Of a stretch of DNA of 63,638 nt, positions 1 through 63,638 are shown piece by piece. This stretch comes from an uncultured Methanosarcinales archaeon. GTDB lineage: Archaea; Nanobdellota; Nanobdellia; Woesearchaeales; JACPBV01. Positions within the stretch are counted from its first letter, which is position 1. Every line of letters starts with the position of its first letter. A model generated the notes under the pieces. It had not been told where the DNA came from, ran no database searches, and saw only the letters and a list, made by a program, of their open reading frames with translations. The stretch is from the NCBI GenBank assembly GCA_964618315.1, contig CAZTWQ010000005.1:1-63638 (forward strand). The letters are read 5' to 3'. The position numbers were made by a program, and so were the translations under genes.

Positions 1-455
1 GAAGCATGCAAAACATGAACTGGTCAAACAACGCAAACTTCTACAGAATGTTCTACTCAGCAACAGCATTTAATGGGAATGTGAGTAATTGGTATCTCGG
101 AGATGTCTCAACAGGAATGCAAGAAATGTTCCAATCAGCAACTGCATTCAACCAACCATTAACTAACTGGGATACATCAAAAGTAACAAGTATGAATGCT
201 ATGTTAAGAGGAACTTCTTTTGACCAAAATTTAGGAAATCTAAATGTTTCAGGGGTTACAGATTTTACCAACATGCTTTATCTTACACAAATATCAACAA
301 CCAATTATGACAATTTACTAACAGGTTGGGCAGCATTAGATACTCTGAGTTCATCAGAGGCATTTCATGCAGGAACTGCCACATATTGTTTAGGAGAAAG
401 TGCCAGAAATGACACATTAATTGATACATATAGTTGGACTATTACTGATGGAGGA
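1..455 (+). repeat. End of a DUF285/BspA-like surface-protein repeat tract (MFxxAxAFNxxxxxW units) with its capping motif
   Basis: MFYSATAFNGNVSNW, MFQSATAFNQPLTNWDTSKVTSM, then NYDNLLTGW...WTITDGG. Confidence 0.85.
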
Positions 456-3400
456 TATGATTGTACAGGAGTTGAAATTCCTGACACAACTTTCCCCCTA
501 ATTAATTTCACAAATCCAACTTTAGCAAATGGAAGTTCAACTACAAACACTTCAGTTGAGATTAATGTTTCAATTGTCGAGGCTAATTTGGATGAGGTTA
601 AGTATAATTGGAATGGAACTAACTTTACAATGTATAATGATAGTTTAGTTTTGATGATGAATTTTGATAATCGAAGTGCTTTGGGTGAGAATGATACACA
701 TGTTGTGGATATGAGTGGGAGTGGGAATAATGGGACATTTACAGGAGGGGTTTCTCTTGTATCTGGAAGATATGGAAGTGCTTATGATTTTGAAGGAACA
801 AGTGATATTCTAACTTTGGATTCTGGTATTTCTCTGGTAAATGATTTTACAATTTGTGCTTGGACAGAGTTTCCTTTGTCTGCTTCTGTTCATGGAGGTA
901 GAACTCTTACTCGAGGAAGTGATGAAGATCATCATATTTATGTTGATTCAAATGGGTATCTTGGAGTATATGATAATACTGGGGGAGATAACGTAGATTG
1001 TTCTCCAGTATTTGATACGGATTTTTATGATGGATGGTATCATCTTTGTGCGATTGGTACTGGAAGTCAAACGAATTTTTTTATTAATGGAAATAATAAA
1101 TGTAATTCTTCAGCGAAAACAGAAGGACAACTTCAATATATTGGAAATTTTCAATCAGGTTCTCAAGATTGGGGAGCAAACGTAGATGAATTTAGAATTT
1201 GGAATAGGTCATTATCCGTAGATGAAATATCCCAACAATATGCCTCAAACTTAAATAAGTTTAATCAAACACAATGGTATCTTTATGTTAATCAAAGTTT
1301 GAATGCTTCAACTGGATTAAGCGACGGGGATTATACTTATTTTGCTAGTGCTAAGGACGATGCGGGGAATGAGAATATTACCGAGACTCGGACTGTGACT
1401 GTTGCTAGTGCGGATGCGACGCTTCCATATTTCACAGACTCCACTCCAACTAATCAAACAATAGCGCAAGGTTCGGCTTTGAGTTATAATATAAATGCGA
1501 GTGACGAGACTGCTTTGGATTGTTTTGCTGTGAATGACACGACGAACTTTGCGATTAATTGTTCTGGTTGGTTGACTAATAATACTGTTTTAGGATTGGG
1601 ATTGTATAATTTGAATATTACTATAAATGATAGTTCTAATAATTTGAATAGTTCTTTGATGTGGGTTAATGTTACTGATCAGACTTTCCCACTTATAGAT
1701 TATGAATTACCTACTCGTGCAGATGGAAATGTGACTGGAGATACTTCGGTTGAGATTAATTTTAGTATTAATGAATTGAATTTGAATGAGGTAAAATATA
1801 ATTGGAATGGGACTAACTTTACTTTGTTTAATGATTCTCTTGTGCTGATGATGAACATGGATAATTTGAGCTCTTTGGGAGAGAACAATACTTATTTTTT
1901 AGATATTTCTACAAAGGACAAAAATGGGACAGGCACTGCATTTAATGGGGATGAGATAGTTGCTGGAAGGTATGGAAATGCTGTCAATCTTGACGGAAGT
2001 GATGATTATATAGCAGTTTCGGCAAGTACTGACTTTAATCTTGCTCGGGATTTTTCTATCTTGTTTTGGGCTAATATAAATTCTATAACTACTGCCAGAA
2101 TAGTAGGTTATTCAGGTTCAAATAACGGATTAGGATTAGGAAGTAATGCTGGATGGGGTAGTGGGGTAAGATTTAATTATTATGCTCAGTCTAGTGATTG
2201 GAATTCAAATGAATTAACTACTGTAGATACAGGTGAATGGCATTTCTATACAGTTACCAGGACAGGAACAACTGTAAATTATTATGTTGATGGTGAAGGA
2301 TATGGAACTTCAACAAGTACAAATGGATTTGGAGATTCTACATCCACATTTATGATAGGGAGAAGAGGTAATGGTGAGTTCTTTAATGGGAAAATAGATA
2401 ATCTGATTATAATGAATAGGTCTTTGGGTTATGATGCGATTCAGCAGCATTATATGAGCAATTTAAAAAAGATAAACCAGACAAATTGGGAGTTCTATAT
2501 AAATCAATCTTTGAACGCTACAGATAGTCTAGGTATAGGAACTTATACTTATCAAGCATATGCTTCAGATAGAGGGAGTAATTCTAATTCAACTGAAGAA
2601 AGGACAATAAATATAATCGCTCCAGATAATACTGCTCCAGCAATCAATTTTACAAGTCCGACTATTGCAAATGGGACTACACAACCTAATTCAGATATGT
2701 TGGTCAATATTTCTGCTACAGATGATAATCTTGTATCTATATTGTTCTTATTGTATAATGCGTCAAATGATGTTTTTGCTAATATTTCATCCAGTTCAAG
2801 TCCGCTTTATATGAATCTGAGCTTTAATCTATCTAATCCAAGTTTTGAATCAGGTAGTGTGGGGGCTTGTGCTGATTTCTGGATTTGTACAGGGGATGCA
2901 GAGATTGCAAGTAAAACAGATGGGCAAGGCTGTACTGCACCAAGCAATGGAGATGGAACTCAATACATGAAAGCTGGTTGCGATGATTCTAAAGGGGTGG
3001 CCAATTCTTCAAATTTTGTTCTGCCTAGTGGAATGGATCATATTGATTTCTTAAGGGCAGGTGGGGCTGGTTCTGGAAGTGGATTATATGTTTATGATGC
3101 ATTAGATAATTCATTGTTGTGTTCTGCAGAAGATGGAACAGATTCTGATAGTTTCTTTGCGAATTCTTGTACTGGTCTTTCTTCTCATGCAAACAAATTG
3201 GTCTATATAAGCATAGTCGATGCCCAATCAGGGGGATGGGGGAAGACATATGTTGATAATATCAGCCTTGAAGATAGTTCTGGAAATCTTTTAGGTTCTG
3301 TTTTATCTGATGGTGTTTATTATCTGAATGGTTCTGCAACAGATCTATTAGGAAATGTTAATTTTACTGAATTAAGAACTGTGACTATAGGTGATGTTGA

Positions 3401-6400
3401 TGGTGGAACTCCGCCACCAAGTATAAACTTCACATACCCAACACTTTCGAATGGAACTGTGCAGGAAGCAACATATGCGGAGATTAATATATCAATAACA
3501 AAGGCCACTAATGAAATAATGGAAGTTATCTATGATTGGAATGGTACGAATTATACCATGTATAATAGGAGTCTTGTGTTGATGTATAACTTTGATAATG
3601 TTAGTGCAATAGGTGATGCAGGAAATAAAACAGTGGATGTTAGTTTGGATCAGCAGGAGAATGGAACTTGTATGCAGACTGGTTATGGGATTGCTTGTAA
3701 TTATACTGCTGGAAGGTATGGTATGGCACTTACGTTTAATGGTACGCTTTATGTTAATGTTACTGGATTAAGTAATATGGGTGTTACACAGACTATGTGG
3801 GTTAAGAATAGTTCTGATGTTTTATGGCATTATGTAGCTAATGTTTCTGGTACGCAGTATATTGATGGTGTTGTTGGTAGTAATAGGGTTATTCCTATAG
3901 CTAATTCTTCTAAGAATGTATTGATAGGACAAGGTTATAGTGGGTTGATAGATGAAGTTAGGATATGGAACTATTCATTGTCTAAATTGGAGATTTATCA
4001 ACAGTATGTGTCGAACTTGAATAAGTTTAATATGACTAATTGGTATCTGTATGTTAATCAGTCTTTGAATGCTACTGATGTTTTAACAGTTGGGGATTAT
4101 ACTTATCAGGCATATGCTGGTGATAATGAAGATAATTGGAATTCTACTGGAGAGAGAGTATTGACAATAAATATACCTGATACAATCAAACCAACATATA
4201 CAAGCTTTGTTAATAATGGAACTGCTACTAAAGTAAATGGTGTTGTGAATTGGTCGATAACATTAATAGATGAAACGGCATTATCAGGCTATCTTTTTGC
4301 CCATAATAATTCAGGGACATTAACTAATGGTTCTTATACTTTACTAAGTGGATCAGAATTACCAGTTGATGAAACAGTTACAATAACTTTAACTCAAGGA
4401 AATTATATCTGCGGTCAGTATTGGTTTAATGATAGTTCTGGTAATGTTAATAGTACGTTGCTTACTGAATCTGGTGCTTGCTTTACTGTTAATAATAGTG
4501 CTCCAAGTACAACATCAATTATATATCCAGTAAATAGTGGAAGCTATATAGATATTCCTTACATAAATTATTCTTCTAGTGATGCTGATTCAGATAGTCT
4601 GACTTATAATATTTATATTAATGGAACATTGAACATTTCTGGAATAAGCAGTAATGTAACTGATTGGAATGCTAGTGATGGTTATTATAATTTGACTGTA
4701 AGTGCTAGTGATGGAATTGATTCAAGTGCTAATTCCAGTTCTGTGTTGTTCAGGCTGGATACAATAGAACCTTCATTTAGTGGGAATAAAGATAATGCTT
4801 CAGCTACTACTTATAATGGGACTGATGTACAGTTGAATCTTACTATAAGTGATAGTGATTTGGCTTTCTATAGGCTAACTACTAATGATACTTCAGATGG
4901 AACATGGGTTAATGAAAGTTTGATCAGTGGGTCTGTTGGGGCTATATTTAATTATTCTATACATAACCTTAGCTTAACTGGAGGGACATTAGGATGGAGA
5001 GTATGGGCTAATGATTCAGCTGGTAATGCTAATGTTTCATCTATATATACTTTGGTTGTTCAGGATAATACGCCCCCAGTAGTGCTTACACCGCCACCTG
5101 GAATAAACTTTACAACTCCAACACCTTCTGATGAGGCTGTGCAAGCAACAACAAATGTTGAAGTTAATGTTTCCATAATAAGAACAAATCTGACTATTGC
5201 TGAGGTTGTTTATGATTGGAATGGTACGAATTATACCATGTATAATAGAAGTCTTGTGTTGATGTATAACTTTGATAATGTTAGTGCAATAGGTGATGCA
5301 GGAAATAAAACAGTGGATGTTAGTTTGGATCAGCAGGAGAATGGAACTTGTATGCAGACTGGTTATGGGATTGCTTGTAATTATACTGCTGGAAGGTATG
5401 GTATGGCACTTACGTTTAATGGTACGCTTTATGTTAATGTTACTGGATTAAGTAATATGGGTGTTACACAGACTATGTGGGTTAAGAATAGTTCTGATGT
5501 TTTATGGCATTATGTAGCTAATGTTTCTGGTACGCAGTATATTGATGGTGTTGTTGGTAGTAATAGGGTTATTCCTATAGCTAATTCTTCTAAGAATGTA
5601 TTGATAGGACAAGGTTATAGTGGGTTGATAGATGAAGTTAGGATATGGAACTATTCATTGTCTAAATTGGAGATTTATCAACAGTATGTGTCGAACTTGA
5701 ATAAGTTTAATATGACTAATTGGTATCTGTATGTTAATCAGTCTTTGAATGCTACTGATGTTTTAACAGTTGGGGATTATACTTATCAGGCATATGCTGG
5801 TGATAATAGCAGCAACTGGAACAGTACTGAGGAGAGGTCTTTGACAATCAGTTCTGTATCTGATACTACTTCACCATATTATGATAACTTTGCGAATAAT
5901 GCATCTACAGTTACAAAGATAAATGGGGTTGTGAACTGGAGTATAGACTTATCTGATGGTGTTGGGTTGAATAGTTATTATTTTGCGCATAACCAGACTG
6001 GAACATTATCGAATCAGACACTAAATGGACTGACAGAAACATCTCAGTTTATTAATTACACATTGACAATAACTCTGACACAAGGCAATAATATATGCGG
6101 TCAGTATTGGTTCAATGATACAAGTGGTAATGCAAACCAAACAGGTCTAAGCTGTTTCACAGTGGCAAATACTGCACCTACTACACCAACTATAATATAT
6201 CCTGTAAATCTTAACAATTATACTGACATACCTTACATAAACTATTCAAGTTCAGATGCTGATTTAGATGCTATAACTTATAATGTGTATATCAACGGAA
6301 GTTTGAATATAACTACAACCACTAATGTAACAGATTGGAATGCTTCTGATGGATTTTATAATTTGAGTGTTACTGCTTCAGATGGAACTGATTCAAGTTC

Positions 6401-9400
6401 AAATAGTACAGTAGTACAGTTTACACTAGATACTACTGCCCCTGTGATATCAAACTTAAGAAATACTTCAACTACAAATCAAAGTTCATTCATAGAATGG
6501 TCTTGTAATGAAGCATGTAATTATACTATATTGTGGTATAATTCAACAGATTTAGTTGGAACGATAAATAATAATACATTTGCTACTTCACATAATCCTT
6601 TCTTAAGCTCATTAGTGAACTCAACAACATATATTGTGAACCTTACTGTTTATGATAATATGGGTAGTTCTACTGTCAATAATACGTTTAACTTTACTAC
6701 TGATAAAAATGAGATAATAGTTGATTCAATACCACCATATTATGATAACTTTGCGAATAATGGTTCTACACTGACAAAGATAAGTGGTGTTGTGAATTGG
6801 AGCATAGACTTATCTGATGGTGTTGGGTTGAATAGTTATTATTTTGCGCATAACCAGACTGGAACATTATCGAATCAGACCCTTAAATCGTTATCTGGAG
6901 AAAGTCAATCTGTAAATGAAACTTTGGCAATAACATTGACTCGTGGGAATTATATCTGTGGTCAGTTCTGGTTTGATGATGCAAATGGTAATGTTAATAG
7001 TACATTACTTACTGAATCTGGTGCTTGCTTTACTGTTGCAAATACTGCACCAATTACACCTACGATATATTATCCTGTAAGTGGTGGGAATTATAGTGAT
7101 ATTCCATATATTAACTATTCAAGTAGTGATGCTGATGGTGATTCATTAACTTATAATGTTTATATTAATGGAAGCTTGAATGTAAGTACTTCTGTGAATA
7201 TAACAGATTGGAATGCTTCAGATGGTTATTATAATTTGACAGTTAGTGCTTCAGATGGTATTGATAGTTCGGCTAATTCGAGCGTAGTAGAATTCAGGTT
7301 GGATACAATACAGCCTTCATTTAGTGGAAATAAAGATAATGCTTCATCTACAACCTATAATGGAACTGATGTGCAGTTGAATCTGACTATAAGTGATGAT
7401 GTTGGGTTGAGTAATTATAGGTTAACTACTAATGATACTTCAGATGGAGTATGGGTTAACCAAACTCTAAATTCAGTAAACGGAGCGACTTCAGTAACTG
7501 CTATCTTCAACTACTCAATACATAACTTCTCAATACTAGGTGGTACCCTTGGATGGAGAGTATGGGGTAATGATTCTGCTGGAAATGTAAACGAATCAGA
7601 AACTTACACCTTAACAGTTCAATCAAATGATAATATAAACCCTAATTCAAACATAACAATAAACAACACGCAACCAAAGATAAACGACATAGTAAATATT
7701 TCCCTAAACGTATCAGACAACATAGCATTAAGCTCCTGCTGGTTCTACAACAATATGTCTAAGCAAAACTCTTCAGCAATAAGCATTTCAGGAACATCAG
7801 ATCATGATACATGCTTTAATGTAACAACAATAAATGTTTCACAAGGCAAACAAGTATTATTCATAGGCTATGTCAATGACACCGGTGGAAACCTAAACTC
7901 TTCACAAACAACAATAACGGTTGCTAATACAGCCCCTATAACTCCTAGTGTGAGTTATCCAGTTAGTGGTGTAAATTATACTGATATTCCTTATATCAAT
8001 TATTCTTCAACAGATGCAGATAGTGATAGTCTGACTTATAATGTTTATATCAATGGAACATTAAATATATCTGGAATAAGCACAAATGTAACTGATTGGA
8101 ACGCTTCGGATGGTTATTATAATTTGACTGTATCTGTTTCTGATGGAAGTGATAGTTCTGCTAATTCTAGTGTAGTAGAGTTCAGGTTGGATACAATAGA
8201 ACCTTCATTTAGCTCTAACCAAACAAATGCTTCAGCTACTACTTATAATGGGACTGATGTGCAGTTGAACTTAACTATGAGTGATGGTGTTGGGTTGAGT
8301 TATTATAGGTTAACTACTAATGATACTTCTGATGGAAGTTGGGTTAACCAAACATTAACAACTGCAAACGGAGCAACTTCTGTAGGGGCTATCTTCAACT
8401 ACTCAATACATAATTTCTCAATAATAGGTGGGACATTAGGATGGAAGGTATGGGGTAATGATTCTGCAGGTAATGTAAACGAATCTCAGGTATTTACTTT
8501 AACAATTCAATCGAATGACAACACTAATCCACAATCAAACATAACAATTAACAACACTTCGCCAAAGATAAATGATGTAGTGAATATTTCAATGAATGTA
8601 TCTGATAATGGAGCTTTAGATTATTGCTGGTTCTACAACAATATGTCTAAGCAAAACTCTTCAATAATAAGCTTGTCTGGAACATCGGATCATAGCCTAT
8701 GCTACAACACAACAACAATAAACTTAACACAAGGTAAAAACATATTATTCATAGGCTATGTAAATGACACAACAGGAAACTTAAATTCTTCAAGAACTAC
8801 AATAACAGTAGCTAATACAGCACCGACAACGCCTACTGTTATTTATCCTGTTAGTGGTGGAAATTATACTGATATTCCTTATATTAATTATTCTTCGTCT
8901 GATGCAGATGGTGATAGTCTGACTTATAATGTTTATATTAATGGGAGTTTGAATGTAAGTAGTTCTGTGAATATAACTGATTGGAATGCTTCAGATGGTT
9001 ATTATAATCTGACTGTTTCTGCTTCTGATGGAATGGATAGTTCTGCTAATTCCAGTTCTGTGTTGTTTAAGCTGGATAGTACTGATCCAAGTGTGAATAT
9101 TATCTATCCATCTGATGATCTTAATGTTTCTTCTAATTCCATTGACTTTAATGCTACTGCGAGTGATGGTCTGGCTTCTTCGCTTACTTATTATTGGATT
9201 GTGAATGGAACATTGAACAGTACATCTGTTGATAGCAATAGTACGTTTAATGCAAGTGATGGATATTATAATTTAACATTGCTTGTGTCTGATGGACTAA
9301 ATAATGGGTCTGATACTGTGTTGTTTGCTTTGGATACTACTGCGCCTTTAGTATCAATCACAACCCCATTAGATGATACAATTGCTGGATGGAATGTGTT

Positions 9401-12400
9401 ATTGCAAGCTGAGATTACTGACCTTACTTCTGTTGTAAGTGCTAGTTATCAGATCAGGAATGGTACTTTGAGTGATGCTATAATCTATAATGGAAGTCTT
9501 GGGTTGTTGAGTGAGGATGTTTATAATGCTACGTTTGCTACTAATGAGACTTGGCCTTATAGTAATAGCTTGTTGAATAGTACTAATCTGACTTTGGTTG
9601 TGATTGCTAATGATACTCTTGGGAATGAGGCAAATGCTTCTACTTACTTTGTGCTTGATAATTCTAAGCCAGGAATCCAGTATGTTACGCCACTTGCTAC
9701 GGGTGAGTTTGTCAATGAGAACTTTAGTTTGAGTGTTTACTTGAGCAATCATAAGTTGAACTATAGTTTTGTGAATATTTCTTTAGATGGCGTTACTGCT
9801 TATTATAATTCTACTAGTTTAGATGTTGGTACTTATTATTGGACTGATCTTGTTAATGTTACTGGGTTAAGTGAAGGGAATTATAGCGTATCTGTGTATG
9901 CTAATGATACTCAGGGTAATAATAGAACTACATCAAGTTGGTTCTATGTTGATAAGACTGCTCCGAATGCTTCTCTTGCAGGTAGTGTTGGTGGGTGGGT
10001 TAATCCTACACCTGATAATGGTACGTTTACTAATGTTGTATTGCAGATATTTAATATGAGCTGTAATGAAACTATAAGTTCTATTAATGATGTTTGGATC
10101 AACTTGAGCAATGGAACTAAGTATAGTACTGAATCTGGGTCTTCTGGTGTGTATTATTGGTTTAGTGTTTCTTTGAATGAGGGTTCATACAATTATACTG
10201 GTTATTGTAATGATTCTGTTGGTAATCTGGGTAGTACTGAAACTAGGGGGTTGACTGTTGATACGACTTACCCAACATGGCAAGACAACAAGACAAACCT
10301 TACTTCATCAACACCATCTGGAAGCACAGTTTACTTTAATATCACCTTAAATAGCTCAAACCCAGATAAATACATCTTCAGCTGGTATAATGGCAGTGAT
10401 TGGGTAAATGATACTCCAACCAGCTATACAAACGGCCAAGAGATAGAAGTCTTGAAAAACATAAGCATAAGCTCAGGAGATATAAATTGGACAGGGTATT
10501 TCAACGATACTGCTGGTAATATGAATCAGACAGATGTTTGGAGCATAACAATCCTATCATCCTCAATCAGCCTGTCTATGATTTATCCAACTGCAAACAT
10601 CAATGTAACACAAAATGAATTCTTCAATGTGACTGCTCAGGTCTGCTGTTATGATAGTGATTGTGGTGAAATCAATACTACATTAAGCCTAAACGGCACT
10701 TTAAACTATACCAATACTACCGGCCTGATAACACAGGATTCTGATTTAGGCAATGATACTATTGCTGCAAGTGTTGAAAATGCACCTGATGAATCAAAAG
10801 AAGATGCATTTGACCAAAACACTGGTACAAAATGGCTTACATTGAATGAAAATACTGGATGGATAATCATAGAATTAGGAAATGGCGCACAAAGGATGTG
10901 GAAATATGAGATCTGCAGTGCTAATGACGCATCAACAAGAGATCCAGATAACTGGATTATTGAAGGTAGTATTGATAATTCCTCATGGGCGGTCCTAGAT
11001 ACAGTAATAAGCAATGGCCAGTTTGCAAGCAGAGAAACATGTTATACTTTCTATCCAGATTCTATAGGCAGCTACAAATATTATAAGATGAATGTAACTC
11101 AGAATAATGGCGCTGAGCATATGCAGATGTCTGAGATTAAATTTTACCAACAAAACAGCACCCGTGATCCTGTGATATCAGAGGATTCAGGAACTCCTTT
11201 CTATACAAATGTTACAAATCCGTATAATATGAGTTTATCTAAAGATGAGTGTTCAAACATCACATGGTTCTTAAATGCAACAGGAAGCACAGGTAGCAAG
11301 AATCCTATCTTTGCATATGCAAATAAGACTTCTAATATGAAAATATCAAATATTACCAGCAGTTTTAACATCACAATACTTGAATGTCTTGTAGATGGAG
11401 ATTGTTCAGGAGATAATAACTGTTTATCTGGAACATGTACAGCCCCTCCAGATATAATCTTCCCTAGCATAAGCTTTAGTTTACCGACACCTACAAATGC
11501 AACATCACAGGCAGAAAATAATGTAGAGATCAATATAACAATAAATGAAACTAACCTTGATACGATCAAATACAATTGGAACGGAACAAACTATACTATG
11601 TACAATGACTCTTTGGTACTATTGATGAATTTTGATAATATGAGTGAATTGGGAGAGAACAATACTTATGCAGTAGATATAAGCAGTTATGGAAATGATG
11701 CAGTTATAGATGGTCCAACCTGGAACTCAAGCGGAAAGTATGGTGGTACATTTGAATTTGATGGTGTTGATGATTTCATAAACATATCAGATGACTCAAG
11801 CCTCGATGTAACAAATGAATTGACTATAATGTTCTGGATAAAAGGAACAAATCCTGCTGATTATTCTGCAATACCTATTGCACATGGAACATATGGAGAT
11901 TCATTCTGGTTTGAATTATATAATTTAGATACAGGTATGCAATTTTATGTTAATATAGATGGTGTAGGGGCAAGAGGAAACAATAACAAATTCAATATAT
12001 CTTCTGATACATGGACACACGTTACAGGTACATTTGATGGACAATATATTAGAGTATATGTAAATGGAACATTATATGACAGTAAAGCTCAAGCTGGTTC
12101 AATAGCAGTAAGCAATACTCCATTATATATGGGATTAAGTGATGGAGACACTTGGGGGGGACATTATTTTAATGGGAGTTTAGATGAAGTGATGATATGG
12201 AACATAAGTTTATCAGATGATGAGATCTATTCTCATTATATCTCAAGCCTAAAGAAGGTTGGCACAGACAGCTGGGAGCTTTATGTCAATCAGAGCAAGA
12301 ATGCTACTGATGGTTTAAGTGATGGAGATTATACTTATCAGGCATTTGCTAAAGATGATGCTGGGAATTTAAATTATACTGAAACGAGGACTGTGATAAT

Positions 12401-15400
12401 AAATACAACAGATACTACATTGCCGACATATACAAATCTTGCTAATAATGGATCTACTGTAACTAGAGTTAATGGTGTTGTGAATTGGTCTGTGACTTTG
12501 GCGGATGATATTGGGTTGAGCAATTATTACTTTGCGCATAACCAAACAGGTACGCTTGAGAACCAGAGCCTTAAGATATTAAGCGAGGATTCTCAGTTTG
12601 TGAATGAGACTTTATCTATTACATTAACACAGGGGAATTATGTATGTGGACAGTATTGGTTCAATGATACTAGTAATAATGTTAATCAGACAGGGTTGAG
12701 CTGCTTTACTGTTGCTAATAGTGCTCCTGCTGTGCCTAGTGTGATTTATCCAGTAGATGGTAATAATTATACTGATATTCCATATATCAATTATTCTTCA
12801 TCTGATGCTGATGCTGATTCGTTGACTTATAATGTTTATATTAATGGTAGTTTGAATGTAAGTAGTTCTGTGAATATTACTTCATGGAATGCTTCTGATG
12901 GTTATTATAATCTGACTGTATCGGCTTCTGATGGGATTAATAGTTCTGCTAATTCCAGTTCTGTGTTGTTTAAGTTGGATAGTACTGCTCCAAGTGTGGA
13001 TGTTGTTTATCCATCTGATGGGCTTAATGTTTCATCTAATTCCATTGACTTTAATGCTACTGCAAGTGATGGTCTGGCTTCTTCGCTTACTTATTATTGG
13101 ATTGTGAATGGTACTTTGAACAGTACATCTGTTGATAGCAATAGTACGTTTAATGCTAGTGATGGATATTATAATTTGACCTTGTTTGTGTCTGATGGGC
13201 TTAATAATGGGTCTGATACTGTGATGTTTGCTTTGGATACTACTGCACCGTTAGTATCGATTGCAACTCCACTAGATGATACTATTGCTGGATGGAATGT
13301 GCTGCTGCAAGCAAGTATTAGTGATATGATTTCATTAGATGGTGTGACATTTGAGATTAGGAATGGTACTTTGAGTGATGCTATAATCTATAATGGAAGT
13401 CTTGGGTTGTTGAGTGAGGATGTTTATAATGCTACGTTTGCTACTAATGAGACTTGGCCTTATAGTAATAGCTTGTTGAATAGTACTAATCTGACTTTGG
13501 TTGTGATTGCTAATGATACTCTTGGGAATGAGGCAAATGCTTCTACTTACTTTGTGCTTGATAATTCTAAGCCAGGAATCCAGTATGTTACGCCACTTGC
13601 TACGGGTGAGTTTGTCAATGAGAACTTTAGTTTGAGTGTTTACTTGAGCAATCATAAGTTGAACTATAGTTTTGTGAATATTTCTTTAGATGGCGTTACT
13701 GCTTATTATAATTCTACTAGTTTAGATGTTGGTACTTATTATTGGACTGATCTTGTTAATGTTACTGGGTTAAGTGAAGGGAATTATACAATTAGTGTTT
13801 ATGCTAATGATACTCAAAGCAATAATAGGACTACTACTTCTTGGTTCTATGTTGATAAGACTGCTCCGAATGCTTCTCTTGCTGGTAGTGTTGGTGGTTG
13901 GGTTTCTCCTACACCTGATAATGGTACAATAACTAGCACAACTACACAAACATTTAATATGAGTTGTAATGAAACAATTAGTTCTATCAACTCTGTATGG
14001 ATTAATTTGAGTAATGGAACTTCATACAACACAGAAACAGGATCTTCAGGAGTATATTATTGGTTTAATCTTACCTTAAATGATGGTACATATAACTACA
14101 CAGGTTATTGTAATGACACTGCAGGAAATCTAGCCAGTACTGAAACTAGGATTTTAACCATCGATCTAACAGCCCCAAGATGGCAGGATGATAAAACTAA
14201 TTTAACCTCATTAACAACAAACGGAAGCATGGTCTACTTCAACATAACCCTTAATGAATCAAGACCAAACAAATATGTATTCAGCTGGTATAATACAAGT
14301 GTTTGGGTTAATGATAGTGCAACTTCTTATACTGATGGACAAGAAGTAAGCATAACTAAACAAGTAAATTCTTCTTCGGGAACCCTAAAATGGACCTGGT
14401 ACGTAAATGACACAGCAGGCAACCTAAACCAAACAGATATTTGGAGTGTTGCACTTGCTGGCACTGAATCTTTCATAGGTCTAGAATGGATTTATCCAAC
14501 ATCAAATATAAACGTAACTCAAAATAGGTTCTTCAACGTAACTGTGAATGTAAGCTGTTCTGGTGGCAATTGCGGTGAGGTAAATGTAACCCTAGATCCT
14601 ATTGCTTATACAGTATACAACTTCACAACCTGTGGGCAAACAGGGCAAACAGGTCCTAACCAAAGCCAGTGCAATGTTAATTATTCTGGAACAACCCTAG
14701 AAGGTCTTGTAAATGTAAGTGGTGGAATCCAAAACTGGACAGTTCCAACAACAGGAGATTACATAATTGAAACATCAGGAGCTGCAGGAGGTGGCAGTTT
14801 TGGAAACTCGGCTAATGGTGGATTAGGTACAAAAATTATTGGAACTTTTTCACTTACCAAAGGGGAGGTTCTTCAGATTGTTGTAGGTCAGAAAGGTGGC
14901 AGAGGAGGATATTCAGGTGCAGATGCTGGCATGACTAGTGGTGCTGGCGGTGGAGGCGGTGGAGGTACATTTGTATATACTCTAGATTATGGTGCTGGCG
15001 GAGAGTACCCATTAATTGTTGCTGGCGGTGGAGGCGGAGCTGAGGCTATTGTTGGACGTAATGCTTCAATAACTATAAATGGTACAGCTTCTGTTGGTGG
15101 AGACGTTGCTGGTGCTGGAGGAACAAACGGTACACACGGTTTGATTGGTGACCAGACTAATGGTAACTATCATGGTGGTCCAGGTGCAGGTTGGAAGTCA
15201 AGAAATACCTATAGAAAAACAACAGACCATGGAGAAGGAGGATATTCCTATGCTGGAAACTGGACAGGGGGAGACACAGGTGCGGACAATCCAGAAGCAA
15301 TTGGTGGATTTGGTGGTGGTGGTGGTGCTTCTGAACATAGTGGTGCAGCAGGTGGTGGTAGTGGATATTCTGGTGGAGGTGCTAGTCGTCAAGCAAGTAG

Positions 15401-18400
15401 TGCTGCAGGTGGTGGTGGTGGCTCATATAATAATGGAACTAATCAGAACAATACTGTAGGGGTAATTTTAGAAAGTGGATATGTAAGCATAAAAATAGAA
15501 TCCGCTAAAACAGGCAAAGTTTCAACAACTACTGGAGCAACACCATTCTACACAAATGTAACTAATCCATACAATGTAACCCTAGATGAAGACCAATATA
15601 GTTTAATAACATGGTATGTAAATGCAACAGGTAATGTAGAAACCACCCATGAATTCTTTGTATATGCAAACAGAACAGCTAATATGTCAGTTAGTAATAT
15701 AACGTCTAAATGGAATGTTACAATTATTGAACTAGACATTTATCCACCTACATGGTACAATAACAAAACTAATTTAACATCCACTACAACAATTGGAAGT
15801 GAAATTTACTTTAATATAACGGTAAATGACACATACCCAGAGAAATATATCTTTAGCTTCTATAACGGAAGCGTTTGGATGAATGATACAGCAGCTTCCT
15901 ATATAAGCGGTCAAGAACTATCTGTTATTAAATCAATAAATTCAAACCCAATCCGTTGGAAATGGTACTTTAATGATACTGAAGGTAATTTAAATCAGAC
16001 AGATGAATGGGCTGTAATCCTTGCCTCTTCTATTGGTATATCTTTAATATCTCCAAGTGGAAATATGAATGCTACACAGAATAGAACTTTCAATGTTACT
16101 GTTAATGTAAGTTGCACAAGCAGTGTTCCTTGCGGAGAGATAAATGTTACTCTGGATCCTGCTGCAGTTGGCACTGTTTATAATTTTACAAGCTGTGGGG
16201 CAACAGGAAGATATGGGCCTTCACAAGCTAATTGTACTGCTAATTATAGTGGAACAACGTTAGAAAATTTAGTAACTGTTGGTGGAGGAATACAAAATTG
16301 GACAGTACCTTCAACTGGAACTTATAGGATTACAGTAGCAGGTGCTAAAGGTGGTGGCAATAACAATGCTGGTAATGGTTCAATAGTACGTGGGGATTTC
16401 TCATTGATAGAGGGGCAGATATTGAAAATCTTAGTTGGACAACAAGGAGGTTATGAAGTGTCTGGTAGTGGTGGTGGTGGAACTTTTGTAGTCAATGTAT
16501 CTAATGACCCTATAATTATCGGAGGGGGAGGGGGGGGACAATATAATACAGTATCAATATTGCTTAATGCGCAGGGGAGGACAGAAACTTCTGGTGGAAA
16601 TACTGTTAGTCGTACTGGTGGAATAAACGGTTTAGGTGGTAGTGGAGGTACTTGTGCTGGTGGTGGCGGACTTATTGGTAATGGTGGGACAGCTTCTTAT
16701 GGTACCCCTGGACTTTCATTTATAAATGGTGGAGTTGGTGGAGATCATTCATCTTATGCTCAATGCATTGGTGGATTTGGTGGTGGCGCTGGTACACATG
16801 GAAATACTGGTGGTGGCGCTGGCGCTGGCGGTTACTCTGGAGGAGCAGGAAGTGATCAATCAACGTCAGATGCTGGTGGTGGTGGTGGTTCTTATATTAG
16901 CGTTGAAGCAACAAATGTTGTAACTTCTGATGGTATGTTTAATGGTTCATCTACATTTAATTCTATAGCTATCACTAATTTAAGTTCTAGGAATCCAAAT
17001 CATGGGTATGTTACCTTTGAAGTTATAAGTACAGAAGGTAAAAGTGGAGTAATCTCAACACTTACCAATGAGACACCATTCTGGACAAATATGACTAGTA
17101 ATCCATATAACATATCATTAAGCAGTGGAGAAAGTCAAATTGTTACATTCTGGGTAAATGCAACTGGTGGGGTGGATGTTACTCATAACTTCTATGTTTA
17201 TGCAAACCAGACATCTCAAATGTCAACATCCAACCAAACAACGAAATGGAATGTTACAATTATTGAGCCAGACACTTCAGGTCCAGCATGGTCAAATAAT
17301 AAAACAAATCTTAATTTATCAACAACTCTTGGAAGTACAGTTTACTTTAATATAACTGTATCTGATGCAAATCCTGATAAATATATATTTAGTTTCTATA
17401 ATGGTAGTGTTTGGTCGAATGATACATCAATTTCTTACACAAGTGGACAAGAACTATCTACTAATAGGTCAATAAATTCAAGTCCTATTAATTGGAAGTG
17501 GTATTTTAATGATACCGAAGGTAATGTAAACCAAACTGATGAATGGACTGTAAGTTTATCTTCTGATGTGGGCATTACTTTGATATACCCTACCTCAGAT
17601 ATAAACATCACTCAAAAGAAGGTTTTTAATTTCACTGTACTTGTTAATTGTACTGGCCAGGTAAACTGCGGAGAGATTAATGTTACTCTTGATAGTGAAA
17701 ATTCATTTATCTTGGATAACTTTGATACAGGGGAATTGGCGGGCGATTATTGGACTACTTCTAGTAGTACTGAAAATGGAAATATTACTGTAAGAACAGA
17801 GGTTGCAAATTCAGGAAGTTATTCAGTTATAGCTGACGTCAATGATGATGCAGGAGCTAACTTAAACCAATTGATAACAAATTATGACTTTTCAGGAAAT
17901 CATTATATATATTTAGATTTCTATTGGAGAGAAACAACTAATGACGAGACTCAACATACAGGATCAGACCATTCTGGAACTCAAAATGCAGATGCTGTTT
18001 ATTATACTTGTAATGGAACTTATTGGTATCACTTAGCAAGTGCGCCAGCTAGCTTTACTTCCTGGGAATATAAGGCAATTAATATAACTGCAGACTCTGA
18101 TTTCTGTAATACTACTACATCAAACTTTAAGATAAAATTCACCCAATATGATAATCTCGCATGGCCTGGTGATGGAATTGCATGGGACGATATTAATATT
18201 ACTTATAGTTCTGGAGGGGGAGGAATAATTTCAACAAATAGTAATGCATCACCTTTCTGGACTAATGTTTCAAATCCATATAGTATTACTTTGAATAAAG
18301 GAGAAAGCCAATTTGTTACATTCTGGGTAAATGCGACAGGAGCTGCCAATGAAACATTTAAGTTCTTTGCATCTGTTAATAGGACAGGTTTAATGTCAGA

Positions 18401-21400
18401 TTCTAATGTGACTGGCCAGATAAATGTTACAATTAAAGCTGCAGACTTTACTGCACCAACTTGGTCGAATAATAAAACGAATATTTCAAACAACTTTTCT
18501 ATTGGGGATACTGCTTACTTTAATATAACTTTGAGTGAACAAAACCCAGACAAATATATATTTAGTTTCTATAATGGAACTGATTGGGTAAATGATGCTC
18601 CTGCAAATTATACGACTGGTCAAGAGATTGAAGTAACTAAAATAATAAATTCAAGCCCAATACGTTGGAAATGGTATATTAATGATACTTCTGGAAACTT
18701 AAATACAACTGATGAATGGAGTGTTGTTTTGGATTCTGCAATAGGTATATCTCTTGTATATCCTAACGGAAATATGAATGCTACACAATACAATTTCTTT
18801 AATGTAACAGTTAATGTTAGCTGTACTGGTGCACTGCCTTGTAGGGAGATTAATGTTAGTTTAGATCCAGCCTCTTCAGACTGGGAAGTTATTATGTTTG
18901 ATGATTTTGAAGATGAAACTCAATGTTCAAATACTTGCGGGGTTACCTGTGCGCTTACAACTGGCAATTGGACTAATGTTGCAGGAGGTAATTGGGTCGT
19001 AGATGCAGGGGGTACTTCTTCTACCAGTACTGGTCCAACTTTAGACCATACACTGGGAACAACTTCAGGAAAATATCTCTATACTGAAGCTTCAAATCCT
19101 TGTTATAAAAATTATTCAATAATAAGTGCAGAAATTGATACTAGCCAATATGGTTTAATAAATTTAACTTTCTGGTATCACATGTATGGTTCAGCAATGG
19201 GTTCATTACATGTGGATGTTAATGAATCTGGTTCTTGGGTAATTGATGTGTGGAACATTTCAGGTCAACAACATACAGGATATACAGATAATTGGGATCA
19301 AGCTTCAGTTGATCTTTCATCTTATTCAGGAATGATCCATGTAAGAATAAGGGGGCTTACTTCTTCATCTACTTATGCCAGTGATATGGCTATAGATGAT
19401 ATAAATATTAATGGAACATCAGCGACCAGTGTAGGAAAAGGTGGTTTAATAAACACGACAGCAGGAGCAACACCATTCTACACAAACATGTCTACTAATC
19501 CTTATAATATCTCTTTACTTAGTGGAGAATCTCAATTAGTAACATTCTATGTTAATGCAACTGGAGATGGGAATAATAATTATACTTTCTTTGTGTATGC
19601 AAACCAAACTTCACAAATGTCAACTTCAAATATAACTGCTACATGGAATGTTACAATTAAAGATCTTACCATACCCACAATAAATTTGGTTTCACCAACA
19701 TTAGCAAACGGAACTTATTCACAAAACTTTATTGAGGTTAACGTCACATCAACTGATTCTCATCTGTCAACTATAGTTAATTATATGTACAATTCAACAG
19801 GGGGATTAGTTAGCTCTGAAAGTGGGACTTCTTCACCACATTATAAGAATTTCTCTAGTTTAAGTGATGGTGTATATTATGTTAATGCTAGCGCTACTGA
19901 TTCTGCAAGCAATGTAAATTCAACAGAAACAAGAAAGATAACATTAGACACTACACCTCCAAAAATAAGTTATTTATCTATAACACCTGTAAATGACACA
20001 AGACAGTCAGAACCTTATTTCGAGATAAATGTCTCAATAACAGAATCTTCCTTAAAAGAGGTAATATACGAATGGAACAACACTAATTACACTATGTATA
20101 ACTCTTCTTTGATCTTGATGTTTAACTTGGATAATGTTTCTTCTTTAGGTGAGAATAATACTTATGTTGTTGATATGAGTAAAAATGGAAATAATGGTAC
20201 AGCTTATAATGGAACAATTATAAATTCAACAGGCAGATATAGTGGTGGTGCACATTTTGATGGAGTTGATGATTATATCGACATAGGTTCAATTAATTTA
20301 TCGACTGACTTTAGTGTTGGTTTCTGGATGAAAGGCTATAAACTTTATGATTATGGTGATCCCTTGGGTTCTGAAAAAAGAATTAGCTTTGTCACTTATG
20401 CAGATGGTCACATGAACTATATTGTTGGTAATGGTACATGGGGAACTCCGGTAAATACAGGAGTAGGTGCCTTAACTACAAACACCTGGTACTATGTTAT
20501 TGGAACCTACGATGGAGCAACTTCAAAGTTATACATAGATGGAGAACTTAATGGTACAGCAGAAAATTCATTAGATATTGGATTGACAAACCTAACTATT
20601 GGAGCCAGATACACTAATGGGTCTATTTGGTATCCATTCAATGGTTCAATAGACGAAGTAAGAGTTTGGAACAGAAGTTTAAGTGCTGCTGAAGTCTACC
20701 AACAGTATGCAAGTAATTTGAATAAGTTCAATAGTTCACAATGGTACTTGTATGTTAATCAATCGTTGAATGCTACTGATACATTACTAGAGGGAAATTA
20801 TACTTACAATGCTTTTGCATCTGATACTATTTCTAATTGGAATAATTCAATAGAAAGAAGTATAATAATAGACTGGACACAAGCAACATTCACTAATTTC
20901 TCAAATCAAACATTTGAGCATTATGCTGGAGTAAGTTATGATATAAATGCAACTGATGAAAATAGCATAAACTGCTTTACTGTTAATGATACTGCAAGAT
21001 TTAGTATAAATTGTTCAGGATATCTTCAAAATAATACAGAATTAGGCAATGGATTATATTGGTTGAATATAACTGTCAATGATACGGCAAATAATAAATT
21101 TTCAGATTATATGTGGGTTAATATTACGGATACAACACCCCCTGTATTTACGAGCATAGGAAATGCTACACATGAATATGGAGACCAGTTTAGTTATAAT
21201 ATAAATGCAACTGATTCAAACAATATTAGCTGCGTTACTGTCAATGATACTACAAACTTTAAGATAAACTGTTCGGGATATCTTGAGAATAATACTTACT
21301 TAAGTGTTGATTTATATTGGCTTAACATTACAATTAATGATACAGTTGGAAATGTAAATTCAAGCATAATGGTTGTAAATGTTTCTGATACAACTAACCC

Positions 21401-24400
21401 TACAATAAACATAACTTACCCCATTAATAATACATACACAAATGATACCGGAATACACATAAACTACATTGCTTCTGATCTAAATCTAGATTCTTGTTGG
21501 TATAGCAACGATACTATGGGGGTTAACACCACCCTTGTAAGTTGTGCAAACATAACAACAGTAACATGGACAGAATCACCCCATAATATTACTGTTTGGG
21601 TAAATGATACTTATGGAAACATAAATAGTTCAACTATTGCCTTTACTGTTGATTTAACTGCACCAACATTCATAAACTTCACTAATCAAACAACCTTTGA
21701 AGAAGATACATTTATCTATGATATAAATGCATCAGACACAAGTCCATTAAGCTGCTTTACAGTTAATGACACAACAAACTTCAAGATAAACTGCACTGGT
21801 TATTTGGAAAATAATACTTACTTTAATCAAAGCAAAGTAGCTTTATATTGGCTTAACATTACAGTAAATGACTCTGCAGGAAACGAAAGATCAAACCTAA
21901 TGTGGGTAAATGTAACAGACAAAGGAAGAATTGGTTTGGAGTTGATAACTCCAACTGGAGATATTAATGCTACTCGAAATGCTTTATTCCAGGTTACTGT
22001 AAATGTAAGTTGTGTAGATAATGATTGTGGTGAAGTTAATGTTACATTGGATCCTGATGATACAATAGTATATAATTTCACAACATGCGGAGCAACAGAG
22101 AGACTAGGACCTTCAGAATCAGATTGTAATACTGATTACACAGACACAACCTTAGAGGGGCTTGTGAATGTTACTAGTGGAATCCAAAATTGGACTGTTC
22201 CAACTACAGGAACATATACAATTGAAGTTGCTGGTGCTAAGGGGGGGTGTGCTGGGGGGGCAGATGGTGCTAGGATGATTGGAGAGTTTGAATTAGTTAT
22301 GGGTGAAGTTTTACAAATTTTAGTTGGGCAAGAAGGGGGTTGTACTAGTTATGGTGGTGGTGGTGGTGGTACTTTTGTTGCTAATGGTTCTAATTATCCT
22401 GTTGCTGATCCTTTAATAGTTGCTGGTGGTGGTGGTGGAATGTCAAGTAGTGGAAGTGTAGCTCTTGGAGGTGTAGTTGGAATAAATGGAACTGATGGGC
22501 AAGATAAAGTTGGTAATAAGGGGGTAAATGGTTATGGGGGGCTTACAGGAGGATCTACTTATAGTGGGGCTGGAGGAGGAGGTTTTTATGGTGATGGGAC
22601 CTCTAGTAGTTATGGTGTAAAAGGAGATGGTTTTAGAAATGGGGGCACTGGAGGAACTTCTTCAGGATATGGTGTTGGAGGTTTTGGGGGCGGTGGTGGA
22701 AATGGATATTTCGGTGGTGGAGCAGCAGGAGGTTATTCTGGTGGTGGGGGTGGATATACTGATGGAGATGGTGGTGGGGGCGGAGGCTCTTATAATAACG
22801 GAACAAATCAGGACAATACTGCAGGAGTAATCTCAGGGGACGGATATGTAATCATAACCTATACTGAATTAGGTAAAGGAGGAACAGTCTCAACAGTTAG
22901 TGGAACAACACCATTCTGGACAAACACTACAAATCCATACAACATCTCACTAAACCAAGGTCAATCAGCACAAATAACTTGGTATGTAAACACAACTGGA
23001 ACCATAAACAACACTCATGAGTTCTTTGTATATGCAAACAGAACTTCAGATATGGGGATAAGTAATATTACACAAAAATGGAATGTGACCATCCAAAATG
23101 GAACTGAATTAATCCCACCAACCTTCACAGTAATCGCTAATCAAACAATAGAATATCTAGATGCATTAGGGTATGATATTGATGCAACTGATAGTACGGC
23201 AGTAGACTGCTTTACAGTAAACAACACAAACTTCACGATTAATTGTTCTGGTTACCTAGCAAATAATACTTTATTGAATGTCGGATTATACTGGCTTAAC
23301 ATTACTGTTAATGACACATTAGGAAATGAAAACTCCAATTTGATGTGGGTAAACGTCACAAATACTTCCATTCCAACTTTCACAGTAATTGCTAATCAAA
23401 CAATAGATTATGGTGTCGCTCTAAATTATGATATTAATGCAACCGATATTTCAAGTATAAGCTGCTTTACAGTAAATGATACAAATTTCAAAATAAATTG
23501 TACAGGGGGTCTAGAAAATAATACTTTATTAAATATCAATACATACTGGCTGAACATAACTGTTAATGATACTTTAGGAAATGAAAACTATAATCTGATG
23601 TTTGTGAATGTTACTCAAGATAGTGTTCTGCCTGGAGTCAATATAACTTATCCTTTGAATGGTACAGAATTTAATTGGACAACTACTTCAGTATATTTGA
23701 ATGTTACTACAACAGAAAATACAACTTGTTTCTATAGTACCGATTCTGGCCAGAATAATTACTCCATGACTGTAAACAATTCAGGCACTGGATTTAATGC
23801 ATCAATATCTACTTCGCCAGGAACTATATACACAGCTAATGTATATTGTAATGATACCAGTAATAATTGGAACAGGACAGAATCAGTTGTATTCTCATTA
23901 AATGTCCCTCCATCAATTGGATTAGAGATGATATATCCTACTTCTAATGTTAATGTATCTAAGAATGAATTCTTTAATGTTACTGTAAATGTAAGCTGTT
24001 CAGGAAGAGATTGTGGTGAGATAAATGTAAGCTTAGATCCAACAGTAACCACATCATTAACAGATTCCTGCTCATGCAGTTCTGCTGGATGTTCATGCAC
24101 CATAGATTTCAACCCAACAGAAACAATTACCTCTGCAACAATCTATCCTCAAGTAAGGGGTGACTTAGCTTCTTCTACCGAATATGTAACCTTAAAAGCA
24201 GATGGAACTACATTAGGAAACTGTTTAGGATCAGGAGACGACTGCTCATATGATACTTGCACTAGTTATGATGTAACATCTTACTTATCAGACAACTCAA
24301 TAACAATAACTTGCGACTCTACAACTGCAGTAAACTATGCCCCAAGCGGAGGTTGCGGTTATATGGGTTGTTATGTAAACCTAACTTATGAGTACAGTGC

Positions 24401-27400
24401 AGGAAAAGGTGGACTAATAAATACAACAGCAGGAGCAACACCTTTCTTTACAAATATAACTAACCCTTACAATTTAACCCTAAACGAAAACCAAAGCAGC
24501 CTATTAACTTGGTGGGTTAATTCAACTGGTAATCTAGACAGCACCTATGAGTTCTATATCTATGCAAATAAAACAGTTTCTGGAATACCAATAAATAATG
24601 AAACTTCTAAATGGAACGTTACAATAAAAGATTTAACTCCCCCTAAATTAAGCTTCAACTCAGATACAACTGCAAACGGTTCACATAATCTCCTAAGAAC
24701 AATAACTGTAAATGTATCCCCTTCTGATTTATATCTAGACACAACAACAATTTATATCTATAACGAATCTGCATTAATAAATTCATCAACCACCAATTAT
24801 CTGCAGCTCACTAACCTAACTTACGGAACATATTACATCAACGCCACTACAAATGACACATCCAGTAATATAAACAGCACAGTTACAAGAACAATTATAT
24901 TAAACAAGCCATCTATCTCAATATCTAGAGTTTGGCCAACAACAGATGTAAATGTTTCTCAAAATAGGTGGTTTAATGTAACTCTAAATATCACTTGTCT
25001 TGAACAGACTTGCGGAGATATAAATATAACTTTAGATCCAGTAGTAGAATGTGGAGACATTACAAACTGTGATTTTACTCAGACAGGAAATTGTAATAAT
25101 GAAGATAGTACATGCACTAATATACCTGGATGGACCTATGAAGAGATAACAGATAGTACAAGCGGATCTTATGAACAAGTTCAAGTTGCGACAAGTTCAA
25201 ATCCATTTGGAAGCAAAGGTAATTGGCTTCAATTTAAATCAACTTACACTGGATCTAGCAGCACAAGCTGGAAAGCCTATATCTTCTCAGATTCATTCAC
25301 AGCAAACGCAGATTACATAACTTATAATTTTGATGCAGAAGATTATGATGAATGGGGTTATGGCCTTATGATATATGAGGTAGGAAACGAATCAGGCAAC
25401 TATCAAAATCTAGAATCCAGATGCTCATATTCTGGAAGCTGGTCCTCATCTGATAATGTGTGGGGTGGCTGCAATGACAATAATGACTATAATCCAGCTG
25501 CAAAGATTGACAACACAGTTGCCATTAATGCTAATCTAAAGAATAAGGAAATCAGAATAAAAGTATGGACTGGAGATGGTGGGTCTGGAGATCACGGAAT
25601 AGCTTACCTTGATGACATCTGTTTATCAGATTCTGAAGGAACATGCATAAGTTCGGCAAAAGCAATAATCTCAACAATATCTGGAACAATACCATTCTGG
25701 ACAAATAAATCCTCAAATCCATACACAATAAACCTAAACAAGACCAACTCCAGCATAATTACATTTTATGTCAATGCAACTGGTACAAAAGAAAACACAT
25801 ATGAATTCTTTGCCTATGCAACAATAGCTAATGATACTTCTATCAGAAACGATACAACAAAATGGAATGTAACAATAACTGATGCAACAATCCCAATAGT
25901 ATCGTTCATTTCACCAACAACATCAAATGGAAATTATTCACAAACCCACATAGATGCAACAGTTTCAATAGATGACAACAACCCAGCTAATATCACAATA
26001 TATCTTTACAACTCAACTGCATTGGTGAATTCAACAACTTCCCCTTCAGCTCCAGAATCTTATTCAGTAAATTTCACAAACTTACCTGATGACACATACT
26101 ACTTAAATGCAACTGGCAGGGACACAGGCGATAACATAGACTCAACTGAAACAAGAACCATCAAGCTTGATACTGTCCCACCTGTAATCAATCTCTCTGC
26201 ACCTATTGACGGATTCAATACAAGTTCAACAAAACTTAATTTCACCTTTTCGGTAGAGGATAATTCAATAAGTAATTGTACATTATACAAAGATCTTGAA
26301 GGTTCTGTTGCTTATGTTGCAGTCAACTACAATTCTTCAGTATTGCCTGATGTTAATACAACATTAAATGGATCTGACTTCGCAAGCAGGCTAAATTCAT
26401 GGTATATCCAATGTGTAGATGCAGCAGGCAATACCAATACAAGCAGTATAAGGACCTTTACAGTTGATGCAACACCCCCTACAATAGTGGTTAATTCTCC
26501 AACAGTTAATGGCAGCTTCGGTTATCTTATCTATTTAAGGACAGAGATAACAGACACATTATCTTCAGTAGATTCTGCTTGGTATTATATGTACAATAAC
26601 TCAGATGCTAGCCAAAAGATAGCAAATGGCACGCTCAATAGTTCAGACAGTTGGGATTCAACATGGAACTCATCTATCTACGATAATGTAGAGTGGAATG
26701 TTACCTTCAGTATATTTGCCAATGACACATCCGGCAATCTAATAAACAAAAATATCTCATTCTACTTGGATAACTCAAATCCTGTAATCCAATTAATCGC
26801 CCCAACAGCAAATCTAAAGCACTATAACTCTAATTTCAGCCTTAACTTAGTAGTACAAGACCTTTCATTAAATTATACTTACTATAATCTAAGCAAATCA
26901 GGAACTACAGTTCAATACAACACAACAACCTATGAAACACCTATTAAAGAGCACACTTGGCAGGATCTTGTAAATGTAACACAAAACACAGAAGGCACAT
27001 ATAACCTGGTCGTTTATGGAAGAGATTCTATTGGAAATGATATAAATGTTTCAACAAACTTTATAATAGATAAGACTAGCCCTTCATTAACTATTGATTA
27101 TCCTTCAGAAAATTCATATCTCAACACAACATCGATAAACTTCAATTGGACAGCTATTGATAATATCTCAGAATCATTAGACTGTAATATCTCAGTAGCA
27201 GGCACTATAAAACAATTATATTGTACAAACAATACTGGATGTAATTATACATTCAGTGGATTCAGCGAAACAACATATGACTTTAATGTAAGCTGTAGTG
27301 ATAATGCCTCCAACAGTGTAACTACATCAAGCAACTTTACTATTGATACAACCATCCCCCTAATCTCATTTGTAGATCCAACAACTTCAGCTGGAAACCA

Positions 27401-30400
27401 ATCTCAAAATTACATTTCAATTAATGTAAGCGTTACAGAAGAAAACATAGAAAACCTTACCCTCAGATTATATAACTCCGACAAAGCTGTAATAAACACA
27501 TCTTCAACCACAAATTCCTCGTTATTCTTAAACATCACAAGTCTTGGAGAAGGAACATATTACTTTAATGCAACTGTCAATGATTCTGTAGGTTATAGAA
27601 ATAATACTGAAACAAGGGCAGTTTCACTTGATTACACATATCCGAATGCTTCAATCTCCAAAAATGATACAGCATTAGAATATGGGGAAGACTCAATCTC
27701 AATCAATTGGTCCACTGCAGATAATAATCTCAAAACTACAATATTTAATGTAACTCTTCCAGGAGGATATTTACTTACTAATTCAACAGAATCTTCTGGA
27801 AACGTAAATCTTACTGCTAGCGATCTTATAGGCCTAGGGACATACACAATAACATCATATGCTGAAGATAATGCAGGAAACATAAATATAACAAGTACAG
27901 TATTTATTGTTGACGACACCAAAGCCCCTGTAGTTTATTTCATCAATCCAGATTCTGGAAACTTCTCACGTATATGGATATTTGCAAATGCAACCTCAAA
28001 CGACACTAATCTAATCACACTAACAATAGATCTTTACAATCAAACAGATTTAGTAAATCAAAGCACCTCATCAAGCAGTTCATACGCACTTAATTTTACC
28101 TCACTACCAGATGGATTATATCATTATAATGCAACTGCATGTGACGAAACATTATGTAATTATTCAGATACTTATTCAATATACCTAGATACATTACAAC
28201 CTTCAATTGCATTTGAAGATCCAACTCCAACAGCAGAATTCATTTCAACTAACTATTTATTAGCAAACATAAGCGCTTCAGATACAAATCTAAATACTCT
28301 TGTAGTGTACTTATATAATTCTACCCCTAGTTTAATAAACTCTTCAACAAACACCTCTGCACCATTATTCTTCAACTTTACAGGCTTAGTTGATGGACTT
28401 TATTTCCTTAATGCTTCAGCCAATGACACAGCAGGAAACCTAAACTCAACAGCTACAAGAACATATTCTCTTGATTCAACAATACCTTCAATAAGCTATG
28501 CCGGAGGTACAGAAAATAATGATTCATATAAATCAAGAAACTGGATATACATAAACGTAACTGCATCTGATACAAATGAAGCAAACATAACATTCTATTT
28601 ATATAATTCAACATTAAATATGACTAATACTTCGGCAAAAGCAGCAGGAACAAGATCAATAAACTTCACATCCCTTTCAGATGGCATTTATTATTATAAT
28701 GTAACTATAGAAGATCAATTATCCAACAAAAACTCAACACAAACAAGAAACATAACCTTAGATACATCGAATCCATCCATAAATATAACCGCTCCAGAAA
28801 ACAACTCTAATTCAGCAGATGTAGAATTAAGCATAAACTACACTGTTTCAGACACTAACTTAGATTCATGCTGGTACAGCAATGATACAATGGAAACTAA
28901 TGTCACTCTTGCTAACTGCATAAACCTTACAATAATAACTTGGACAACAGGCCAACATAATATAACAATATGGGCTAATGACAGTGCAGGAAACATAAAC
29001 TCCTCAACAATAACTCTAACAATTGGAAATAGTGCTCCAACTACACCTAATGTAACTTATCCAGTAGACGGTAGAAATTATACAAACATCACAGCAATAA
29101 ACTATACATCAACAGATGCAAATTCAGATACAACTACATATCAGATTTACATTAACGGAACATTAAACATCTCAACAACAACCAATGTAACAGATTGGAA
29201 CGCTTCTGATGGCTTCTACAATCTAACAGTATCAGCAACTGATGGAGTAGAATCAAGCGCAAATTCATCTGTAATATATTTCAGAATAGACACCACACCA
29301 CCGTCATTCTCAAACAATCAAACAAATGCATCATTGATGAGAATAAACGGTAACTCAACATTCAATATAACTTTAACAGACAACGGTGCTGGGCTCTCTT
29401 ATTATATATTCTCATGGAACGGTACAGGAGAAGGCTGGCTCAACACAACAAACGGAACTATATTAGGAAATAGTATTAACCTGTTTATTAACAAATCAAC
29501 TAACTTAACTCAAGGAAACACCATTGGCTACAGGTGGTATGCTAATGATAGCTTAGATCAATTGAACTCTAGCTTATTAAGAACATTCACAGTAGCCAAT
29601 ACACCTCCAGCCACTCCAACCACCTCATACCCAATAAACAGCAAAAACTACTCAGACATACCTTACATAAACTATTCAAGCACAGATGCAGACTCAGACT
29701 CAATAACTTATCACATATACATAAACAATACTATAAATGTAACAGGAATAAGCACAAATGTAACAGACTGGAACGCTAGTGATGGTTATTACAACATAAC
29801 TGTAACAGCAGATGACGGAATAGATAACTCATCAAATTCATCTCCAGTATTATTCAGACTAGACACCACACCACCGTCATTCTCAAACAATCAAACAAAT
29901 GCAACATTGATGAGAATAAACGGAAACGCAACTTTCAACATAACCCTTACTGACTCTGGAAGTGGTTTAAGCTATTATATATTCAGCTGGAACGGAACAG
30001 GGACATGGAATAACTTAACAAATGCAACAATAAGTGGAACTTCAACAACATTATCAATAAATAAATCCACTAATCTATCTCAAGGAAATACCATTGGTTA
30101 TAGATGGTACGCTAATGACTCATTAAATCAATGGAACTCTAGTCTAATCAGGACATTCACAGTAGCCAATACCGCACCAACTACCCCTACAATATATTAC
30201 CCAATAAACAGTAAAAACTACTCAGACATACCTTACATCAATTACAGTTCAACAGATTTAGATTTAGATACAATAACATATCAAATCTACATAAACAACA
30301 CACTAAACGCCTCCTTAACAACAAATCTAACAGACTGGAACGCTAGTGACGGCTATTACAACTTAACTATAACAGCCAACGACGGAACATATTCAAGCTC

Positions 30401-33400
30401 AAACTCCACTTCAGTCTTATTCAGATTAGACACAAAAGTACCTTCATTCACTAACAACCAAACAAATGCTTCCTTAATGAGAATTAACGGAAACGCAACA
30501 TTCAACATAACAATAACAGACCAAGGATCAGGGTTATCTTACTATATATTCAGCTGGAACGGAACAGGCGTATGGGACAACCTAACAAATGCAACAATAA
30601 GCAGTAGCTTAGTAAACATATCAATAAACAAATCTACCAATCTATCTCAAGGAAATACAATTGGTTATAGATGGTACGCTAATGATTCTGCAAATAACTG
30701 GAATAGTAGCATACTAAGAACATTCATAGTAGCAAACACACCACCAACTACCCCTGTAATAATATACCCAGTAACAGGCAAAAACTACTCAGATATACCT
30801 TACATAAACTACACAGCAAATGATGTAGACTCAGACACAATAACCTATCACTTATTCATAAACAACACAATCAACATTACAGGAATATCTACAAATGTAA
30901 CAGACTGGAACGCTTCTGATGGCTTCTATAATCTAACTGTAACAGCAGATGACGGAACAACTAACTCATCAAACTCAACTGCAATATACTTTATGCTAGA
31001 CTCAACTCAACCATCATTCACAAACAACCTAACAAACACAACACCAGCAATAAATGAATACTTAAGGATGAACATAACAATAATAGAATCAAACTGTCAT
31101 TATTATACATTCTTCTGGAACAATTCAGGAACCTTAACAAATGACACATCCCAATTATGTACTTCAACAATATTATCAACAACAAAACAAGTAACAACCG
31201 CCCATCAAAACATCTGTTGGGGATACTGGGTAAATGATACTGCCGGGAACAGTAATTCCAGCACTATAAGCTGCTTTACAGTAGCCAACACTGTACCAGT
31301 TATACCAACGATAACTGCCCCTTACAATACAGAAATAAACAACACAATAAAGATAGAATTCAACTCAACCGACATAGACAATGATACAATTACCTACCAG
31401 ATATACATCAATGGAACGCTGAACATAACTACAACTATGAATATTACTGATTGGAATGCATCAGATAGTTATTATAATCTGACTGTTACAGCTAGCGATA
31501 TTTATGGTTCAAGCCAAAATAGCTCCGTAGTAAATTTCAATTTAGATACAACTGTTCCAGCAGTCTCGATAGTCTACCCAACTGATGGATCGAACATAAG
31601 CTCTAATTCGATAGACTTAAATGTATCAGCAGCAGATGCAAGAGCAACTTCATTGACTTATTATTATGTAATAAATGGAACAATAAATACGACATTGATT
31701 GACAGCAACACAACATTAAATGCTTCCGACGGCTACTATAACTTAACAGTATTTGCATCAGATGGGCTGCAGAATGGTTCTGATTCAGCTTACTTTATAT
31801 TAGACACATTGGCACCGTCATTTTCTGAAAATAAAACAAACGCAACAGCCACAACACCAAGATATAATGATATAGTGCAAATTAATCTAACTTTAACAGA
31901 CTCATCAGGATTAGATGGTTATTTCTTGACGCATAATGGCAGCGGAACTATGACCAATGGATCATATAAGGGTATCTCAGGGACCAACCATACAGTAGTA
32001 GAGAATATCACAATCTCTAACTTAACGAGAGCTGAAATATTTGTATGGCAAGTCTGGACAAATGATACATTAGGAAATGTAAATGTAAGTGATATATATA
32101 CACTAGAAATAAAGAACACACCACCAACAATACCTTCAGTTATTTACCCTGCAAATGCCAGTGTACATTATAATTTAACTGCAATAAACTATACTTCAAC
32201 AGATGTTGATGGGGACAGCATAACATACAATATTTACATCAATGGAACTTTAAATATTTCAGGAGCAACTAATAATATAAGCGGGTGGAATATAAGTGAT
32301 GGGTATTATAATCTTACAATGACTGCTAATGATGGTCTAGAAAACTCAGCTAACTCAACATCCACATTCTTCAAAATAGATTCTTCTGGCCCACAGGTAA
32401 TATTAAACTACCCAACTGATGATACATGGCAGCAGTCAAGTTCAGTATGGCTTAATTACACCGTTGTAGGTGGTAGTTTAGATACATGCATAATCTATGG
32501 TAACTTTAGCGGAACCTGGAAAGCAAATAAAACAAACTCAACTCCAACATCAAATGTTATGGATTCAGCACAAGTATCATTAGAAAATGGAACATATAAA
32601 TGGAATGTTTATTGTAATAGTTCATCAGGATTAAGCAACTGGGCACCTATTAACAACACATTTAACATAGATTCAGTAGAGCCTTCAATTGATCTAGTTT
32701 ATCCATCAGATAATGTTAATCTAACCTTGACCAATTTGAATTTCAATTGGACTGTATTGGATAATATTGATACCACTTTATTATGCAATATAACAATCAA
32801 TGATACTGTAAATGTTAGTTATATTGGAGCTAACAGTGGCAATTATACTAACTATACTATAACTGATATTGCTAGTGGTACTTACAATTGGAATGTAACT
32901 TGTTGGGACAGCGCAAATAACATAAACACTTCACTAACTAGGACATTTACTTTAGATTCAACTACTCCAGTTTCAAACATATCACTAAACAACTCATCAC
33001 CTAAAGTAAATGAAGTGATAAACATATCGATGAACGTCTCTGATAATAGAGAATTAAGTGCATGCTGGTTCTACAACAACATGTCTAAGCAAAACTCCAG
33101 CTTAATCAGTTTATCAGGAACATCAGAACATGACTTATGCTACAATATAACAACAATAAACCTCACTCAAGGAAACGATATATTATTCATAGGCTATGTA
33201 AATGATACTTTAGGCAACTTAAACTCATCAAGAACAATCATTACAGTAGCAAACACTCTACCTACAATACCAAACGTTACATACCCAATAAACCATACAA
33301 TATATGAGGGCATACCTTACATAAACTACACATCTACAGATGCAGACAATGATAATATAACTTACTATATCTACATAAACAACACACTAAATCATACTTC

Positions 33401-36400
33401 AACAACTAACCTAACAGACTGGAACGCCTCTGATGGCTTCTACAATCTAACAGTATCTGCATATGATGGAATAAACTCAAGCAGCAATAGCTCAGTAATA
33501 CATTTCACCCTAGACACCACACCTCCAACAATTATATTCACAGATCCAACACCTGATAATAATTCATTACAATCAGAACAATACATAACAATTAATCTTT
33601 CAATAACAGAAACAAGTTTAGATAAAATAGTATACAACTGGAACGGAACAAATTACACTTATTACAATGACTCTTTAGTATTGATGATGAATTTTGATAA
33701 TATCTCAGTTTTAGGTGAGAACAGCACTTATGTTGTTGATATAAGTGGAAGTGGAAATAATGGTACTGCAGGGGGAACTGCTCAAGTTAATACCACAGGT
33801 AAATTTGGTAATGCTTTATGGTTAGATGGCAATAGTGATTATGTGGAGATTACAGATAGCCCATCATTAGATATAGGGAATAATGAGATGACTATTACAG
33901 CTTGGGTTTACCCAAGGACTTTTGTTAATTCTGATGAGATTATTAAAAAAGATGGAGCTTACATATTAAGATTGAGTGGTACTTCCGGAGCTATAGAAGG
34001 TTATGTGTGGGCAAATACACCTACTAATAAAGTCGGAGCAAGCACTAATCTCTTAACACCAAATGATTGGAATCATGTTGCTATGACTTACAACTCAACT
34101 TACCAACAATTATTTGTTAATGGTGTACCAGATGCAACTGATCCTCAAACAGGCAATATAACTAATAGTGCTACCAATTTGATGATTGGTTCACACCAAA
34201 ATAAAGCTGGTGAATTTTTTGACGGATTAATAGACGAAGTAAGAATCTGGAACAGATCATTAAGCAAAGATGAAATCTATCAACAATATATTTCAAACCT
34301 TAAGAAAATAGATCAAGACAGCTGGGAACTATACATAAACCAATCCTTAAACGCAACAAACACATTACCAGACAACAATTACACATATCAATCATTCGCT
34401 TCAGACACTCTAGACAATTGGAACTCAACAGAACAAAGAATAATTACAATAGACTCAACACCACCAGCATCAAATATGAGCATAAACAACACATCACCAC
34501 AAATAAATGATGTAATAAACATCTCAATGAACGTTTCTGATAACCTCGAACTAAGTGCATGTTGGTTCTACAACAACATCTCCAATAGAAATTCATCGTT
34601 AATCAGCCTTTTGGGAACTTCAGAACATGACTTATGCTACAACATTACAACAATAAATTCAAGTTCAGATATATTATTTATTGGTTATGTAAATGACACA
34701 GCAGGAAACATAAACTCCTCTCAATTAATAATATCTGTAGCTAACACACTACCTACAGTGCCAAATGTTACATTCCCAGTAAACAACACAAACTACACAG
34801 ACATCCCATACATAAACTACTCTTCTACTGATGCAGATAATGACGAAATAACCTATAAGATCTACATAAACAATACCCTAAACCACTCCTCTACTACAAA
34901 CCTCACAGACTGGAACGCCTCTGATGGCTTCTATAACTTAACAGTATCTGCATATGATGGGATAGGGAGCTCAGCAAACTCAACACCAATATATTTCATC
35001 CTAGACTCCACCCCACCATACTTCTCAGACAATAAAACAAATGTGACAACAACAACTCCAAAATACAACGACACAGTACAAATTAATTTAACCTTAACAG
35101 ACTCATCAGAATTAGGGGGTTATTTCTTTGCCCATAACGAGACTGGAAACCTAACAAATTTAACTTATAAGGATATATCTGGAACATCTTACACATTATC
35201 AGAAAATATAACAATCTCTAACTTAAAGAGAGCTCAAATACTTGGCTGGCAAGTATGGGTAAATGACACACTAGGAAATGTAAACCTAAGCCAAATATAC
35301 ACAATAGAGATAAGAAACACACCTCCAACAATACCAAATATCACTTATCCAGTTACAGGCAAGAACTACACAGACATACCTTACATAAACTACTCCAGTA
35401 CTGATGCAGATAATGAGGAAATAACATACCACATATTCATAAACAATACTCTAAACATAACTGGAATAAGCACAAACTTAACAGATTGGAATGCTTCTGA
35501 TGGCTTCTACAATTTAACTATAACAGCAGATGATGGAACAGATAGCTCAGCAAACTCCTCAACAATCTATTTTAGACTAGACTCAACCCCGCCATCATTC
35601 TCTAACAACAAAACAAATGTGACGACAACAACTCCAAAATACAACGACACAGTACAGATCAATATAACATTATCAGATTCACTTGAGCTAGATGGGTATT
35701 TCTTTGCCCATAATGAGACTGGAAATCTAACTAACCTAACTTATAAGGATATATCTGGAACATCTTACACATTATCAGAAAATATAACAATCTCTAACTT
35801 AAAGAGAGCTCAAATACTTGGCTGGCAAGTATGGGTAAATGACACACTAGGAAATGTAAACCTAAGCCAAATATACACAATAGAGATAAGAAACACACCT
35901 CCAACAATACCAAATATCACTTATCCAGTTACAGGCAAGAACTACACAGACATACCTTACATAAACTACTCGAGCACTGATGCAGATAATGACACCATAA
36001 CATACCACATATTCATAAACAACACTTTAAACATCTCTACAACAGTAAATGTGACAGATTGGAACGCTAGTGACGGATACTATAACTTAACAGTATCAGC
36101 AGATGATGGAACAGATAGCTCAGCAAACTCCTCAACAATATATTTCAGACTAGACGGAACAAACCCAATCTGGTTTAATAACAAAACAAATATCACACCT
36201 TTAACTAAATCAGGAGACTTAGTCTATTTCAACATAACTCTTAATGAAACAAATCCAGATAAATATGTATTCAGTTGGTATAACGGAAGCATTTGGCTAA
36301 ACAACACACCAGCCACTTACACAAATAACCAAGAGATCCAAGTTAACAAAACAATAAACATACCTTATGGGGATATAAACTGGACCTGGTACATAAATGA

Positions 36401-39400
36401 CACATTAGGCAACCTAAACCAGACAGATATATGGGGCACAACAATAGTCTTACTCAATACAACTTTAAACAGTCCAGCAAATGATTCTACCTCAACAAGC
36501 ACAACTGTAATATTCAATTGCTCAGCAATATCAGGCACCAGTATAGCAAACATGACATTATATGCAAACTTCTCAGGAGCATGGCAAGCCAACCAAACAG
36601 TTAACCTTACAGGAACAAGTAACACAACAACATTCACAAAGACACTGAAAAACGGAACAACTTATATCTGGAACTGCTTAACTTACGACACTTCATCCAA
36701 CACAGATTGGGGTGATTCAAACAAAACTATAGTAGTTGACACATCAGTTGTCATAAACTCAATCTACAAAAACAGAGTTTTCTACGAAGATGGATCTCCA
36801 ATAAACATCACAATAAGAACCAATCAAGCAGATCTTACATTATCTGCAAACTTCTCATGTATTGACTCAAACTATGCAGGTCAAGAGACAGTAACTGACC
36901 ATGGCGATGGAAATTATTCAATTAATTACACAATTAGCAGTACCAATAATGTAGACACAACACCTTGCGCTTCAGATGCAACCCAACTATGCCATACAAG
37001 ATGTGAGATCAACATCACCCAAGATGGAACTCGCTTAACAGCCATTAACTTAAGCCTATATAATGGAAACGAATCAAATAATGGACAATGGTCTCCCCTC
37101 TATGTCTCAAGAGCAATCTCTTGCGCAGGAGGTTCAGATGCAGACTACTTTGATGAAGGAACAACTTGTCCAAATATCTATTATGACGGATCCAGTAATC
37201 TAACTGGTTCAAGAGTAGATCCTTCCTTCGCAGCATTCATGTACAATAATCCAGCAGGAGCAGAAACATTATGTACAGACTCAAGTGATGATTCAAAGGG
37301 CGCAGACCCTTCAAGTGGTAACTGTGATGATTTACAATGTGCTTCTGTTGTCTATGGTGAACCAGTTGGTGATAAAGATGCAGATAGAGCATATACTTGT
37401 GGGGTAAACACCAAAGGGTGGCGTGACGATCCATACACTACAGATGATACAGATTCTTGTAACTTAGATACAAACCTATGTTATATCACCATAGGAAATG
37501 CAATTACAGGATATACATCATTTGTTTACACTAAAACAGTAGGCAAAGAGGGTAATTTCAGCCTTCAGATAAGCCAAGATGATGCAAAACTAGATGGTAA
37601 TGGCCTGCAGTTCCAAGCATATAACTTTAACAGCACATTAGGAATCTGTGATGCAAATTCAGATAAATTCACAATATTGAACAAAAATCCAACTAACTCA
37701 TTAACAAATGAATTAAAAGATCTTGCAGATAGCTGCTCAAATGTAGGAATGGCACAAGCATTAACAGGTACAGATGCAGGGACAGCTTACGCAAATGACG
37801 ATCTTAATATAACCTTCAAAATCTCAGTAGACACATCAATCAGCGGAGAAGGTATCTTAATAACAAGAAAAGTAGGTGCAAGTACTTTAACAGGCAAGAT
37901 CAACTTCAGCATTACAGATGATGGAGCAATATGGGAACATGACACTTCTTGTACAGATTCAACAGATAATGACTTAGACTACTTAGTAGATTGCCTTGAC
38001 ACTGATTGTGACAATTACTCTGGAAATATTGCAGATTTAACAGATGTTTGCACATTTGGAAATGAAAGCAAATATGCCCTACAAAATAATACTTGCTTAG
38101 ACAGCTTTGATAATGATGCAGATGGTACTACTGACTGTACATGGGATAGTTCAGCATGGGACACAGACTGTAACAACACATGGATCAATTCAGCTGACAC
38201 ATACGATTCGAATGATGTAAGTGAAACAAGAAATGGAACTTGTCAGTTAGGACTAGAGACTACATGTGGTGATGGATTTGATAATGACCGAGATAGGAGC
38301 TATGATTGTGGATTAGAACAAATAACTGGCTACACGACCATAGTTTATGCCTTAGATCCAACAGATCCAAAAATAACCTACAGTGGAGGAACAGGCACTT
38401 CAAATAACCCAGATGCAGAATATGATTGTGCATCTTATTGTAGAGACTTAAACGAAAGTAACAGTGTAGAAAACGGCTCAGAATGCCTAGATGGAAAAGA
38501 CAATGATTGGGACTTCTATAATATAAACACTACAACTCAAAATACAACAGGTGGAGGTGTAGATTGTAGGATGGTAGAATATGACCTAGATTGCAACAAT
38601 ACTATGATGAATACTACAATAAATGCTACTTGCCAATTAATCAATGAAATAAATTGCAGTGATGGGTATGACAATGACCTAGATGGAGAATATGATTGTG
38701 TTGTCTCAGCAACAGGCTCTAACACAACAAACCCTATCTTCCAATACAGCCTCTCTGGCTCTAACACAGCACATGGGGAATATGATTGTCAAACTACCTG
38801 TAATGTTTCAGCTAACTTCGAAAACACAGCTGAAAAATGCTCTGATACAAAAGACAATGACTTAGACTTCTACACAATTACGGGCTGGGACACAGTAACA
38901 AACCAATATACAGCAACAAATAACAATGCTTCTGGAGCAGGGATGGATTGTAGATTCAATAATGATGGATTTAATTTCCCCGATCTAGACTGCAACGGCA
39001 CAGATATGACCGGCTCAGGACAAAACTGTGAACTTGGACATGAACAAAGCTGTGATGATAATTATGATAATGACCAAGATAATGTGTATAACTTTGGAGC
39101 TGATAGAATAACATCAACTAACGGCACTGATTGTGATGATTATGATTGTAAGGGAAATGCTGTTTGCCCTTCAACAGAAACAGCTTCGCTTTGCCTAGAT
39201 GGAAAAGACAATGACTTAGACCGTTATGTATTCAATATAACTGATTACCTGCTAGATGAAGACAGATCTGTCAACTCCACGGGGGGTATTGACTGTGTCT
39301 ACAATGATGGATCTACAAGACCTACATCTTTATCATACATATCTGGAAACTATAATGATGCAACAACAGGAAGATATAGTTATGATGTAGATTGTAACAA

Positions 39401-42400
39401 CACAATCATAGGATCTACCACGGAAAAATGCGAACTGATAAATGAATTAAACTGCTCAGATGGATTTGATAATGATCAAGATTCCTATGTAAGACCTGCT
39501 GCTTCCCCATCAGGAACAGCAATACAAACAGCAGGCTGGACAGAAGCAATCTACGAAGCATACTTCCCTTCACAATACAATACTGCAGCAGACTGTGATG
39601 ATTATTCCTGCGGTGGAAACTCGGCTTGTCCACAAAACGAATCAAACAATCAATGTCAATATGGTGATTGTGGTATAACAAAGAACTGGTGCTTAGACGG
39701 CATAGATAATGATCTAGATAACTACACCAGAGATGGGAAAACGGCAAATTCTACAATAGGAGCTGGAATAGATTGTCAATGGAAGGATATACCTTATGAT
39801 TCAGACTGTAATAATACATTGATCAATGATTCAGGTATTGTTGGAATGTGCCAGATAGCATGGGAATATAATTGTACAGATGGTCTAGATAATGACAGAG
39901 ACCTAGGGATCTATGAATTTGATGCAGGATACAACACAGGCATCGATTGTGATGATTATAATTGCCACGGCGTAACCAATTCTTCAGGAGACTATATCTG
40001 CTCTGATTCGCCAACCCAAATCCAGGAATTAAACTGCTCAGATGGAATAGATAATGACCTTGATTCATATTATTGGAATGGTACAGCATACTCACAAAAT
40101 TCCTCAACAGGAACAGATTGTTCAGATCCTGACTGTTCAGGCAGGATAGGTCCATCAGGAGTTAGTTGTGGGGATGAAAACAACAAAGCAAGCTGTATTG
40201 ATTACAATTTATCATTCTTTGCAGTAGATAATGATGAAGATGGTCCAGCTAATTGTTATGATTCTGGATGCTATAATCAGACATTCTATGGAAGATATTG
40301 CCCTTCATATGAAAACATCACAATAGATGCTTGCGCAGATGGCTTAGACAACGAAATTACTTATCAAGATGCTAGTGTTGCAAAAACAGGCTCAAGTAGA
40401 TTACAATACTTAGCAGCAAACAAGAACCTAACTCTTCATTCAGGAGATATAGATTGTGCAGATACAAATTGTATAGGGAAAATCTCTTTAATCTCTGGAA
40501 GCTATGGATATTGTACTGATGTAAATACAGCAGCAACAGAAAGCAATTGCGCAGATAACCTTGATAATGATATGGATGGTTTGACAGATTGTATCGATAC
40601 ATCAGATTGCCCAGAAGGAAGTACATCTTGTCCAACACAAAACCCAACAAATAATGTGGCAGGCGCAACATCGGGCTGGAATAACACAAATGATGGAAGA
40701 TTATCTGCATGGTCTTCAGTCTTACCACTAACAGATTCAGCAAACAATTGGAATGCATTCACAATAGATGCAGAATGGACCTCTGACGCATACCCTGGAA
40801 CATCTCTTAGTTGGACATTCACAGATTCTGCAGGAGCTCTTGACAACAAACAACTTACTTTCTACTTAGGGACCTTAACAGGAACAATGTTACCCTTACA
40901 ATATCAGCTTTCTAATGATAATTGTAGCATATCTGGCTCTAGCTCTTCATTATTCAATGCACCTTCTGTAACTCAATACGCCAACGGTTATGTATTGGCT
41001 GTTTCTTATAGTACAAACATACCTGCAGGTCATGCACTAAGCTTGAGCATATCATGTAATATTCCAGGTGGAGTTGACATAATAAACAACTCACCTTATG
41101 ATTACACAATAAACATAGATGATAGTGGAACATCATATGCTCAATTGATAGATACAGCAGGAGATAAACAATATATCCACGAAACAGAAGGAGCAAACAT
41201 AACTGGTTTTGTAACAAGTGAAAGCACAACAGTATTACAACGCCTAAGATCAGACAACACTATCTACAGATTAAGAAGCACAGACACAATAACTATAGAA
41301 GCTAACGCATCAGATGCCTTAGGAAACCCACTCTACAACACAGGAGTAGATTATTGCTCATTTGACAATAACTCAGGAAACTATGCATATAATGGTTCTA
41401 CTAAAGGAGATTGTGAAGAATCAATCACTATTGCAGATGGTGAACATAATATATCTGCAATAGCCATAGATGGTATTGGTAACATAGGATTACCATCAAC
41501 TATAACAATAAATGTAACAACATTACCTAGGCAAGATACAGATATCTACTGTACACTAGACAACTGCTCAACATCATTCCCAGCAAAACAACATTATGAC
41601 TCCACAGAATCATTGCCAATAGGCGTAAACTTCACTAGTGATGTAGCTGGCTTCAATGAAAATGCAACCGGCTGTACAGTAAAAGCAGAGACTAACAGCA
41701 CAATAACTAATTTAGGAACAATACCACTAAACACATCAGTAGACAATAAGACTGCTATCTGTAATGGTGCAATATCATTAAGCAGCCTAAGCGACAACTT
41801 CTATTATATCACAGTAACAGTAACTGATGATGATGATAACAACGCAACGTCAGGAATAGCTCCAAACAACCAAAACTTCGGGAAAAAACCTGTCTGGATC
41901 TGCGACTACATGGGAACACCAAATAACTGGACCTGCCTTACTGCTGATGAAAAAGTAAGCCCTGTTGTTCACACAGTAACAGCCACTCCAACAAAGGGTG
42001 AACCGGGGACTACTTTCAACATAGTAGCCAATGCAACTGATGATCTTGGAATAAATTCAGTAGTTGCCCATATACAAAAACCAGATGAAAACAACATAAT
42101 TAATATTACATTAAGTCTAGATAATGGCCTGTATCTAGGTTCTTGGAATTCTACTGGCAATACAGATGGGTCATATATTATTGATGTAGTAGCTAGTAAT
42201 ATAGTCAATAATGAAGGGGGAAAAGAAAACGGAGCAATCATTGCATTGGCCCCATACTCACTCAACACATCTATTAATTCCTCGATAAATTTTACAGCAA
42301 ACGAATATATAATAATCAACGCTACATCAGAAGTAGGCACATGGTTGAACATATCTACCAATATAAATGTAACCTCTTCCGTTGCTATGGCAGGATACAC

Positions 42401-43163: not shown

Positions 43164-43174
43164 ATATTTGTATA

Positions 43175-43453
43175 GTCGGGTAAGCTAGGTTGGGAGGTTA
43201 GCGCCCTCCTGTTACTGTAAACACGCTTTAGACAGAACTGAAGCTTAGGGAGAGGTATTAGCTTAGTATATCAGTCTTAATATGGACTATGAGATTCTGT
43301 CCTGTAGGATTGATATCTTAAGGAACTGTGTCAGGCCAGGAATGGAGCAGCACTAACTTCTGATATTGATGCTTATAGGGTAGCGGAATTGAGAAGATAT
43401 TAAGGTCAACTGGTATATTTTGTTTTTATCCATCTTTGGGCATGCTTGCCCAC
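43175..43453 (+). ncRNA. ffs: Archaeal signal recognition particle RNA (7S)
   Basis: Helix 8 GTG-T-CAGG-CCA-GGAA-TGG-AGCA-G-CAC (43328-43353) with GNRA loop and CAGG/AGCA symmetric loop. Helix 6 with CCT-GTAG-G tetraloop (43301-43308). Terminal helix 1 GGGTAAGC (43178-43185) pairs with GCTTGCCC (43444-43451). Length about 280 nt. Confidence 0.93.
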
Positions 43454-43460
43454 TTTATAT

Positions 43461-43664
43461 TTATTTTCTGCTTTTTATATAACAATAGATATCCAGAACA
43501 AGTGTTGTAATTATGAATGCTGAAGCAAGGCCTAATGGACTGATCAAAGTTAATTCTGAAGTAGAGGGGGCAACTGCAAATCCAGTTATTGATGGTTGTT
43601 TGATTAGGATGTTTAATAAGAAAATTCCTGAGATTGTGTTTGTTATGAATAAAGATGTTTTCAT
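43461..43664 (-). CDS. Small two-TM membrane protein with an ITGFAV motif
   Basis: 67 aa; two hydrophobic stretches flanking QPSITGFAV; TATA-like element upstream (43685-43698). Confidence 0.7.
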   Translation of the reverse strand: MKTSLFITNTISGIFLLNILIKQPSITGFAVAPSTSELTLISPLGLASAFIITTLVLDIYCYIKSRK

Positions 43665-43730
43665 ATGTTGTTAATGTGATGAGGTAGTATATATTTTTTA
43701 TGTTTTTTTCTTATCCTATTGTACAATATA

Positions 43731-44636
43731 TTATTCATTAACATAGGTTAACCAATGCTCATACTTATTATTCTTTCCATGAACAACGTCCATGAATATA
43801 TTCTTAAGTTTAGTTGTTATAGGGCCCATCTCCCCATCCCCTATAACAGTATCATCTATCTGTTTTATTGCTGTTACCTCTGCAGCAGTCCCTGAAAAAA
43901 ATACTTCCTGAGCGTTTTTTGCTTCTTCAACTGTTAAATCTTTTTCGATCAATTCAATGCCTTCATCTTTCGCTATTTGAATTATGGATTTTCTTGTAAT
44001 ACCTGGAAGAATTGTACCTAATTTAGGCGTATATATCTTCCCATCAGTTACAATGAAAAAATTCTCACCAGGCCCTTCACTTATCAGACCTTTGTAATCT
44101 AATAATAATGCCTCATCATAGCCTGCTTTTTTGATTTCTAAACTAGCTAAGATTGAATTTGCGTAGTTTCCACATATTTTTGCATCTGGATCTGTAGTTT
44201 TAGGATGTATTCTGATTATGTCTGGGATTTTAACTTTAATTGCTGCTTCACCTAAGTAAGATCCCCAGGGCCATACTGCTATAGCTACATTAATATCTGC
44301 TCCTTCTGGGTTAAGGCCCATTTTTCCATAACCGAAGAATGCAATTGGTCTAATGTAGCCAGAATTGACTTTATTTGCTTTGATTGTTTCTATTGTTGCT
44401 TTGTTGATTTCTTCTTTTGTGAAGGGAATTTTCATCTCAAAAGCTTCTGCTGACCTAAATAACCTATCGGTGTGGTCTTTTAGTCTAAAAATTACTGGTC
44501 CTTTGTCTGTTTCATAGAAGCGTTCGCCTTCAAAAACACCTGCACCATAATGCAATGTATGTGTAAGTACGTGAATCTTAGCTTCTTTCCAAGGCACTAA
44601 TTCGCCATCCATCCAGATAAATTCAGTTTCGTCCAT
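43731..44636 (-). CDS. ilvE: Branched-chain amino acid aminotransferase
   Basis: IWMDGELVPW..A.IHVLTH.LHYG.GVFEG, EGPGENFF, ILPGITR, FFSGTAAEV. The start is moved to ATG 44636 because the GTG at 44645 is part of the AGGTGA SD site. Confidence 0.95.
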   Translation of the reverse strand: MDETEFIWMDGELVPWKEAKIHVLTHTLHYGAGVFEGERFYETDKGPVIFRLKDHTDRLFRSAEAFEMKIPFTKEEINKATIETIKANKVNSGYIRPIAFFGYGKMGLNPEGADINVAIAVWPWGSYLGEAAIKVKIPDIIRIHPKTTDPDAKICGNYANSILASLEIKKAGYDEALLLDYKGLISEGPGENFFIVTDGKIYTPKLGTILPGITRKSIIQIAKDEGIELIEKDLTVEEAKNAQEVFFSGTAAEVTAIKQIDDTVIGDGEMGPITTKLKNIFMDVVHGKNNKYEHWLTYVNE

Positions 44637-44706
44637 AAAAATCACCTAGTAAATAAGTATTTGAATTTGATTTAAAAAAGTTTTGTTAGGGGGGAGGGTT
44701 ATAAAA

Positions 44707-46938
44707 TTAACTTGAGTAATGTGAAACAACCAAATCGGCCATGGCATTCCTGGTCCTTCTAAATTCCCTAGTCAATTTGCTTTCAGAAATGCTTGTAGCC
44801 TGAGAAAGAGACCTTATCCCCCTATCAGAAATATCATAATCCCACAGATTTATTGCTTGTTCCCATCTTGATCTTTCAGGCTCACTAAGTCCTGCTTGGG
44901 AGTATATAGTTTGCTTATTTAAGGATATAATTTGATTATCTGACAGCCCACCAAAATCATTTGTATCGTATCTTTGAGTAAGAAGCAATGCAAGAAATTT
45001 TCTATTATCCCTATATTCTGAAAATTGCCCGTTTAAACCTGTTTGCACTAAAAGATGTTCTTCAACATATGCCCTGTTTGCATTAGAAACACGCCCTTCA
45101 AATTGATTTCTTAATGCACCTATGAGCTTATGACGGCTAGCCATTGAATGAGTCAGCACAAGAGCGCCCTCTTTTCCTAAGACATAACCTATGTTCTCAA
45201 AAGCAGCTATCCTACCTTCATCATCACTAAAAACATTCCAATCTGATACAAACCTTCTGCTACCAAAATAATCTGGAAATGCAAAGTTAATCATTGCGCC
45301 AAGCGAATAATCAAATTTAGGCAAAAATCCGTGCAACCTGATCATACCTTCATGAGATATAGTTGATGGAAGATCATCAAAATCCCACTTATTTTCCCTA
45401 CATATCTCTTTAATAACTATTTGAAGTCTCAATCTAAAATATCTATCATTTATATTTGAAAGATTTCTATTATGATACGACCGTAATGTTTGCCTTCTCA
45501 ATTCTGAAGGGTCTGCGCCATCTTCAAACACGGAACCATATCGCTTTAACGCAGCAATCCTTATTTTATCGGTCATATGAGCGAGTTCACCATTTACAAA
45601 ATCAGGACTAATTGGTTTTTCATAAGAAATTGCTTTTGATATTTTTTTTACACTATCACCTTTAAGCCACATAGCATATACTTCGCTTTGTCTTTCTGTA
45701 AATCCTGCAGCTGCAACAATATCATCAAGTTTAGATATGTGGTCTCTAGCTAGCCCTGCAGCAGTATCGTACTCACCACCCAATATACCACTATAATTAT
45801 CAGTTATATCTGCTAACAATAAATATTTTTGTCTGTCAACAATATCATCTAGTCCTAATACTTTTGTTTGTAGACACTTATTTGCATCATCTGTTCCCTT
45901 AAATGTAGTAGATAACATCCTTTGAATAAAATGGAGATCATAGTTATGGTTACGGGTCTTTACAATATAATTTTGATTCAATACCATAAATTCCAGTGCA
46001 TCTTTTGCTCTTCTTTTATTATTTCCAGAATTCCAGGCAACACACCCCCTAAAGTCCCATATAGGTATCATTTCATCCGGACCAATAAGGCGGTTTATAA
46101 TATATGGTTTAGCCCTTGATTGGGTTGCTCTTGGATGTAAAGAATACTGCATTAAAAATGACCCAGGTATATTTGCAGGAGAATGGCCTGTTTCCTGTAA
46201 TAAACGAGAGAATACTGCTTGTTGGACAGCTAGTCTTTGTGGACCATTAAGTCCATGATATTTCGGAGTATTTTTTCCAGAATTATCTGAAAAATATGTG
46301 GATTCTCCAGGTGCAACAACTCTTAAGAAAGCCCTTGATTTTAGTAATGCTGATTCTTGACGATTACTTACTGTCTGAATTGCAGTACCGTGCCTATCAG
46401 CAATTGTTTTGAGTACTTCCCTGCTAGAATATCCATCTAATCCAAATCTTGCCCTTAATATCTCTTGCTCCATCTCATCAAGAACTTCAGAAAACAATCT
46501 AATCATCAAAGGACCGTCTTGTTGAACTAAAATATCAAATGAATCTTCCGAAGATGAAGGGATAATGTCGTGAAAAGTAGTTCGATTATGGCCCTGTTGA
46601 TCAGATCTAACAAGATCATCAAAGTATATAAATCCATTTTCAGGCATTCTACTTTCTCTAGTTCTTTTTTTATGCCTATCAAGGGCACTATATCTTACCC
46701 CCCACATTATATGGCTGGGTAATGATCTGCCTTTTTTTGGATTCCAATCTAACATGGCAGCCCATGCATCTATATCTGCTAATTGTCGTTCATCTTCATC
46801 CCCCCTCGACATAACAGGAAGAGACGAGACTATAAGTTTTTCAGAATGAGCATATAATGCATTATGTGCTGAAGAATCTCCTGATTTAGCTTGCGCTATA
46901 AGTTCAAGCTGTTCTTGTGTACTTAAGTCAGTTAACAT
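44707..46938 (-). CDS. Sigma-70-like protein (degenerate regions 1.2/2, 3.2 linker and 4) fused to a second HTH and DUF4046-like repeats
   Basis: ELIAQAKSGD..A.NAL; WNPKKGRSLPSHIMWGVR (cf. FDPxKGxxFxTYAxWWIR); LDEMEQEILRARFGLDG....LKTIADRHGTAIQTV...QESALLK (cf. sigma region 4); FTERQSEVYAMWLKGDSVKKIS. Confidence 0.6.
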   Translation of the reverse strand: MLTDLSTQEQLELIAQAKSGDSSAHNALYAHSEKLIVSSLPVMSRGDEDERQLADIDAWAAMLDWNPKKGRSLPSHIMWGVRYSALDRHKKRTRESRMPENGFIYFDDLVRSDQQGHNRTTFHDIIPSSSEDSFDILVQQDGPLMIRLFSEVLDEMEQEILRARFGLDGYSSREVLKTIADRHGTAIQTVSNRQESALLKSRAFLRVVAPGESTYFSDNSGKNTPKYHGLNGPQRLAVQQAVFSRLLQETGHSPANIPGSFLMQYSLHPRATQSRAKPYIINRLIGPDEMIPIWDFRGCVAWNSGNNKRRAKDALEFMVLNQNYIVKTRNHNYDLHFIQRMLSTTFKGTDDANKCLQTKVLGLDDIVDRQKYLLLADITDNYSGILGGEYDTAAGLARDHISKLDDIVAAAGFTERQSEVYAMWLKGDSVKKISKAISYEKPISPDFVNGELAHMTDKIRIAALKRYGSVFEDGADPSELRRQTLRSYHNRNLSNINDRYFRLRLQIVIKEICRENKWDFDDLPSTISHEGMIRLHGFLPKFDYSLGAMINFAFPDYFGSRRFVSDWNVFSDDEGRIAAFENIGYVLGKEGALVLTHSMASRHKLIGALRNQFEGRVSNANRAYVEEHLLVQTGLNGQFSEYRDNRKFLALLLTQRYDTNDFGGLSDNQIISLNKQTIYSQAGLSEPERSRWEQAINLWDYDISDRGIRSLSQATSISESKLTREFRRTRNAMADLVVSHYSS

Positions 46939-46985
46939 ATTATAACTACTATAAAGTTAATAAATCATTTAAAAATCTTTTGGAA

Positions 46986-47852
46986 TTAAGCTAAAAACCA
47001 AAGAATCAAAGGAATGGTGATAAGAGAGAATAAGGTACTTAATAGAACAATAGAAGCGACTAAATCTGAGTCTCTTTTGTATTTATGGGCTAGAATCATG
47101 GTAAATACTGCAGAGGGCATCGCTGCCTGAAGGATTAGTATGTTTTTTGGGATGCCTGTTAATGAGAAGATTGCAACTAATGCTATTGCTATGATTAGAC
47201 CTATGCCCATCTTAAATAGTGCTGCTAAAAGTGCTTTATTTAGTGATCTTAATCTGATTTCTGTTAGCCTATATCCTAGAATTATTAGTGCTAATGGGAT
47301 TGTGATCTGACCAATCATATCTATGGGTGTTAAGAGTGCAATAGGTAGTTTGTAGTTTATGGTGTTAAGGAATAATGCAATAATGACTGCGTATATTAAC
47401 GGTACTTTGAACATTTCTTTGAAGTTGTTTTTTTTATTTGCTAAATATATCCCTAAGCTCATCATGATTATTGTTTCGATTGAGCTGTATATGACTGCGT
47501 AAGATAATCCTACTGTGCCAAAAGCCAATAATGCAATAGGATAACCTAAATAACCAGTATTTCCAAATATCATTGGGAGTTGGATTCCTTTTTGTTTTGT
47601 TTTTGATAGTTTTATTATCAAAGTTGAGATCAATGCTAATGATAAGACTATGATTAATGTGTAAAATATCATAGGTAGGAATTCTGTTATCCTTATGTCT
47701 GTTTTTTGTAAAGCTGATATAATCAAAGAAGGTGCTGTGATGTATACTAAGATGAATATGAATGGGTCTAGGTTTAGTTTTTTTATTTTTCCTAAGAAAG
47801 CTCCAACTGCTATTATTAGGAATACTGGTAGAACTACTTGTAGGATGTTCAT
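46986..47852 (-). CDS. AEC family (auxin efflux carrier/malate permease-like) transporter
   Basis: 288 aa, about 10 TM segments; FGNTGYLGYPIA...FG, AAMPSAV, DxxLVASIVLLST motifs. Confidence 0.9.
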   Translation of the reverse strand: MNILQVVLPVFLIIAVGAFLGKIKKLNLDPFIFILVYITAPSLIISALQKTDIRITEFLPMIFYTLIIVLSLALISTLIIKLSKTKQKGIQLPMIFGNTGYLGYPIALLAFGTVGLSYAVIYSSIETIIMMSLGIYLANKKNNFKEMFKVPLIYAVIIALFLNTINYKLPIALLTPIDMIGQITIPLALIILGYRLTEIRLRSLNKALLAALFKMGIGLIIAIALVAIFSLTGIPKNILILQAAMPSAVFTMILAHKYKRDSDLVASIVLLSTLFSLITIPLILWFLA

Positions 47853-47888
47853 AAAAATAAAAGAAAAAAGGATTTATTTAAAGGTTTT

Positions 47889-47907
47889 TAAAAAAAAGAA
47901 AAAAGAA
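47889..47907 (-). terminator. Oligo-U archaeal-type terminator after the TIM-barrel gene
   Basis: TTTCTTTTTTCTTTTTTTT on the minus strand, directly after the stop codon. Confidence 0.45.
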
Positions 47908-47908
47908 A

Positions 47909-48841
47909 TTAACTATTCTCTACCAAATCGTTTAGATGTGTCAAGCTTATAACAGCATTCCTCATAGGGTCTGCCAAACCTATACCATCAGGATCAGGTA
48001 TTAAATTATTATTCTTGTCTCTTCCATGGAAATCTTGTTCGTAAGATACACCCCTTACCTTAGGGTCAGCTTTTGCTGCTTCAACTACCTCAGGATTAAC
48101 ATCCTTAAGATCTCCTTGGCCTAGTGGCATAAATGACTTCTCTAAACCCCACCCTTCTCCGCTAAACTTAATGTCTTTAGCATGTATCCCAATTACACGT
48201 CCTGGAAAATCTATTAAAAATTGAGCAGGATCATATCCTCCTGCTAATGCCCAAGCAGTATCTAATTGTACAAACAAATATTCCCCGTCTAAATCCCCTG
48301 GTTTAGATAGATTTAGCATGTATGTGATAAATGGTTTACCATCAACCTGAAGATAGAATTCTGGGTGGTGGTTATGGAGACTAAAATCCATTCCGTCTGC
48401 TCTTAATTTCCGCCCTATTGTTATCAAACGATCAACATATGCTCTAGCTACGCTTGTATTAACTTGTTGTTTTCCTTCAATACCACCTAAATCATTAACT
48501 GGGTCTGCCCATGCATTAACAGCATGTGTTGCTCCAATTTCGTTCATCCAACTAGTCAATTGCTGGTATTTTGTGCCATCTTCAAGTTCTGCTAAACTAG
48601 TATGTACTGCAACTACGTCATGTGGAGTATTCATTTTACTTGATAAATTTCTGCCTCCATGTCCATCATAAGGCCCAAATCCATTTGGCATTAATCCTGT
48701 ACAAAGTTCAACCCCTTCACAAAGCCTGTCAAGTCCACCTAACAATGCCAAAAAACCAGCTTGGTCTGCCTCTGGACTTCCAAGCTTTGCATACATACTC
48801 CTTTGTGAATATGTTTGATTTCCTACACTTAAATTTTGCAT
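47909..48841 (-). CDS. Sugar phosphate isomerase/epimerase (xylose isomerase-like TIM barrel)
   Basis: GNQTYSQR, SLHNHHPEF, QLDTAWALAGG.DP, IHAKD and YEQD metal-site motifs; ATG 48841 preferred, downstream of the GGGGG SD. Confidence 0.8.
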   Translation of the reverse strand: MQNLSVGNQTYSQRSMYAKLGSPEADQAGFLALLGGLDRLCEGVELCTGLMPNGFGPYDGHGGRNLSSKMNTPHDVVAVHTSLAELEDGTKYQQLTSWMNEIGATHAVNAWADPVNDLGGIEGKQQVNTSVARAYVDRLITIGRKLRADGMDFSLHNHHPEFYLQVDGKPFITYMLNLSKPGDLDGEYLFVQLDTAWALAGGYDPAQFLIDFPGRVIGIHAKDIKFSGEGWGLEKSFMPLGQGDLKDVNPEVVEAAKADPKVRGVSYEQDFHGRDKNNNLIPDPDGIGLADPMRNAVISLTHLNDLVENS

Positions 48842-48959
48842 AATTATCAACCCCCTAAGTTGTTAATAGTTAAAATTGATGGAAGATATATAAAACTTTT
48901 TAAAATATCGACGATAAATTTATCTAAATTAGGTGGTAAAAAAGAAGAGAAAAAATAAA

Positions 48960-50603
48960 TTATTTACAATAACAATTCTTTCCAACGAATTTCTGCCGGT
49001 AAGATTCTAAGAAAGGTGTCATTTTTCTAACTGGGCAGATCTTTTTCTTTAGTCTTTCTTTGATTTCTTTATCTGTCAGTTTTACGTTGAGTTTTCTTTG
49101 TGGAATGTCTATTTCTATAATATCTCCATCCCTGATTGCTCCGATTGCTCCACCATTGTATGCTTCCATCTCTATATGGCCTATGCATGGGCCTGATGTG
49201 CCTCCTGAGAATCTTCCATCTGTTATGAGTGCTACTTTTTTGTAGCCTGCGCCTTTGATTGCATCTGTTGGAGTTAACATCTCAGGCATTCCTGGTGCTC
49301 CTGCTGGTCCCATGAAGTTTAATACAACTACATCGCCTTCGTCAATATTCTTTTTTTCTATTGCAACTAATAAGTCTTTTTCTGAAGTAAATACTTTTGC
49401 TGGTCCTTCATGTTGCATCATATCTTCTTCAACTGCTGTTTGTTTTATTACTGAAGAAGAAGCTATGTTGCCTTTTAAGACTGCTATTCCCCCTTGTTTA
49501 AAGTAAGGATTATCTAATGGTCTTATTACATCGTCGTCTAAAACTTTTCCTTGTTCTGCTATCTCTTTGATTTTAGTTCCATTTACTGTTGGGGCATTGT
49601 TTAACATATCCTTTAGTCTATTAAGGACTGCAGGTATTCCCCCTGCTTTGTGTAAATCTGCCATTTCATAATCTCCAGCAGGTATTAATTTGCAAATGTT
49701 TGGTGTTTTTTTTGCAATTTCGTCAAATTTATCAACTGCTATATCAATACCTAGCTCCCCTGCTATTGCTGGAATATGTAATACTGCATTTGTTGAGCCA
49801 CCCATTGTCATGTCCATCCTTATTCCGTTTTCAATTGCACCTGTTGTCATTATTTGGGATGGCTTTAGGTTTTCTTTAACAAGTTCAACTATTCTTTTTC
49901 CTGTTTCATAGGCTTGTTTCTTTTTTTCTGGATCAGTTGCAGGAGTTGTTGCACATTTTGTAATTGACATTCCAACTGCTTCTGTAAAGCATGCCATTGT
50001 GTTTGCTGTGAATAGGCCTACGCATGAACCTGCACCACAAGTCATGCATGATCTCATCTTTAATTCTGCTTCTTCTTCTGTTATTTTTCCAGCTTTAACT
50101 TCGCCAGTCAGACCAAAGCCCTGAATAGGATGACCTTTGTTTCCATCTTTATCAATGTTGGAAACCATCGGTCCGCCTGTTAGAATCATCGAAGGAATAT
50201 CTAATCTTCCTGATGCCATAAGCATACCTGGCGTTATCTTATCACAATTAGTTACGCCAACCCACCCATCTAAGCTATGGGATAACATCATTATCTCTAT
50301 ATTATCTGCAATGTTTTCTCTTGATGGTAAGCTGTACCTCATCTCATAAAACATCCCAATGCCATCGCAAATTGCAGGTACACCCCAAGTAAAAGGAACC
50401 CCTCCTGCATCTTTAATTCCCCTCATTACTTCTTTGGTAAGCTCATTTAAATGGATATGGCCAGGTACAAGATTATTATATGAATTAGCTACCCCAATCC
50501 AAGGTTTGCCTATCTTAAAATCATTTTCTTTTAATCCTGTCGACATTAGAAGTGCTCTATGTGGCAGACTTTCTGGACCTTTTTTAATTCTATCGCTTAT
50601 CAT
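48960..50603 (-). CDS. ilvD: Dihydroxy-acid dehydratase
   Basis: CDG, CDK..PG.LMA, GAGSC.G.FTANTM, GGSTNAVLH.PAIA, GP.GAPGMPEML, ALITDGRFSGGT.G..IGH; ATG 50603 follows the AGGTGA SD. Confidence 0.96.
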   Translation of the reverse strand: MISDRIKKGPESLPHRALLMSTGLKENDFKIGKPWIGVANSYNNLVPGHIHLNELTKEVMRGIKDAGGVPFTWGVPAICDGIGMFYEMRYSLPSRENIADNIEIMMLSHSLDGWVGVTNCDKITPGMLMASGRLDIPSMILTGGPMVSNIDKDGNKGHPIQGFGLTGEVKAGKITEEEAELKMRSCMTCGAGSCVGLFTANTMACFTEAVGMSITKCATTPATDPEKKKQAYETGKRIVELVKENLKPSQIMTTGAIENGIRMDMTMGGSTNAVLHIPAIAGELGIDIAVDKFDEIAKKTPNICKLIPAGDYEMADLHKAGGIPAVLNRLKDMLNNAPTVNGTKIKEIAEQGKVLDDDVIRPLDNPYFKQGGIAVLKGNIASSSVIKQTAVEEDMMQHEGPAKVFTSEKDLLVAIEKKNIDEGDVVVLNFMGPAGAPGMPEMLTPTDAIKGAGYKKVALITDGRFSGGTSGPCIGHIEMEAYNGGAIGAIRDGDIIEIDIPQRKLNVKLTDKEIKERLKKKICPVRKMTPFLESYRQKFVGKNCYCK

Positions 50604-50608
50604 ATTAA

Positions 50609-51862
50609 TCACCTACTTTTAGGAACTTTCCATCCCTTGATATTATTATTTAATTTAAAGACTTTAAATGGTTTTTCTTTGACCATCCTTAATATCTTAT
50701 TATTAGATAGTATTTTGATATAATATTTAAGTGTTGTGTCAGAAATATGGATATTTTTATCCTTTAACAACAACAATGCGTCTTGATAAGAAAATGGTTC
50801 TCTATTGTCTGATATTCTCAAGATATCTGAGAAAGTGACTAATGTAAGATGGGTTATTGGATAAGCTAAATCAAAAGCGTTTTTAGCTTCTTTTAGATTT
50901 TTAGCACTACCCTCAAAACCATGAACTAATTCATACAATCTTTGATATTTTCTCGAATTTTTATCAAAATATCCTAATAATTTAGGCTCAAAATTACTAA
51001 ATTGAAGCGTATATCTCCCTTTTTTATCGGGTTTATTATTAAAAGAAATCAAAATATTTTCATCTTTTAATATGTCATATAAGTCAAGAATTAAATTCTT
51101 ACTTTTAGATTGAATCATCGCCTTCCCCCTAATATCGACTGATCCATCAAAAGTTAAAACTCCTAAAGCGAAAGCTTTTCTAAATTCTAAATTAGAGTTT
51201 TTTATGATTTCTGGTTCTTTTACAATGTTAGTTTTCTTGCCAATTGGAAAGCCCAAAAAATTTTTTAGATATCTGCCAAGGATTTTGCTTTTGAAACAAA
51301 AAGTATATGCATTACTTTTCTTATGAAGTTTAGCTTTTATTTTATAACCGAAAACATCTTCTAACCATTTTGTAAATTCGATAACAGATAGTTTATCACT
51401 ATCAATCAATTGATAGTTATATTCGCCCCACAAAGAGCCATCTGCTGCATGTGCCCCAGCTATTTTACAAAGGATTAAATTTAATTCTTTCACAGCTTTA
51501 ATTGGTTTTGAATCATGTCTGGAAATAGATAAAATATCAACTTCATCCTGTATTTTTTGTTTAATTTCTAGATTATTCTTAAATTGCTTAGAAAGTGCTT
51601 CTAAGAATACTAATGGAAACCTCTGGTTTTTAGACCAAAAATAGTCTAAAATTGTTTGAATAGATAATCTTGGAATTAATTCTTTAATTTGCTTTGCAGC
51701 ATTATTAGTTCCATAATTATCTGTTAATTCTTTGATTAAGGAATATACATAAGGGGCTAAATATTTTCCAGAAGCTCTAATCCAGCCCCATCTTGGATCT
51801 TTATCTTCTTCAGGAACGTGTAATTTGAATAAATCAAATTTTTGTATTTTTTTATTAGACAT
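50609..51862 (-). CDS. Free-standing double-motif LAGLIDADG-family endonuclease-like protein with a C-terminal winged helix
   Basis: LCKIAGAHAADGS and KAFALGVLTFDGSV motifs; SK.LGRYLKNFLGFP.GKKT..V.EP.II; no intein splice residues. Confidence 0.7.
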   Translation of the reverse strand: MSNKKIQKFDLFKLHVPEEDKDPRWGWIRASGKYLAPYVYSLIKELTDNYGTNNAAKQIKELIPRLSIQTILDYFWSKNQRFPLVFLEALSKQFKNNLEIKQKIQDEVDILSISRHDSKPIKAVKELNLILCKIAGAHAADGSLWGEYNYQLIDSDKLSVIEFTKWLEDVFGYKIKAKLHKKSNAYTFCFKSKILGRYLKNFLGFPIGKKTNIVKEPEIIKNSNLEFRKAFALGVLTFDGSVDIRGKAMIQSKSKNLILDLYDILKDENILISFNNKPDKKGRYTLQFSNFEPKLLGYFDKNSRKYQRLYELVHGFEGSAKNLKEAKNAFDLAYPITHLTLVTFSDILRISDNREPFSYQDALLLLKDKNIHISDTTLKYYIKILSNNKILRMVKEKPFKVFKLNNNIKGWKVPKSR

Positions 51863-52125
51863 TTTTAATCATTAATAATTATTTGGTGAAACTATATAAT
51901 TGATTTTTTGTGAAGTGAAAAATCATAATTTAATAGTTGAATAATGTTTAAGTGATTTGAAATGGTGTGAAAAATGCAAATTGACTTGATGTATATTACC
52001 CCTATCAAGTTTTATATTTAAATTTATTGTGTTGACTAAAAAATTTATTATAATAACGCTAGTTTTATGATAATAATACTTAATATCATTAATTTTCAGA
52101 AATATTAAAGAATAATTTCTCATCT

Positions 52126-52243
52126 TTTTGTTTGCTTCGCTCTCAAAAGTTTTTGGATGAAAATCCTAAACCTTTTGTTTGCTTCGCTCCCAAAAGTTTT
52201 TGGATGAAATTCCTAAACCGTTTTGAAATCAAAGATTTCAAAA
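52126..52243. repeat. Two tandem 47-bp repeats (52126-52172, 52173-52219), each with two hairpins, followed by a perfect 10-bp-stem hairpin (52221-52243)
   Basis: TTTTGTTTGCTTCGCTC(T/C)CAAAAGTTTTTGGATGAAA(A/T)TCCTAAACC twice, then TTTTGAAATC-AAA-GATTTCAAAA. Confidence 0.9.
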
Positions 52244-52275
52244 AGTATATAAGTAAGCTATTTTAAGTTATTTCT

Positions 52276-53046
52276 ATGAAAACTTCTGCACTTGCTTCAG
52301 GATCTTCGGGTAATTGTTTCTTTGTTGAATCTGGTAATTGTAGTTTTTTAGTTGATGCTGGTGTGAGTTGTAAGCAAATTGAGCAGAGGATGGATAAAAT
52401 TGGGAAAGATGTTAGTTATTTGAAAGGGATATTTGTTACACATGAGCATTCAGACCATATAAGGGGGGTAGATGTGCTTGCCAGGAAGTATAGCGTACCT
52501 GTGTTTGTTACAAAAGGATGTTATGAGAATTGTTCTTTGGTATCTGATGATAGCTTAGTGAACTTTATCGATAAAGATAAGGTTATGAAATTAGATAATG
52601 TTAAGGTGCTGCCTTTTTCAAAAAATCATGATGCTAGTGATCCTGTTAGTTATTCTGTTGCTTCAGGTAATAAGAAAGTGAGTTTTATGACGGATATTGG
52701 TGTTGCATGCAATAATGTGGTTAAGCATGTTAAAGATTCTAATGTTCTATTTATGGAGGCTAATCACGATATTGAGATGTTGAGTAATGGGCGATATCCT
52801 GCTTATCTAAAGAAAAGGATATTATCTGATAATGGGCATCTGTCAAATTATGCTGCTGCCTTATGCATTCTTGAACATGCTACACCTAAGTTAAAGCATA
52901 TTGTATTGAGTCATCTTTCAGAGAATAATAATACAGAAGAAATTGCGTTGAAAACCATTAAAAGTTTGATTTCGAATAGAAAAGACCTTGATTTGAAGAT
53001 CCATCTGTCTTCTAAGCATGAACCGACAGAATTGATTTCTATTTGA
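52276..53046 (+). CDS. MBL-fold metallo-hydrolase (YycJ/WalJ/PhnP-like)
   Basis: LASGSSGN, LVDAG, THEHSDH, HDA.DP, TD.G, EANHD..ML..G.YP..LK.RI.S..GHLSN, HLS.ENN; TATA (52245-52252) about 24 nt upstream. Confidence 0.92.
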   Translation: MKTSALASGSSGNCFFVESGNCSFLVDAGVSCKQIEQRMDKIGKDVSYLKGIFVTHEHSDHIRGVDVLARKYSVPVFVTKGCYENCSLVSDDSLVNFIDKDKVMKLDNVKVLPFSKNHDASDPVSYSVASGNKKVSFMTDIGVACNNVVKHVKDSNVLFMEANHDIEMLSNGRYPAYLKKRILSDNGHLSNYAAALCILEHATPKLKHIVLSHLSENNNTEEIALKTIKSLISNRKDLDLKIHLSSKHEPTELISI

Positions 53047-53671
53047 TATAGTTAGTTAATTCACCTATTTTTTCTATCTTTATTGTTATTTTGTCCCCTT
53101 TGTGCATTGGGCCTATTCCAGGGGGAGTTCCAGTTGAGATAATGTCTCCTTTGTTCAATGTCATAACATTAGAGATAAATGATACTACTTCTTCTATCTG
53201 GAATATGAAATCTGATGTGTTTGAGTCCTGAACTATCTTGTTGTTTAGTATTGATTGTATCTTTAAGTTGTTTGGGTTTTTGATCTTATTCCAGGGTACT
53301 AGTTTAGGTCCTATCGGGCAGAATGTGTCAAATGATTTTGCCCTTGTCCATTGGTTGTCAAGTTTTTGCAGGTCTCTTGCTGTTACATCGTTTAAGCAAG
53401 TAAAGCCTTGAATATGTTTTTTTACTTCTGATTTTTTTATGTTTTTGCATCTGCCTTTTATGACTAATGCTAGTTCTGCTTCATAGTCAACTCTTTTTGA
53501 TTGTTTTGGGTAAGTTATAGTGTCTTTGTTTCTGATTATTGCTGTGTTTGCCTTTAGAAATATTATTGGGTGGCGAGGGGTGTTCATGTTTAATTCTTTG
53601 GCGTGTAAATGATAGTTTAGACCTACGCAGATTATTTTAGATGGAATTTGTTTTAGAAAGGTTGGAATCAT
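53039..53671 (-). CDS. Fumarylacetoacetate hydrolase family protein
   Basis: KIICVGLNY..H, DYEAELALVI, NDVTARDLQ, W.RAKSFDTFCPIGP, GDIISTGTP.GIG. Confidence 0.93.
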   Translation of the reverse strand: MIPTFLKQIPSKIICVGLNYHLHAKELNMNTPRHPIIFLKANTAIIRNKDTITYPKQSKRVDYEAELALVIKGRCKNIKKSEVKKHIQGFTCLNDVTARDLQKLDNQWTRAKSFDTFCPIGPKLVPWNKIKNPNNLKIQSILNNKIVQDSNTSDFIFQIEEVVSFISNVMTLNKGDIISTGTPPGIGPMHKGDKITIKIEKIGELTNYIK

Positions 53672-53699
53672 TTTATAGAATAAATAATTTAATGGTATA

Positions 53700-54151
53700 A
53701 ATATTTTGCTAATAGTGAAAGGATAATAAGTTAAAATGAAGGGATAATATAAAACTAGTAATAAATATAAATAAAAGATTAATAAAAAATAAATTGATAA
53801 TAAAGAAACTACTAATGATTAAATAATAAAAGACTAATAAAAAAATGAATTAATAAAAATAAAAGAAAAAAGAATAAAAACATAATAGAAATAAGGGAAT
53901 AATAAATAATAGAAATAAAACGACTACTAATAATCAATAAATAAAGAGACTAATGATTTAATATTAATAAAAGAATAATAAAAATAATAATCAATAAAGG
54001 ATAAATAAAATAAATAATAAAGACTACTGATAAATGTTTATAAAAGAGTAATAAAGAATAAATTAATAAAAAAATTAATAAAGGATAAATAAAATAAATA
54101 ATAAAAATAAAGCCTAGAGATAATAAAAATTAATAAAAATAAAAGAAAAAA
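53700..54151. repeat. About 450-bp non-coding, extremely AT-rich, A-skewed low-complexity tract with internal repeats
   Basis: Roughly 10% GC in sampled lines; 29-bp direct repeat at 53993-54021 and 54077-54105; recurring GACTA(CTA)AT motifs. Confidence 0.85.
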
Positions 54152-55153
54152 TTATTTCTTTTCAAACAAAGCCCTGATCTCTCGTCCAACAACTTCTATT
54201 GGATGTGAACCTAGTTCTTCTCTTTTCCTTAGAAGATTTGGTTTTCCTGCTGCGTTTTCAGCAAGCCAGTCTTTTGCAAAGGTTCCGTCTTCTATTCTTT
54301 TTAGGGATTCTTTCATCTTTTCCTTTACTTCTGGACCTATGATCTTTGGACCATTGTAGTATTCTCCGAATTCTGCAGTATTTGAGATAACTGCATTCAT
54401 CTTTTGGATGCCACCTTCAAAAATTAAATCTACGATTAGTTTTAATTCATGCAAGCATTCAAAATATGCCATTTCTGGAGGATAACCTGCTTCTGTTAGT
54501 GTTTCAAAACCATATTTGATTATATCAACACATCCACCGCATAGAACGTTTTGTTCTCCAAAAAGATCTTCATATGTTTCTTGTTCAAATGTGCATTCTA
54601 AAACACCTGCTTTTGTGAAATGCATTGCTTTTGCCATTGCTAAAGCGATGTTTCTTGCATTTCCTGAAGCGTCTTTTCCGACAGCAACCAGACCTGGAAC
54701 TCCGAATCCTGCTTTGTAAGCTTTTAATTCCTCTGTTGCTGGTGCTTTTGGAGCTACCATTATAACATCAACACCTTCTGGGGGTGTGATCTGTTTGTAA
54801 ACTATGTTAAATCCATGGCTGCATGACAGTACTTTTCCTTCTTTCATGTGCTGTTCGATCTGTTCTTTGTAAACAGGGCCGTGAAATTCGTCTGGAAGAA
54901 GCATATGAATTATGTCTGCCTTTTGGGCTGCATCAGATATTGTCATAACATCAAAACCATCTTCTTTTGCTTTGTTCCATGATGGATTAGGTTTGTCACC
55001 TAAATTTTCTGTTTCTCCAATTATAACATTTACGCCTGATTCTTTCATCATTATTGCTTGTGCGCTTCCCTGACTGCCGTATCCTACAACAGCCACTGTT
55101 TTTCCTTCTAATGCAGCAATATCTGCATCCTTATCGTGTAATAAATTTACCAT
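54152..55153 (-). CDS. ilvC: Ketol-acid reductoisomerase
   Basis: VAVVGYGSQG.AQA, LLPDE, HGFNI, MVAPKAP, DLFGEQ.VLCGG, AYFECLHELKLIVDL, SNTAEFG. Confidence 0.96.
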   Translation of the reverse strand: MVNLLHDKDADIAALEGKTVAVVGYGSQGSAQAIMMKESGVNVIIGETENLGDKPNPSWNKAKEDGFDVMTISDAAQKADIIHMLLPDEFHGPVYKEQIEQHMKEGKVLSCSHGFNIVYKQITPPEGVDVIMVAPKAPATEELKAYKAGFGVPGLVAVGKDASGNARNIALAMAKAMHFTKAGVLECTFEQETYEDLFGEQNVLCGGCVDIIKYGFETLTEAGYPPEMAYFECLHELKLIVDLIFEGGIQKMNAVISNTAEFGEYYNGPKIIGPEVKEKMKESLKRIEDGTFAKDWLAENAAGKPNLLRKREELGSHPIEVVGREIRALFEKK

Positions 55154-55187
55154 TTTTTTCTTGCCTCCATACTTTGTTTGTTAATAT

Positions 55188-55478
55188 TTACATAAGCTTT
55201 TGCAAAGCTTGTTTTCCAGTCATTGTTTCATCAATTCCAAGTTCTTTTGCTTTGCTGCTTACTAATTTTATTGTTGCTGTCAACATATCATCAAAGCTAT
55301 TTACCCCTGTCACTATAGCTAATGCGTCGCCTAGTTTGTCTGCTGTTTCTGTGCTAAAATAACCACAACCAAGCATGCCTTTTTTTGCTTTGATCAAAAG
55401 TACTATTGAATTTTCTGTCTTTACAGAAACTACATCCAGTTCGTTTCCATCTAGGTTTATTTTTCCTGCTTCTATCAT
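55188..55478 (-). CDS. YunC/DUF1805 family protein
   Basis: LLIKA.KG.LGCGYF...A.KLGDA.AIVTGV.SF.DML.A.I..VS..A..LGI...MTG..AL; ATG 55478 sits just after the leuB stop. Confidence 0.75.
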   Translation of the reverse strand: MIEAGKINLDGNELDVVSVKTENSIVLLIKAKKGMLGCGYFSTETADKLGDALAIVTGVNSFDDMLTATIKLVSSKAKELGIDETMTGKQALQKLM

Positions 55479-55479
55479 T

Positions 55480-56604
55480 TTATTGTAGTTTAGCTTTAAC
55501 TGCATCGCCCATATCTGAGCAGGTATTTGTTCCCCCTAGATCTTTTGTTTTTATTTTCCCTTCTTTTAATACTTCTTGGATAGCATCCACTATTTGGTTG
55601 TGAGCGTTAGCTTCTCCGATTTCATCTAACATCATTGCTCCTGCCCAAATAGTTGCTAAAGGGTTTGCCCTGTTCATACCCTTGTATTTTGGAGCAGAAC
55701 CATGGATAGGTTCAAACATACTGATTCCAGCTGGATTGATGTTTCCGCCTGGTGCTAAGCCTAAACCTCCCTGGATCATCGCTCCAAGGTCTGTTATTAT
55801 GTCACCAAACATATTTGGTGTTGTAACTACTTTAAACCATTCTGGGTTTTTGACAAACCACATAGTTATAGCGTCAACAAACATATATTCTGGCTTGATT
55901 TTTGGATAAGATTTTCCTATTTCTACTACTCGCTCTCTCCAGAAACTATAGATGTCTGACAATACATTTGCTTTGTCTACAAAATAGGCTGTATCTGTAT
56001 TTTGTTTTTTTGCCAGTTCAAATCCATATTTTATTACACGATCTGCACCGTTCTTGCTCATAACACCTATCTGATATGCTATTTCATCAGAATTTTCTAT
56101 ATCCAGATTGAATTTTACATTCCACATATCCCTTACAACTTCTAATGATTGTTTGGTGTTTCCAGGTTGAGCTCTATTGCCTATGCCAACATAGAAATCT
56201 TCTGTGTTTTCCCTTACTACTGTAAAATCTATGTCTTTTGAAGTTTTGCCTTTTAATGGACAATCTACGCCTTCAAGTAGTTTTATAGGTCTTAAGTTTA
56301 CGAACTGATCAAAATAGAATCTTGTTTTTAATAGGATTCCTTTTTCTAAGATTCCTGGCTTGCATCTTGGGTCGCCTAAAGCACCTAAGTAGATTGATTT
56401 GCAAGTATCTTTTATTTCCTTTAGTGTTTCTTCGGTTATTAATTCCCCTGTTTTAAGGTATTTTTCTGCTCCGTTGTCATATTCTGTCCAGTCAATATTA
56501 AAATTGTTTAATTCTGCTGCTTTTTCTATTACTTTAACTCCCTCTGCTACTATCTCAGGCCCTATTCCATCACCGGGCATCTTTGCAATCTTATATGTTG
56601 TCAT
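55480..56604 (-). CDS. leuB: 3-isopropylmalate dehydrogenase (isocitrate/isopropylmalate/tartrate dehydrogenase family)
   Basis: [50 protein letters not shown]; lies in an operon with leuCD. Confidence 0.85.
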
Positions 56605-56623
56605 TTTCTAACCTCGCCTATTT

Positions 56624-56836
56624 TTATTTACTCCTGTTTAGATCATGTAGATGTTCATGTACCTCTTGAAGGTGCTTATCCAATAATCCCGTATGGTTGT
56701 CTAACCTACATATATGATCATCAAGCTTTTCTGTATGGTCATCCATGACCTTCATGTGCTTTACCATCTTAAATAAAACTACAAGCTCTACTGCAATCAA
56801 TACAAGCTCTACATATAATACTATATCTTCAAACAT
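56624..56836 (-). CDS. Small membrane-anchored His-heptad coiled-coil protein
   Basis: 70 aa from ATG 56836, overlapping the leuD stop; N-terminal hydrophobic helix, then heptads with His at every d position. Confidence 0.7.
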
Positions 56837-57341
56837 TGTCAGCCACAATACCCTTATTTTCCTTTATGTAGTTGAGCAGGCCTTTTGAACCTATAAGCTT
56901 CAATGCAAATTCTGACAGAGGTACAAAGGAATAAGATTCATCTTTTGTTATATTCAGGATTTTGCCCTTTTTTAGGTCTATCTCTAATTCGTCGTTGTTT
57001 CCTACTTTATCTGCTATATCTTTACATTCTATTGCCAAAAAACCATTGTTTATCGCATTTCTGTAGAATATCCTTGCAAAGCTATTTGCTATTACTGCTT
57101 TTACACCAGAACCCCTTAATGCCCAGATAGCATGTTCTCTAGATGAACCACATCCAAAATTCTCTTTCGCTACTATGAAGTCTCCTTTTTCTACTTTTTT
57201 TACAAACTCTGTATCTAAGTCTTCCATTGCGTGTTTTGCAAGTTCTTCTTCTTTATCGCTAGTCAAGTATCTAGCTGGAATGATCTCATCTGTATTTATG
57301 TCGTCTTTTTTGTAGACGTGTGCTTTTCCTGTAAGTTTCAT
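56829..57341 (-). CDS. leuD: 3-isopropylmalate dehydratase small subunit
   Basis: [38 protein letters not shown]. Confidence 0.95.
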
Positions 57342-58612
57342 TTTAAATATCTCCTTGGATCTGCAATCTTTCCTTCTATAGCTGAAGCTGCTACAATTGC
57401 AGGGCTAGCTAAGTAAACTTTAGACTTGGGAGAGCCCATCCTTCCAACAAAGTTTCTATTTGTTGAAGTAATGCATTTTTCTCCTTCTGCCAATATACCC
57501 ATGTGACCTCCTAAGCATGCACCGCATGTAGGTGTTGAGATTGTTGCTCCTGCTTTTGTGAATATATCAAATAGGCCTTCTTTCATCGCCTGGTTCCATA
57601 TATCTGTTGTTGCAGGTACGACTATCATCCTTGTTCCTTCTTTGACTTTATTTCCTTTTAATATCTCTGCAGCTATCCTCAAATCTTCAATTCTTCCATT
57701 AGTACAGCTACCTAAATAAGCTTGATCTACATTTATGTCTTCCATCTTTTCAATTTCTGACATTGTCTTTCCGTTTGATGGGAGATCTGGAAAAGCTACA
57801 ATAGGTTCAAGTTTTGAAGCATCATATTCTTTTGTTTCTATGTAATTTGCATCTTCATCTGATCTTATGACTTCAAATTTCTCTTTAGATCTGGATTTAA
57901 CATATTCCAATGTTTTTTCGTCTGGTTCTATGATTCCAGATTTACCACCAGCTTCAATTGCCATATTAGTTATAGTCATTCTTGCCTCTACAGATAAGTC
58001 AGATATTGTTGAACCTGTAAACTCCATTGCCTTGTACAAAGCTCCGTCTACACCTATATCTCTGATAATTGTCAATATTATATCTTTTGAGTAAACGCCT
58101 TTTGGCAATTTTCCATCGATTACAAATTTGATTGTTTCAGGTACTTTAAACCATAGTTCTCCCGTTGCTAATGTAGCTGCGATGTCTGTTGAACCTACAC
58201 CTGTTGAGAAAGCACCTAATGCTCCGTGGGTGCATGTATGTGAGTCGCCAGCAACTATTGTCGTTCCAGGGATAACATGGCCTTGTTCTGGCAATATTGC
58301 ATGACATACTCCGTGCCTGCCTATGTCGTAGAAATTCTTTATTTTGTGTTTTTTTGCCCATCTTCTGATTCTTGCTACCATCTCTGCAGATTTGATGTCT
58401 TTATTAGGAACAAAATGATCTGGAGTTATAACTACCTTGTCTGGATCGAAAACTTTGTCCATGCCTGCTTTTTCTAACATATCTATTGCAGGGGTTGTTG
58501 TTACGTCGTGGCACATGACAAGATCTATCTTAGCGTTGATTAATTCACCTGGTTTTACAGATTCTTTTCCTGCATGTTTTGCCAGGATCTTTTCAGTTAT
58601 AGTCATTCCCAT
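57338..58612 (-). CDS. leuC: 3-isopropylmalate dehydratase large subunit (short archaeal/HacA type)
   Basis: DSHTCT.GA.GA...[41 protein letters not shown]. Confidence 0.95.
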
Positions 58613-58653
58613 CTTTTTACCTCAATTATATTAGAATATAGAAGAAAACAGCC

Positions 58654-58688
58654 TTATATAAATATATGTTGTACCTTTAGAGTACAAC
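58654..58688. promoter_or_regulatory. Divergent leuC/TrmB promoter: shared TTATATAAATATAT TATA element plus palindrome GTTGTAC-N7-GTACAAC (58668-58688)
   Basis: Perfect 7-bp inverted repeat beside a TATA element readable in both directions. Confidence 0.6.
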
Positions 58689-58728
58689 TATAGAAAGATT
58701 AATAAACAAGATGGTCAATACAACATAG

Positions 58729-59460
58729 ATGGTTGAATCATTATTGCATAAAGCAGGGTTAACTGAGAATGAATCAAAGATATATTTATTGCTTCTTGAA
58801 ACAGGAGAAGCAATTGCATCTGAAATAGCCAAGAAAACAGAAATATCTAGGCCACATGTCTATGATTCTATAAATAGATTGATGGACAAAGGTCTTGTCT
58901 CTTATGTAATAAAAAATAATAAACGCTACTTTAAATCTGCAAATCCAAAAGAACTAATAAACTATCTAGAAGAAGAAAAAGATAAGATAAATGACAAACA
59001 AAAAGAAATAAAACAGATCATACCTACACTTTTAAAGATCAGAAAAGAAAAGAAGACAGAGACATCTATGGAAGTTTATGAAGGAAAAGAAGGGTTAAAG
59101 ACAGTTCTTATGGATATTGTCAATTACGGAAATGATTTTGTCGCTTTTGGAGCTACGCATAAGTTTGAAGAGGTTTTACCTATATTTTCAAAGATCTTTG
59201 TGAAAAGAAGGGAACGAAAAAACATACATGGTAAAATTATAGTGTGCAAGGGAGAAAATCCAATCGAAACAAAACTGAATCATTATAAATGGATACCTGA
59301 AGAATATTCACTGCCTAGTTCTACAATAGTATATGGAGACAAAACTGCAACAATAATCTGGTCAGGTGCACCATTAGGGATAATAATCAACAGTAAAGAA
59401 GTCGCTGATTCTTATAAATCGTATTTTAAGCTACTCTGGAAGATTGGAAAAAAGAAATAA
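58729..59460 (+). CDS. TrmB family transcriptional regulator
   Basis: GLTENE.KIYL.LL..G...ASEIAK...I.R..VYD....L..KGLV HTH, plus C-terminal effector domain (YEG.EG.K.V). Confidence 0.9.
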   Translation: MVESLLHKAGLTENESKIYLLLLETGEAIASEIAKKTEISRPHVYDSINRLMDKGLVSYVIKNNKRYFKSANPKELINYLEEEKDKINDKQKEIKQIIPTLLKIRKEKKTETSMEVYEGKEGLKTVLMDIVNYGNDFVAFGATHKFEEVLPIFSKIFVKRRERKNIHGKIIVCKGENPIETKLNHYKWIPEEYSLPSSTIVYGDKTATIIWSGAPLGIIINSKEVADSYKSYFKLLWKIGKKK

Positions 59461-59627
59461 TTTGTTACTTACTCAATTACTGTAAGCTTAAGGTATATTC
59501 TTAAAAAACAGATCAATAATATTATTCCTTAATGGGATTTGTAATATTGAGTGAATCTTAGTGTTCTTGTAAATAAAATGAGGTTTTTAATTCTGAAATT
59601 TGATCTATGTATCTATGGCTTTGAAAT

Positions 59628-59690
59628 AAGAAGATTTATATATAATTAGTACTAATATAGTAAATATATAGTATTTAATTAGTACTAATC
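59628..59690 (+). promoter_or_regulatory. BRE/TATA promoter (TTTATATA, 59635-59642) followed by four phased 11-bp TAGTA repeats that include two ATTAGTACTAAT palindromes
   Basis: TAGTA at 59647, 59658, 59669 and 59680; palindromes at 59645-59656 and 59678-59689. Confidence 0.75.
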
Positions 59691-59697
59691 GATATAT

Positions 59698-59850
59698 ATG
59701 GTAAAAGTAGTTGTAAATAATGGACAGTATAAGATAACTATTCCGAAAGATATAGCGGAAGCTCACGGTTGGAGTTCTAAAACAAGATTAAGATTTGTAG
59801 AGGATAGTGAGGGGAATATAACACTAAAAGAGCTTAAAATTAAAAAATGA
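59698..59850 (+). CDS. AbrB/MazE/SpoVT-like swapped-hairpin DNA-binding protein (50 aa; not in the ORF track)
   Basis: MVKVVVNNGQYKITIPKDIAEAHGWSSKTRLRFVEDSEGNITLKELKIKK matches the GQ-x-x-I-T-I-P-K-x-I-x-x-x-x-G...L-x-F...I-x-L pattern; its stop overlaps the next ATG (ATGA). Confidence 0.8.
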   Translation: MVKVVVNNGQYKITIPKDIAEAHGWSSKTRLRFVEDSEGNITLKELKIKK

Positions 59851-62800
59851 TTAGACTGCAGAATAAGGACAGAGAAGAAGCTTTGACTAATCTTAAGTAT
59901 ATCAAAGAGAGCAGGAAACAAGTTAATGAAGAGATCTCTGTAGCTCAGGCTGGTTTGTTGAAAGGGTTGATTACTCACAAAGAGTATGATGAGATTGTAA
60001 ATACTCAAATTGATGGTAAGAGCAGACTAGGATGGGTTGAGTTCTGCGATAGTTATATCAAGAGGCATAAGAATGATTATGTTGGTAGTTTGTTGAAAAA
60101 GAGTATTCCTGTGCTGGGTGTTTTATTGCTGCTCGTGATTGTAGGGGTTTGGTTTAAACCGTCTTTTACTGGTTTTGCTACTGTTACTTCTAGTTATAGT
60201 TATACTGATAATGTTGATTTAGATGTTAATTCTTCAGGTAATTATACATGGGTTATGGATAATGTTGGTTCTTTAGAATCGTTTAAGATAAAGGGTAAGT
60301 TTAAGGATTCTGGTATTGTTAGAGTTTATTTATCTAGTGGTGTTGATAAGTATCTTGTGTTTGATTCTAACAATTATAGGGATAAAAATGGTTTAGATGT
60401 TATTACTGGGTTGGTTGTTGGTGAAAATGAATTAATAAATGGGGAAGAATCAATAACAAATAATAATTCTAATGAAGAAGAAAATGACTTAATAAATGAA
60501 AATTTAATAACCAATGAAACTGATGATGAATCAATAATTGATGAAAATTTAATAAATGATGAAATAATAAATAAAGAGATAATACTAAAAACAAATGGTG
60601 GTGGGCTTAAGTCTGTGAATGATATTTTCTCGTTTTCTCTTGGGCCTTCTTTTAGTTGGGATGTTGATTCTTCTAAAGTGTGTACTAAGTGGGAAGTTAA
60701 TTCAGAGATTGCTGCTTGTTATGGTAGTTCTGGGTGTTGTTCATTCTTAGATATGGCTTCAAGTGGTTCTTTTGATGATGAATTTTATCTTTCGTATGGT
60801 AGGTATGGTTCTTTGCTTTCGAATGAAGTTAGTGCTCAGGTTATTTATTATGATATTGACTTATCTGTTCCTTATTCTGACATTAGTTATAGTAATGAAG
60901 TTGGATTAGATGCTGAGTTTTATGAGTATATCTCATTTAGTGATGAGTGTGTTTCTACTTGTTTGGTTTCTTTGAATGATAGTAGTTATAAGTTAATTTT
61001 TGATATTGAGGATAGTTCTGTTGAGATTGATTCTGTTTCCTATAGTGTTGAGCAGGATGTTAGTGGCGGTTCGAATACAGCCCCTATTTTAGTTAAAGAT
61101 ATTCCTGATATGGGGATTGATGATAATGGAAGATATAGTTTAGATTTAACAGACTATTTTGAAGACGATGATAAATTAACGTATTATTCACCTGGAATTA
61201 AAGGGGTAATCGTAATTAATGAACAAAACAACATTGTTTCTTTTGTTCCTTACTTTGATTACACAGGTAAACAAACTGCAACAATAATAGCTAAGAATGG
61301 ACTTAGTTTAACAGAAAGCAACAAATTTACTATAACAGTTGGGTCAGAAGTTATCAAAAAAACATATAATGAGCCACCTAAAAGGGTAAAGAATATTTCT
61401 GATATTACAATTGGAGTTAATGGTGAGTATAAGCTAGATTTAAGTCCGTATTTTAATGATGAAGATCCATTAAGATATAGTTATTATCATATTGATGATT
61501 TAACTATTACATTTGAAGGTTCTATTGCTATCATTAAGCCTGATTCTGGTTTTAGTGGTGATAAGTTTATTTTCTTTACAGCAAATGATACTAGTTATGG
61601 TACTCCTAGTAATGTGTTTAAGGTTAGTGTTGTAGATGGCTATGTTTCTAATGATTCTTCTAGAAATGAATCCATTGTCCAAGTTATGGCTGTAATAAAT
61701 GAACCAGTCAAGTGGGTTAAGAAAGTAGAACTAGATGAAATAAAGGATAATGTTTTAATTAACATAACCTCAGAAGCAATTGATATCAATGTTAAAAAGG
61801 TAATTAATAACATTGAATTAAACATAAGCGAAGATAAATTAAAAGTAAATGGTATCGATGGAATTAAAAACATTACAGAGTATGTTGCTTTGCAGAAGCT
61901 TGATTATATAGAAGAAAGGGTCGATACTTTAAATGAAAGGAAAAGGGGCCTCACTAGTGCTGAGACCAGGGAGATCAATGAAGAACTGTTAGAATTGAAG
62001 GAAGAAAGGAATGCCTTAACTGGTTATGTTATTGGTTATAAAAGTGGAAATGGGTGGTTGACCAGATTATTTGAATGGTTATTTAGGACAGATATCACAG
62101 GTTATGCTATATTAGAGGAAAATGTCAAGGAAACAAATATTACAGAATTAATAATTGAAGATAGTGTTTCTTCTGTAATAGTTGAGTATTATACTTCTGC
62201 ACCCTATGCAGAAGAAAATAAAATAAGTTCAATTAAAAAAGAAGTTACTATTATTGGTCCTGATGAAGTTCATTATACAGAAATATTAGCTTATTCTGAA
62301 CTTCCTTCAAAAGTATCTAGTTTAGAGAAAGTTAGATTATACTGGAATGTTAATAATAGTAGAGTTTCTGTTGAGTATGAAGCTTATGATCAAGATAATG
62401 ATGGTCTATATGATTATATTGAATGGGTTGTACCTCATTTGAGTGTACAAAACTATGAGATTATCTTGATAAGCAAAGCAGACCATCTTAATTCTAATAG
62501 AGAATTTATAAAAGATGTTTATGATGCTGTTAAAGAAAGAGATTATGGATACGCAAATATTTCAGATGGAGAATATCTGAGAGTTACATTTGAACAAAAA
62601 CTTGATTCGTCTAAAGATATTACTCTTTATGCAAGAGGTTCTGGAGTTGTTGAAGTGTATGAAGAAAATGAAAATGAATTATTGTTGGATTATAATATTA
62701 GTAAAGATAAAGAATATAAACAATACTTAACCGAGTTAGAAGAGAACCAAGATGTTTTTGATTTAAAAGTTATAGGTAATATTGAGTTTGATTATATTGT

Positions 62801-63638
62801 TGACCCTGTAGAACCTGACAAATATTTCATATCAACATGGAACACTTCAAAAACATCTTCAGGCTCAAGTGATGCAAGCTCTGTTCAACTCCCTTTAGAT
62901 GACGAGGGCATTTATAACTTTACAGTATCTTGGGGCGATGGAACAGAAGATAACATAACCGAATATAATCAAGCAGAAGTTACACATAGTTATTCCGAAG
63001 AGGGAACGTACACCATAAACATTTCAGGCATAATTGAAGGGTGGCAATTTAACAATGGAAGAGATAGGCTTAAACTAATAGATATTAGTCAATGGGGAGA
63101 TTTTAAACTAGGTTCAACCGGGGGATATTTTTATGGATGTACTAACTTAAACATTTCGGCAACTGATATCTTAAACACAAGCGGAACCACTTCTTTCATT
63201 AATGCGTTTAGAATTAGTGGGGTTTCAACCATTCCTAGTCTTGGAAGTTGGGATACTTCTGCGGCCCAAGACATGTCCCATATGTTTTATAATTCAGATA
63301 ATTTTAATGAAAATCTTACCGGATGGGATGTTTCAAATGTAACTACTACGTATAGAATGTTTTATTCAGCAGAAGCATTTAATGGAAGCATGCAAGATAT
63401 GAATTGGTCAAGTAATGCAAACTTTGCAAACATGTTTGAATCTGCAACAGCGTTCAACGGCAACGTAACCAACTGGCACATGGGAGATATAGAAGCAACA
63501 ATGGTAAACATGTTTGAAAACGCAGATGCATTCAACCAAGACATACACACCTGGGACACATCAAAAATAACAACCACATATCAAATGTTTTATTCAGCAG
63601 AAGCATTTAATGGAAGCATGCAAGATATGAATTGGTCA
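59847..63638 (+). CDS. N-terminal part (1264 aa, 3'-truncated) of a giant surface protein: cytoplasmic leader, TM helix, Ig-like/cadherin-like modules, conserved ...FDYIVDP cassette, PKD-like domain, DUF285 repeats
   Basis: Translated by hand, stop-free to the window end: MIRLQNKDRE...PVLGVLLLLVIVGVWFKPSFTGFA...YDYIEWVVPHLS...EFDYIVDP...FTVSWGDGT...VTHSY..EGTY...MFYSAEAFNGSMQDMNWS. Confidence 0.92.
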   Translation, partial: MIRLQNKDREEALTNLKYIKESRKQVNEEISVAQAGLLKGLITHKEYDEIVNTQIDGKSRLGWVEFCDSYIKRHKNDYVGSLLKKSIPVLGVLLLLVIVGVWFKPSFTGFATVTSSYSYTDNVDLDVNSSGNYTWVMDNVGSLESFKIKGKFKDSGIVRVYLSSGVDKYLVFDSNNYRDKNGLDVITGLVVGENELINGEESITNNNSNEEENDLINENLITNETDDESIIDENLINDEIINKEIILKTNGGGLKSVNDIFSFSLGPSFSWDVDSSKVCTKWEVNSEIAACYGSSGCCSFLDMASSGSFDDEFYLSYGRYGSLLSNEVSAQVIYYDIDLSVPYSDISYSNEVGLDAEFYEYISFSDECVSTCLVSLNDSSYKLIFDIEDSSVEIDSVSYSVEQDVSGGSNTAPILVKDIPDMGIDDNGRYSLDLTDYFEDDDKLTYYSPGIKGVIVINEQNNIVSFVPYFDYTGKQTATIIAKNGLSLTESNKFTITVGSEVIKKTYNEPPKRVKNISDITIGVNGEYKLDLSPYFNDEDPLRYSYYHIDDLTITFEGSIAIIKPDSGFSGDKFIFFTANDTSYGTPSNVFKVSVVDGYVSNDSSRNESIVQVMAVINEPVKWVKKVELDEIKDNVLINITSEAIDINVKKVINNIELNISEDKLKVNGIDGIKNITEYVALQKLDYIEERVDTLNERKRGLTSAETREINEELLELKEERNALTGYVIGYKSGNGWLTRLFEWLFRTDITGYAILEENVKETNITELIIEDSVSSVIVEYYTSAPYAEENKISSIKKEVTIIGPDEVHYTEILAYSELPSKVSSLEKVRLYWNVNNSRVSVEYEAYDQDNDGLYDYIEWVVPHLSVQNYEIILISKADHLNSNREFIKDVYDAVKERDYGYANISDGEYLRVTFEQKLDSSKDITLYARGSGVVEVYEENENELLLDYNISKDKEYKQYLTELEENQDVFDLKVIGNIEFDYIVDPVEPDKYFISTWNTSKTSSGSSDASSVQLPLDDEGIYNFTVSWGDGTEDNITEYNQAEVTHSYSEEGTYTINISGIIEGWQFNNGRDRLKLIDISQWGDFKLGSTGGYFYGCTNLNISATDILNTSGTTSFINAFRISGVSTIPSLGSWDTSAAQDMSHMFYNSDNFNENLTGWDVSNVTTTYRMFYSAEAFNGSMQDMNWSSNANFANMFESATAFNGNVTNWHMGDIEATMVNMFENADAFNQDIHTWDTSKITTTYQMFYSAEAFNGSMQDMNWS
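63250..63638 (+). repeat. DUF285 repeat tract with a 228-bp (76-aa) three-unit period; 55-bp perfect repeat at 63356-63410 and 63584-63638
   Basis: Direct comparison; the window ends exactly on the last base of the 55-bp repeat. Confidence 0.9.

What the first reader, a model, noticed from the sequence alone, without database searches (positions are those of the whole stretch)
1..63638. Both window ends lie in the same DUF285 super-repeat: one split gene of more than 15,600 aa, or twin giant paralogs flanking the amino-acid cluster
The first 26 nt (GAAGCATGCAAAACATGAACTGGTCA) match the last 26 nt (GAAGCATGCAAGATATGAATTGGTCA) at 23/26, in the same frame. Both encode an unusual three-unit repeat (GSMQxMNWS.NANF / MF.SATAFNGNV.NW..GD / MF..A.AFNQ...WDTSK). 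The right end supplies what the left gene lacks (start codon, promoter, N-terminal TM, start of the tract), and the left end supplies the capped end of the tract. The window also stops exactly on a 55-bp perfect repeat, as expected from a de Bruijn break at k=55 (inference). So this is either a circular or mis-resolved unit with a single gene, or two closely related giant genes about 16.7 kb apart. The SRP RNA gene favours a chromosomal location.
Basis: partly seen in the sequence, partly recalled or inferred. Interest (0 to 1): 0.7.

Follow-up and report, generated by a model that had tools for sequence, protein, structure and literature searches.

The report
Two paralogous giant archaeal surface genes
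Both ends of this contig fall in the same protein repeat because two related but separate giant cell-surface protein genes of a marine DPANN-type archaeon each carry it and short-read assemblers break there; it is not one split gene or a circle.

Summary
The first and last 26 nt match 23/26 in the same codon phase. The last 55 nt are an exact copy of 63356-63410. Both ends encode a 76-aa (228-bp) super-repeat made of three ~25-aa DUF285/PARCEL units. The ends are homologous but do not overlap: identity over the unit is only about 70%. Five independent assemblies of the same population (99.6-100% identical to window 48729-63638) read through the right-hand tract. After 4-5 units it exits into its own capping domain, which is 77% nt and 74% aa identical to the window's left end. 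It then continues with a different architecture to a stop, giving a 4,044-aa protein (3,968 aa with one unit fewer). One scaffold contains the whole window and runs 65 kb further, so the unit is not circular. The left ORF (14,386 codons, C-terminal membrane anchor) is therefore a second gene cut at its N-terminus by the contig end. Contig depths in seven runs suggest it has its own N-domain, 72% identical to the right gene's. A complete 3,038-aa relative shows the family plan: one tract per gene. Verdict: paralogs, not twins, and an ordinary repeat-induced assembly break. The left gene is still one of the rare archaeal genes above 10,000 aa.

The parts
1..43163 (+). Left giant ORF. It has 14,386 sense codons in frame from nt 3, is open at the window start (no true start codon) and stops at 43163. 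It is the C-terminal bulk of a giant surface protein.
   Evidence: Pfam finds DUF285, several Laminin_G_3, Big_13 and MAM. The protein is rich in T, N and S, with 998 N-x-S/T sequons. Other assemblies agree at 99.8-99.9% identity.
1..190 (+). Last DUF285/PARCEL super-repeat of the left gene, cut by the contig start. Positions 13-132 form a 120-mer seen at about 3-7x single-copy depth.
   Evidence: The 120-mer has no 31-mer in common with the right-hand tract of L001-L007 and matches L012 9831-9950 exactly.
190..480 (+). Capping domain that closes the left gene's repeat tract (left residues ~60-160, ending near GGYDCTG).
   Evidence: It is 74% aa identical to the right gene's own cap. At nt level it is 76.9% identical to the right gene's cap and 90.4% to the cap of L012.
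42960..43004 (+). Single C-terminal transmembrane anchor of the left protein (residues 14320-14334), followed by a lysine-rich tail.
   Evidence: Hydropathy scan and sequence. The complete relative in L012 has the same kind of end.
43178..43451 (+). Archaeal SRP RNA gene, 15 nt after the left gene's stop.
   Evidence: Rfam RF01857, 139.5 bits against a gathering score of 96.5.
43731..58612 (-). Branched-chain amino-acid cluster between the two giant genes: class IV aminotransferase, a 743-aa ORF, Mem_trans, IlvD, a 417-aa ORF, FAH, IlvC, DUF1805, LeuB, LeuD and LeuC, plus an MBL-fold gene on the + strand.
   Evidence: Relatives keep this gene order, and their fetched loci show no match to either giant gene.
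58729..59460 (+). TrmB-like regulator. It served as the anchor protein for finding other assemblies.
59698..59850 (+). 50-aa MazE/AbrB-like ORF whose stop overlaps the right gene's ATG (ATGA).
   Evidence: Pfam PF04014, 28.4 bits; sequence.
59847..63638 (+). Right gene: the first 1,264 codons of a protein that is 4,044 aa in other assemblies. The N-terminal membrane segment is at 60102-60155.
63195..63638 (+). Start of the right gene's DUF285/PARCEL tract. It includes the 55-nt exact repeat (63356-63410 = 63584-63638) on which the contig ends.
   Evidence: Logan contigs break at 63385, and tract pieces stand at about 0.7-4.4x depth.

Best explanation
The window carries parts of two distinct members of one family of giant archaeal cell-surface proteins. 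They lie in the same orientation, 16.7 kb apart, on a chromosome of a marine DPANN-type (Nanoarchaeota/Woesearchaeota-like) archaeon. Shown here: each family member has one DUF285/PARCEL tract near its N-terminus. That tract is a run of 76-aa super-repeats (three ~25-aa units each) closed by a conserved cap. The right gene (ATG 59847) has an N-terminal membrane segment, a ~1,100-aa N-region, 4-5 super-repeats, its own cap, a beta-helix-like region and LamG-type modules, and totals 4,044 aa. The window holds only its first 1,264 codons, because the assembler stopped at a 55-nt exact repeat. The left ORF is the rest of a different, much larger gene (at least 14,386 aa) whose start, N-region and most of its tract lie beyond the left contig end. 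Inferred: the left gene has its own N-domain, one that is identical to L012 8454-9055 and 72% nt identical to the right gene's. Its tract probably holds several near-identical units, which would explain why no short-read assembly gets through it. Function is inferred from domain content only. The protein would be exported and anchored by the terminal membrane segments, heavily N-glycosylated, and would present repeat, lectin-like (LamG), Ig-like and MAM modules for attachment to other cells or surfaces.
For: Other assemblies and the right-hand gene:
- Nine loci from other assemblies (three assembler naming styles, several samples) match window 48729-63638 at 99.6-100%.
- L001, L003, L004 and L005 continue through the tract into sequence only 77% identical to window 1-469 and 71% identical to window 1458-1914.
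- The 5 kb after the cap is 100% identical in all five assemblies (L001-L005). Start-to-cap distances differ by whole 228-bp units (4596 against 4368 nt).
- Called products of 4,044 aa (three assemblies), 3,968 aa (one unit fewer) and 2,607 aa (after an N gap) all point to the same stop.
- The right cap is 74% aa identical to left residues 1-160. After it come ~640 aa with no counterpart in the left ORF, then modules at 33-43% identity.

Linear context:
- Scaffold_79 begins at about window position 5, contains the whole window and is 128,945 bp long. Its giant-gene product of 12,814 aa starts at the scaffold's first bases.

Family plan:
- A complete 3,038-aa relative in a 1.11-Mb contig (L012) has an N-terminal membrane segment, an N-domain 61% identical to the right gene's, one tract, a cap 77% aa identical to the left ORF's start, LamG modules and a C-terminal anchor.

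Depth evidence for the left gene's own N-domain:
- In seven runs the 602-nt contig on L012 8454-9055 has a depth close to the sum of the window-type cap contig and the L012-type cap contig. Examples: 38.9 against 13.6+21.2; 49.6 against 25.4+27.3; 41.7 against 12.6+31.2.
- A variant branch leaving that N-domain contig (10.6/13.2/26.6/17.4) tracks the window's single-copy depth (12.1/14.9/26/18.4).
- That N-domain is 72.3% nt identical to the right gene's.
Against: - No read or contig was seen that physically links window position 1 to upstream unique sequence. The left gene's N-terminus is inferred from depth arithmetic on k=31 Logan contigs and from a relative.
- In the low-coverage run X11 the depth sum rule does not hold.
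- The excess depth of the 120-mer could come from a co-occurring relative rather than from tandem copies, because another genome (L012) carries it exactly.
- The last ~840 aa of the 4,044-aa product were not seen; only its recorded length was.
- Function rests on domain content alone. No RNA run holds the sequence.
Confidence: 0.88

Rival explanations
1. One gene of more than 15,600 aa, split because the 63.6-kb unit is circular or mis-resolved. In this model the right end supplies the start and the left end supplies the rest.
For: The 26-mer match is in the same frame and the two ends carry complementary features (start and membrane segment on the right; cap and C-terminal anchor on the left).
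Against: - The ends are only about 70% identical beyond the 26-mer, so they do not overlap.
- Five assemblies give the right gene its own cap and its own stop.
- Contigs run 25-65 kb past the right end.
- No 31-mer of window 1-230 occurs in the resolved right-hand tract.
- The SRP RNA gene and a biosynthetic cluster that relatives keep in the same order argue for a chromosome.
Confidence: 0.03
2. The read-through in the other assemblies is itself a repeat-induced misjoin. The right N-region would belong with some other cap, possibly the window's left end, and the '4,044-aa gene' would be a chimera of two paralogs.
For: The tract is repetitive. Copy number differs between assemblies, and two of the five are scaffolds with N gaps inside the tract. 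At least three caps and three N-domain copies exist in these metagenomes, so the pairing is not fixed by counting alone.
Against: - Three gap-free contigs (two MEGAHIT-style k141 contigs and one JGI contig) make the same join with an identical downstream 5 kb.
- The right-hand units diverge progressively from one another (92, 85 and 79% identity to the window's unit), which long k-mers can resolve.
- The depth sum rule pairs the other N-domain with the window-type and L012-type caps.
- The complete relative L012 shows that N-domain type and that cap type joined in one gene.
Confidence: 0.06
3. The window-type and L012-type caps are alleles of one locus in two co-occurring strains, not two genes in one genome. 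The population would then hold two family members per genome here rather than three.
For: The two caps are 90.4% identical and share flanking k-mers on both sides: the 120-mer upstream and the 129-nt piece at window 434-562 downstream. Their depth ratio varies between runs from 1.05 to 2.5.
Against: Downstream single-copy depth (window 627-1500) equals the window-type cap depth alone, so the L012-type branch continues into different sequence. The rest of the window shows no second haplotype at 95% or more in the regions laid.
Confidence: 0.25

Closest known systems
PARCEL / DUF285 repeat proteins (Pfam PF03382; named 'BspA family leucine-rich repeat surface protein' or 'PARCEL repeat' by NCBI; Roske et al. 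2010, PMC2996958)
   Same: - A ~25-residue amphipathic unit in tandem, variable-number arrays.
- Found in membrane-targeted proteins of unknown function.
- The reverse strand of the tract stays open.
- There are signs of exchange between genomes and shuffling within them. Here a 1.83-kb cassette is 100% identical to another genome's gene.
   Different: - The host is an archaeon, and the tract is a small N-proximal module of proteins of 3,000 to more than 14,000 aa rather than the bulk of a lipoprotein.
- The units are organised as a three-unit, 76-aa super-repeat with a conserved cap.
- The NCBIfam PARCEL repeat model scores just below its cutoff (28.5 and 24.8 against 30).
Giant genes of uncultivated prokaryotes (West-Roberts et al. 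2023, bioRxiv 10.1101/2023.11.21.568195; 'giant' there means more than 10,000 aa)
   Same: The left ORF exceeds 10,000 aa. It is fragmented by short-read assembly at internal repeats, which is the caveat that paper describes.
   Different: - That paper's giants are mainly from Omnitrophota, with enzyme-rich or dockerin-type content.
- It reports few archaeal cases, most of them in Asgard archaea.
- The gene here is DPANN-like and made of adhesion-type modules.
Giant surface proteins of other archaea: halomucin of Haloquadratum walsbyi and the SPEARE proteins of nanohaloarchaea (both recalled from memory; giant proteins in DPANN nanohaloarchaea are also mentioned in PMC10266531, which surfaced but was not read in detail)
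   Same: Very large, secreted or anchored proteins with repeats that take up several percent of a small genome. They are thought to mediate cell-surface properties or host contact.
   Different: No sequence relationship was shown here. No protease or nuclease domains were found in the window's proteins at E<=1e-5.

Membership tests
DUF285 / PARCEL repeat proteins | Match to Pfam PF03382 above the gathering score | tested here: met
   Left end 70 bits and right end 114 bits, cutoff 25.
DUF285 / PARCEL repeat proteins | A ~25-residue unit in tandem arrays of variable copy number | tested here: met
   The 76-aa period equals three units that share an MF..A.AFN core. Assemblies differ by whole 228-bp units, giving 4,044 against 3,968 aa. 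Part of this could be assembly collapse.
DUF285 / PARCEL repeat proteins | Match to the NCBIfam PARCEL repeat model TIGR02167 at its cutoff | tested here: inconclusive
   28.5 and 24.8 bits against a cutoff of 30.
DUF285 / PARCEL repeat proteins | Dyad symmetry of the coding DNA (PMC2996958) | tested here: inconclusive
   A minus-strand self-BLAST of the tract gave no hit. However, one reverse frame stays open: 201 aa in L003 and 73 aa at window 53-274.
DUF285 / PARCEL repeat proteins | Leucine-rich-repeat-like solenoid fold | not tested
   No structure was predicted. There is no PDB sequence relative at E<=0.01.
Giant genes (more than 10,000 aa, definition of West-Roberts et al. 2023) | One uninterrupted ORF longer than 30 kb | tested here: met
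   The frame is open from the window start (nt 3) to the stop at 43163, i.e. 14,386 sense codons (14,385 aa counted from the ATG at nt 6). It is intact in other assemblies except for a 10-N scaffold gap.
Circular element or contig with terminal overlap | Identical sequence at both ends, and no contig extending beyond them | tested here: not met
   The ends are 23/26 identical and then about 70%. Scaffolds and contigs extend 25-65 kb past the right end.
SPEARE-type giant proteins of nanohaloarchaea (definition recalled from memory: protease, adhesion and restriction-endonuclease domains) | Protease and endonuclease domains | tested here: not met
   Pfam scans of all 14,386 + 1,264 residues at E<=1e-5 found only DUF285, Laminin_G_3, Big_13 and MAM.

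The most novel reading that the evidence does not exclude
The N-domain/PARCEL-tract/cap 'head' behaves as an exchangeable cassette. A 1.83-kb stretch is 100% identical between these seawater populations and a gene in a different 1.11-Mb DPANN genome contig, whose flanks and remaining gene body are absent from those runs. Within the population the same head appears to sit on two different gene bodies, one of them the left gene of at least 14,386 aa. If so, marine DPANN archaea diversify giant surface proteins by recent recombination or transfer of heads between genes and genomes.
Probability: 0.3. Interest if true: 0.55.

Novelty: new member of a known kind. Interest (0 to 1): 0.3.

Why it matters
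The practical point is a caution. A contig that begins and ends in the same in-frame repeat invites a 'circular' or 'one huge gene' reading. Here the cause is a repeat family shared by neighbouring paralogs, and joining the ends would have created a false 15,600-aa protein. Biologically, the left gene is still at least 14,386 aa. If this genome is about the size of the 1.1-Mb contig of a relative (an assumption; the genome size was not measured), the gene takes up roughly 4% of it. Genes of that size are reported as rare in Archaea. Family members differ widely in length and body architecture while sharing a conserved head. That makes the locus a reasonable target for long-read work on how small symbiotic archaea vary their surfaces.

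Tried and rejected
- An exact 28-mer of window 192-219 found nothing in metagenome contigs or genome contigs.
- The search for related loci with left residues 61-560 found no copy above 61-72% identity, so the left end's upstream sequence was not recovered.
- Three homology searches (right N-region, left first 1,500 aa, L012 N-region) returned nothing above about 55% identity. None of the 241 retrieved proteins carries left-type units; the best is 55% over 64 aa.
- Look-ups of two antisense ORFs inside the left gene, tried as handles to reach scaffold starts, were not on record. The GTG-start aminotransferase was not on record either.
- No RNA run holds the sequence, so expression is untested.
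- TRF does not report the 228-bp repeat, because the window holds only 1.24 copies.
- No tRNA genes were found.
- I rejected the idea that the 3-7x depth of window 13-132 proves tandem identical copies in the left gene. The same 120-mer occurs exactly in another gene type.
Full report
**Observation.** The window is 63,638 bp at about 35% GC. One ORF is open from the window start to a stop at 43163, giving 14,386 sense codons from nt 3. A second ORF starts at ATG 59847 and runs off the right end after 1,264 codons. The first and last 26 nt match at 23/26. With up to 3 mismatches the 26-mer occurs only at positions 1, 63385 and 63613, against 0.00 expected by shuffling. Positions 1 and 63613 have the same codon offset. 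The last 55 nt repeat 63356-63410 exactly, so the period is 228 bp or 76 aa. Both ends hit Pfam DUF285 above threshold. The description is therefore correct. Past the conserved 26-mer, however, the two ends are only about two-thirds identical. They are copies of one repeat family, not an overlap.

**What lies beyond the right end.** I looked up the TrmB-like protein (58729-59460) in public assemblies and obtained nine loci from several samples and assemblers. They match window 48729-63638 at 99.6-100%. Three contigs without gaps (L001, L004, L005) and two scaffolds with 100-N gaps (L002, L003) continue past window position 63638.
- After 4-5 super-repeats, the tract exits into sequence only 77% identical to window 1-469 and about 71% identical to window 1458-1914.
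- In translation, the right gene has its own last unit and its own cap, followed by beta-helix-like repeats that have no counterpart in the left ORF.
- The 5 kb after the cap is 100% identical in all five assemblies. The distance from start codon to cap differs by whole units, 4596 against 4368 nt.
- The recorded products are 4,044 aa (three assemblies), 3,968 aa (one unit fewer) and 2,607 aa (after an N gap). All imply the same stop.

**Linear context.** Scaffold_79 is 128,945 bp. Its coordinates are offset from the window's by -4, so it begins at about window position 5, contains the whole window and runs about 65 kb further. Its giant-gene product (12,814 aa, then 1,518 aa after a 10-N gap) begins at the scaffold's first bases. 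No assembly I could reach gets through the left tract. One scaffold (scaffold_199) appears, from its coordinate offset, to reach about 0.6 kb further left, but I could not fetch that part. The archaeal SRP RNA gene lies 15 nt after the left gene's stop. The ilv/leu cluster keeps its gene order in relatives at 74-90% aa identity, and the fetched loci of those relatives show no match to either giant gene. This is chromosomal DNA, not a circular element. The closest relatives are MAGs labelled Nanoarchaeota, Woesearchaeota or 'Methanosarcinales' (that last label is automated and doubtful). No genome of the same species was found.

**What lies beyond the left end (inferred).** In Logan k=31 contigs of eight seawater and marine metagenome runs, window 160-463 and 627-1500 stand at single-copy depth. 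Window 13-132 is a 120-nt contig at about 3-7x that depth. It shares no 31-mer with the resolved right-hand tract.

That 120-mer is exactly present in L012. L012 is a locus from a 1.11-Mb contig that encodes a complete 3,038-aa family member. The protein has an N-terminal membrane segment, an N-domain 61% identical to the right gene's, one DUF285 tract, a cap 77% aa (90.4% nt) identical to the left ORF's start, LamG modules and a C-terminal anchor with a basic tail. It shows the family plan: one tract per gene.

Laying the runs on L012 gave four results:
- L012's flanks and the rest of its gene are absent from these runs, but L012 8454-10284 is present at 100% identity.
- The 602-nt N-domain contig has a depth equal, within about 10% in most of seven runs, to the sum of the window-type cap contig and the L012-type cap contig.
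- The 129-nt piece at window 434-562 shows the same sum.
- A variant branch leaving the N-domain contig tracks the window's single-copy depth at ratios of 0.88-1.02.

The simplest reading is that the gene carrying the window's cap, that is the left gene, has this N-domain upstream. The domain is only 72.3% nt identical to the right gene's. This is depth arithmetic, not physical linkage. It fails in the 5x run X11. It also cannot tell whether the L012-type copy is a third paralog or an allele in a co-occurring strain.

**What the genes are.**
- The left protein is rich in T, N and S, has 998 N-x-S/T sequons and a single C-terminal membrane segment (residues 14320-14334) followed by a lysine-rich tail.
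- Pfam finds DUF285, several Laminin_G_3, Big_13 and MAM.
- NCBIfam relates the repeat to PARCEL repeat surface proteins, just under the repeat model's cutoff.
- No PDB sequence relative exists at E<=0.01.
- The right protein has a hydrophobic segment at residues 86-103. Its ATG overlaps the stop of a 50-aa MazE/AbrB-like ORF.

I infer exported, membrane-anchored, glycosylated adhesion-type surface proteins. Nothing here tests that.

**Comparison with known families.** The repeat is the PARCEL/DUF285 element described by Roske et al. 2010 (PMC2996958): 25-residue units, variable copy number, membrane-targeted carriers, and spread by transfer and intragenomic shuffling. The 100%-identical cassette shared with an otherwise absent genome fits that picture. 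At 14,386 or more residues, the left gene meets the '>10,000 aa' definition of giant genes in West-Roberts et al. 2023. That paper reports few archaeal cases and warns that short-read fragmentation at repeats hides or splits such genes. The locus is therefore a new member of known kinds.

**Verdict.** The single-gene/circular reading is rejected. The paralog reading is accepted, with two corrections: the two genes are not twins, and the family likely has further members in the same community. The finding itself is an ordinary repeat-induced assembly break. The residual interest lies in the size of the left gene and in the cassette-like head.

Noticed in passing
window 59646-59688 (upstream of the 59698-59850 ORF): The 10-bp palindrome TTAGTACTAA occurs only twice in the whole window, at 59646 and 59679. 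The two copies flank a TATA-like AAATATATAG about 30 nt upstream of the MazE/AbrB-like ORF that is translationally coupled (ATGA) to the right giant gene. They look like operator sites around an archaeal promoter.
   Followed up: partly
L012 8454-10284 (Ga0209042_1000001) compared with runs X1-X7: A 1.83-kb stretch (end of the N-domain, the PARCEL tract and the cap) is 100% identical between this 1.11-Mb contig and contigs of seven seawater runs. The locus flanks and the rest of the gene are absent from those runs at 90% or more. This suggests recent exchange of the cassette between genomes.
   Followed up: partly
window 53-274 (-) and L003 14862-15467 (-): The reverse strand of the DUF285/PARCEL tract stays open (73-aa and 201-aa ORFs), as described for PARCEL coding DNA. 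A minus-strand self-BLAST showed no plain inverted repeat.
   Followed up: partly
window 52126-52225: A 47-bp tandem repeat (2.1 copies, 94% identity) lies in the divergent intergenic region between the 417-aa ORF and the MBL-fold gene.
   Followed up: no
window 53822-54151: A 330-bp stretch of degenerate AT-rich repeats (AATAATAAA-like) lies between the FAH-family gene and ilvC.
   Followed up: no
window 34743-36155 and about 38420-38430: The left gene has an internal 844-bp repeat at 85.5% identity (offset 573 bp). Separately, one scaffold has a 10-N gap and another assembly's contig starts near 38,420-38,430, which points to a second assembly-breaking spot inside the gene.
   Followed up: no
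window 43731-58612; L052, L121: A DPANN-like archaeon carries a full ilv/leu gene cluster. Relatives keep the same gene order (74-90% aa), but their fetched loci show no match to the flanking giant genes, so the giant genes appear to be lineage-specific additions.
   Followed up: partly
L013 1-16982 (Ga0257125_1000523): A contig from a sister sample is one uninterrupted 5,660-codon ORF across the whole fetched locus. It has beta-helix repeats like the right gene's post-cap region, and one Logan loose end from the runs matches it. This is another giant family member in the same community.
   Followed up: no
window 40533-40616 (residues 625-652 of the left gene's last 1,500 aa): NCBIfam 'acidic double-disulfide repeat' scores 65.6 bits against a cutoff of 41 in the C-terminal part of the left protein.
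   Followed up: no

Follow-up and report, generated by a model that had tools for sequence, protein, structure and literature searches.

An open reading frame of at least 14,386 codons for a predicted giant LamG/Ig surface protein in a probable DPANN archaeon

Little is understood of how DPANN archaea recognize and hold their partner cells; the few systems in culture implicate giant surface proteins with LamG and Ig domains. Giant repeat adhesins are also familiar from bacteria (MpIBP of Marinomonas primoryensis, with a mass of 1.5 MDa, SiiE, LapA and Bap-type proteins), where type I secretion exports them; they have RTX repeats at the C-terminus and, at the N-terminus, a module that retains them in the outer membrane. 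Among the Nanohaloarchaeota, the giants described measure 5,998 aa in Ca. Nanohaloarchaeum antarcticus, 8,553 aa in Ca. Nanopetramus and 9,409 aa in Ca. Nanohalococcus (SVXNc_0300) (PMC6642349, PMC10266531). Giant DPANN LamG/Ig surface proteins have been proposed to act in host attachment, and one was confirmed by proteomics (PMC6642349, PMC10266531, PMC5498576); an expansion of LamG-rich proteins is specific to host-associated DPANN (PMC5498576, PMC10266531), and in one DPANN genome four SPEARE genes make up 4% of the total (PMC6642349). Halomucin of Haloquadratum walsbyi, an archaeal protein of 9,159 aa, has been ascribed a protective role (PMC6642349, PMC11573180).

We analyzed a stretch of archaeal DNA of 63,638 nt (hereafter, the window) that encodes a still longer protein, and compared it with these systems. 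Like the SPEARE and other Nanohaloarchaeota giants, the predicted protein is mostly extracytoplasmic, combines LamG with Ig-/fibronectin-like adhesion domains, carries a transmembrane (TM) segment near the C-terminus, has a proposed role in host interaction and, as in SPEARE, would take up a comparable share of the genome; it is at least 50% longer. However, SPEARE proteins possess a large conserved cytoplasmic VirB4/TraG-like ATPase domain (first read as a restriction enzyme) and an adjacent gene for a VirB4-like ATPase. Membership in SPEARE was rejected, as the 52 residues after the TM segment matched no family and the adjacent positions hold SRP RNA and ilvE instead of a VirB4/TraG ATPase gene. 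With the bacterial giant adhesins, the protein has in common a long tandem-Ig extender that would hold a ligand-binding cluster off the cell, acidic repeats of a probably cation-binding kind and a similar mass; in contrast to them, it is archaeal, has a C-terminal TM anchor and N-glycosylation sequons, and bears its heads over two-thirds of its length. An RTX adhesin was likewise rejected: no RTX/HemolysinCabind match was found in the C-terminal 2,200 residues (Pfam, NCBIfam), which end in the TM segment and a basic tail.

The closest relatives are LamG/Ig proteins of Woesearchaeota, Pacearchaeota and Nanoarchaeota, which have PARCEL/DUF285, Laminin_G_3 and Big_13-type Ig domains, low GC and high sequon density in common with the giant. 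Proteins with the same LamG/Ig modules and lengths of 2,000 to at least 7,625 aa occur in many MAGs, one of them a complete Woesearchaeota chromosome of 1.84 Mb. In a word-indexed homologue search, covering matches of up to ~1.75 times the query length, the homologues bear names of Ig-like or LamG proteins and belong to Nanoarchaeota, Pacearchaeota or Woesearchaeota. One relative of 3,039 aa (L086/L163), encoded on the 1.11-Mb contig Ga0209042_1000001 and also in the Woesearchaeota MAG SI048_bin101, is 77% identical to the first 210 residues of the giant and also ends in a TM helix and a basic tail. Another (OY970338.1, at least 7,625 aa) has 15 LamG and 20 Ig domains and lacks a C-terminal TM segment, in contrast to the 7 LamG domains, ~90 Ig domains and TM segment of the giant. 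Unlike these two relatives, the giant contains eight split cassettes and a 900-residue acidic double-disulfide region, and its length is 2 to 5 times that of any relative measured. The giant gene is therefore a new member, of extreme length, of a known class of DPANN LamG/Ig surface proteins.

The open reading frame and its assembly

Frame +3 was found to be free of stop codons from nt 3 to nt 43160. Given the base composition (34.9% GC), ~1,069 stops would be expected over this length (log10 P of no stop, approximately –482), and the remaining five frames contain 681–1,676 stops each over the same span. An earlier note, made from the letters and a list of open reading frames, had put the ORF at no fewer than 14,385 stop-free codons and about two-thirds of the window. 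We counted 14,386 codons and 67.8%; the lower figure is the count from the first in-frame ATG, at nt 6, but the true start lies elsewhere, since the reading frame continues beyond the 5΄ end of the window. In-frame domains were detected from residue 1 to residue ~13,840 (Pfam, NCBIfam and a self-built HMM), and GC3 is uniformly low along the ORF (0.22–0.30), as it is in the neighbouring genes. The giant open frame is real and coding over its entire length; the protein has at least 14,386 residues, a predicted mass of 1.557 MDa and a pI of 4.05. The features are summarized in Table 1.

Table 1. Positions of the giant ORF, its modules and repeats, and neighbouring features (nucleotide positions in the window)
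Feature	Position (nt)	Strand	Remarks
Giant ORF	3..43163	+	14,386 sense codons and TAA at 43161-43163; 5΄ end cut by contig end
PARCEL/DUF285 repeat domain, C-terminal end (aa 1-172)	3..518	+	Pfam DUF285, E = 3e-20
LamG/Ig zone (aa 173-3518)	519..10556	+	Four Laminin_G_3 alternating with ~29 Big_13-type Ig-like domains
Laminin_G_3 domains of LamG/Ig zone	792-1229, 1992-2441, 3618-3995, 5298-5675	+	
Exact repeat pair, 558 nt	3570-4127 = 5250-5807	+	Offset 1680 nt = 560 codons
Exact repeat pair, 430 nt	9456-9885 = 13359-13788	+	Offset 3903 nt = 1,301 codons
Display-cassette zone (aa 3519-8639)	10557..25919	+	Eight cassettes, LamG 5-6, more Ig domains
Cassette head, F5/8C discoidin	10557-11396	+	Weak match: 21.0 bits against curated cut-off of 28.2
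LamG 5	11760-12227	+	Within display-cassette zone
Cassette heads, ALK/LTK-type TG (three)	14466-15749, 16023-17282, 21921-23117	+	
Cassette head without family match	17559-18458	+	
Cassette head, MAM	18732-19676	+	E = 3.6e-21
LamG 6	20259-20696	+	Within display-cassette zone
Cassette head, Cys-rich, without family match	23907-24644	+	
Cassette head without family match	24906-25895	+	
Ig-like run, ~38 domains (aa 8639-12247)	25917..36743	+	Sole interruption LamG 7
LamG 7	33825-34277	+	Inside ~38-domain Ig-like run
Exact repeat pair, 235 nt	35161-35395 = 35737-35971	+	Offset 576 nt = 192 codons = two Ig units
Cys-containing stretch without family match, ~390 aa	36744-37922	+	Directly before double-disulfide repeats
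Acidic double-disulfide repeats (C.DG.DND.D...C), aa ~12640-13560	37920..40682	+	NCBIfam NF033662, E down to 1.6e-15
Conserved membrane-proximal module (aa 13960-14314)	41880..42944	+	Three beta-sandwich domains, Cys-rich knot, acidic/Pro linker
Sole TM-type hydrophobic segment (aa 14315-14334, LFPIKSLLISLLIILIIVMV)	42945..43004	+	Kyte-Doolittle; AF2 helix
Lys-rich tail, 52 residues	43005..43160	+	Predicted helical
Archaeal SRP RNA gene	43178..43451	+	Rfam RF01857, 139.5 bits against gathering score of 96.5
ORF2, second family member	59847..63638	+	3΄ end cut by contig end

The assembly risk raised by the earlier note proved real: three exact repeats were located within the ORF, all longer than short reads and all with offsets divisible by three. 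LamG 3 and LamG 4, which lie inside the 558-nt pair, are identical in sequence, and the 430-nt pair sits within a 1.9-kb duplication of 83% identity. Because these repeats outlast short reads, the exact length of the ORF depends on how the assembler handled three loops. What they threaten is copy number, and the reading frame is unaffected; the copy number of the 1.68-kb unit (3570..5807) is uncertain, and with all three loops deleted the minimum would be 36,999 nt, or 12,333 codons in frame.

We further considered the possibility that the whole ORF is an artefact of short-read threading through repeats within or between paralogues, the real gene or genes being well below ~12,000 codons. The exact repeats exceed both read and k-mer lengths; both ends of the contig fall in PARCEL/DUF285 repeats, and the 3΄ limit of the window falls exactly where a 55-nt exact repeat ends (63356-63410 = 63584-63638); the genome has at least two paralogues, including ORF2, and the relatives hold several each; and the other assembly found for the same population is fragmented, being a 3.4-kb contig. 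However, the repeat pairs are not interleaved, so that within the contig only the counts of loop traversals are ambiguous, and beyond their exact cores the copies are no more than 83% identical, a divergence expected of real duplications with gene conversion. A chimera of unrelated loci would have to stay in frame and stop-free at each join, yet the architecture shifts in an orderly fashion along the ORF. Moreover, an independent JGI contig of 3,422 bp (Ga0427877_009262) matches window positions 40823-44244 at 99.62% identity and so confirms the final 2.3 kb of the ORF, its stop codon and the SRP RNA gene. When the C-terminal 886 aa were used as the query of the word-indexed search (matches of up to ~1.75 times the query length), the sole match was a fragment of this gene, 758 aa long, in another JGI assembly. 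Relatives of at least 7,625 aa are also present in a complete, single-record chromosome assembly. On this evidence, we regard an assembly artefact as quite improbable. Giant repeat genes do break short-read assemblies, and since in this case both contig ends lie in repeats and three exact repeats lie inside the gene, such genes are probably under-counted.

Domain architecture and display cassettes

The giant protein contains ~90 Ig-like domains (counted with an HMM of our own, for which Pfam Big_13 matches served as the seed), 7 LamG domains (located by HMM iteration; the Laminin_G_3 Pfam scores reach 124 bits, the cut-off being 27.6), 8 display cassettes and 1,001 N-X-S/T sequons. The design proposed in the earlier note, an Ig stalk with many lectin-like heads and a C-terminal anchor, holds, the "many lectin-like heads" amounting to 7 LamG and 8 cassette heads among ~90 Ig domains. 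The run of ~38 Ig-like domains would form a stalk or extender, and the double-disulfide repeat region of ~900 residues, judging from its sequence, is probably cation-binding and stiff. Domain scans of the giant protein detected no catalytic domain and no protease or toxin-like domain. Pfam searches at E values of up to 1 with the C-terminal 2,200 residues and the three family-less cassette inserts gave nothing significant, and neither did sequence searches of the PDB with the C-terminus and two of these inserts. These three heads and a further ~1,200 residues have no assignable fold (aa 12248-12640, aa 13561-13959 and smaller gaps).

Each display cassette consists of a conserved N-half (~50 aa) and C-half (~88 aa), present in 8 paired copies with a different insert in each. 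Their co-occurrence and the predicted model suggest that the halves are parts of a split scaffold bracketing the inserts, the pLDDT of the scaffold halves being only 50–75. Three of the inserts resemble the extracellular TG domain (TNF-like and glycine-rich; 7nx1, 7lrz, PF12810) of metazoan ALK/LTK both in sequence (PF12810, 27.4 bits against a cut-off of 24.5; phmmer to LTK in the PDB, E = 1.2e-15) and in predicted fold (AF2 pLDDT >90; Foldseek to 7nx1, E = 7.5e-17, target-normalised TM 0.72, 30% identity). In ALK/LTK the TG domain is part of a receptor kinase, whereas in the giant protein it is an insert in the beta-sandwich scaffold of an archaeal adhesin. Bacterial proteins, and some eukaryotic ones, widely contain domains of the PF12810 type (1,288 matches among the candidates scored). 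A literature search on ALK-like glycine-rich domains in prokaryotes was unproductive, and to our knowledge no ALKAL-like ligand is known in prokaryotes. If these assignments are true, the ALK/LTK ligand-binding domain has prokaryotic homologues among the inserts, displayed in a split-scaffold cassette of a kind not described before, and an ALK/LTK-type glycine-rich domain may serve as an adhesin head in archaea. The eight-cassette arrangement was absent from the two relatives tested with our own HMMs (the L086 and OY970338.1 proteins).

We also considered a target of a diversity-generating retroelement (DGR), and rejected this, as none of the genes in the window encodes a reverse transcriptase and a clear A-specific mismatch spectrum was seen in none of the repeat pairs. 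One repeat pair, the PARCEL tandem repeat at the 3΄ end of the window, has 71% A mismatches (5/7).

The description of the product as a surface protein is supported by its acidic pI, by its sequons (the observed number compares with 398 ± 17 in shuffled sequences, and the neighbouring enzymes have 0.32 per 100 aa) and by a lone hydrophobic segment that lies at the very C-terminal end, just ahead of a Lys-rich tail. A Kyte-Doolittle scan found one hydrophobic cluster in 14,386 aa, and the tail would be cytoplasmic by the positive-inside rule. Upstream of the TM segment lie at least 14,314 residues, all in extracellular-type modules. The C-terminal module, with the Cys knot motif CxxxWxCxxWSxC...GxQTRxC and ...FSxFGIFG in its consensus, was matched in a set of 1.84 billion representatives by 924 relatives (E ≤ 1e-3) and is mostly C-terminal in the examples checked. 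The AF2 model of the C-terminus (pLDDT 85.5) comprises three beta-sandwiches, the TM helix and basic helices; for the module, Foldseek returned only generic Ig, macroglobulin and adhesin-extender matches, including 6xi3, deposited as 'tetra-tandem repeat in extending region of large adhesion protein'. An archaeosortase substrate of the PGF-CTERM type was rejected, as the last 187 residues gave no NCBIfam match and the tail after the TM segment has 52 residues rather than a few. The FSSFGIFG motif upstream of the TM segment resembles 'PGF-pre-PGF' by eye only; some homologues bear that name at JGI.

ORF2, gene neighbourhood and lineage

The remainder of the PARCEL/DUF285 domain and the N-terminus of the giant protein lie off the contig. 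ORF2 begins with ~77 residues followed by a hydrophobic segment (aa ~78-111), ~1,000 aa of lineage-specific domains and PARCEL/DUF285 repeats; a PKD match in it is weak and sub-threshold (E ~1e-3, 19.4 bits against a cut-off of 27). The L086 ORF unites, ~145 residues apart in one protein, a part resembling ORF2 (63% identity) and a part resembling the start of the giant, the latter being aa 867-1075 of its 3,039 aa (77% identity over ~210 residues). By this sequence resemblance, ORF2 probably gives a picture of the missing N-terminus, which would then comprise a hydrophobic export signal or anchor, more PARCEL repeats and possibly a PKD-like domain, for a full protein of roughly 15,000–16,000 residues.

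An even closer relation can be envisaged, in which ORF2 and the giant ORF are two ends of one gene of ~15,800 aa on a circular or looped contig with a few PARCEL units missing. Both lie on the + strand and break at the same PARCEL phase (...GSMQDMNWS against SMQNMNWS...), and the L086 homologue carries both parts in a single protein. The same-phase break, however, is expected if the assembler halts at the conserved core of each repeat unit, and in relatives several paralogues stand close together. In addition, the contig ends have no exact overlap (22 of 26 nt match), and it is implausible that a circle of ~64 kb bearing SRP RNA and a leu/ilv cluster would be a replicon; a circular contig was ruled out by the absence of a terminal overlap. 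We therefore consider a single gene very unlikely, and treat ORF2 as a second family member. The L086 flanks have no neighbour genes in common with the window and no SRP RNA, so that synteny cannot settle this question.

Downstream of the giant ORF, the SRP RNA gene starts 14 nt past the stop codon and is followed by ilvE, a 743-aa ORF without an assigned family and a transporter; the contig also encodes ilvD, ilvC, leuB, leuC and leuD. The earlier note placed the DNA in a probable DPANN archaeon. SRP RNA and TrmB bear out the archaeal part of this placement, and the DPANN part derives solely from the labels that depositors gave to the MAGs of the relatives. The nearest relatives occur in MAGs labelled Woesearchaeota, Pacearchaeota or Nanoarchaeota (best identity, 77%), and the placement draws on lineage-specific surface-protein modules in a window without ribosomal protein or rRNA markers. 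The label 'uncultured Methanosarcinales', which some of the related MAGs bear, is probably wrong. We dropped IlvD as a lineage marker because the labels of its matches are mixed (Methanosarcinales, ANME-1, Desulfobacteraceae, CPR and DPANN); a look-up for exact copies of this IlvD returned no record.

Since the related genomes measure 1.1 to 1.84 Mb, the giant gene would be ~2–4% of the genome. The investment would be large, as the earlier note proposed for a small DPANN genome, but the share taken by the four SPEARE genes provides a precedent (PMC6642349). As far as the leu/ilv genes indicate, the organism is less reduced than the DPANN stereotype. Because enzymes of leucine, isoleucine and valine biosynthesis are encoded on the contig, an obligate host is not implied, and heavy spending on surface tethers need not accompany extreme metabolic reduction.

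Proposed function of the giant protein

In our reading, the ORF is probably a genuine gene whose product is a giant, membrane-anchored and, by prediction, heavily N-glycosylated surface fibre of a Woesearchaeota-like archaeon. The protein would be exported through Sec and glycosylated outside the cell. From the membrane outward would follow three beta-sandwiches with the Cys knot, the double-disulfide repeats and the ~38-Ig extender; the eight-cassette zone, the LamG/Ig modules and, at the distal end, the PARCEL/DUF285 domain would lie farther out. This order presupposes that the N-terminal hydrophobic segment is removed by cleavage or does not serve as a second anchor; were the segment kept, the protein would form a loop and not a fibre. 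With ~90 Ig domains of ~4 nm each and the other modules fully extended, the reach would be roughly 0.4–0.6 micrometres, which may be comparable to or beyond the size of a DPANN cell. At least 15 dissimilar heads could provide multivalent binding of broad specificity to glycans or proteins on a cell, particle or matrix, and overall the protein would act as a long-range tether. By analogy with the described DPANN giants, host attachment or host sampling is plausible.

The protein might instead be chiefly structural or protective, forming a glycocalyx, an S-layer-like canopy or a matrix. Its extreme glycosylation potential and acidity would suit such a coat, as would two-end anchoring if an N-terminal hydrophobic segment like that of ORF2 and L086 stays uncleaved; the leu/ilv genes suggest a weaker dependence on a host, and halomucin offers an analogy of function, drawn from the literature and not from sequence (PMC6642349, PMC11573180). 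However, a long Ig extender with at least 15 dissimilar heads of binding type (LamG, discoidin, MAM, TG) is the hallmark of adhesins and not of a uniform coat, a single-copy chain of 1.5 MDa is costly as coat material, and the expansion of LamG-rich proteins noted above is specific to host-associated DPANN (PMC5498576, PMC10266531). A mainly protective role thus appears rather unlikely, and a tether remains the reading that we prefer. We put forward only tentatively its strongest form, namely a correct assembly, a single chain of ~15,000–16,000 residues and a tether of ~0.5 micrometres that outreaches its own cell and, with at least 15 heads, captures or samples partners at a distance.

Set against known giants, a protein of at least 14,386 residues exceeds the longest figure from a cultivated archaeon (9,409 aa) more than 1.5-fold, whereas its class was already known. 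If true, it would be the longest polypeptide documented for DPANN and among the longest in archaea, and the known size range of giant LamG/Ig surface proteins would be widened by about half. The analysis yields a modular map (anchor, stiff acidic repeats, 38-domain extender, eight swappable-head cassettes and LamG/PARCEL tip) whose modules can be separately expressed and tested for ligands.

Coding character and assembly of the giant ORF

We examined the giant open reading frame (ORF), which encodes a 5'-truncated surface protein, and found 14,386 sense codons in frame +3, stop-free from nt 3 to 43160 and closed by a TAA codon (43161-43163). The earlier note had claimed at least 14,385 stop-free codons, which was borne out; it had counted from the ATG at nt 6, which is internal because the frame extends past the 5' end of the window. 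From the composition (34.9% G+C), ~1,069 stops were predicted over this span (log10 probability of none, ~ -482), and each of the remaining five frames contained 681 to 1,676 stops. GC3 was 0.22-0.30 throughout, as in the neighbouring enzyme genes, and in-frame protein domains spanned residues 1 to ~13,840 (numbered from the window's first codon). Moreover, a 3,422-bp contig of another JGI assembly (L081; sample 3300037805) matched positions 40823-44244 with 99.62% identity, which is independent confirmation of the ORF's final 2.3 kb, its stop and the downstream DNA. Near position ~24000 inside the ORF, GC skew, positive up to there, becomes negative and AT skew increases, where Gly-rich cassettes change to a Thr/Asn/Ile-rich Ig run; this is a codon-composition effect and no replication signal.

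Internal repeats of the ORF were at most 83% identical in a BLAST-level self-comparison. Within those duplications, exact k-mer analysis found three perfectly identical repeat pairs (see the table), which exceed the length of short reads and assembler k-mers and are therefore the sites where the refutation named in the earlier note, chimeric joins, could apply. Judged from the contig sequence, a chimera of different loci is possible. The pairs do not interleave and their offsets are all multiples of three, so that within the contig the number of loop traversals is the sole ambiguity; with all three loops deleted, the ORF would comprise 36,999 nt (12,333 codons), still in frame. PARCEL/DUF285 repeats lie at both contig ends, and the second copy of an exact 55-nt direct repeat, spaced by one PARCEL unit (76 codons, 228 nt), finishes at the window's last base. 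Assembly breaks in tandem repeats typically leave a contig end of this kind, and the 3' break is repeat-induced. Because of the three exact repeat pairs and of the repeats at both contig ends, the exact length of the ORF is provisional.

Features of the window and of the giant protein (nt, window positions; aa, residues of the giant protein)
Feature	Position	Strand	Remarks
PARCEL/DUF285 domain, terminal part	aa 1-172
LamG/Ig zone	aa 173-3518		four Laminin_G_3 alternating with Ig-like domains
Cassette zone	aa 3519-8639		conserved half-module pair present eight times, each with a different insert
Near-continuous Ig run	aa 8639-12247		~38 Ig-like domains
Acidic double-disulfide repeats	aa ~12640-13560		NF033662, E down to 1.6e-15
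LamG domains (7)	aa 264-409, 664-813, 1206-1331, 1766-1891, 3920-4075, 6753-6898, 11275-11425
TM-type segment	aa 14315-14334
Cassette insert, F5/8-type-C discoidin-like			weak, sub-threshold
Cassette insert, MAM domain			E=3.6e-21
Cassette inserts, glycine-rich (TG; three)	nt 14466-15749, 16023-17282, 21921-23117
Exact repeat, 558 nt	nt 3570-4127 = 5250-5807		offset 1680; k-mer analysis
Exact repeat, 430 nt	nt 9456-9885 = 13359-13788		offset 3903; k-mer analysis
Exact repeat, 235 nt	nt 35161-35395 = 35737-35971		offset 576; k-mer analysis
Archaeal SRP RNA gene	nt 43178-43451	+	RF01857, 139.5 bits
Branched-chain amino-acid cluster	nt 43731-58612	-	ilvE, ilvD, ilvC, DUF1805, leuB, leuD, leuC
743-aa ORF	nt 44707-46938	-	Sigma70_r2/r4-like matches, weak, sub-threshold only
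417-aa ORF	nt 50609-51862	-	no family match
29-nt exact direct repeat	nt 53993-54021, 54077-54105		84 nt apart
55-nt exact direct repeat	nt 63356-63410 = 63584-63638

Architecture of the giant protein and its missing N-terminus

The protein has a predicted mass of 1.557 MDa and a pI of 4.05. HMMs seeded on Pfam matches found ~90 Big_13-type Ig-like domains and the LamG domains listed in the table, and no catalytic domain was found at the thresholds used. The sole TM-type segment of the whole protein in a hydropathy scan is followed by a 52-residue Lys-rich tail, and the last ~430 residues were modelled (pLDDT 85.5) as three beta-sandwiches, a small Cys-rich knot, the TM helix and two basic helices. 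This C-terminal module, for which no curated family was found in Pfam or NCBIfam, had 924 relatives (E<=1e-3) among 1.84 billion representative proteins, mostly with the module at the C-terminus in the examples checked, and is a recurrent anchoring unit. We counted 1,001 N-X-S/T sequons (7 per 100 residues), compared with 398 +/- 17 in shuffled sequences; the neighbouring enzymes contained 0.32 per 100 residues. The protein thus has one membrane anchor, which lies at the C-terminus and is followed by a short basic tail, and an ectodomain of >14,300 residues that consists of binding-type and spacer-type modules only and has extreme glycosylation potential. The Ig-like and LamG domains, the eight cassettes, and the one TM segment with its tail support the design of Ig-like stalk, lectin-like heads and C-terminal anchor suggested earlier. 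Its distinguishing features are its length, the eight cassettes with swapped heads, ALK/LTK-type TG domains among them, and the long acidic disulfide-repeat region.

Each cassette consists of an N-half of ~50 residues (...IYPT..N.TQN.FFNVTVNVSC.G..CGEINVTLDP) and a C-half of ~88 residues (...TPF.TN.TNPYN...W.VNATG...F.VYAN.T....SN.T.KWNVTI) around its insert. From their strict co-occurrence, we infer that the half-modules form a scaffold displaying an inserted head, the pLDDT of the scaffold halves being only 50-75. For three inserts, relatives were looked for and none was detectable. A glycine-rich insert searched against the PDB (phmmer) matched the TG (TNF-like plus glycine-rich) domain of LTK/ALK (E=1.2e-15), and the AlphaFold2 model of a glycine-rich cassette (mean pLDDT 83, insert >90) matched PDB 7nx1 (Foldseek E=7.5e-17, TM 0.72). 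By sequence and predicted fold, the glycine-rich inserts are homologues of this TG domain, which binds ligands in the metazoan receptor kinases LTK and ALK. PF12810-type domains were widespread across public sources (1,288 matches among the candidates scored); the few source-named proteins were bacterial (Bacteroidia, Flavobacteriales, Psychroflexus) or eukaryotic.

A second ORF of this family (ORF2) starts at an ATG at 59847 on the + strand and is open past the 3' end of the window. It encodes ~77 N-terminal residues, one hydrophobic segment (aa ~78-111) and ~1,000 residues of lineage-specific sequence, followed by a PKD match that is weak and sub-threshold (19.4 bits vs the cut-off of 27, E ~1e-3) and by PARCEL repeats. 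Relatives of its N-terminal ~1,000 residues were 1,844-2,578 aa long and came from Woesearchaeota/Nanoarchaeota MAGs (L082, L083, L085). In a 3,039-aa homologue encoded on a 1.11-Mb contig, residues 221-722 matched ORF2 residues 761-1264 (63% identity) and residues 867-1075 matched giant ORF residues 1-210 (77% identity), which indicates a family order of ORF2-type N-terminus, PARCEL repeats, giant-type body and C-terminal TM segment. By this sequence comparison, ~1,000-1,400 N-terminal residues of the giant ORF are most likely absent from the contig. The simplest reading of ORF2 is a second paralogue. That ORF2 and the giant ORF are one gene is improbable, since large paralogues sit near one another, several at a time, in relatives, no overlap was found between the two contig ends and a 64-kb circle would implausibly have to bear the SRP RNA gene.

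Comparison with known giant proteins and proposed function

DPANN archaea are already known to encode giant LamG/Ig surface proteins. Giant surface proteins have been proposed to attach DPANN cells to hosts (PMC6642349, PMC10266531, PMC5498576), and Laminin_G_3 was reported in almost all archaeal proteins >5,000 aa (PMC11573180). SPEARE proteins reach 8,553 aa and halomucin ~9,000 aa (PMC6642349), and according to a metagenome survey a few archaeal proteins exceed 10,000 aa, most of them from Asgard archaea (bioRxiv 10.1101/2023.11.21.568195). The comparison with known giants proposed in the earlier note sets 14,386 codons against 9,409 aa, the largest protein of cultivated archaea (PMC10266531). 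In three word-indexed homologue searches the matches were no longer than ~1.75x the query length, so that giants missing from those lists are not evidence of there being none. On a complete 1.84-Mb Woesearchaeota chromosome (OY970338.1; L199 and L238), a related ORF at 1,108,168-1,131,046 encodes at least 7,625 aa (left end open in the segment examined; upper bound ~9,580 aa) with 15 LamG and 20 Ig-like domains; cassettes and a C-terminal TM segment were looked for in it, and neither was found. Further paralogues, of 4,739 and 5,098 aa, are encoded within ~150 kb of this relative.

Other assignments were rejected: the giant protein lacks the large cytoplasmic ATPase-like domain and neighbouring VirB4-like gene of SPEARE, an RTX adhesin was ruled out by Pfam/NCBIfam scans of the C-terminal 2,200 residues without a match, an archaeosortase substrate was not recognisable in an NCBIfam scan of the last 187 residues, and the ORF is not a DGR target, as the window's genes include no reverse transcriptase and no repeat pair had a clear A-specific mismatch spectrum. 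It is a new, extreme member of the Woesearchaeota/Pacearchaeota LamG/Ig/PARCEL surface-protein family; the kind of protein will not surprise specialists, and its size and cassette architecture are of interest.

The giant protein shares its design logic with bacterial giant repeat adhesins and with the proposed host-attachment proteins of DPANN archaea, and an attachment function is plausible. An N-terminal signal would direct Sec export, and N-glycosylation would follow extracellularly. The acidic repeats together with the 38-domain Ig run would form a stiff extender, and the cassettes, LamG domains and PARCEL domain would make up an array of 15 or more dissimilar binding sites at the distal end. 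If each Ig domain spans ~4 nm, as is general for tandem Ig adhesins (MpIBP, for example), the extended chain would reach ~0.4-0.6 micrometres. It is possible that the protein is instead a protective glycocalyx, or a loop anchored at both ends. Candidate attachment partners would be host cells, other microbes, particles or polymers.

Source organism and neighbouring genes

The SRP RNA gene starts 14 nt past the TAA of the giant ORF, and L081 likewise has it directly 3' of the giant secretory-protein gene. From this gene and a TrmB-family regulator encoded in the window, the contig is archaeal; no phylogenetic marker proteins were found among the window's genes. IlvD was rejected as a lineage guide, as its relatives at 62-83% identity were labelled Methanosarcinales, ANME-1, Desulfobacteraceae, candidate-phyla-radiation bacteria and several DPANN groups, a mixture that suggests a shared horizontal-transfer pool. 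For ORF2, relatives of the N-terminal part occurred only in Woesearchaeota- or Nanoarchaeota-labelled MAGs, plus one 'Methanosarcinales'. Over its first 400 residues, the giant ORF shared 77% identity with a protein from 'Candidatus Woesearchaeota archaeon SI048_bin101', a gene also present on the 1.11-Mb metagenome contig; the other 74 loci were mostly labelled Woesearchaeota, Pacearchaeota or Nanoarchaeota, and the named homologues of the Ig run came from the same three groups. Through the depositor labels of these MAGs, the results indirectly support the earlier suggestion of a probable DPANN archaeon. Low GC, ilv synteny and LamG/PARCEL genes were observed in 'uncultured Methanosarcinales' MAGs (L001, L003, L013, L175, L177, L192, L200, L228) and in Woesearchaeota/Nanoarchaeota-labelled MAGs alike, and because these gene families and low GC are common to both, the Methanosarcinales label is probably an artefact. 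Judged from the relatives (the 1.11-Mb contig and the complete 1.84-Mb chromosome), the giant ORF would account for some 2-4% of the genome.

The contig with the giant ORF also encodes IlvE, IlvD, IlvC, LeuB, LeuC and LeuD, a set that is unusual against the generally reduced metabolism described for DPANN archaea (PMC10936187), and obligate host dependence is therefore less safely assumed. Interspersed in the cluster are a Mem_trans transporter, an AP_endonuc_2/TIM-barrel protein, a metallo-beta-lactamase-fold (MBL) protein and an FAA hydrolase (FAH), and the order FAH-MBL-IlvD-transporter-IlvE is kept in five low-GC MAGs (L001, L003, L013, L072, L080). The Sigma70_r2/r4-like matches of the 743-aa ORF are odd for an archaeon. 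The 29-nt direct repeat is intergenic, between the FAA-hydrolase gene and ilvC.

What the first reader, a model, noticed from the sequence alone, without database searches (positions are those of the whole stretch)
7590..43163. The same peptide modules are written in opposite synonymous dialects (T/G-ending vs A/C-ending), switching at module borders
YTDIPYINYSS at 8865-8897 has 10 of 11 codons ending in T; the same peptide at 35943-35975 has 9 of 11 ending in A or C. Switches are abrupt: to A/C near 7590, back near 7930, to A/C at about 10260, a T/G island over LamG-7 (about 33720-34000), A/C dominance over about 24-42 kb, then T/G from about 42540. Possible explanations are modules imported from loci on opposite replichores, or selection for recoding that lowers DNA identity between repeats and protects a 43-kb gene from deletion. 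Long-range mRNA pairing is a third, more speculative option.
Basis: partly seen in the sequence, partly recalled or inferred. Interest (0 to 1): 0.65.

Follow-up and report, generated by a model that had tools for sequence, protein, structure and literature searches.

The report
Opposite strand signatures inside one giant gene
A 43-kb surface-protein gene of a marine DPANN (Nanoarchaeia-like) archaeon is a patchwork of segments whose silent codon positions carry mirror-image, strand-specific mutation signatures, which most likely records recombination between gene copies that sat on opposite DNA strands rather than any codon-level selection.

Summary
In one 14,385-aa ORF, third-position T+G content runs from 0.23 to 0.85 in sharply bounded blocks, also after controlling for amino acids. 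Contigs from independent metagenome runs cross every switch checked.

The two "dialects" are reverse-complement mirror images at 4-fold sites (A/C: A.595 C.109 G.039 T.257; complement of T/G: .573 .164 .021 .243). In this low-GC archaeal clade, ordinary genes use one dialect or the other according to their DNA strand. The bias also shifts codon positions 1 and 2. This is strand-asymmetric mutation pressure, not tRNA-driven choice.

Dialect tracks module lineage. The A/C islands in the 5' part are 57-77% identical to A/C-half copies but 25-46% to T/G copies, and similarity changes partner where the dialect flips. A collinear 61%-identical homologue in a relative has no switch at the main junction.

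Best reading: a recombinational mosaic of segments with opposite strand histories. Recoding to protect repeats and mRNA pairing are not supported. Only some switches lie at domain borders. No donor was found, and a test for ongoing re-equilibration was inconclusive.

The parts
6..43163 (+). Giant ORF (14,385 aa in the window). It is truncated at the 5' end by the contig end, inside DUF285 repeats. It encodes an adhesin-like surface protein with DUF285, several Laminin_G_3, Big_13, MAM and Y_Y_Y domains and many ~95-aa Ig-like repeats.
   Evidence: another assembly extends it to 14,589 aa, and there too it is cut by the scaffold end
1254..7439 (+). T/G-dialect block (third-position keto 0.70; sub-blocks up to 0.83)
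   Evidence: HMM segmentation
7440..7916 (+). A/C island 1 (159 aa, keto3 0.31). Its protein sequence is of the A/C-half lineage.
   Evidence: contig 7205-7766 crosses its 5' border with 0 mismatches in 4 runs
7917..8345 (+). T/G module between the two islands; 80-83% identical to other T/G copies
8346..8822 (+). A/C island 2 (159 aa, keto3 0.40); 81% identical to island 1
   Evidence: contigs 8318-8654 and 8634-8949 cross both borders
8823..10268 (+). T/G block (keto3 0.83). It is a recent duplicate of 12734-14323 (1,597 nt, 86.8% DNA identity; 92% aa).
10269..12275 (+). A/C-to-intermediate block, including a Laminin_G_3 domain
   Evidence: a 3,020-nt contig, 9950-12969, spans both borders
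12276..14021 (+). T/G block (keto3 0.81)
14796..21659 (+). Intermediate, strand-symmetric block (4-fold A .433, T .431). It is homogeneous, not a fine mixture of the two dialects.
23760..42560 (+). Main A/C-dialect block (about 18.8 kb, keto3 0.37-0.39), interrupted by T/G islands at 32727-32882 and 33681-34028
33681..34028 (+). T/G island overlapping the N-terminal part of a Laminin_G_3 domain (Pfam match about 33825-34277)
42561..43160 (+). Non-repeated C-terminal 200 aa in T/G dialect, ending in a very basic tail
23844..23874 (.). 31-mer shared with a differently abundant organism. It makes all Logan assemblies break about 100 nt after the main switch.
43731..58612 (-). ilv/leu biosynthesis cluster and neighbours on the minus strand. 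They use the A/C-type dialect on their own coding strand, so the window + strand is T/G-rich there.
52276..53046 (+). Metallo-beta-lactamase-fold gene on the + strand with a strong T/G dialect (4-fold keto 0.73)
59844..63638 (+). Second giant gene (N-terminal TM anchor, DUF285). It runs off the window and is 3,892-4,044 aa in other assemblies. Its composition goes from T/G at the 5' end to intermediate.

Best explanation
The two 'dialects' are the two mirror-image outcomes of one strand-asymmetric mutation pressure. In this low-GC marine Nanoarchaeia-like clade, silent codon positions are T/G-rich in genes coded on one DNA strand and A/C-rich in genes coded on the other. The asymmetry is probably replication-associated. 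The giant gene lies on the strand where genes are T/G-rich. Its T/G parts, including the unique C-terminus, are therefore 'at home'. Its A/C parts acquired their composition while coded on the other strand, either in an oppositely oriented paralogue or in the homologous gene of a related strain. They were then spliced in, in frame, by homologous recombination or gene conversion between collinear repeat modules. Some mosaic units were later tandemly duplicated with their dialect borders intact, and older imports have drifted to an intermediate composition. Shown here: the mirror symmetry, the strand rule in ordinary genes, the effect on non-synonymous positions, the lineage/dialect coupling for the islands, and the physical reality of the junctions. 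Inferred: the replication origin of the asymmetry, the opposite-strand donor, the recombination route, and the relative timing.
For: (1) 4-fold sites: A/C state A.595 C.109 G.039 T.257; T/G state A.243 C.021 G.164 T.573, whose complement is .573/.164/.021/.243. The intermediate state is strand-symmetric. (2) Strand rule in ordinary genes. In the window, minus-strand genes pooled give A.506 C.098 G.060 T.336, and the + gene 52276-53046 is strongly T/G. In relative L009, 14/14 genes on one strand have keto4 <=0.47 and 5/5 on the other have >=0.57 (p=0.0007). L010 gives p=0.017 and L020 p=0.001, and L014 and L027 go in the same direction. Whole co-oriented clusters differ, so the bias follows the absolute strand and not the transcription direction. 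(3) At aligned homologous residues that differ, the T/G copy has the more keto-rich codon positions 1+2 in 985 cases vs 685 (p=2e-13). This indicates long-term mutation pressure, not synonymous-codon selection. (4) Lineage coupling. Same-dialect repeat pairs reach 92% aa identity, while pure cross-dialect pairs reach at most about 54-64%. The A/C islands at aa 2479-2637 and 2781-2939 are 57-77% identical to A/C-half copies (aa 10929-11084, 11442-11581) and 25-46% to T/G copies. Identity to T/G copies jumps to 80-92% exactly where the dialect flips. (5) L027's 5,441-aa gene is collinear with aa 5846-9789 and with the C-terminus. It is 61% identical on both sides of the 23760 switch and compositionally flat across it. 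The junction is therefore a replacement between collinear homologues, not a fusion of unrelated parts. (6) Other giant repeat genes of the clade are also out of line with their strand or mosaic: L017 ranges 0.28-0.68, and L027 is about 0.5 against neighbours at 0.3 and 0.7. (7) All junctions examined are covered by independent contigs at equal depth.
Against: No donor or oppositely oriented paralogue was found. The protein search with aa 12100-13100 returned only single-domain hits, and the only other giant gene in the window is in direct orientation. Polarised synonymous changes between recent duplicates are symmetric: A/C segments 47 toward keto vs 27 toward amino, T/G segments 27 vs 64. That is what parsimony bias gives at local equilibrium, not the >6:1 drift expected if the A/C segments had long been under T/G pressure. 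Either the duplications pre-date the import, or something maintains the A/C state. For the 18.8-kb main block there is no independent phylogenetic evidence of foreign origin, because identity to L027 is 61% on both sides. Replication direction cannot be determined from 20-kb loci of draft genomes. A double crossover, or two successive inversions, is needed to explain why the last 600 nt are T/G.
Confidence: 0.62

Rival explanations
1. The opposite compositions are actively maintained in place. One route is continuing segmental gene conversion from oppositely oriented donor copies, as in a recombinational surface-variation system. Another is an unknown local strand-biased mutation or repair process inside the gene.
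For: The polarised substitution test shows no net drift of the A/C segments toward T/G. The A/C islands that were duplicated within T/G surroundings (81% aa identity) are still strongly A/C, with keto3 0.31 and 0.40. Giant genes in relatives are also out of equilibrium with their strand.
Against: The gene is nearly invariant across 7 or more marine metagenomes from different studies, which argues against an active variation system. No donor cassettes, flanking inverted repeats or antisense ORFs were found. The substitution test is biased by parsimony and rests on small counts.
Confidence: 0.12
2. Selection recoded the repeats into different synonymous dialects to lower DNA identity and so protect the 43-kb gene from recombinational deletion.
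For: Cross-dialect pairs share somewhat fewer codons at conserved residues (0.40) than saturated same-dialect pairs (0.43-0.54).
Against: The observed 0.40 is close to the 0.42 expected from independent draws. Cross-dialect shared 12-mers exceed synonymous shuffles, 404 vs 300+-27. Recent duplicates are not recoded: there is a 558-nt exact repeat, a 1,597-nt repeat at 86.8% and a 1,351-nt repeat at 82.5%. An 861-nt repeat-unit deletion allele circulates. Recoding would not produce complement-mirror base frequencies, nor a shift at codon positions 1 and 2.
Confidence: 0.04
3. Translational selection: the A/C dialect (C-ending pyrimidine codons, A-ending purine codons) is the tRNA-optimal set, and some segments are optimised for translation speed.
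For: C over T in two-fold pyrimidine boxes and A over G in purine boxes is the direction expected for G34 and U34 tRNAs. The housekeeping ilv/leu genes use the A/C-like dialect.
Against: The base frequencies are reverse-complement mirrors, including T vs A at 4-fold sites. Codon usage in ordinary genes sorts by DNA strand and not by function, in several genomes. Non-synonymous positions shift in the same direction.
Confidence: 0.04
4. Replication polarity itself changes inside the gene, for example an origin near 42.5-43.7 kb and a fork-meeting zone near 23.7 kb, so that the + strand is lagging-type over 24-42 kb.
For: At the large scale the + strand goes T/G, then A/C, then T/G. One switch lies close to the 570-bp intergenic region after the gene.
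Against: This cannot explain the 477-nt islands or the many alternations in the 5' half. The 42561 switch lies inside the coding sequence. Relatives that lack the giant gene show no polarity change at the equivalent site after ilvE. The islands follow protein lineage.
Confidence: 0.04
5. Assembly chimera: the halves belong to different genes or organisms and were joined at a short repeat.
For: All Logan assemblies break at a shared 31-mer (23844-23874) about 100 nt after the main switch.
Against: In each of four runs, depth is equal on both sides of the node, and it differs from the depth of the alternative flanks (13-25x vs 46-56x in X4 and X5). Every 5' switch is crossed by single-copy contigs with 0 mismatches. 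A 10-kb contig spans 13853-23873. The homologous gene in L027 is collinear across the junction.
Confidence: 0.03
6. T/G and A/C segments pair with each other in the mRNA, giving long-range RNA structure.
For: None beyond the superficial complementarity of the base classes.
Against: Reverse-complement 12-mers between the two classes are at chance, 77 vs 77.6+-11.6. Third positions of two sense segments do not face each other in an antiparallel duplex.
Confidence: 0.01

Closest known systems
Strand-specific (replication-associated) mutational codon usage, as described for Borrelia, Chlamydia muridarum (PMC2089121) and Lawsonia intracellularis (PMC2671203)
   Same: Genes fall into two codon-usage classes according to DNA strand. 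One class is G/T-rich and the other A/C-rich at third positions, and the bias reaches amino-acid composition.
   Different: Here it occurs in DPANN-type archaea, with very large amplitude (4-fold GC skew up to about +0.77, AT skew about -0.40). Both classes coexist as sharp blocks inside one open reading frame instead of separating whole genes.
Compositional skew used as a record of past gene inversion (Merrikh & Merrikh 2018, PMC6220195; disputed by Liu & Zhang 2022, PMC9098844)
   Same: A coding sequence whose skew disagrees with its present strand is read as having recently changed strand.
   Different: That work scores whole genes by the sign of GC skew and is contested. Here the signal is intragenic, uses four bases at 4-fold sites with mirror symmetry, and is backed by module phylogeny for the islands.
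Mosaic genes and compositional amelioration after transfer (established concept, from my own knowledge of Lawrence & Ochman-type amelioration models)
   Same: Compositional discontinuities coincide with recombination breakpoints. Older imports are expected to look intermediate.
   Different: The imported parts do not differ in GC content or come from a different codon regime. They carry the same regime read from the other strand.
Giant repeat-rich surface or adhesin genes of DPANN archaea and other episymbionts (from my own knowledge: SPEARE proteins of nanohaloarchaea and the giant genes of Omnitrophota)
   Same: A very long ORF with an N-terminal anchor in the paralogue, and Ig-like, LamG and DUF285 modules. 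It is lineage-specific and flanks conserved metabolic genes.
   Different: To my knowledge and in the searches run here, none of these has been reported to show intragenic strand-signature mosaicism.

Membership tests
Strand-asymmetric mutational codon usage (replication-type) | Third-position composition of ordinary genes separates by DNA strand, independently of gene function | tested here: met
   Window; L009 p=0.0007, L010 p=0.017, L020 p=0.001, with L014 and L027 in the same direction. Absent in GC-0.47 groundwater Woesearchaeota (L024).
Strand-asymmetric mutational codon usage (replication-type) | The two classes are reverse-complement mirror images at neutral (4-fold) sites | tested here: met
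   A/C state .595/.109/.039/.257 (A/C/G/T) vs the complement of the T/G state .573/.164/.021/.243
Strand-asymmetric mutational codon usage (replication-type) | The bias extends to non-synonymous positions and amino-acid choice | tested here: met
   985 vs 685 aligned differing residues, p=2e-13; pos1/pos2 keto 0.552/0.438 vs 0.498/0.373
Strand-asymmetric mutational codon usage (replication-type) | Polarity switches at the replication origin and terminus of the chromosome | not testable with these tools
   Only 10-20-kb loci of draft MAGs are available; no closed genome
Recombinational mosaic gene | Compositional breakpoints coincide with phylogenetic (similarity-partner) breakpoints | tested here: met
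   Met for the islands at aa 2479-2637 and 2781-2939, and for the duplicate-block edge at aa ~3422/4673. Not resolvable for the main 23760 junction, where identity to L027 is 61% on both sides.
Recombinational mosaic gene | An identifiable donor locus | tested here: not met
   No close paralogue or donor in the protein search, in GTDB genomes or in the metagenome scan
Recombinational mosaic gene | Imported parts drift toward the local compositional equilibrium (amelioration) | tested here: inconclusive
   Polarised changes 47:27 (A/C segments) vs 27:64 (T/G segments) are symmetric and confounded by parsimony bias. A homogeneous intermediate block exists.
Site-specific invertible segment or shufflon | Inverted repeats flanking the segment and coding capacity in both orientations | tested here: not met
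   Longest inverted matches at the borders are 8-12 nt, against a null 95th percentile of 11. Antisense open stretches are at most 158 aa.
Cassette-based surface variation (vls or pilS type) | High within-population sequence variability of the expressed gene and nearby silent cassettes | tested here: not met
   The sequence is essentially invariant in 7 or more runs. There are no cassettes in the window.
Archaeal giant adhesin-like surface protein | Repetitive extracellular-type domains (Ig-like, LamG, MAM, DUF285) | tested here: met
   Pfam hits above the gathering score: Laminin_G_3, DUF285, Big_13, MAM, Y_Y_Y. The function itself was not tested.

The most novel reading that the evidence does not exclude
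The opposite dialects are not just fossils. They are kept apart by continuing segment exchange between oppositely oriented giant adhesin genes, which would make this a recombinational module-shuffling system in DPANN archaea whose traffic can be read from intragenic strand signatures. Alternatively, a so far unknown local strand-biased mutation or repair process operates inside the gene.
Probability: 0.12. Interest if true: 0.8.

Novelty: new variant of a known kind. Interest (0 to 1): 0.55.

Why it matters
The finding matters in three ways.

1. It shows that low-GC marine Nanoarchaeia-like DPANN archaea have an unusually strong strand-specific mutation bias. The bias is large enough to split codon usage, and partly amino-acid usage, into two classes. 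Archaeal skews are usually considered weak.

2. It shows that such a bias can serve as a built-in tracer inside a single gene. Blocks written in the 'wrong' mirror image mark segments that recently changed strand. This makes the otherwise intractable history of module shuffling in giant repeat genes readable from one sequence.

3. It is a practical warning. Intragenic codon-usage heterogeneity of this size could be mistaken for chimeric assembly, foreign DNA or translational tuning.

Tried and rejected
- **Exact-protein look-up of the window's ilvD with its GTG start:** not on record. The ATG-start version worked.
- **Exact 40-mer scan of GTDB genomes:** no hit.
- **C-terminal 785 aa against GTDB genomes:** one weak hit only.
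- **Protein search for a donor of the A/C block:** only single-domain hits.
- **Polymorphism-based mutation spectrum:** not feasible. Only Logan contigs are available, and strain diversity is 0.02-0.15%.
- **Outgroup-polarised substitution test:** symmetric and inconclusive.
- **Global test of change-points against linker motifs:** not significant. The motif set is crude, with 73 motifs.
- **Window ends joining into a circle:** no overlap and not in frame. The right-end ORF is a separate gene in other assemblies.
- **Invertible-segment idea:** no flanking inverted repeats and no antisense ORFs.
- **RNA-pairing and recoding ideas:** rejected by shuffling controls.
- **Antisense read-through from the convergent ilv operon as the cause of the A/C block:** rejected, because the 600 nt nearest that operon are T/G.
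Full report
**What is there.** The window holds one + strand ORF from 6 to 43163 (14,385 aa). No in-frame stop precedes nt 6, and the protein begins in the middle of a DUF285 repeat, so the contig end truncates the gene at its 5' end. Pfam finds DUF285, several Laminin_G_3, Big_13, MAM and Y_Y_Y domains. Self-comparison shows a dense array of ~95-aa Ig-like units and larger repeat blocks. Downstream lies a minus-strand ilv/leu biosynthesis cluster. After it, a second + strand giant gene runs off the window; it is a separate gene of 3,892-4,044 aa in other assemblies. The closest named ilvD homologues are from Nanoarchaeota and Woesearchaeota MAGs, and the sequence occurs in many marine and seawater metagenomes. 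The source is therefore a marine DPANN-type archaeon.

**Checking the observation.** Third-position T+G content in 200-codon windows ranges from 0.23 to 0.85, while positions 1 and 2 stay comparatively flat. Within synonymous families, T/(T+C) runs 0.42-0.98, G/(A+G) runs 0.00-0.68 and 4-fold keto runs 0.21-0.83, so amino-acid composition is not the cause. An HMM with emissions P(codon | amino acid, state) improves from -13694 (one state) to -12999 (two) and -12876 (three). Its change-points are 7440, 7917, 8346, 8823, 10269, 12276, 14022, 23760, 32727-32882, 33681-34028 and 42561. The third state (about 14.8-21.7 kb) is strand-symmetric and internally homogeneous.

**Is it an assembly artefact?** No.
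- Seven or more runs from different studies contain all sampled 31-mers of 20-29 kb.
- Contigs with zero mismatches cross 7440 (7205-7766), 7917 (7746-8255), 8346 (8318-8654), 8823 (8634-8949), and 10269 plus 12276 (9950-12969) in four runs.
- A 10-kb contig spans 13853-23873, and depth is flat over 21-41 kb.
- The one weak point is a 31-mer at 23844-23874 that is shared with another organism and breaks every Logan assembly. In each run the two flanks of this gene have the same depth, and that depth differs from the alternative flanks (13-25x vs 46-56x in X4 and X5). A homologous gene elsewhere is collinear across this point.

**What the dialects are.**
- At 4-fold degenerate sites the A/C state has A .595, C .109, G .039, T .257. 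The T/G state has A .243, C .021, G .164, T .573, whose complement is .573/.164/.021/.243. The two are reverse-complement mirror images.
- The twelve minus-strand neighbours are A/C-like on their own coding strand (pooled .506/.098/.060/.336). The + strand gene 52276-53046 is strongly T/G (.234/.032/.213/.521).
- The same rule holds in relatives. In L009 all 14 genes on one strand have 4-fold keto <=0.47 and all 5 on the other have >=0.57 (p=0.0007). L010 gives p=0.017 and L020 p=0.001, and L014 and L027 go the same way. It is absent in a GC-0.47 groundwater Woesearchaeote (L024).
- Whole co-oriented clusters differ from each other. The bias therefore follows the absolute DNA strand, as replication-associated asymmetry does, and not the direction of transcription.
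- At aligned homologous residues that differ between a T/G copy and an A/C copy, the T/G copy has the more keto-rich codon positions 1+2 in 985 cases against 685 (p=2e-13). The pressure is thus mutational and long-term.
- Taken together, these results exclude tRNA-based codon selection as the main cause.

**Why both occur in one gene.** Dialect tracks module lineage.
- Same-dialect repeat pairs reach 92% amino-acid identity with clear residual codon sharing. Pure cross-dialect pairs stay at or below about 54-64%.
- The two 159-aa A/C islands in the T/G-rich 5' part (aa 2479-2637 and 2781-2939, 81% identical to each other) are closest to copies in the A/C half (aa 10929-11084 at 57-63%; aa 11442-11581 at 49-60%). 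They are only 30-50% identical to their T/G counterparts. The T/G module between them is 80-83% identical to other T/G copies.
- In a sliding-window scan, identity to A/C-half copies is 57-77% across the A/C stretch, against 25-46% to T/G copies. The order reverses to 80-92% for T/G copies exactly where the dialect flips, near the linker ...ITVANTAP|ITPSV....
- The edge of the youngest large duplication (8831-10420 vs 12734-14323) also lies at a dialect switch.
- This is the pattern of recombination or gene conversion between two lineages with different compositional histories. Mosaic units were then tandemly duplicated with their dialect borders intact.

**The main junction.** A metagenome scan recovered L027, a 5,441-aa gene on a 283-kb contig. 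It is collinear with aa 5846-6243, 6471-7385, 7610-7924 and 8138-9789 (61% over 1,713 aa), and then with the C-terminus at aa 13988-14350.
- Identity is 61% on both sides of 23760, and L027's composition is flat (~0.5) across it. The module order across the switch is therefore ancestral.
- The switch has to be explained by replacement with a collinear homologue of opposite strand history, or by a later in-situ process. It is not a fusion of unrelated pieces.
- L027's gene (~0.5) is itself out of line with its strongly polarised neighbours (0.29-0.33 vs 0.69-0.74). Another marine giant gene (L017) swings 0.28-0.68, while L026's gene is uniform.
- In relatives with ~83% ilvD identity the ilv/leu cluster is syntenic, but both giant genes are absent.

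- Recoding for repeat stability is not supported. Codon identity at conserved residues in cross-dialect pairs is 0.40, against 0.42 expected from independent draws. Cross-dialect shared 12-mers exceed synonymous shuffles (404 vs 300+-27). The gene retains a 558-nt exact repeat and repeats of 1.1-1.6 kb at 80-87%. An 861-nt repeat-unit deletion allele (5942->6804) is present in some runs.
- Long-range RNA pairing is not supported: reverse-complement 12-mers are at chance, 77 vs 77.6+-11.6.
- The 'module border' claim is only partly true. Several switches sit at linkers, but aa 2479, 2781, 371 and 11342 are mid-domain, and a crude global test gave P=0.43.

**What remains open.**
- No donor locus was found.
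- Blocks are not flanked by inverted repeats and have no antisense ORFs, so an invertible-segment mechanism is unlikely.
- An attempt to see the A/C segments drifting toward T/G gave symmetric counts (47:27 vs 27:64). These are compatible with parsimony bias at local equilibrium. Either the duplications used pre-date the import, or the composition is being maintained. I leave about 12% for such an active or local process.
- The T/G C-terminal 600 nt require a double exchange, for example two successive inversions between inverted paralogues with different crossover points, or a long conversion tract. That step is inferred.

**Comparison with what is known.** Strand-specific mutational codon usage is well described in bacteria, for example Lawsonia (PMC2671203) and Chlamydia muridarum (PMC2089121). 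Using skew as a record of gene inversion has been proposed (PMC6220195) and disputed (PMC9098844). I found no report of an intragenic mirror-image mosaic, nor of such strong asymmetry in DPANN archaea. I therefore rate it a new variant of a known kind. The ingredients are ordinary. The case is unusually clean, and it is useful as a tracer of module traffic in giant genes.

Noticed in passing
window 1-200 and 63300-63638: Both contig ends break inside DUF285 repeats (the right end stops at ...AFNGSMQDMNWS and the left end starts at SMQNMNWSNNANF...). The ends neither overlap nor join in frame. In other assemblies the right-end ORF is a separate gene of 3,892-4,044 aa, so two paralogous giant genes in direct orientation flank the ilv/leu cluster.
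   Followed up: partly
window 5943-6803: An 861-nt (287-aa) repeat-unit deletion allele, with a joint 5942->6804 and 77 nt shared at the joint, occurs in Logan contigs of runs X18 and X12. The reciprocal joint occurs in X3. This is natural copy-number variation of a repeat unit.
   Followed up: partly
window 23836-23885: A ~50-nt stretch is shared, with 1-2 mismatches, with a different organism of different abundance in the same metagenomes (alternative flanks at 46-56x vs 13-25x). That organism probably carries a homologous giant gene.
   Followed up: partly
window 14796-15446 and 22155-22778 (aa 4931-5147, 7384-7591): Two glycine-rich modules (...SGAAGGG..., GGGGNGYFGGGAAGGYSGGGGGY...) lie inside the giant protein, with no Pfam assignment.
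   Followed up: no
window 43020-43160: The protein ends in an extremely basic, Lys/Tyr-rich tail (KKAMKFYKILRTKYMKLSKNAGYFKKTALYKKMKKLYKISKRFKKQ). Its function is unknown.
   Followed up: no
window 53672-54151: This 480-bp intergenic region upstream of ilvC is 62% A on the + strand, which is very atypical compared with the other spacers.
   Followed up: no
L009, L010 (relatives) vs window 43.7-59.8 kb: The ilv/leu cluster is syntenic in species with ~83% ilvD identity, but both giant genes are missing there. leuA, ilvB and ilvN, which are present upstream in the relatives, are replaced in the window by TrmB plus giant gene 2.
   Followed up: partly
L027 479-16801: The homologous 5,441-aa gene lacks the equivalent of aa ~9790-13987 of the window's protein (the ~191-aa tandem-unit array and the following repeat family). 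That ~12.6-kb stretch is therefore a lineage-specific expansion here or a deletion there.
   Followed up: partly
L017 (contig labelled Candidatus Omnitrophota, 11.2 kb): This contig consists entirely of one 3,724-aa ORF carrying the archaeal YTDIPYINYSS-type module at 59% identity, with GC 0.36. It is probably a mis-binned Nanoarchaeia contig.
   Followed up: no
window 13417 and 13420: Two linked A>G differences are fixed in the contigs of several runs (X3, X5, X6, X12, X16, X18), inside the young duplicated block. They could be strain variation or the paralogous copy.
   Followed up: no

What the first reader, a model, noticed from the sequence alone, without database searches (positions are those of the whole stretch)
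10560..25880. Plug-in display scaffold: eight copies of one host domain, each carrying a cargo inserted at a conserved LDP junction
A conserved first half (GLxxIYPTxxINVTQNxFFNVTVNVSCxxxxCGEINVT-LDP) and second half (GKGGxIxTxxGxTPFxTNxxNPYNIxL...ITWxVNATG...FxxYAN...WNVTI) enclose six different kinds of insert. These are F5/8-like (10692-11160), Gly-rich (14601-15503, 16161-17036, 22056-22871), a jelly-roll of reelin/choice-of-anchor type (17697-18212), MAM (18870-19433), a Cys-rich P-domain-like unit (24042-24401) and a galactose-binding-like unit (25041-25655). The junction position is fixed (LDP at 14592, 16152, 18861, 22047, 24033, 25032; LDS at 17688; LSL at 10683). The N-terminal fragment also switches from conserved cassette to cargo right after VDP (62799-62807). 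This looks like a reusable socket for swapping binding domains by recombination in the conserved flanks, i.e. combinatorial adhesin diversification with no DGR machinery in the window. Asp-Pro is also a labile bond, so cargo release is a speculative possibility.
Basis: partly seen in the sequence, partly recalled or inferred. Interest (0 to 1): 0.85.

Follow-up and report, generated by a model that had tools for sequence, protein, structure and literature searches.

The report
Split socket domains displaying swapped binding modules
A giant surface protein of a tiny symbiotic (DPANN) archaeon contains eight copies of one small beta-sandwich domain, each interrupted at the same loop by a different complete binding domain. 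This is an archaeal counterpart of the "split domains" that bacterial RTX adhesins use to hold out their ligand-binding modules.

Summary
One ORF (nt 6-43163, 14,385 aa) holds eight N-half/C-half pairs (HMM E 1e-19 to 1e-46). They enclose an F5/8-C-like unit, three ALK/LTK-type Gly-rich domains, MAM, a MAM-related unit and two unassigned units.

The halves form one domain. A cargo-free splice is predicted as a single 9-strand sandwich (pLDDT 82, pTM 0.75) and matches macroglobulin (MG), CARDB and PapD-like domains over its whole length. Natural uninterrupted hosts also exist.

The family has about 1,155 representative proteins, almost all from DPANN archaea. Of 280 modules, 262 are interrupted (80-1016 aa) and 18 are not, with nothing in between. 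There are about 77 cargo sequence clusters. Exit "DP" is present in 247/262 interrupted and 0/18 uninterrupted hosts.

Syntenic hosts in homologous genes carry unrelated cargo, so cargo has been replaced in place.

Three claims are not supported:
- Ongoing recombination: host DNA is 55-73% identical and junction codons match background.
- Asp-Pro cargo release.
- The VDP site at 62799 as a further socket.

The closest known kind is the RTX-adhesin split domain. I rate this a new variant of a known kind.

The parts
6..43163 (+). Giant ORF, 14,385 aa, probably truncated at its N-terminus by the window start. It begins in DUF285 repeats and holds many Ig-like domains, at least 7 Laminin_G_3 domains and the eight socket modules. 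It ends in a Cys-rich region, a TM helix and a Lys-rich tail.
   Evidence: sequon density 6.96 per 100 aa vs 2.77 expected
10560..10691 (+). Copy 1, host N-half (aa 3519-3562); junction is LSL, not LDP
   Evidence: HMM E 8e-29
10692..11159 (+). Copy 1 cargo, 156 aa, F5/8 type C-like (borderline)
   Evidence: PF22633 28.1 bits, PF00754 26.9 bits
11160..11384 (+). Copy 1, host C-half (aa 3719-3793)
   Evidence: HMM E 5e-41
14469..14600 (+). Copy 2, host N-half, ends in LDP
   Evidence: HMM E 2e-31
14601..15503 (+). Copy 2 cargo, 301 aa, ALK/LTK-type glycine-rich domain
   Evidence: PF12810 25.9 bits vs cut-off 24.5; cargo cluster 1
15504..15731 (+). Copy 2, host C-half
   Evidence: HMM E 5e-46
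16029..16160 (+). Copy 3, host N-half, ends in LDP
   Evidence: HMM E 2e-28
16161..17039 (+). Copy 3 cargo, 293 aa, ALK/LTK-type glycine-rich domain
   Evidence: PF12810 25.7 bits
17040..17267 (+). Copy 3, host C-half
   Evidence: HMM E 3e-44
17565..17696 (+). Copy 4, host N-half, ends in LDS
   Evidence: HMM E 4e-20
17697..18212 (+). Copy 4 cargo, 172 aa, all-beta with no Pfam hit. It is linked to MAM by transitive BLAST. It is conserved in L002, L003, L012 and L031. In P0013 it is nested in a LamG domain instead.
18213..18440 (+). Copy 4, host C-half
   Evidence: HMM E 4e-42
18735..18869 (+). Copy 5, host N-half, ends in LDP
   Evidence: HMM E 5e-29
18870..19436 (+). Copy 5 cargo, 189 aa, MAM domain
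   Evidence: PF00629 78.7 bits
19437..19664 (+). Copy 5, host C-half
   Evidence: HMM E 9e-41
21924..22055 (+). Copy 6, host N-half, ends in LDP
   Evidence: HMM E 2e-29
22056..22874 (+). Copy 6 cargo, 273 aa, glycine-rich domain of the same cluster as copies 2 and 3
   Evidence: BLAST cluster 1; no Pfam hit on its own
22875..23099 (+). Copy 6, host C-half
   Evidence: HMM E 8e-43
23913..24041 (+). Copy 7, host N-half, ends in LDP
   Evidence: HMM E 3e-30
24042..24404 (+). Copy 7 cargo, 121 aa, Cys-rich, fold unassigned; remote homologue in L031
24405..24632 (+). Copy 7, host C-half
   Evidence: HMM E 4e-41
24909..25040 (+). Copy 8, host N-half, ends in LDP
   Evidence: HMM E 2e-19
25041..25661 (+). 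Copy 8 cargo, 207 aa, Cys-framed beta-rich unit, unassigned; 67-77% identical in L002, L003, L031 and L033
25662..25883 (+). Copy 8, host C-half
   Evidence: HMM E 5e-26

Best explanation
The region encodes eight 'socket' modules of a giant archaeal surface protein that is membrane-anchored and probably heavily N-glycosylated.

Each socket is one Ig-like beta-sandwich of about 120 aa, with an MG/CARDB/PapD-like fold. Its chain leaves the domain after the fourth strand through the exit linker L-D-P. It then forms a complete, independently folding domain of 120-300 aa. It returns through the linker x-K-G/S-G and builds the remaining five strands.

The sockets sit in a long chain of ordinary Ig-like domains. 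Their cargo (lectin-like jelly-rolls, MAM, F5/8-C, ALK-type Gly-rich domains) therefore projects sideways from a fibre. I infer that this gives the cell a multivalent, multi-specific binding organ, most likely for attaching this DPANN episymbiont to host cells or glycans.

Over evolutionary time the cargo between the two linkers has been replaced many times, while the socket and its position in the gene were kept.

What is shown: the split architecture, the fixed junction, the cargo diversity and in-place replacement. What is inferred: lateral display, adhesion, and the structural role of D-P and K-G-G.
For: - Eight strictly alternating N/C pairs occur in one frame.
- The spliced host is modelled as a single 9-strand domain: pLDDT 82, pTM 0.75.
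- Its whole length (116-128 columns) aligns to single MG domains of C3/C4/C5/A2M (TM up to 0.67), to CARDB 2kl6 (TM 0.59/0.63) and to PapD-like domains.
- In a native-module model both halves keep pLDDT 82-93 and the same strand pattern.
- Natural uninterrupted hosts exist: 3 in the loci and 18 of 280 modules in representative proteins. No insert is 25-80 aa long.
- N and C halves alternate across 121 in-frame pairs in 73 loci, 61 of them labelled as DPANN or unclassified archaea.
- The family holds 1,155 representative proteins.
- DP at exit: 247/262 interrupted vs 0/18 uninterrupted. K-x-G at return: 205/262 vs 0/18.
- There are about 43 cargo clusters in the loci and about 77 in the merged set. 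They include GRD, MAM, LamG, CBM96, fibrinogen-C, TNF, BclA-C, D8C and beta-propellers.
- Syntenic hosts carry unrelated cargo: GRD vs InhA-MAM, MAM vs fibrinogen-like, cl22 vs cl15. Their host halves are 51-73% identical.
- Surface location is supported by a C-terminal TM helix and 7 sequons per 100 aa, against about 0 in cytoplasmic neighbours.
- Bacterial RTX adhesins use the same display logic (PMC12077191; bioRxiv 10.1101/2025.09.30.679566).
Against: - No coordinates or PAE were available, so packing of the N-half against the C-half is inferred from pTM, fold matches and natural uninterrupted hosts. It was not seen directly.
- The spliced model rests on 8 paralogues only.
- The native model is poor in the cargo (pLDDT 40-70, pTM 0.51).
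- No binding data exist. Three of the six cargo kinds have no recognised family.
- Adhesion is an inference from domain types and from the lifestyle of relatives.
- The loci set and the representative set overlap in part (for example P0021 = L021 and P0024 = L038).
Confidence: 0.78

Rival explanations
1. The two halves are independent small domains that merely flank ordinary tandem domains. The chain would then be linear beads on a string with no nesting.
For: The N-half ends in L-D-P, which resembles the L-D-x-x-x-P motif at the end of many ordinary Ig-like domains in this protein. In fragment P0006 a C-half follows what looks like an Ig-like domain.
Against: - An N-half of 43 aa and 4 strands is too small for a sandwich.
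- The spliced host folds as one domain and matches single known domains end to end.
- Natural uninterrupted versions exist.
- Pairing is strict: only 6 orphan N-halves and 15 orphan C-halves occur beside 280 paired modules.
Confidence: 0.04
2. The sockets form an active diversification system. Cargo would be exchanged frequently, at strain or population level, by homologous recombination in the conserved flanks. That would give rapid switching of binding specificity.
For: - Cargo differs at syntenic hosts.
- The nearest host relative carries the same cargo cluster in only 38 of 125 cases.
- The gene does hold recent duplications elsewhere: 99.8% identity over 540 nt and 92% over 1,140 nt.
Against: - Host halves share 55-73% DNA identity, and the longest exact match is 23 nt.
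- Junction codons match background usage, so there is no DNA-level site.
- The rest of the window has no silent cassettes or DGR-like parts.
- The compared genes are only about 50-58% identical, so the swaps may be ancient.
- The only closer contig found was identical to L002.
Confidence: 0.08
3. The conserved Asp-Pro is a self-cleavage site that releases or activates the cargo.
For: D-P is tightly linked to the presence of cargo: 247/262 vs 0/18. Asp-Pro bonds are chemically labile, and some proteins self-process there (established knowledge: the FrpC self-processing module, GDPH in VWD domains).
Against: - There is only one D-P per module. The return linker has no second site, so cleavage cannot free the cargo.
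- Residues after D-P vary with the cargo, whereas known modules need a conserved fold around the bond.
- Cl6-bearing hosts use LDS, LNT or LYS and copy 1 uses LSL, yet all keep cargo.
- D-P overall is not enriched in the protein: 22 found vs 27 expected.
Confidence: 0.04
4. The architecture is as described, but the protein is not a cell-cell adhesin. It could be a glycan- or particle-capturing coat, or a structural envelope component.
For: Many cargo types are carbohydrate-binding folds (CBM96, LamG, F5/8-C, SusE/F-like). No partner is known.
Against: Relatives are DPANN archaea, a group generally regarded as episymbionts (PMC6349945, PMC7906910). MAM, TNF/C1q-like, fibrinogen-like and GRD domains are typical of protein or cell recognition (established knowledge).
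Confidence: 0.15

Closest known systems
Split domains of bacterial RTX adhesins (MpIBP, FrhA, AhLap; Graham et al. 2024 Proteins 92:933, cited in PMC12077191; bioRxiv 10.1101/2025.09.30.679566)
   Same: - An Ig-like extender domain in a giant fibrillar surface protein is interrupted by a complete ligand-binding domain whose ends lie together, so that it projects off the fibre axis.
- Several such pairs can occur per protein (up to six CBMs in one adhesin).
- Cargo types vary.
   Different: - This case is archaeal (DPANN), not Gram-negative.
- There is no retention module, RTX beta-roll or T1SS signal. The protein is anchored by a C-terminal TM helix.
- The host has an MG/CARDB-like fold and is split after strand 4 of 9. 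RTX hosts are split after the first strand or before the last two.
- The host is a single sequence family with conserved exit (LDP) and return (KGG) linkers, and it is interrupted in about 94% of its occurrences.
- The cargo range is much wider.
Macroglobulin (MG) domains of complement C3/C4/C5 and alpha-2-macroglobulin
   Same: - These are the best structural matches to the spliced host (TM 0.55-0.67 over about 120 columns).
- That family also tolerates nesting: MG6 is split by the ANA/bait region and CUB is split by TED (established knowledge).
   Different: - No sequence similarity was detected.
- There is no thioester machinery.
- The nesting here is repeated, with interchangeable cargo.
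CARDB domain (PF07705; for example PF1109 of Pyrococcus furiosus, PDB 2kl6)
   Same: The fold and size are the same (TM 0.59/0.63). Both are common in archaeal surface proteins.
   Different: No Pfam CARDB match at E <= 1. CARDB is not known as an obligately split host.
Nested domains of Gram-positive pilus tip adhesins (RrgA, GBS104)
   Same: A binding domain (vWA) is inserted in an Ig-like (CnaB) stalk domain (my own knowledge, not tested here).
   Different: Those are single nestings with fixed cargo. They have isopeptide-bonded hosts and are assembled by sortase.

Membership tests
RTX-adhesin split-domain / ligand-binding-domain pair | A beta-sandwich extender is interrupted by a complete domain, and the two host segments form one fold | tested here: met
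   Spliced model pLDDT 82, pTM 0.75; end-to-end fold matches; natural uninterrupted hosts
RTX-adhesin split-domain / ligand-binding-domain pair | Split point after the first strand or before the last two strands of a BIg extender (bioRxiv 10.1101/2025.09.30.679566) | tested here: not met
   The split comes after strand 4 of 9: N-half strands E2-8, E13-16, E20-29, E35-42
RTX-adhesin split-domain / ligand-binding-domain pair | The carrier is an RTX adhesin with an N-terminal retention module and a C-terminal RTX beta-roll plus T1SS signal | tested here: not met
   No RTX or haemolysin-type repeats in Pfam scans of the whole ORF. The C-terminus is a TM helix with a Lys-rich tail. Relatives are archaeal.
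RTX-adhesin split-domain / ligand-binding-domain pair | The projected domain binds a ligand | not testable with these tools
   Only domain-family inference is available (MAM, F5/8-C, GRD, LamG, CBM96 and others)
CARDB (PF07705) | Sequence match to the Pfam model above its gathering score | tested here: not met
   Four spliced hosts scanned at E <= 1 gave no CARDB hit, only weak Big_7, HYDIN-Ig and Cadherin-like hits
CARDB (PF07705) | CARDB-like fold | tested here: met
   2kl6 TMq 0.59, TMt 0.63
MG domain (A2M/complement) | MG fold | tested here: met
   C5 5hcc TMq 0.67; A2ML1 7q1y 0.66; C4 0.64
MG domain (A2M/complement) | Sequence membership | tested here: not met
   No Pfam or PDB sequence hit
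Diversity-generating retroelement target | Reverse transcriptase plus a template/variable repeat pair nearby | tested here: inconclusive
   By my reading of the translations, the other large ORFs of the window are ilv/leu genes, a transporter, a TrmB-like regulator and three unknowns with no Pfam RT hit. TR/VR pairs were not searched for specifically. Cargo differences are whole-domain replacements, not point hypervariation.
Asp-Pro self-processing module (FrpC type) / GDPH autocleavage | A conserved fold or sequence around and after the scissile D-P | tested here: not met
   The sequence after D-P is cargo-specific and unrelated between modules
ALK/LTK glycine-rich domain (PF12810), cargo of copies 2, 3 and 6 | Pfam match above the gathering score | tested here: met
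   25.9 and 25.7 bits vs 24.5 for copies 2 and 3. Copy 6 has no hit of its own and joins only by BLAST clustering.
MAM (PF00629), cargo of copy 5 | Pfam match above the gathering score | tested here: met
   78.7 bits vs 26.4
F5/8 type C, cargo of copy 1 | Pfam match above the gathering score | tested here: inconclusive
   PF22633 28.1 vs 27.8 (just above); PF00754 26.9 vs 28.2 (just below)

The most novel reading that the evidence does not exclude
The LDP...KGG socket may be a dedicated exchange site. On this reading, DPANN archaea swap whole recognition domains in and out of a fixed scaffold often enough (between strains or by transfer between genomes) to retarget their attachment organ. The socket's tolerance of about 77 unrelated cargo clusters of 80-1000 aa would then reflect a structural design (an Asp/Lys 'neck') that could serve as a general domain-insertion scaffold.
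Probability: 0.2. Interest if true: 0.8.

Novelty: new variant of a known kind. Interest (0 to 1): 0.62.

Why it matters
DPANN archaea depend on other cells, but the molecules they use to recognise partners are largely unknown. Their giant surface proteins are mostly unannotated.

- **A recognition rule.** The pattern ...C-x-E-I-N-V-T-L-D-P [cargo] x-K-G-G-L-I-S-T..TPFYTN... picks out the likely ligand-binding domains in more than a thousand such proteins. It does for archaea what split domains now do for RTX adhesins.
- **Repertoire and convergence.** The cargo includes many domains better known from animal extracellular proteins: MAM, fibrinogen-C, TNF/C1q-like, ALK glycine-rich and uromodulin D8C. 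An archaeon and Gram-negative bacteria appear to have arrived at the same display solution independently.
- **Engineering.** This natural host accepts very many folds at one loop, so it is a candidate scaffold for domain-insertion work.

Tried and rejected
- **Host annotation.** Pfam, NCBIfam and PDB sequence searches with the spliced host and with cargos W4, W7 and W8 gave no assignment.
- **Word-indexed protein search.** The host profile found only 11 short fragments. A second search with a full module found 5. That database holds few of these giant proteins. The exhaustive representative search was far more informative.
- **First genome scan.** A 3-sequence alignment worked.
- **Structure prediction with orthologues.** The native-module model therefore has a shallow alignment and a poor cargo. 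I did not run a fold search on it.
- **Strain-level comparison.** The metagenome scan gave one closer contig, and it was identical to L002. An exact look-up of the neighbouring ilvE gene found nothing.
- **Recombination signals.** Three tests were all negative or uninformative: DNA identity and exact matches between host copies, synonymous codon bias at the junction, and extra divergence of host halves next to swapped cargo.
- **Rejected reading.** I considered the N-half as the tail of the preceding domain and rejected it (see rival 1).

Full report
**1. What is there**

The window carries one open reading frame from nt 6 to 43163 (14,385 aa, + strand). The finding covers aa 3519-8625 of it.

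They find exactly eight N-halves (E 1e-19 to 1e-31). Each is followed 117-298 aa later by one C-half (E 1e-26 to 1e-46). Nothing comparable occurs elsewhere in the window.

The inserts are as follows:
- W1: an F5/8 type C-like unit, borderline in Pfam.
- W2, W3, W6: three ALK/LTK-type glycine-rich domains. Two are above the Pfam cut-off and the third joins by BLAST.
- W5: a MAM domain (78.7 bits).
- W4: a 172-aa all-beta unit that joins the MAM cluster only by transitive BLAST.
- W7: a 121-aa Cys-rich unit, unassigned.
- W8: a 207-aa Cys-framed unit, unassigned.

The one exception is the VDP at 62799. It lies in a different ORF region that does not match the N-half model, and it precedes DUF285 repeats.

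**2. One domain or two?**

Four lines of evidence point to one domain.

First, I joined the halves without cargo and aligned the eight copies. This gives a single compact 9-strand beta-sandwich: pLDDT 82, pTM 0.75, with four strands from the N-half and five from the C-half. Confidence is lowest at the artificial joint.

Second, that model aligns over its whole length (116-128 columns for 118 residues) to single domains:
- macroglobulin domains of C3/C4/C5/alpha-2-macroglobulin (TM up to 0.67);
- the CARDB domain 2kl6 (TM 0.59/0.63);
- PapD/ASH-like domains.

There is no sequence-level membership in any Pfam, NCBIfam or PDB family.

Third, a model of native copy 4 with its cargo keeps pLDDT 82-93 and the same strand pattern in both halves. 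The cargo itself is poorly modelled because the alignment is shallow.

Fourth, and independent of modelling, natural uninterrupted hosts exist. Three are in the genomic loci. Eighteen of 280 modules in representative proteins are uninterrupted. Insert length is bimodal: 0-20 aa or 80-1016 aa, with nothing between. That is what whole-domain insertion into a loop predicts.

I could not inspect coordinates or PAE, so direct contact between the halves remains inferred.

**3. How general is it?**

A scan of one genome per species found 73 loci. By record title, 28 are Woesearchaeota, 12 Pacearchaeota, 7 Nanoarchaeota and 14 unclassified archaea. Nine are labelled Methanosarcinales and three are on short contigs labelled bacterial. 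I suspect those 12 labels are mis-binning or mislabelling, but I did not test this.

In these loci N- and C-halves alternate strictly. There are 121 in-frame pairs, and 118 of them are interrupted.

An exhaustive profile search of 1.84 billion representative proteins gives 1,155 family members at E <= 1e-3 and 153 at E <= 1e-30. Most are thousands of residues long and hold up to six modules.

The junction is conserved well beyond this window:
- LDP occurs at 106 of 117 junctions in the loci.
- DP is at the exit in 247 of 262 interrupted modules but in 0 of 18 uninterrupted ones (Fisher p about 1e-19).
- K-x-G is at the return in 205 of 262 interrupted modules and in 0 of 18 uninterrupted ones.

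Exit and return linkers therefore come and go with the cargo. The strand that follows (L-I-S-T..G.TPFYTN) belongs to the host, because uninterrupted hosts keep it. Only 7 LDP tripeptides occur in the whole giant protein, and 6 of them are junctions.

**4. Cargo range**

The 125 cargos from the window and loci fall into 43 BLAST clusters. Merging with the representative proteins gives 387 cargos in 77 clusters, 39 of them singletons. The sets overlap in part, and the clustering slightly over-splits.

Recognised families among the cargos:
- ALK_LTK_GRD (the commonest) and Gly_rich_2;
- MAM and InhA-like MAM;
- F5/8-C, Laminin_G_3 and CBM96;
- Fibrinogen_C, TNF and BclA_C;
- D8C_UMOD, DUF2341, SusE/F-like and GLUG;
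- several beta-propellers (SBBP, NHL, SGL).

Most of these are binding modules whose N- and C-termini lie together (established knowledge for jelly-rolls and propellers). Nesting requires that.

One cargo, the W4 type, also occurs nested inside a Laminin_G_3 domain in an unrelated protein, P0013.

**5. Do homologous genes keep the same cargo?**

They do not. The window's gene is collinear with those of L002 and L003: 51% identity over 2,841 aa in one alignment. By position:

| Position | Window | L002 | L003 |
|---|---|---|---|
| A | MAM-related cl6 | cl6 | cl6 |
| C | MAM | fibrinogen-like | fibrinogen-like |
| D | GRD | GRD | InhA-like MAM |
| E | Cys-rich cl22 | 157-aa jelly-roll-like cl15 | cl15 |
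| F | cl7 | cl7 | cl7 |

Host halves at positions with different cargo are as similar (N 64%, C 62%) as at positions with the same cargo (55%, 59%). At position C they are 65-73% identical around unrelated cargo. The cargo was therefore replaced cleanly between the linkers and the socket stayed in place.

Across all modules, the most similar host carries the same cargo cluster in 38 of 125 cases, against 9 expected by chance. There is some inheritance of host and cargo as a unit, and a good deal of decoupling.

**6. Mechanism of exchange**

I found no evidence for an ongoing recombination system:
- The eight host copies share 55-73% DNA identity. The longest exact match is 23 nt, and the three Gly-rich cargos are about 65% identical.
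- By contrast, the same gene contains recent duplications elsewhere: 99.8% over 540 nt and 92% over 1,140 nt.
- Codon usage at L, D and P of the junction equals background. Conservation is therefore at protein level, not at a DNA site.
- The compared genes are only 50-58% identical, and no closer strain was available.

I conclude that cargo replacement is real but may be slow. Its mechanism is open.

**7. Asp-Pro**

The strict link between D-P and the presence of cargo needs an explanation. My inference is structural. Pro ends strand 4 and turns the chain out of the sheet. Asp, together with the conserved Lys of the return linker, may clasp the neck.

Cargo release by Asp-Pro cleavage is unlikely:
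- The site exists on one side only.
- The sequence after it is cargo-specific.
- Some lineages keep their cargo with LDS, LNT, LYS or LSL.

**8. Context and function**

Features of the protein:
- It starts in DUF285 repeats.
- It holds many Ig-like domains (Big_13, BiPBP_C) and at least seven Laminin_G_3 domains.
- It ends in a Cys-rich region, a hydrophobic helix and a Lys-rich tail.
- It carries 7.0 N-x-S/T sequons per 100 aa. That compares with 2.8 expected from composition and about 0 in the neighbouring ilv/leu enzymes.

This fits an extracellular, N-glycosylated archaeal protein. Relatives are DPANN archaea, generally regarded as episymbionts (PMC6349945, PMC7906910). I infer a fibrillar, multivalent attachment or recognition protein that holds its binding domains out sideways from socket domains.

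**9. Comparison with what is known**

The same display logic has been described for bacterial RTX adhesins. [quoted passage not shown] 2024, as cited in PMC12077191; also PMC10865825 and bioRxiv 10.1101/2025.09.30.679566). In those adhesins the split is after the first strand or before the last two, and up to six CBMs occur in one adhesin.

The present case differs in several ways:
- the domain of life;
- the secretion and anchoring apparatus;
- the host fold and the split point;
- a single conserved host family with fixed linkers that is interrupted in about 94% of occurrences;
- the breadth of cargo.

Full-text searches found no description of split domains in archaea. I therefore rate it a new variant of a known kind.

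**10. Verdict**

The 'plug-in scaffold' reading is supported. The recombination mechanism and the Asp-Pro release idea are not. Interest is 0.62.

Noticed in passing
window aa 200-424, 598-828, 1176-1346, 1736-1906, 3856-4090, 6688-6913, 11210-11440 of the giant ORF (nt = 6+(aa-1)*3): There is a second kind of split host in the same protein. Seven Laminin_G_3 domains are each nested inside a different Ig-like domain (...YNWNGTNYTMYN [LamG] WYLYVNQS...). The spliced host aligns end to end with an uninterrupted neighbouring Ig-like domain (E 3e-11). The protein therefore displays at least 15 nested binding domains.
   Followed up: partly
window 1-300 and 59847-63638: The window ends inside an ORF that starts at 59847. 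That ORF has a TM segment near its N-terminus and finishes in DUF285 repeats. The giant ORF begins at nt 1-6 inside very similar DUF285 repeats. These may be the two ends of one still larger gene broken at a repeat (contig end or circular permutation), or two paralogous giant genes.
   Followed up: partly
window 6-43163: N-glycosylation sequons (N-x-S/T) occur at 6.96 per 100 aa, about 1,000 sites. Composition predicts 2.77, and the neighbouring cytoplasmic enzymes have about 0. Many sequons are conserved positions of the socket domain (NVT, NAT, NIT).
   Followed up: partly
window 3540-4079 vs 5220-5759; 8880-10019 vs 12783-13922: Recent segmental duplications lie inside the giant ORF (99.8% over 540 nt; 92% over 1,140 nt). 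The second pair lies just upstream of socket copies 1 and 2. Those two copies are themselves only about 65% identical and carry different cargo.
   Followed up: partly
P0013 (metagenomic protein, 520 aa): The W4-type cargo domain is nested inside a Laminin_G_3 domain in a protein whose N-terminus looks like an archaeal pilin-type signal peptide (my reading of the sequence, not tested). The same module is therefore used as an insert in a different host.
   Followed up: no
window about 38000-41500 (aa about 12700-13800 of the giant ORF): A long run of Cys-rich repeats with C-x-D-G-x-D-N-D-x-D motifs (possibly metal- or calcium-binding) lies before the C-terminal anchor. It has no Pfam hit at E <= 1e-4.
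   Followed up: no
window 44707-46938 (-) and 50609-51862 (-): Two sizeable ORFs (743 and 417 aa) among the ilv/leu genes have no Pfam match. By eye, the 743-aa one has a sigma-70-like opening segment.
   Followed up: no
window about 24000-38000: GC skew changes sign inside the giant ORF. It is positive up to about 24 kb and negative from about 24 to 38 kb. This probably reflects the amino-acid make-up of different repeat blocks, but I did not examine it.
   Followed up: no
L001/L064 (Pacearchaeota Meg22_1012_Bin_283, contig of 62,754 nt), locus nt 9844-12960: A related giant gene there is broken by frameshifts exactly within socket modules (N-half in one frame, cargo plus C-half in another). 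This is either assembly error or a pseudogene.
   Followed up: no

Follow-up and report, generated by a model that had tools for sequence, protein, structure and literature searches.

A sigma-70-like unit joined to a duplicated, helix-turn-helix-bearing module in an intact gene of a DPANN-type archaeon

Within the window, the whole stretch of 63,638 nucleotides that was analysed, we studied a single large open reading frame (ORF) of the minus strand, which lies among metabolic genes and encodes a protein of unusual domain order (Table 1). The ORF starts at its first ATG, the alignments of its homologues begin at residue 4, and one homologue, P0002, matches the 743-residue protein over its full length (E 1.8e-58). 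The exact protein was found in the same gene context on 12 independently assembled contigs, obtained with different assemblers and from different samples, and a second allele sits between the same neighbours on nine further contigs. The composition of the ORF (GC 0.363, GC3 0.228) is that of the neighbouring genes. An Archaea_SRP RNA (positions 43,178-43,451, 139.5 bits) lies 1.2 kb from the ORF, the presence of a TrmB regulator among the contig genes agrees with an archaeal setting, and the synteny of the contig matches that of Nanoarchaeota and Woesearchaeota MAGs. An earlier note on this DNA had taken the gene to be archaeal, and these observations confirm it. The ORF is genuine, intact, chromosomal and native to a DPANN-type (Nanoarchaeota/Woesearchaeota-like) archaeon. 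The same note had also considered that a bacterial fragment might have been mis-joined into an archaeal contig during assembly; beyond the bacterial-type domain itself nothing speaks for such a chimera, whose probability is negligible: it is ruled out by the 12 same-context contigs and the nine of the second allele, and it is further opposed by the shared composition and by homologues that sit within other archaeal contigs.

Table 1. Features of the gene and its promoter region; positions are those of the window and residues (aa) those of the 743-aa protein.
Feature	Positions	Strand	Remarks
Whole ORF	44707..46938	(-)	743 aa + stop; sigma-like N-terminus, then two tandem C-terminal modules
BRE/TATA-like promoter of the gene	46967..46982	(-)	sense CAAAAGATTTTTAAAT; centre ~33 nt upstream of the ATG; predicted from sequence
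Sigma2-like domain, regions 1.2-2.4	46651..46926	(-)	aa 5-96; four helices
Acidic disordered linker	46522..46650	(-)	aa 97-139; position of region 3.2 / ECF linker
Sigma4-like HTH, regions 4.1-4.2	46315..46521	(-)	aa 140-208; Pfam, PHROG, RpoH region 4 alignment
Basic spacer	46087..46314	(-)	aa 209-284; pI 10.1, net charge +5, moderate pLDDT, no family match
Module A helical domain	45754..46086	(-)	aa 285-395; motif P.W...AFDA.E ... LL..ITDNNS
HTH-A, LuxR/GerE- or sigma4-type	45529..45753	(-)	aa 396-470; pLDDT about 90
Conserved connector	45298..45528	(-)	aa 471-547; FEEGA...DRYFRLRL...LP
Module B helical domain	44899..45297	(-)	aa 548-680; FAFP..F..W.F...W.G..G..AF.A...NRKFLALL
HTH-B, third sigma4-like HTH (weaker evidence)	44710..44898	(-)	aa 681-743
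Conserved ilvE BRE/TATA motif	44670..44685	(-)	downstream edge of the inserted gene

The first 208 residues form a two-domain unit of the sigma-70 family, in which sigma2 and sigma4 are separated by a disordered linker. As a single sequence, the protein gives weak yet collinear matches to the Pfam families Sigma70_r2 (aa 49-94, E 0.0098, 16.1 bits, below the 24-bit cut-off) and Sigma70_r4 (aa 152-200, E 0.0032, 17.4 bits). The NCBIfam SigH/SigK models match aa 5-200 (best E 8.7e-6) without reaching the equivalog cut-off (best 25.5 bits vs 212), and we therefore rejected an assignment as a SigH or SigK orthologue; in IMG the protein is labelled a sporulation-specific sigma factor. When a profile of five family N-termini was compared with the PDB, it matched SigH (3mzy, E 1.2e-12) and SigA (8x6f, E 1.6e-12), with matches that span both sigma2 and sigma4, and it also matched the sigma2 part of SigA, RpoS and SigB. 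Moreover, a profile of true sigmas aligned with the N-terminus over 186 columns in hhalign (probability 99.2%, E 1.3e-19). The sigma4-like domain is matched by the PHROG 351 sigma factor family (E 6.2e-7) and aligns with RpoH region 4, and the gathering threshold of region-4 models is exceeded in the homologues P0002, P0020, P0008 and P0014. No sigma3 domain was found in the target; Sigma70_r3 is present in P0014.

In the AF2 model the N-terminus has the same layout: four helices in sigma2 (residues 7-18, 22-39, 48-63 and 73-96; pLDDT 81-89), a disordered stretch at aa 97-139 (pLDDT 28-46, net charge -5), and four more helices. All of the top 20 Foldseek hits of this part are sigma factors (probability 0.97-1.0). 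The Foldseek E-values are weak (best 2.4e-3), and the rmsd to solved sigmas is high because the domain orientation differs. The sigma order that had been read earlier from aa 1-205 is thus recovered by profiles and by structure prediction, which the earlier note had proposed as a check. Its further claim that the core-binding residues are degenerate holds in part. Mapped by eye from alignments onto E. coli sigma70 numbering, region 2.2 of the target reads Q-L, and in region 2.3 the equivalents of Y430 and W434, both melting residues, are H and G, respectively. Against this, the equivalents of W433 and R436 are kept, and the relatives P0020 and P0003 have Q-E in region 2.2. These key positions of regions 2.2 and 2.3 vary across the family.

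The C-terminal part contains an internal duplication: aa 291-469 align with aa 554-743 (hhalign E 6.5e-6), and the helical parts of modules A and B alone align at E 8.3e-7 (probability 92%). In each module, a helical domain marked by Trp precedes a sigma4/LuxR-like helix-turn-helix (HTH) domain. The two repeat segments reported earlier in this region are therefore real, but the DUF4046 label attached to them is unsupported, with no match to this family in the target (E<=10) or in eight homologues (E<=0.05). The helical domain of module B is the best-conserved part of the family, and its HMM also picks up module A of P0020, P0003 and P0006 (about 1e-4). The connector between the modules is likewise among the best-conserved stretches, with E472 and R499 invariant.

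The HTH of module A had been proposed as a second region-4-like HTH (FTERQSEV...), and this is supported by a match to GerE at aa 413-459 (E 0.017, 15.2 bits vs a cut-off of 23.5), by profile matches in the PDB to the HTH of DesR (E 7e-4) and to GerE (1fse, E 0.019), by an hhalign match to the protein's own sigma4 (E 2.2e-4), and by Foldseek pieces from DosR and sigma4. The HTH at the very C-terminus (aa ~681-743) is missing from the earlier note. In the module alignment this HTH-B lies in register with HTH-A; its support is weak, with E-values from 0.01, obtained with the HTH of true-sigma region 4.2, to 0.04, and Foldseek places it on sigma4 of SigL (3hug_K, TMt 0.70, rmsd 2.5).

For the helical parts of the modules, we found no match in Pfam, PDB or BFVD. 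Foldseek searches with the C-terminal 528 residues against PDB and BFVD gave nothing significant except small pieces of sigma4/LuxR HTHs, and in a comparison of the C-terminal profile with the PDB the HTH alone was matched. We also considered that the modules might be degenerate whole sigma units, and rejected it: the true-sigma profile and the family sigma2 miss the helical parts (E 0.1-0.8). A confident single-unit model was obtained for the C-terminal half (pLDDT 81.8, pTM 0.69), whereas the full-length model is looser (pTM 0.45). The charge of the protein's domains is close to neutral rather than strongly basic, a point against the DNA-binding regulator proposed below.

The gene lies between AEC and ilvE. 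In L011, L012, L013, L023, L082 and L090 it is absent and the BRE/TATA motif of ilvE, a motif conserved in relatives, stands directly after AEC; indeed, none of the syntenic relatives has the gene in its AEC-ilvE spacer. Since AEC directly adjoins ilvE in close relatives, the gene is a lineage-specific insertion. Motifs nearly identical to its own BRE/TATA element also precede ilvE, AEC and a TIM-barrel gene, and the gene is probably transcribed from its own archaeal BRE/TATA promoter, as judged from these sequence motifs. The place of the TATA element would put the start of transcription some 6 nt before the ATG. Two more single-gene insertions lie nearby, one of which, orf417, carries LAGLIDADG-like motifs. 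As for flanking repeats that would indicate transposition, the sole direct repeat found on both sides of the gene is the BRE/TATA motif shared with neighbouring genes, and no integrase or viral genes were found beside it. The two strain alleles differ at 5 nucleotides, every one in the last 12 codons; with variation this sparse, dN/dS between them is uninformative for purifying selection. The 3' junction of the gene is a variation hotspot, and a population variant, P0001, is frameshifted and has lost HTH-B.

An exhaustive HMMER search among 1.84 billion representatives delineated a family of about 8 clusters (8 proteins) at E<=1e-10. Word-index searches for homologues, run with the protein and with an 8-sequence alignment, returned only the protein's own truncated allele, P0020 as a query matched only its own contig, and no close relative of the target was found among GTDB species representatives or in IMG/VR. 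All gene contexts of the family are archaeal (Nanoarchaeota/DPANN), and two members are labelled Nanoarchaeota sigma factors by NCBI. The neighbouring genes are PolB, Nop and fibrillarin; S12-S7-EF2; PriS; or form III RuBisCO and ABCE1. Pfam HTH_16 and Sigma70_ECF are matched in the relatives P0002, P0020 and P0016, and there is a hint of DUF134 on the last HTH of P0004; for the nine ORFs upstream of the P0020 gene, Pfam gave nothing useful. PADLOC gave no match for the protein, which is therefore not a known defence component.

The number of modules varies within the family, from one (P0008) through two (the target, P0002, P0020 and P0003) to about three (P0014). The modules follow ECF-like, SigH-like or r2-r3-r4 sigmas, and in P0004 and P0007 they occur without a recognisable sigma part. 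Identity to the target is 25-31% in the C-terminal part and 20-27% in the sigma part; the modules match or exceed the sigma unit in conservation. Full-length identities of 25-29% in distant archaea imply long-term constraint.

By the prevailing view, the initiation of transcription in archaea depends on TBP, TFB and TFE alone. To our knowledge, sigma-70 homologues of DPANN archaea have been recorded on one occasion, and no explanation has been offered. Castelle et al. reported them in 2021 (PMC8204110; fam00359), especially in Woesearchaeota and beside TBP/TFB/TFE; mis-binning was excluded, no anti-sigma was found and the mechanism was left open, in one paragraph that gives no architecture. 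Like fam00359, the present gene is a bacterial-type sigma-70 homologue in a DPANN genome, with no anti-sigma partner and with archaeal-type promoters alongside; it differs in that the sigma part makes up only the first 28% of the protein and is followed by a duplicated module with extra HTHs. What is new is this architecture, a sigma unit with a duplicated module unique to the family, and not the occurrence of sigma genes in DPANN as such. The novelty implied by the earlier note was in this respect overstated, given that report and the existing IMG label.

The two-domain sigmas of bacteria (SigH of Firmicutes and Fusobacteria, ECF group 4) share the order sigma2-linker-sigma4 without sigma3 or region 1.1, and the best NCBIfam and PDB matches of the target are indeed the SigH models and 3mzy. 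In contrast to these sigmas, the target scores far below the family cut-offs, has part of the key residues in regions 2.2 and 2.3 replaced, carries a C-terminal extension of 535 residues and belongs to a host without bacterial RNA polymerase (RNAP), the usual partner of a sigma. ECF41, ECF42 and SigI are sigmas with regulatory C-terminal extensions; as in the target, their sigma4 is followed by an additional fused domain, and there is no separate anti-sigma gene. However, the extension of the target bears HTHs, is tandemly duplicated and also exists without a sigma part, and neither Pfam searches of the target and its homologues nor structural comparison gave a match to SnoaL, TPR or SigI_C. 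Finally, archaea use small LuxR/GerE- and sigma4-like HTH regulators, with one HTH, that dimerise. HTH-A may resemble such regulators (DUF134; the 'archaeal transcription regulator' 8hno) in its matches to GerE and DesR, and PDB 8hno matches the family's sigma4, but the target combines three such HTHs and a sigma2 in one chain.

We consider it slightly better than an even bet that the protein is a domesticated, cytoplasmic, multi-HTH DNA-binding transcription regulator with a sigma-derived front. Of the explanations put forward earlier, this one fits best, given the native composition, the BRE/TATA-like motif of the gene, the small archaeal family with its conserved modules, and a protein with neither a signal peptide nor a transmembrane segment (<=11 hydrophobic residues per 20-aa window). 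The first ~208 residues would descend from a two-domain sigma-70-family factor of a bacterium or phage, of the SigH/ECF-like type, and the remaining ~535 residues would be a lineage-restricted invention, two tandem copies of a module of ~185 residues whose predicted packing gives a single compact unit in an all-helical, cytoplasmic protein. Expressed from its own promoter, the protein may act as a sequence-specific DNA-binding regulator; DNA binding is predicted here from HTH homology only, and the regulatory function and the use of the promoter are likewise inferred. The two module HTHs could form a single-chain pseudo-dimer that reads two half-sites, to which the sigma4 HTH may add a third contact. 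For the helical domains, a role as sensor, in dimerisation or in contact with RNAP is conceivable. With its core-binding and melting residues partly degenerate, sigma2 would make contacts with protein or DNA rather than act as a complete holoenzyme subunit of the bacterial style. Nevertheless, four full-length members have kept sigma2, which speaks for a persisting sigma-specific role and against a plain regulator.

The protein might be a working sigma-like initiation or specificity factor, its sigma2 seated on the clamp coiled-coil of archaeal Rpo1, which corresponds in structure to the beta-prime clamp helices of bacteria, and its HTHs guiding RNAP to a special class of promoters, either together with TFB/TBP or in their place. 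We regard this as unlikely, though it draws on several observations: the order, spacing and fold of sigma2 and sigma4 are retained, the Q-E pair of region 2.2 is kept in P0020 and P0003, most family members have a sigma part, and two orthologues adjoin the S12-S7 cluster, located after the RNAP operon in archaeal genomes. Moreover, sigma-70 genes are widespread in Woesearchaeota beside TBP/TFB/TFE (PMC8204110). It is weakened by the Q-L, H and G of the target at positions that are not conserved family-wide, by P0004 and P0007, and by family promoters that resemble ordinary BRE/TATA elements.

Also quite unlikely is a self-regulated sigma, in which the C-terminal extension would act as an intrinsic anti-sigma or sensor domain and keep sigma2 and sigma4 silent in the absence of a signal. 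By analogy to the extensions of ECF41/ECF42 and SigI, such self-regulation would suit the fusion of the extension directly after sigma4 in several independent sigma subtypes. Yet the extension carries HTH domains, and we know of no anti-sigma domains that do; it lacks the similarity to SnoaL, TPR or SigI_C noted above, its modules can do without a sigma part (P0004 and P0007), and the looser full-length model shows no confident packing of sigma2 and sigma4 on the C-terminal body. The absence of anti-sigma factors from DPANN genomes (PMC8204110) is in its favour.

Alternatively, the gene could have been left behind by a virus or mobile element and now drift in the chromosome, as a sigma-like gene of phage type without host function. 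The earlier note had thought of such a relic, and part of this stands: the gene is a lineage-specific insertion with two other single-gene insertions nearby, there is a frameshifted allele and a hotspot of variation at the 3' junction, the protein matches PHROG 351, and rpoS-like auxiliary genes have been reported on DPANN viruses and a prophage (PMC12647753). Compared by description, those genes are like the target in being divergent, sigma-like and linked to DPANN and to mobile DNA; unlike them, it is not flanked by viral genes and has no relative in IMG/VR. A relic without function is decidedly improbable, as the 743 codons are intact and of native composition behind a promoter motif of their own, the full-length protein is conserved in distant archaea, flanking repeats and an integrase are lacking, and the PHROG match covers the generic sigma4 region only. 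Least plausible among the functional readings, and very improbable, is the earlier suggestion of an effector aimed at the RNAP of a bacterial partner or host, which it would hijack or block after secretion: the sigma fold is of bacterial type and DPANN archaea are usually assumed to be symbiotic (PMC8204110), but the protein has no export signal, no secretion genes are linked to it, its core-binding and melting residues are partly degenerate and, according to PMC8204110, the DPANN hosts known so far are mostly archaea.

All together, the locus is a concrete, intact and native example of a sigma2-sigma4 unit joined to a duplicated HTH-bearing module, of variable number in the family, with its own predicted archaeal promoter. 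It raises the questions of whether sigma2 touches the clamp of archaeal RNAP or whether a sigma has been recycled as an ordinary DNA-binding regulator, and of what the helical module is. Whatever the answer, it has a bearing on the passage of transcription factors between domains of life and on the uptake of bacterial or viral genes by DPANN archaea. If sigma2 does dock on archaeal RNAP, a bacterial principle of initiation would have been grafted onto the archaeal, eukaryote-like machinery, with the tandem HTHs reading a dedicated class of promoters.

The sigma-like gene was found where the earlier note had placed it, starting at the first ATG. Taken as a single sequence, its sigma signal was weak, yet collinear: beside the Pfam matches to regions 2 and 4, the NCBIfam SigH/SigK models covered aa 5-200 (best E 8.7e-6, far under curated cut-offs), PHROG 351 'sigma factor' matched with E 6.2e-7 and RpoH region 4 in the PDB with E 0.13. 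IMG already labels the protein a 'sporulation-specific sigma factor', but this label falls short of the SigH/SigK equivalog cut-offs. The signal became solid once relatives from a HMMER search were added. A profile of five family N-termini, with no canonical sigma included, matched SigH (3mzy, E 1.2e-12) and SigA (8x6f, E 1.6e-12) in the PDB, as well as RpoS, FliA and ECF sigmas, and these matches spanned sigma2 and sigma4 alike. An ordinary-sigma alignment was recovered against the family N-terminus by hhalign (probability 99.2%, E 1.3e-19), and homologues passed the region-4 Pfam gathering thresholds, P0014 passing that of region 3 as well. In the AF2 model (pLDDT 74.6), two groups of four helices are separated by aa 97-139, which are disordered, and all 20 top Foldseek matches were sigma factors. 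All together, profiles, homologues and predicted fold show that aa 1-208 is a two-domain sigma-70-family unit, with the sigma order read in the earlier note. The core-binding residues, which had been called degenerate, appear so only in part: region 2.2 has Q-L in the target, but Q-E is kept by the relatives P0020 and P0003. Melting-residue equivalents are partly kept in the target and variable across the family (E. coli numbering was mapped by eye in both cases).

Features of the window and of the sigma-like protein (aa, residues of the protein)
Feature	Position	Strand	Remark
Sigma-like gene	44707-46938	-	743 aa
Sigma70_r2	aa 49-94		Pfam, E 0.0098
Sigma70_r4	aa 152-200		Pfam, E 0.0032
Module A	aa ~285-470		helical domain + HTH-A
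GerE (HTH-A)	aa 413-459		Pfam, E 0.017
Module B	aa ~548-743		helical domain + HTH-B
GATAC-GATAC tandem, 5 nt missing in P0001	44962-44966		
Variable stretch	~44686-44744		last 12 codons + 3' spacer
AAAAnnTTTTTAAA(T/A) motif copies	44670-44685, 46967-46982, 47875-47893, 48887-48905		
TIM-barrel gene, xylose-isomerase-like	47909-48850	-	between ilvD and AEC
orf417	50609-51862	-	417 aa; low GC, 0.278
Giant ORF	6-43163	+	14,385 aa, uninterrupted
Archaea_SRP RNA, RF01857	43178-43451	+	full length, 139.5 bits

Within the target, aa 291-469 are homologous to aa 554-743 over whole modules (hhalign E 6.5e-6), the helical parts alone aligning with E 8.3e-7 (probability 92%), and module HMMs cross-match the opposite module in several relatives. 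The two repeated segments seen in the earlier note are thus real; their assignment to DUF4046 found no support, and the C-terminal 528 aa have no Pfam family. This part, which models well as one body (pLDDT 81.8, pTM 0.69), had no significant neighbour in the PDB or BFVD by fold search. In each module, an HTH follows a helical domain that is marked by conserved Trp motifs. HTH-A appears LuxR/sigma4-like (DesR, E 7e-4 by profile; the target's own sigma4, E 2.2e-4 by hhalign). A third HTH, HTH-B, had been overlooked; it lies in register with HTH-A, is weaker when taken alone (E 0.01-0.04) and resembles sigma4 of SigL in Foldseek (TMt 0.70).

The family is small: an exhaustive HMMER search gave 19 matches, 8 with E<=1e-10, among 1.84 billion representatives. 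Two modules are present in the target and in the homologues P0002, P0020 and P0003, one in P0008 (downstream of an ECF-type sigma4 scoring 54 bits), about three in P0014 (downstream of an r2-r3-r4 sigma) and two, with no recognisable sigma, in P0004 and P0007. Conservation of the C-terminal part is at least equal to that of the sigma part (25-31% vs 20-27% identity to the target). Gene contexts are unmistakably archaeal (PolB, Nop, fibrillarin; S12-S7-EF2; S7-S12-NusA-L7Ae; PriS; form III RuBisCO, ABCE1, SAMP), and NCBI labels two members Nanoarchaeota sigma factors. The distant orthologues P0002 (L094 41-4435) and P0020 (L091 7108-12535) lie one to two genes away from the ribosomal S12-S7 cluster, each on a different side of it. 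In archaea this cluster comes after the RNAP operon; the closeness may be accidental or may be what is left of an ancestral link to the transcription/translation locus. Upstream of P0020 (L091 1769-7102), nine ORFs of 117-372 aa are packed tightly on the same strand, with no Pfam match except one weak response-regulator receiver (E 1e-4); they may form an uncharacterised operon with the sigma-like gene at its end.

In the syntenic relatives L013, L011, L023, L012, L090 and L082 (labelled Nanoarchaeota), with proteins up to ~90% identical to those in the window, the gene order is TrmB-leuCDB-KARI-FAH-MBL-ilvD-AEC-ilvE, and AEC is separated from ilvE by 50-110 nt. In the window, ilvE is still preceded by its conserved BRE/TATA motif, AAAAnnTTTTTAAAT[A/C]AAATTC, and the sigma-like gene lies between this motif and the stop codon of AEC; the gene is thus a lineage-specific insertion. 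A near-copy of the motif, centred ~33 nt before the target ATG, predicts a nearly leaderless archaeal transcript. The motif AAAAnnTTTTTAAA(T/A) occurs ~30 nt before the starts of ilvE, the sigma-like gene, AEC and the TIM-barrel gene; it is likely the organism's BRE/TATA consensus, which would imply mostly leaderless or short-leader mRNAs. The TIM-barrel gene and orf417 are also single-gene insertions relative to the syntenic contigs. The latter has two LAGLIDADG-like motifs (IAGAHAADGS and LGVLTFDGS) and weakly matches an RNR model in its intein region (E 5e-4), so it may encode a free-standing homing endonuclease. The closest MAGs (GTDB genome contigs L011, L012, L013 and L023; GC 0.31-0.44) have the whole leu/ilv cluster in common with the window. 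They are titled 'uncultured Methanosarcinales archaeon', and MAGs of equal synteny bear the titles Nanoarchaeota or Woesearchaeota. The public labels thus disagree, 'Methanosarcinales' being probably wrong for these four. Lateral spread of the cluster is suggested by IlvD, which shares at least 70% identity with proteins of ANME-1 and Desulfobacterales.

Two strains are almost identical over 22 kb except for 12 mismatches and a 3-nt indel inside ~70 nt. This micro-hotspot lies at the inserted gene's downstream junction and changes three amino acids (A732D, D735E, S743T). A further variant, P0001 (658 aa), present in two assemblies, one from ENA and one from JGI (L008, L009), loses the last 85 aa, HTH-B included, by frameshift; it may be a genuine allele of a strain or the product of slippage or an assembly error.

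From these features, we lean towards a cytoplasmic transcription regulator with several HTHs, domesticated from a sigma factor, in which the tandem modules are predicted to act as a single-chain, DNA-reading pseudo-dimer; no TM segment or signal peptide was found in its sequence. That the protein docks on the clamp of archaeal RNAP as a true sigma-like factor appears unlikely, and a self-regulated sigma whose extension serves as built-in anti-sigma or sensor slightly more so. A drifting relic of a virus or mobile element would fit the lineage-specific insertion, the frameshifted allele and the rpoS-like genes reported on DPANN viruses (PMC12647753); however, the flanks carry neither transposition scars nor mobile-element genes and IMG/VR holds no relative, and we consider this origin improbable. 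An effector aimed at bacterial RNAP is very improbable.

An assembly chimera, raised in the earlier note, was rejected: the exact protein occurs on 12 contigs of independent assemblies and the allele with three amino acid changes on nine more, all with constant neighbours, its GC (0.363) and GC3 (0.228) equal neighbour values, and its homologues lie in archaeal contexts. A TrmB regulator lies near the gene, and the clearest sign of an archaeal contig is the SRP RNA directly after the giant ORF. This ORF, two thirds of the window, is highly repetitive (N-x-S/T-rich, with Gly-rich blocks and lectin-like units in which '...IWNRSLS...' recurs), and its last segments are a hydrophobic anchor and a Lys-rich tail, so its product is presumably a surface protein of giant size. 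In other assemblies it is given a length of 14,589 aa or divided into 1,518 + 12,814 aa.

Sigma-70-class genes have been described in DPANN, especially frequently in Woesearchaeota, with mis-binning excluded, no anti-sigma found and no mechanism proposed (Castelle et al. 2021, PMC8204110). What is new here is the architecture, in which a sigma unit precedes two copies of an HTH-bearing module that is otherwise unknown, together with the combination of such modules with different sigma subtypes, the rarity of the family, and the way in which the gene, with a predicted archaeal promoter, is cleanly inserted in a conserved cluster for amino-acid biosynthesis.
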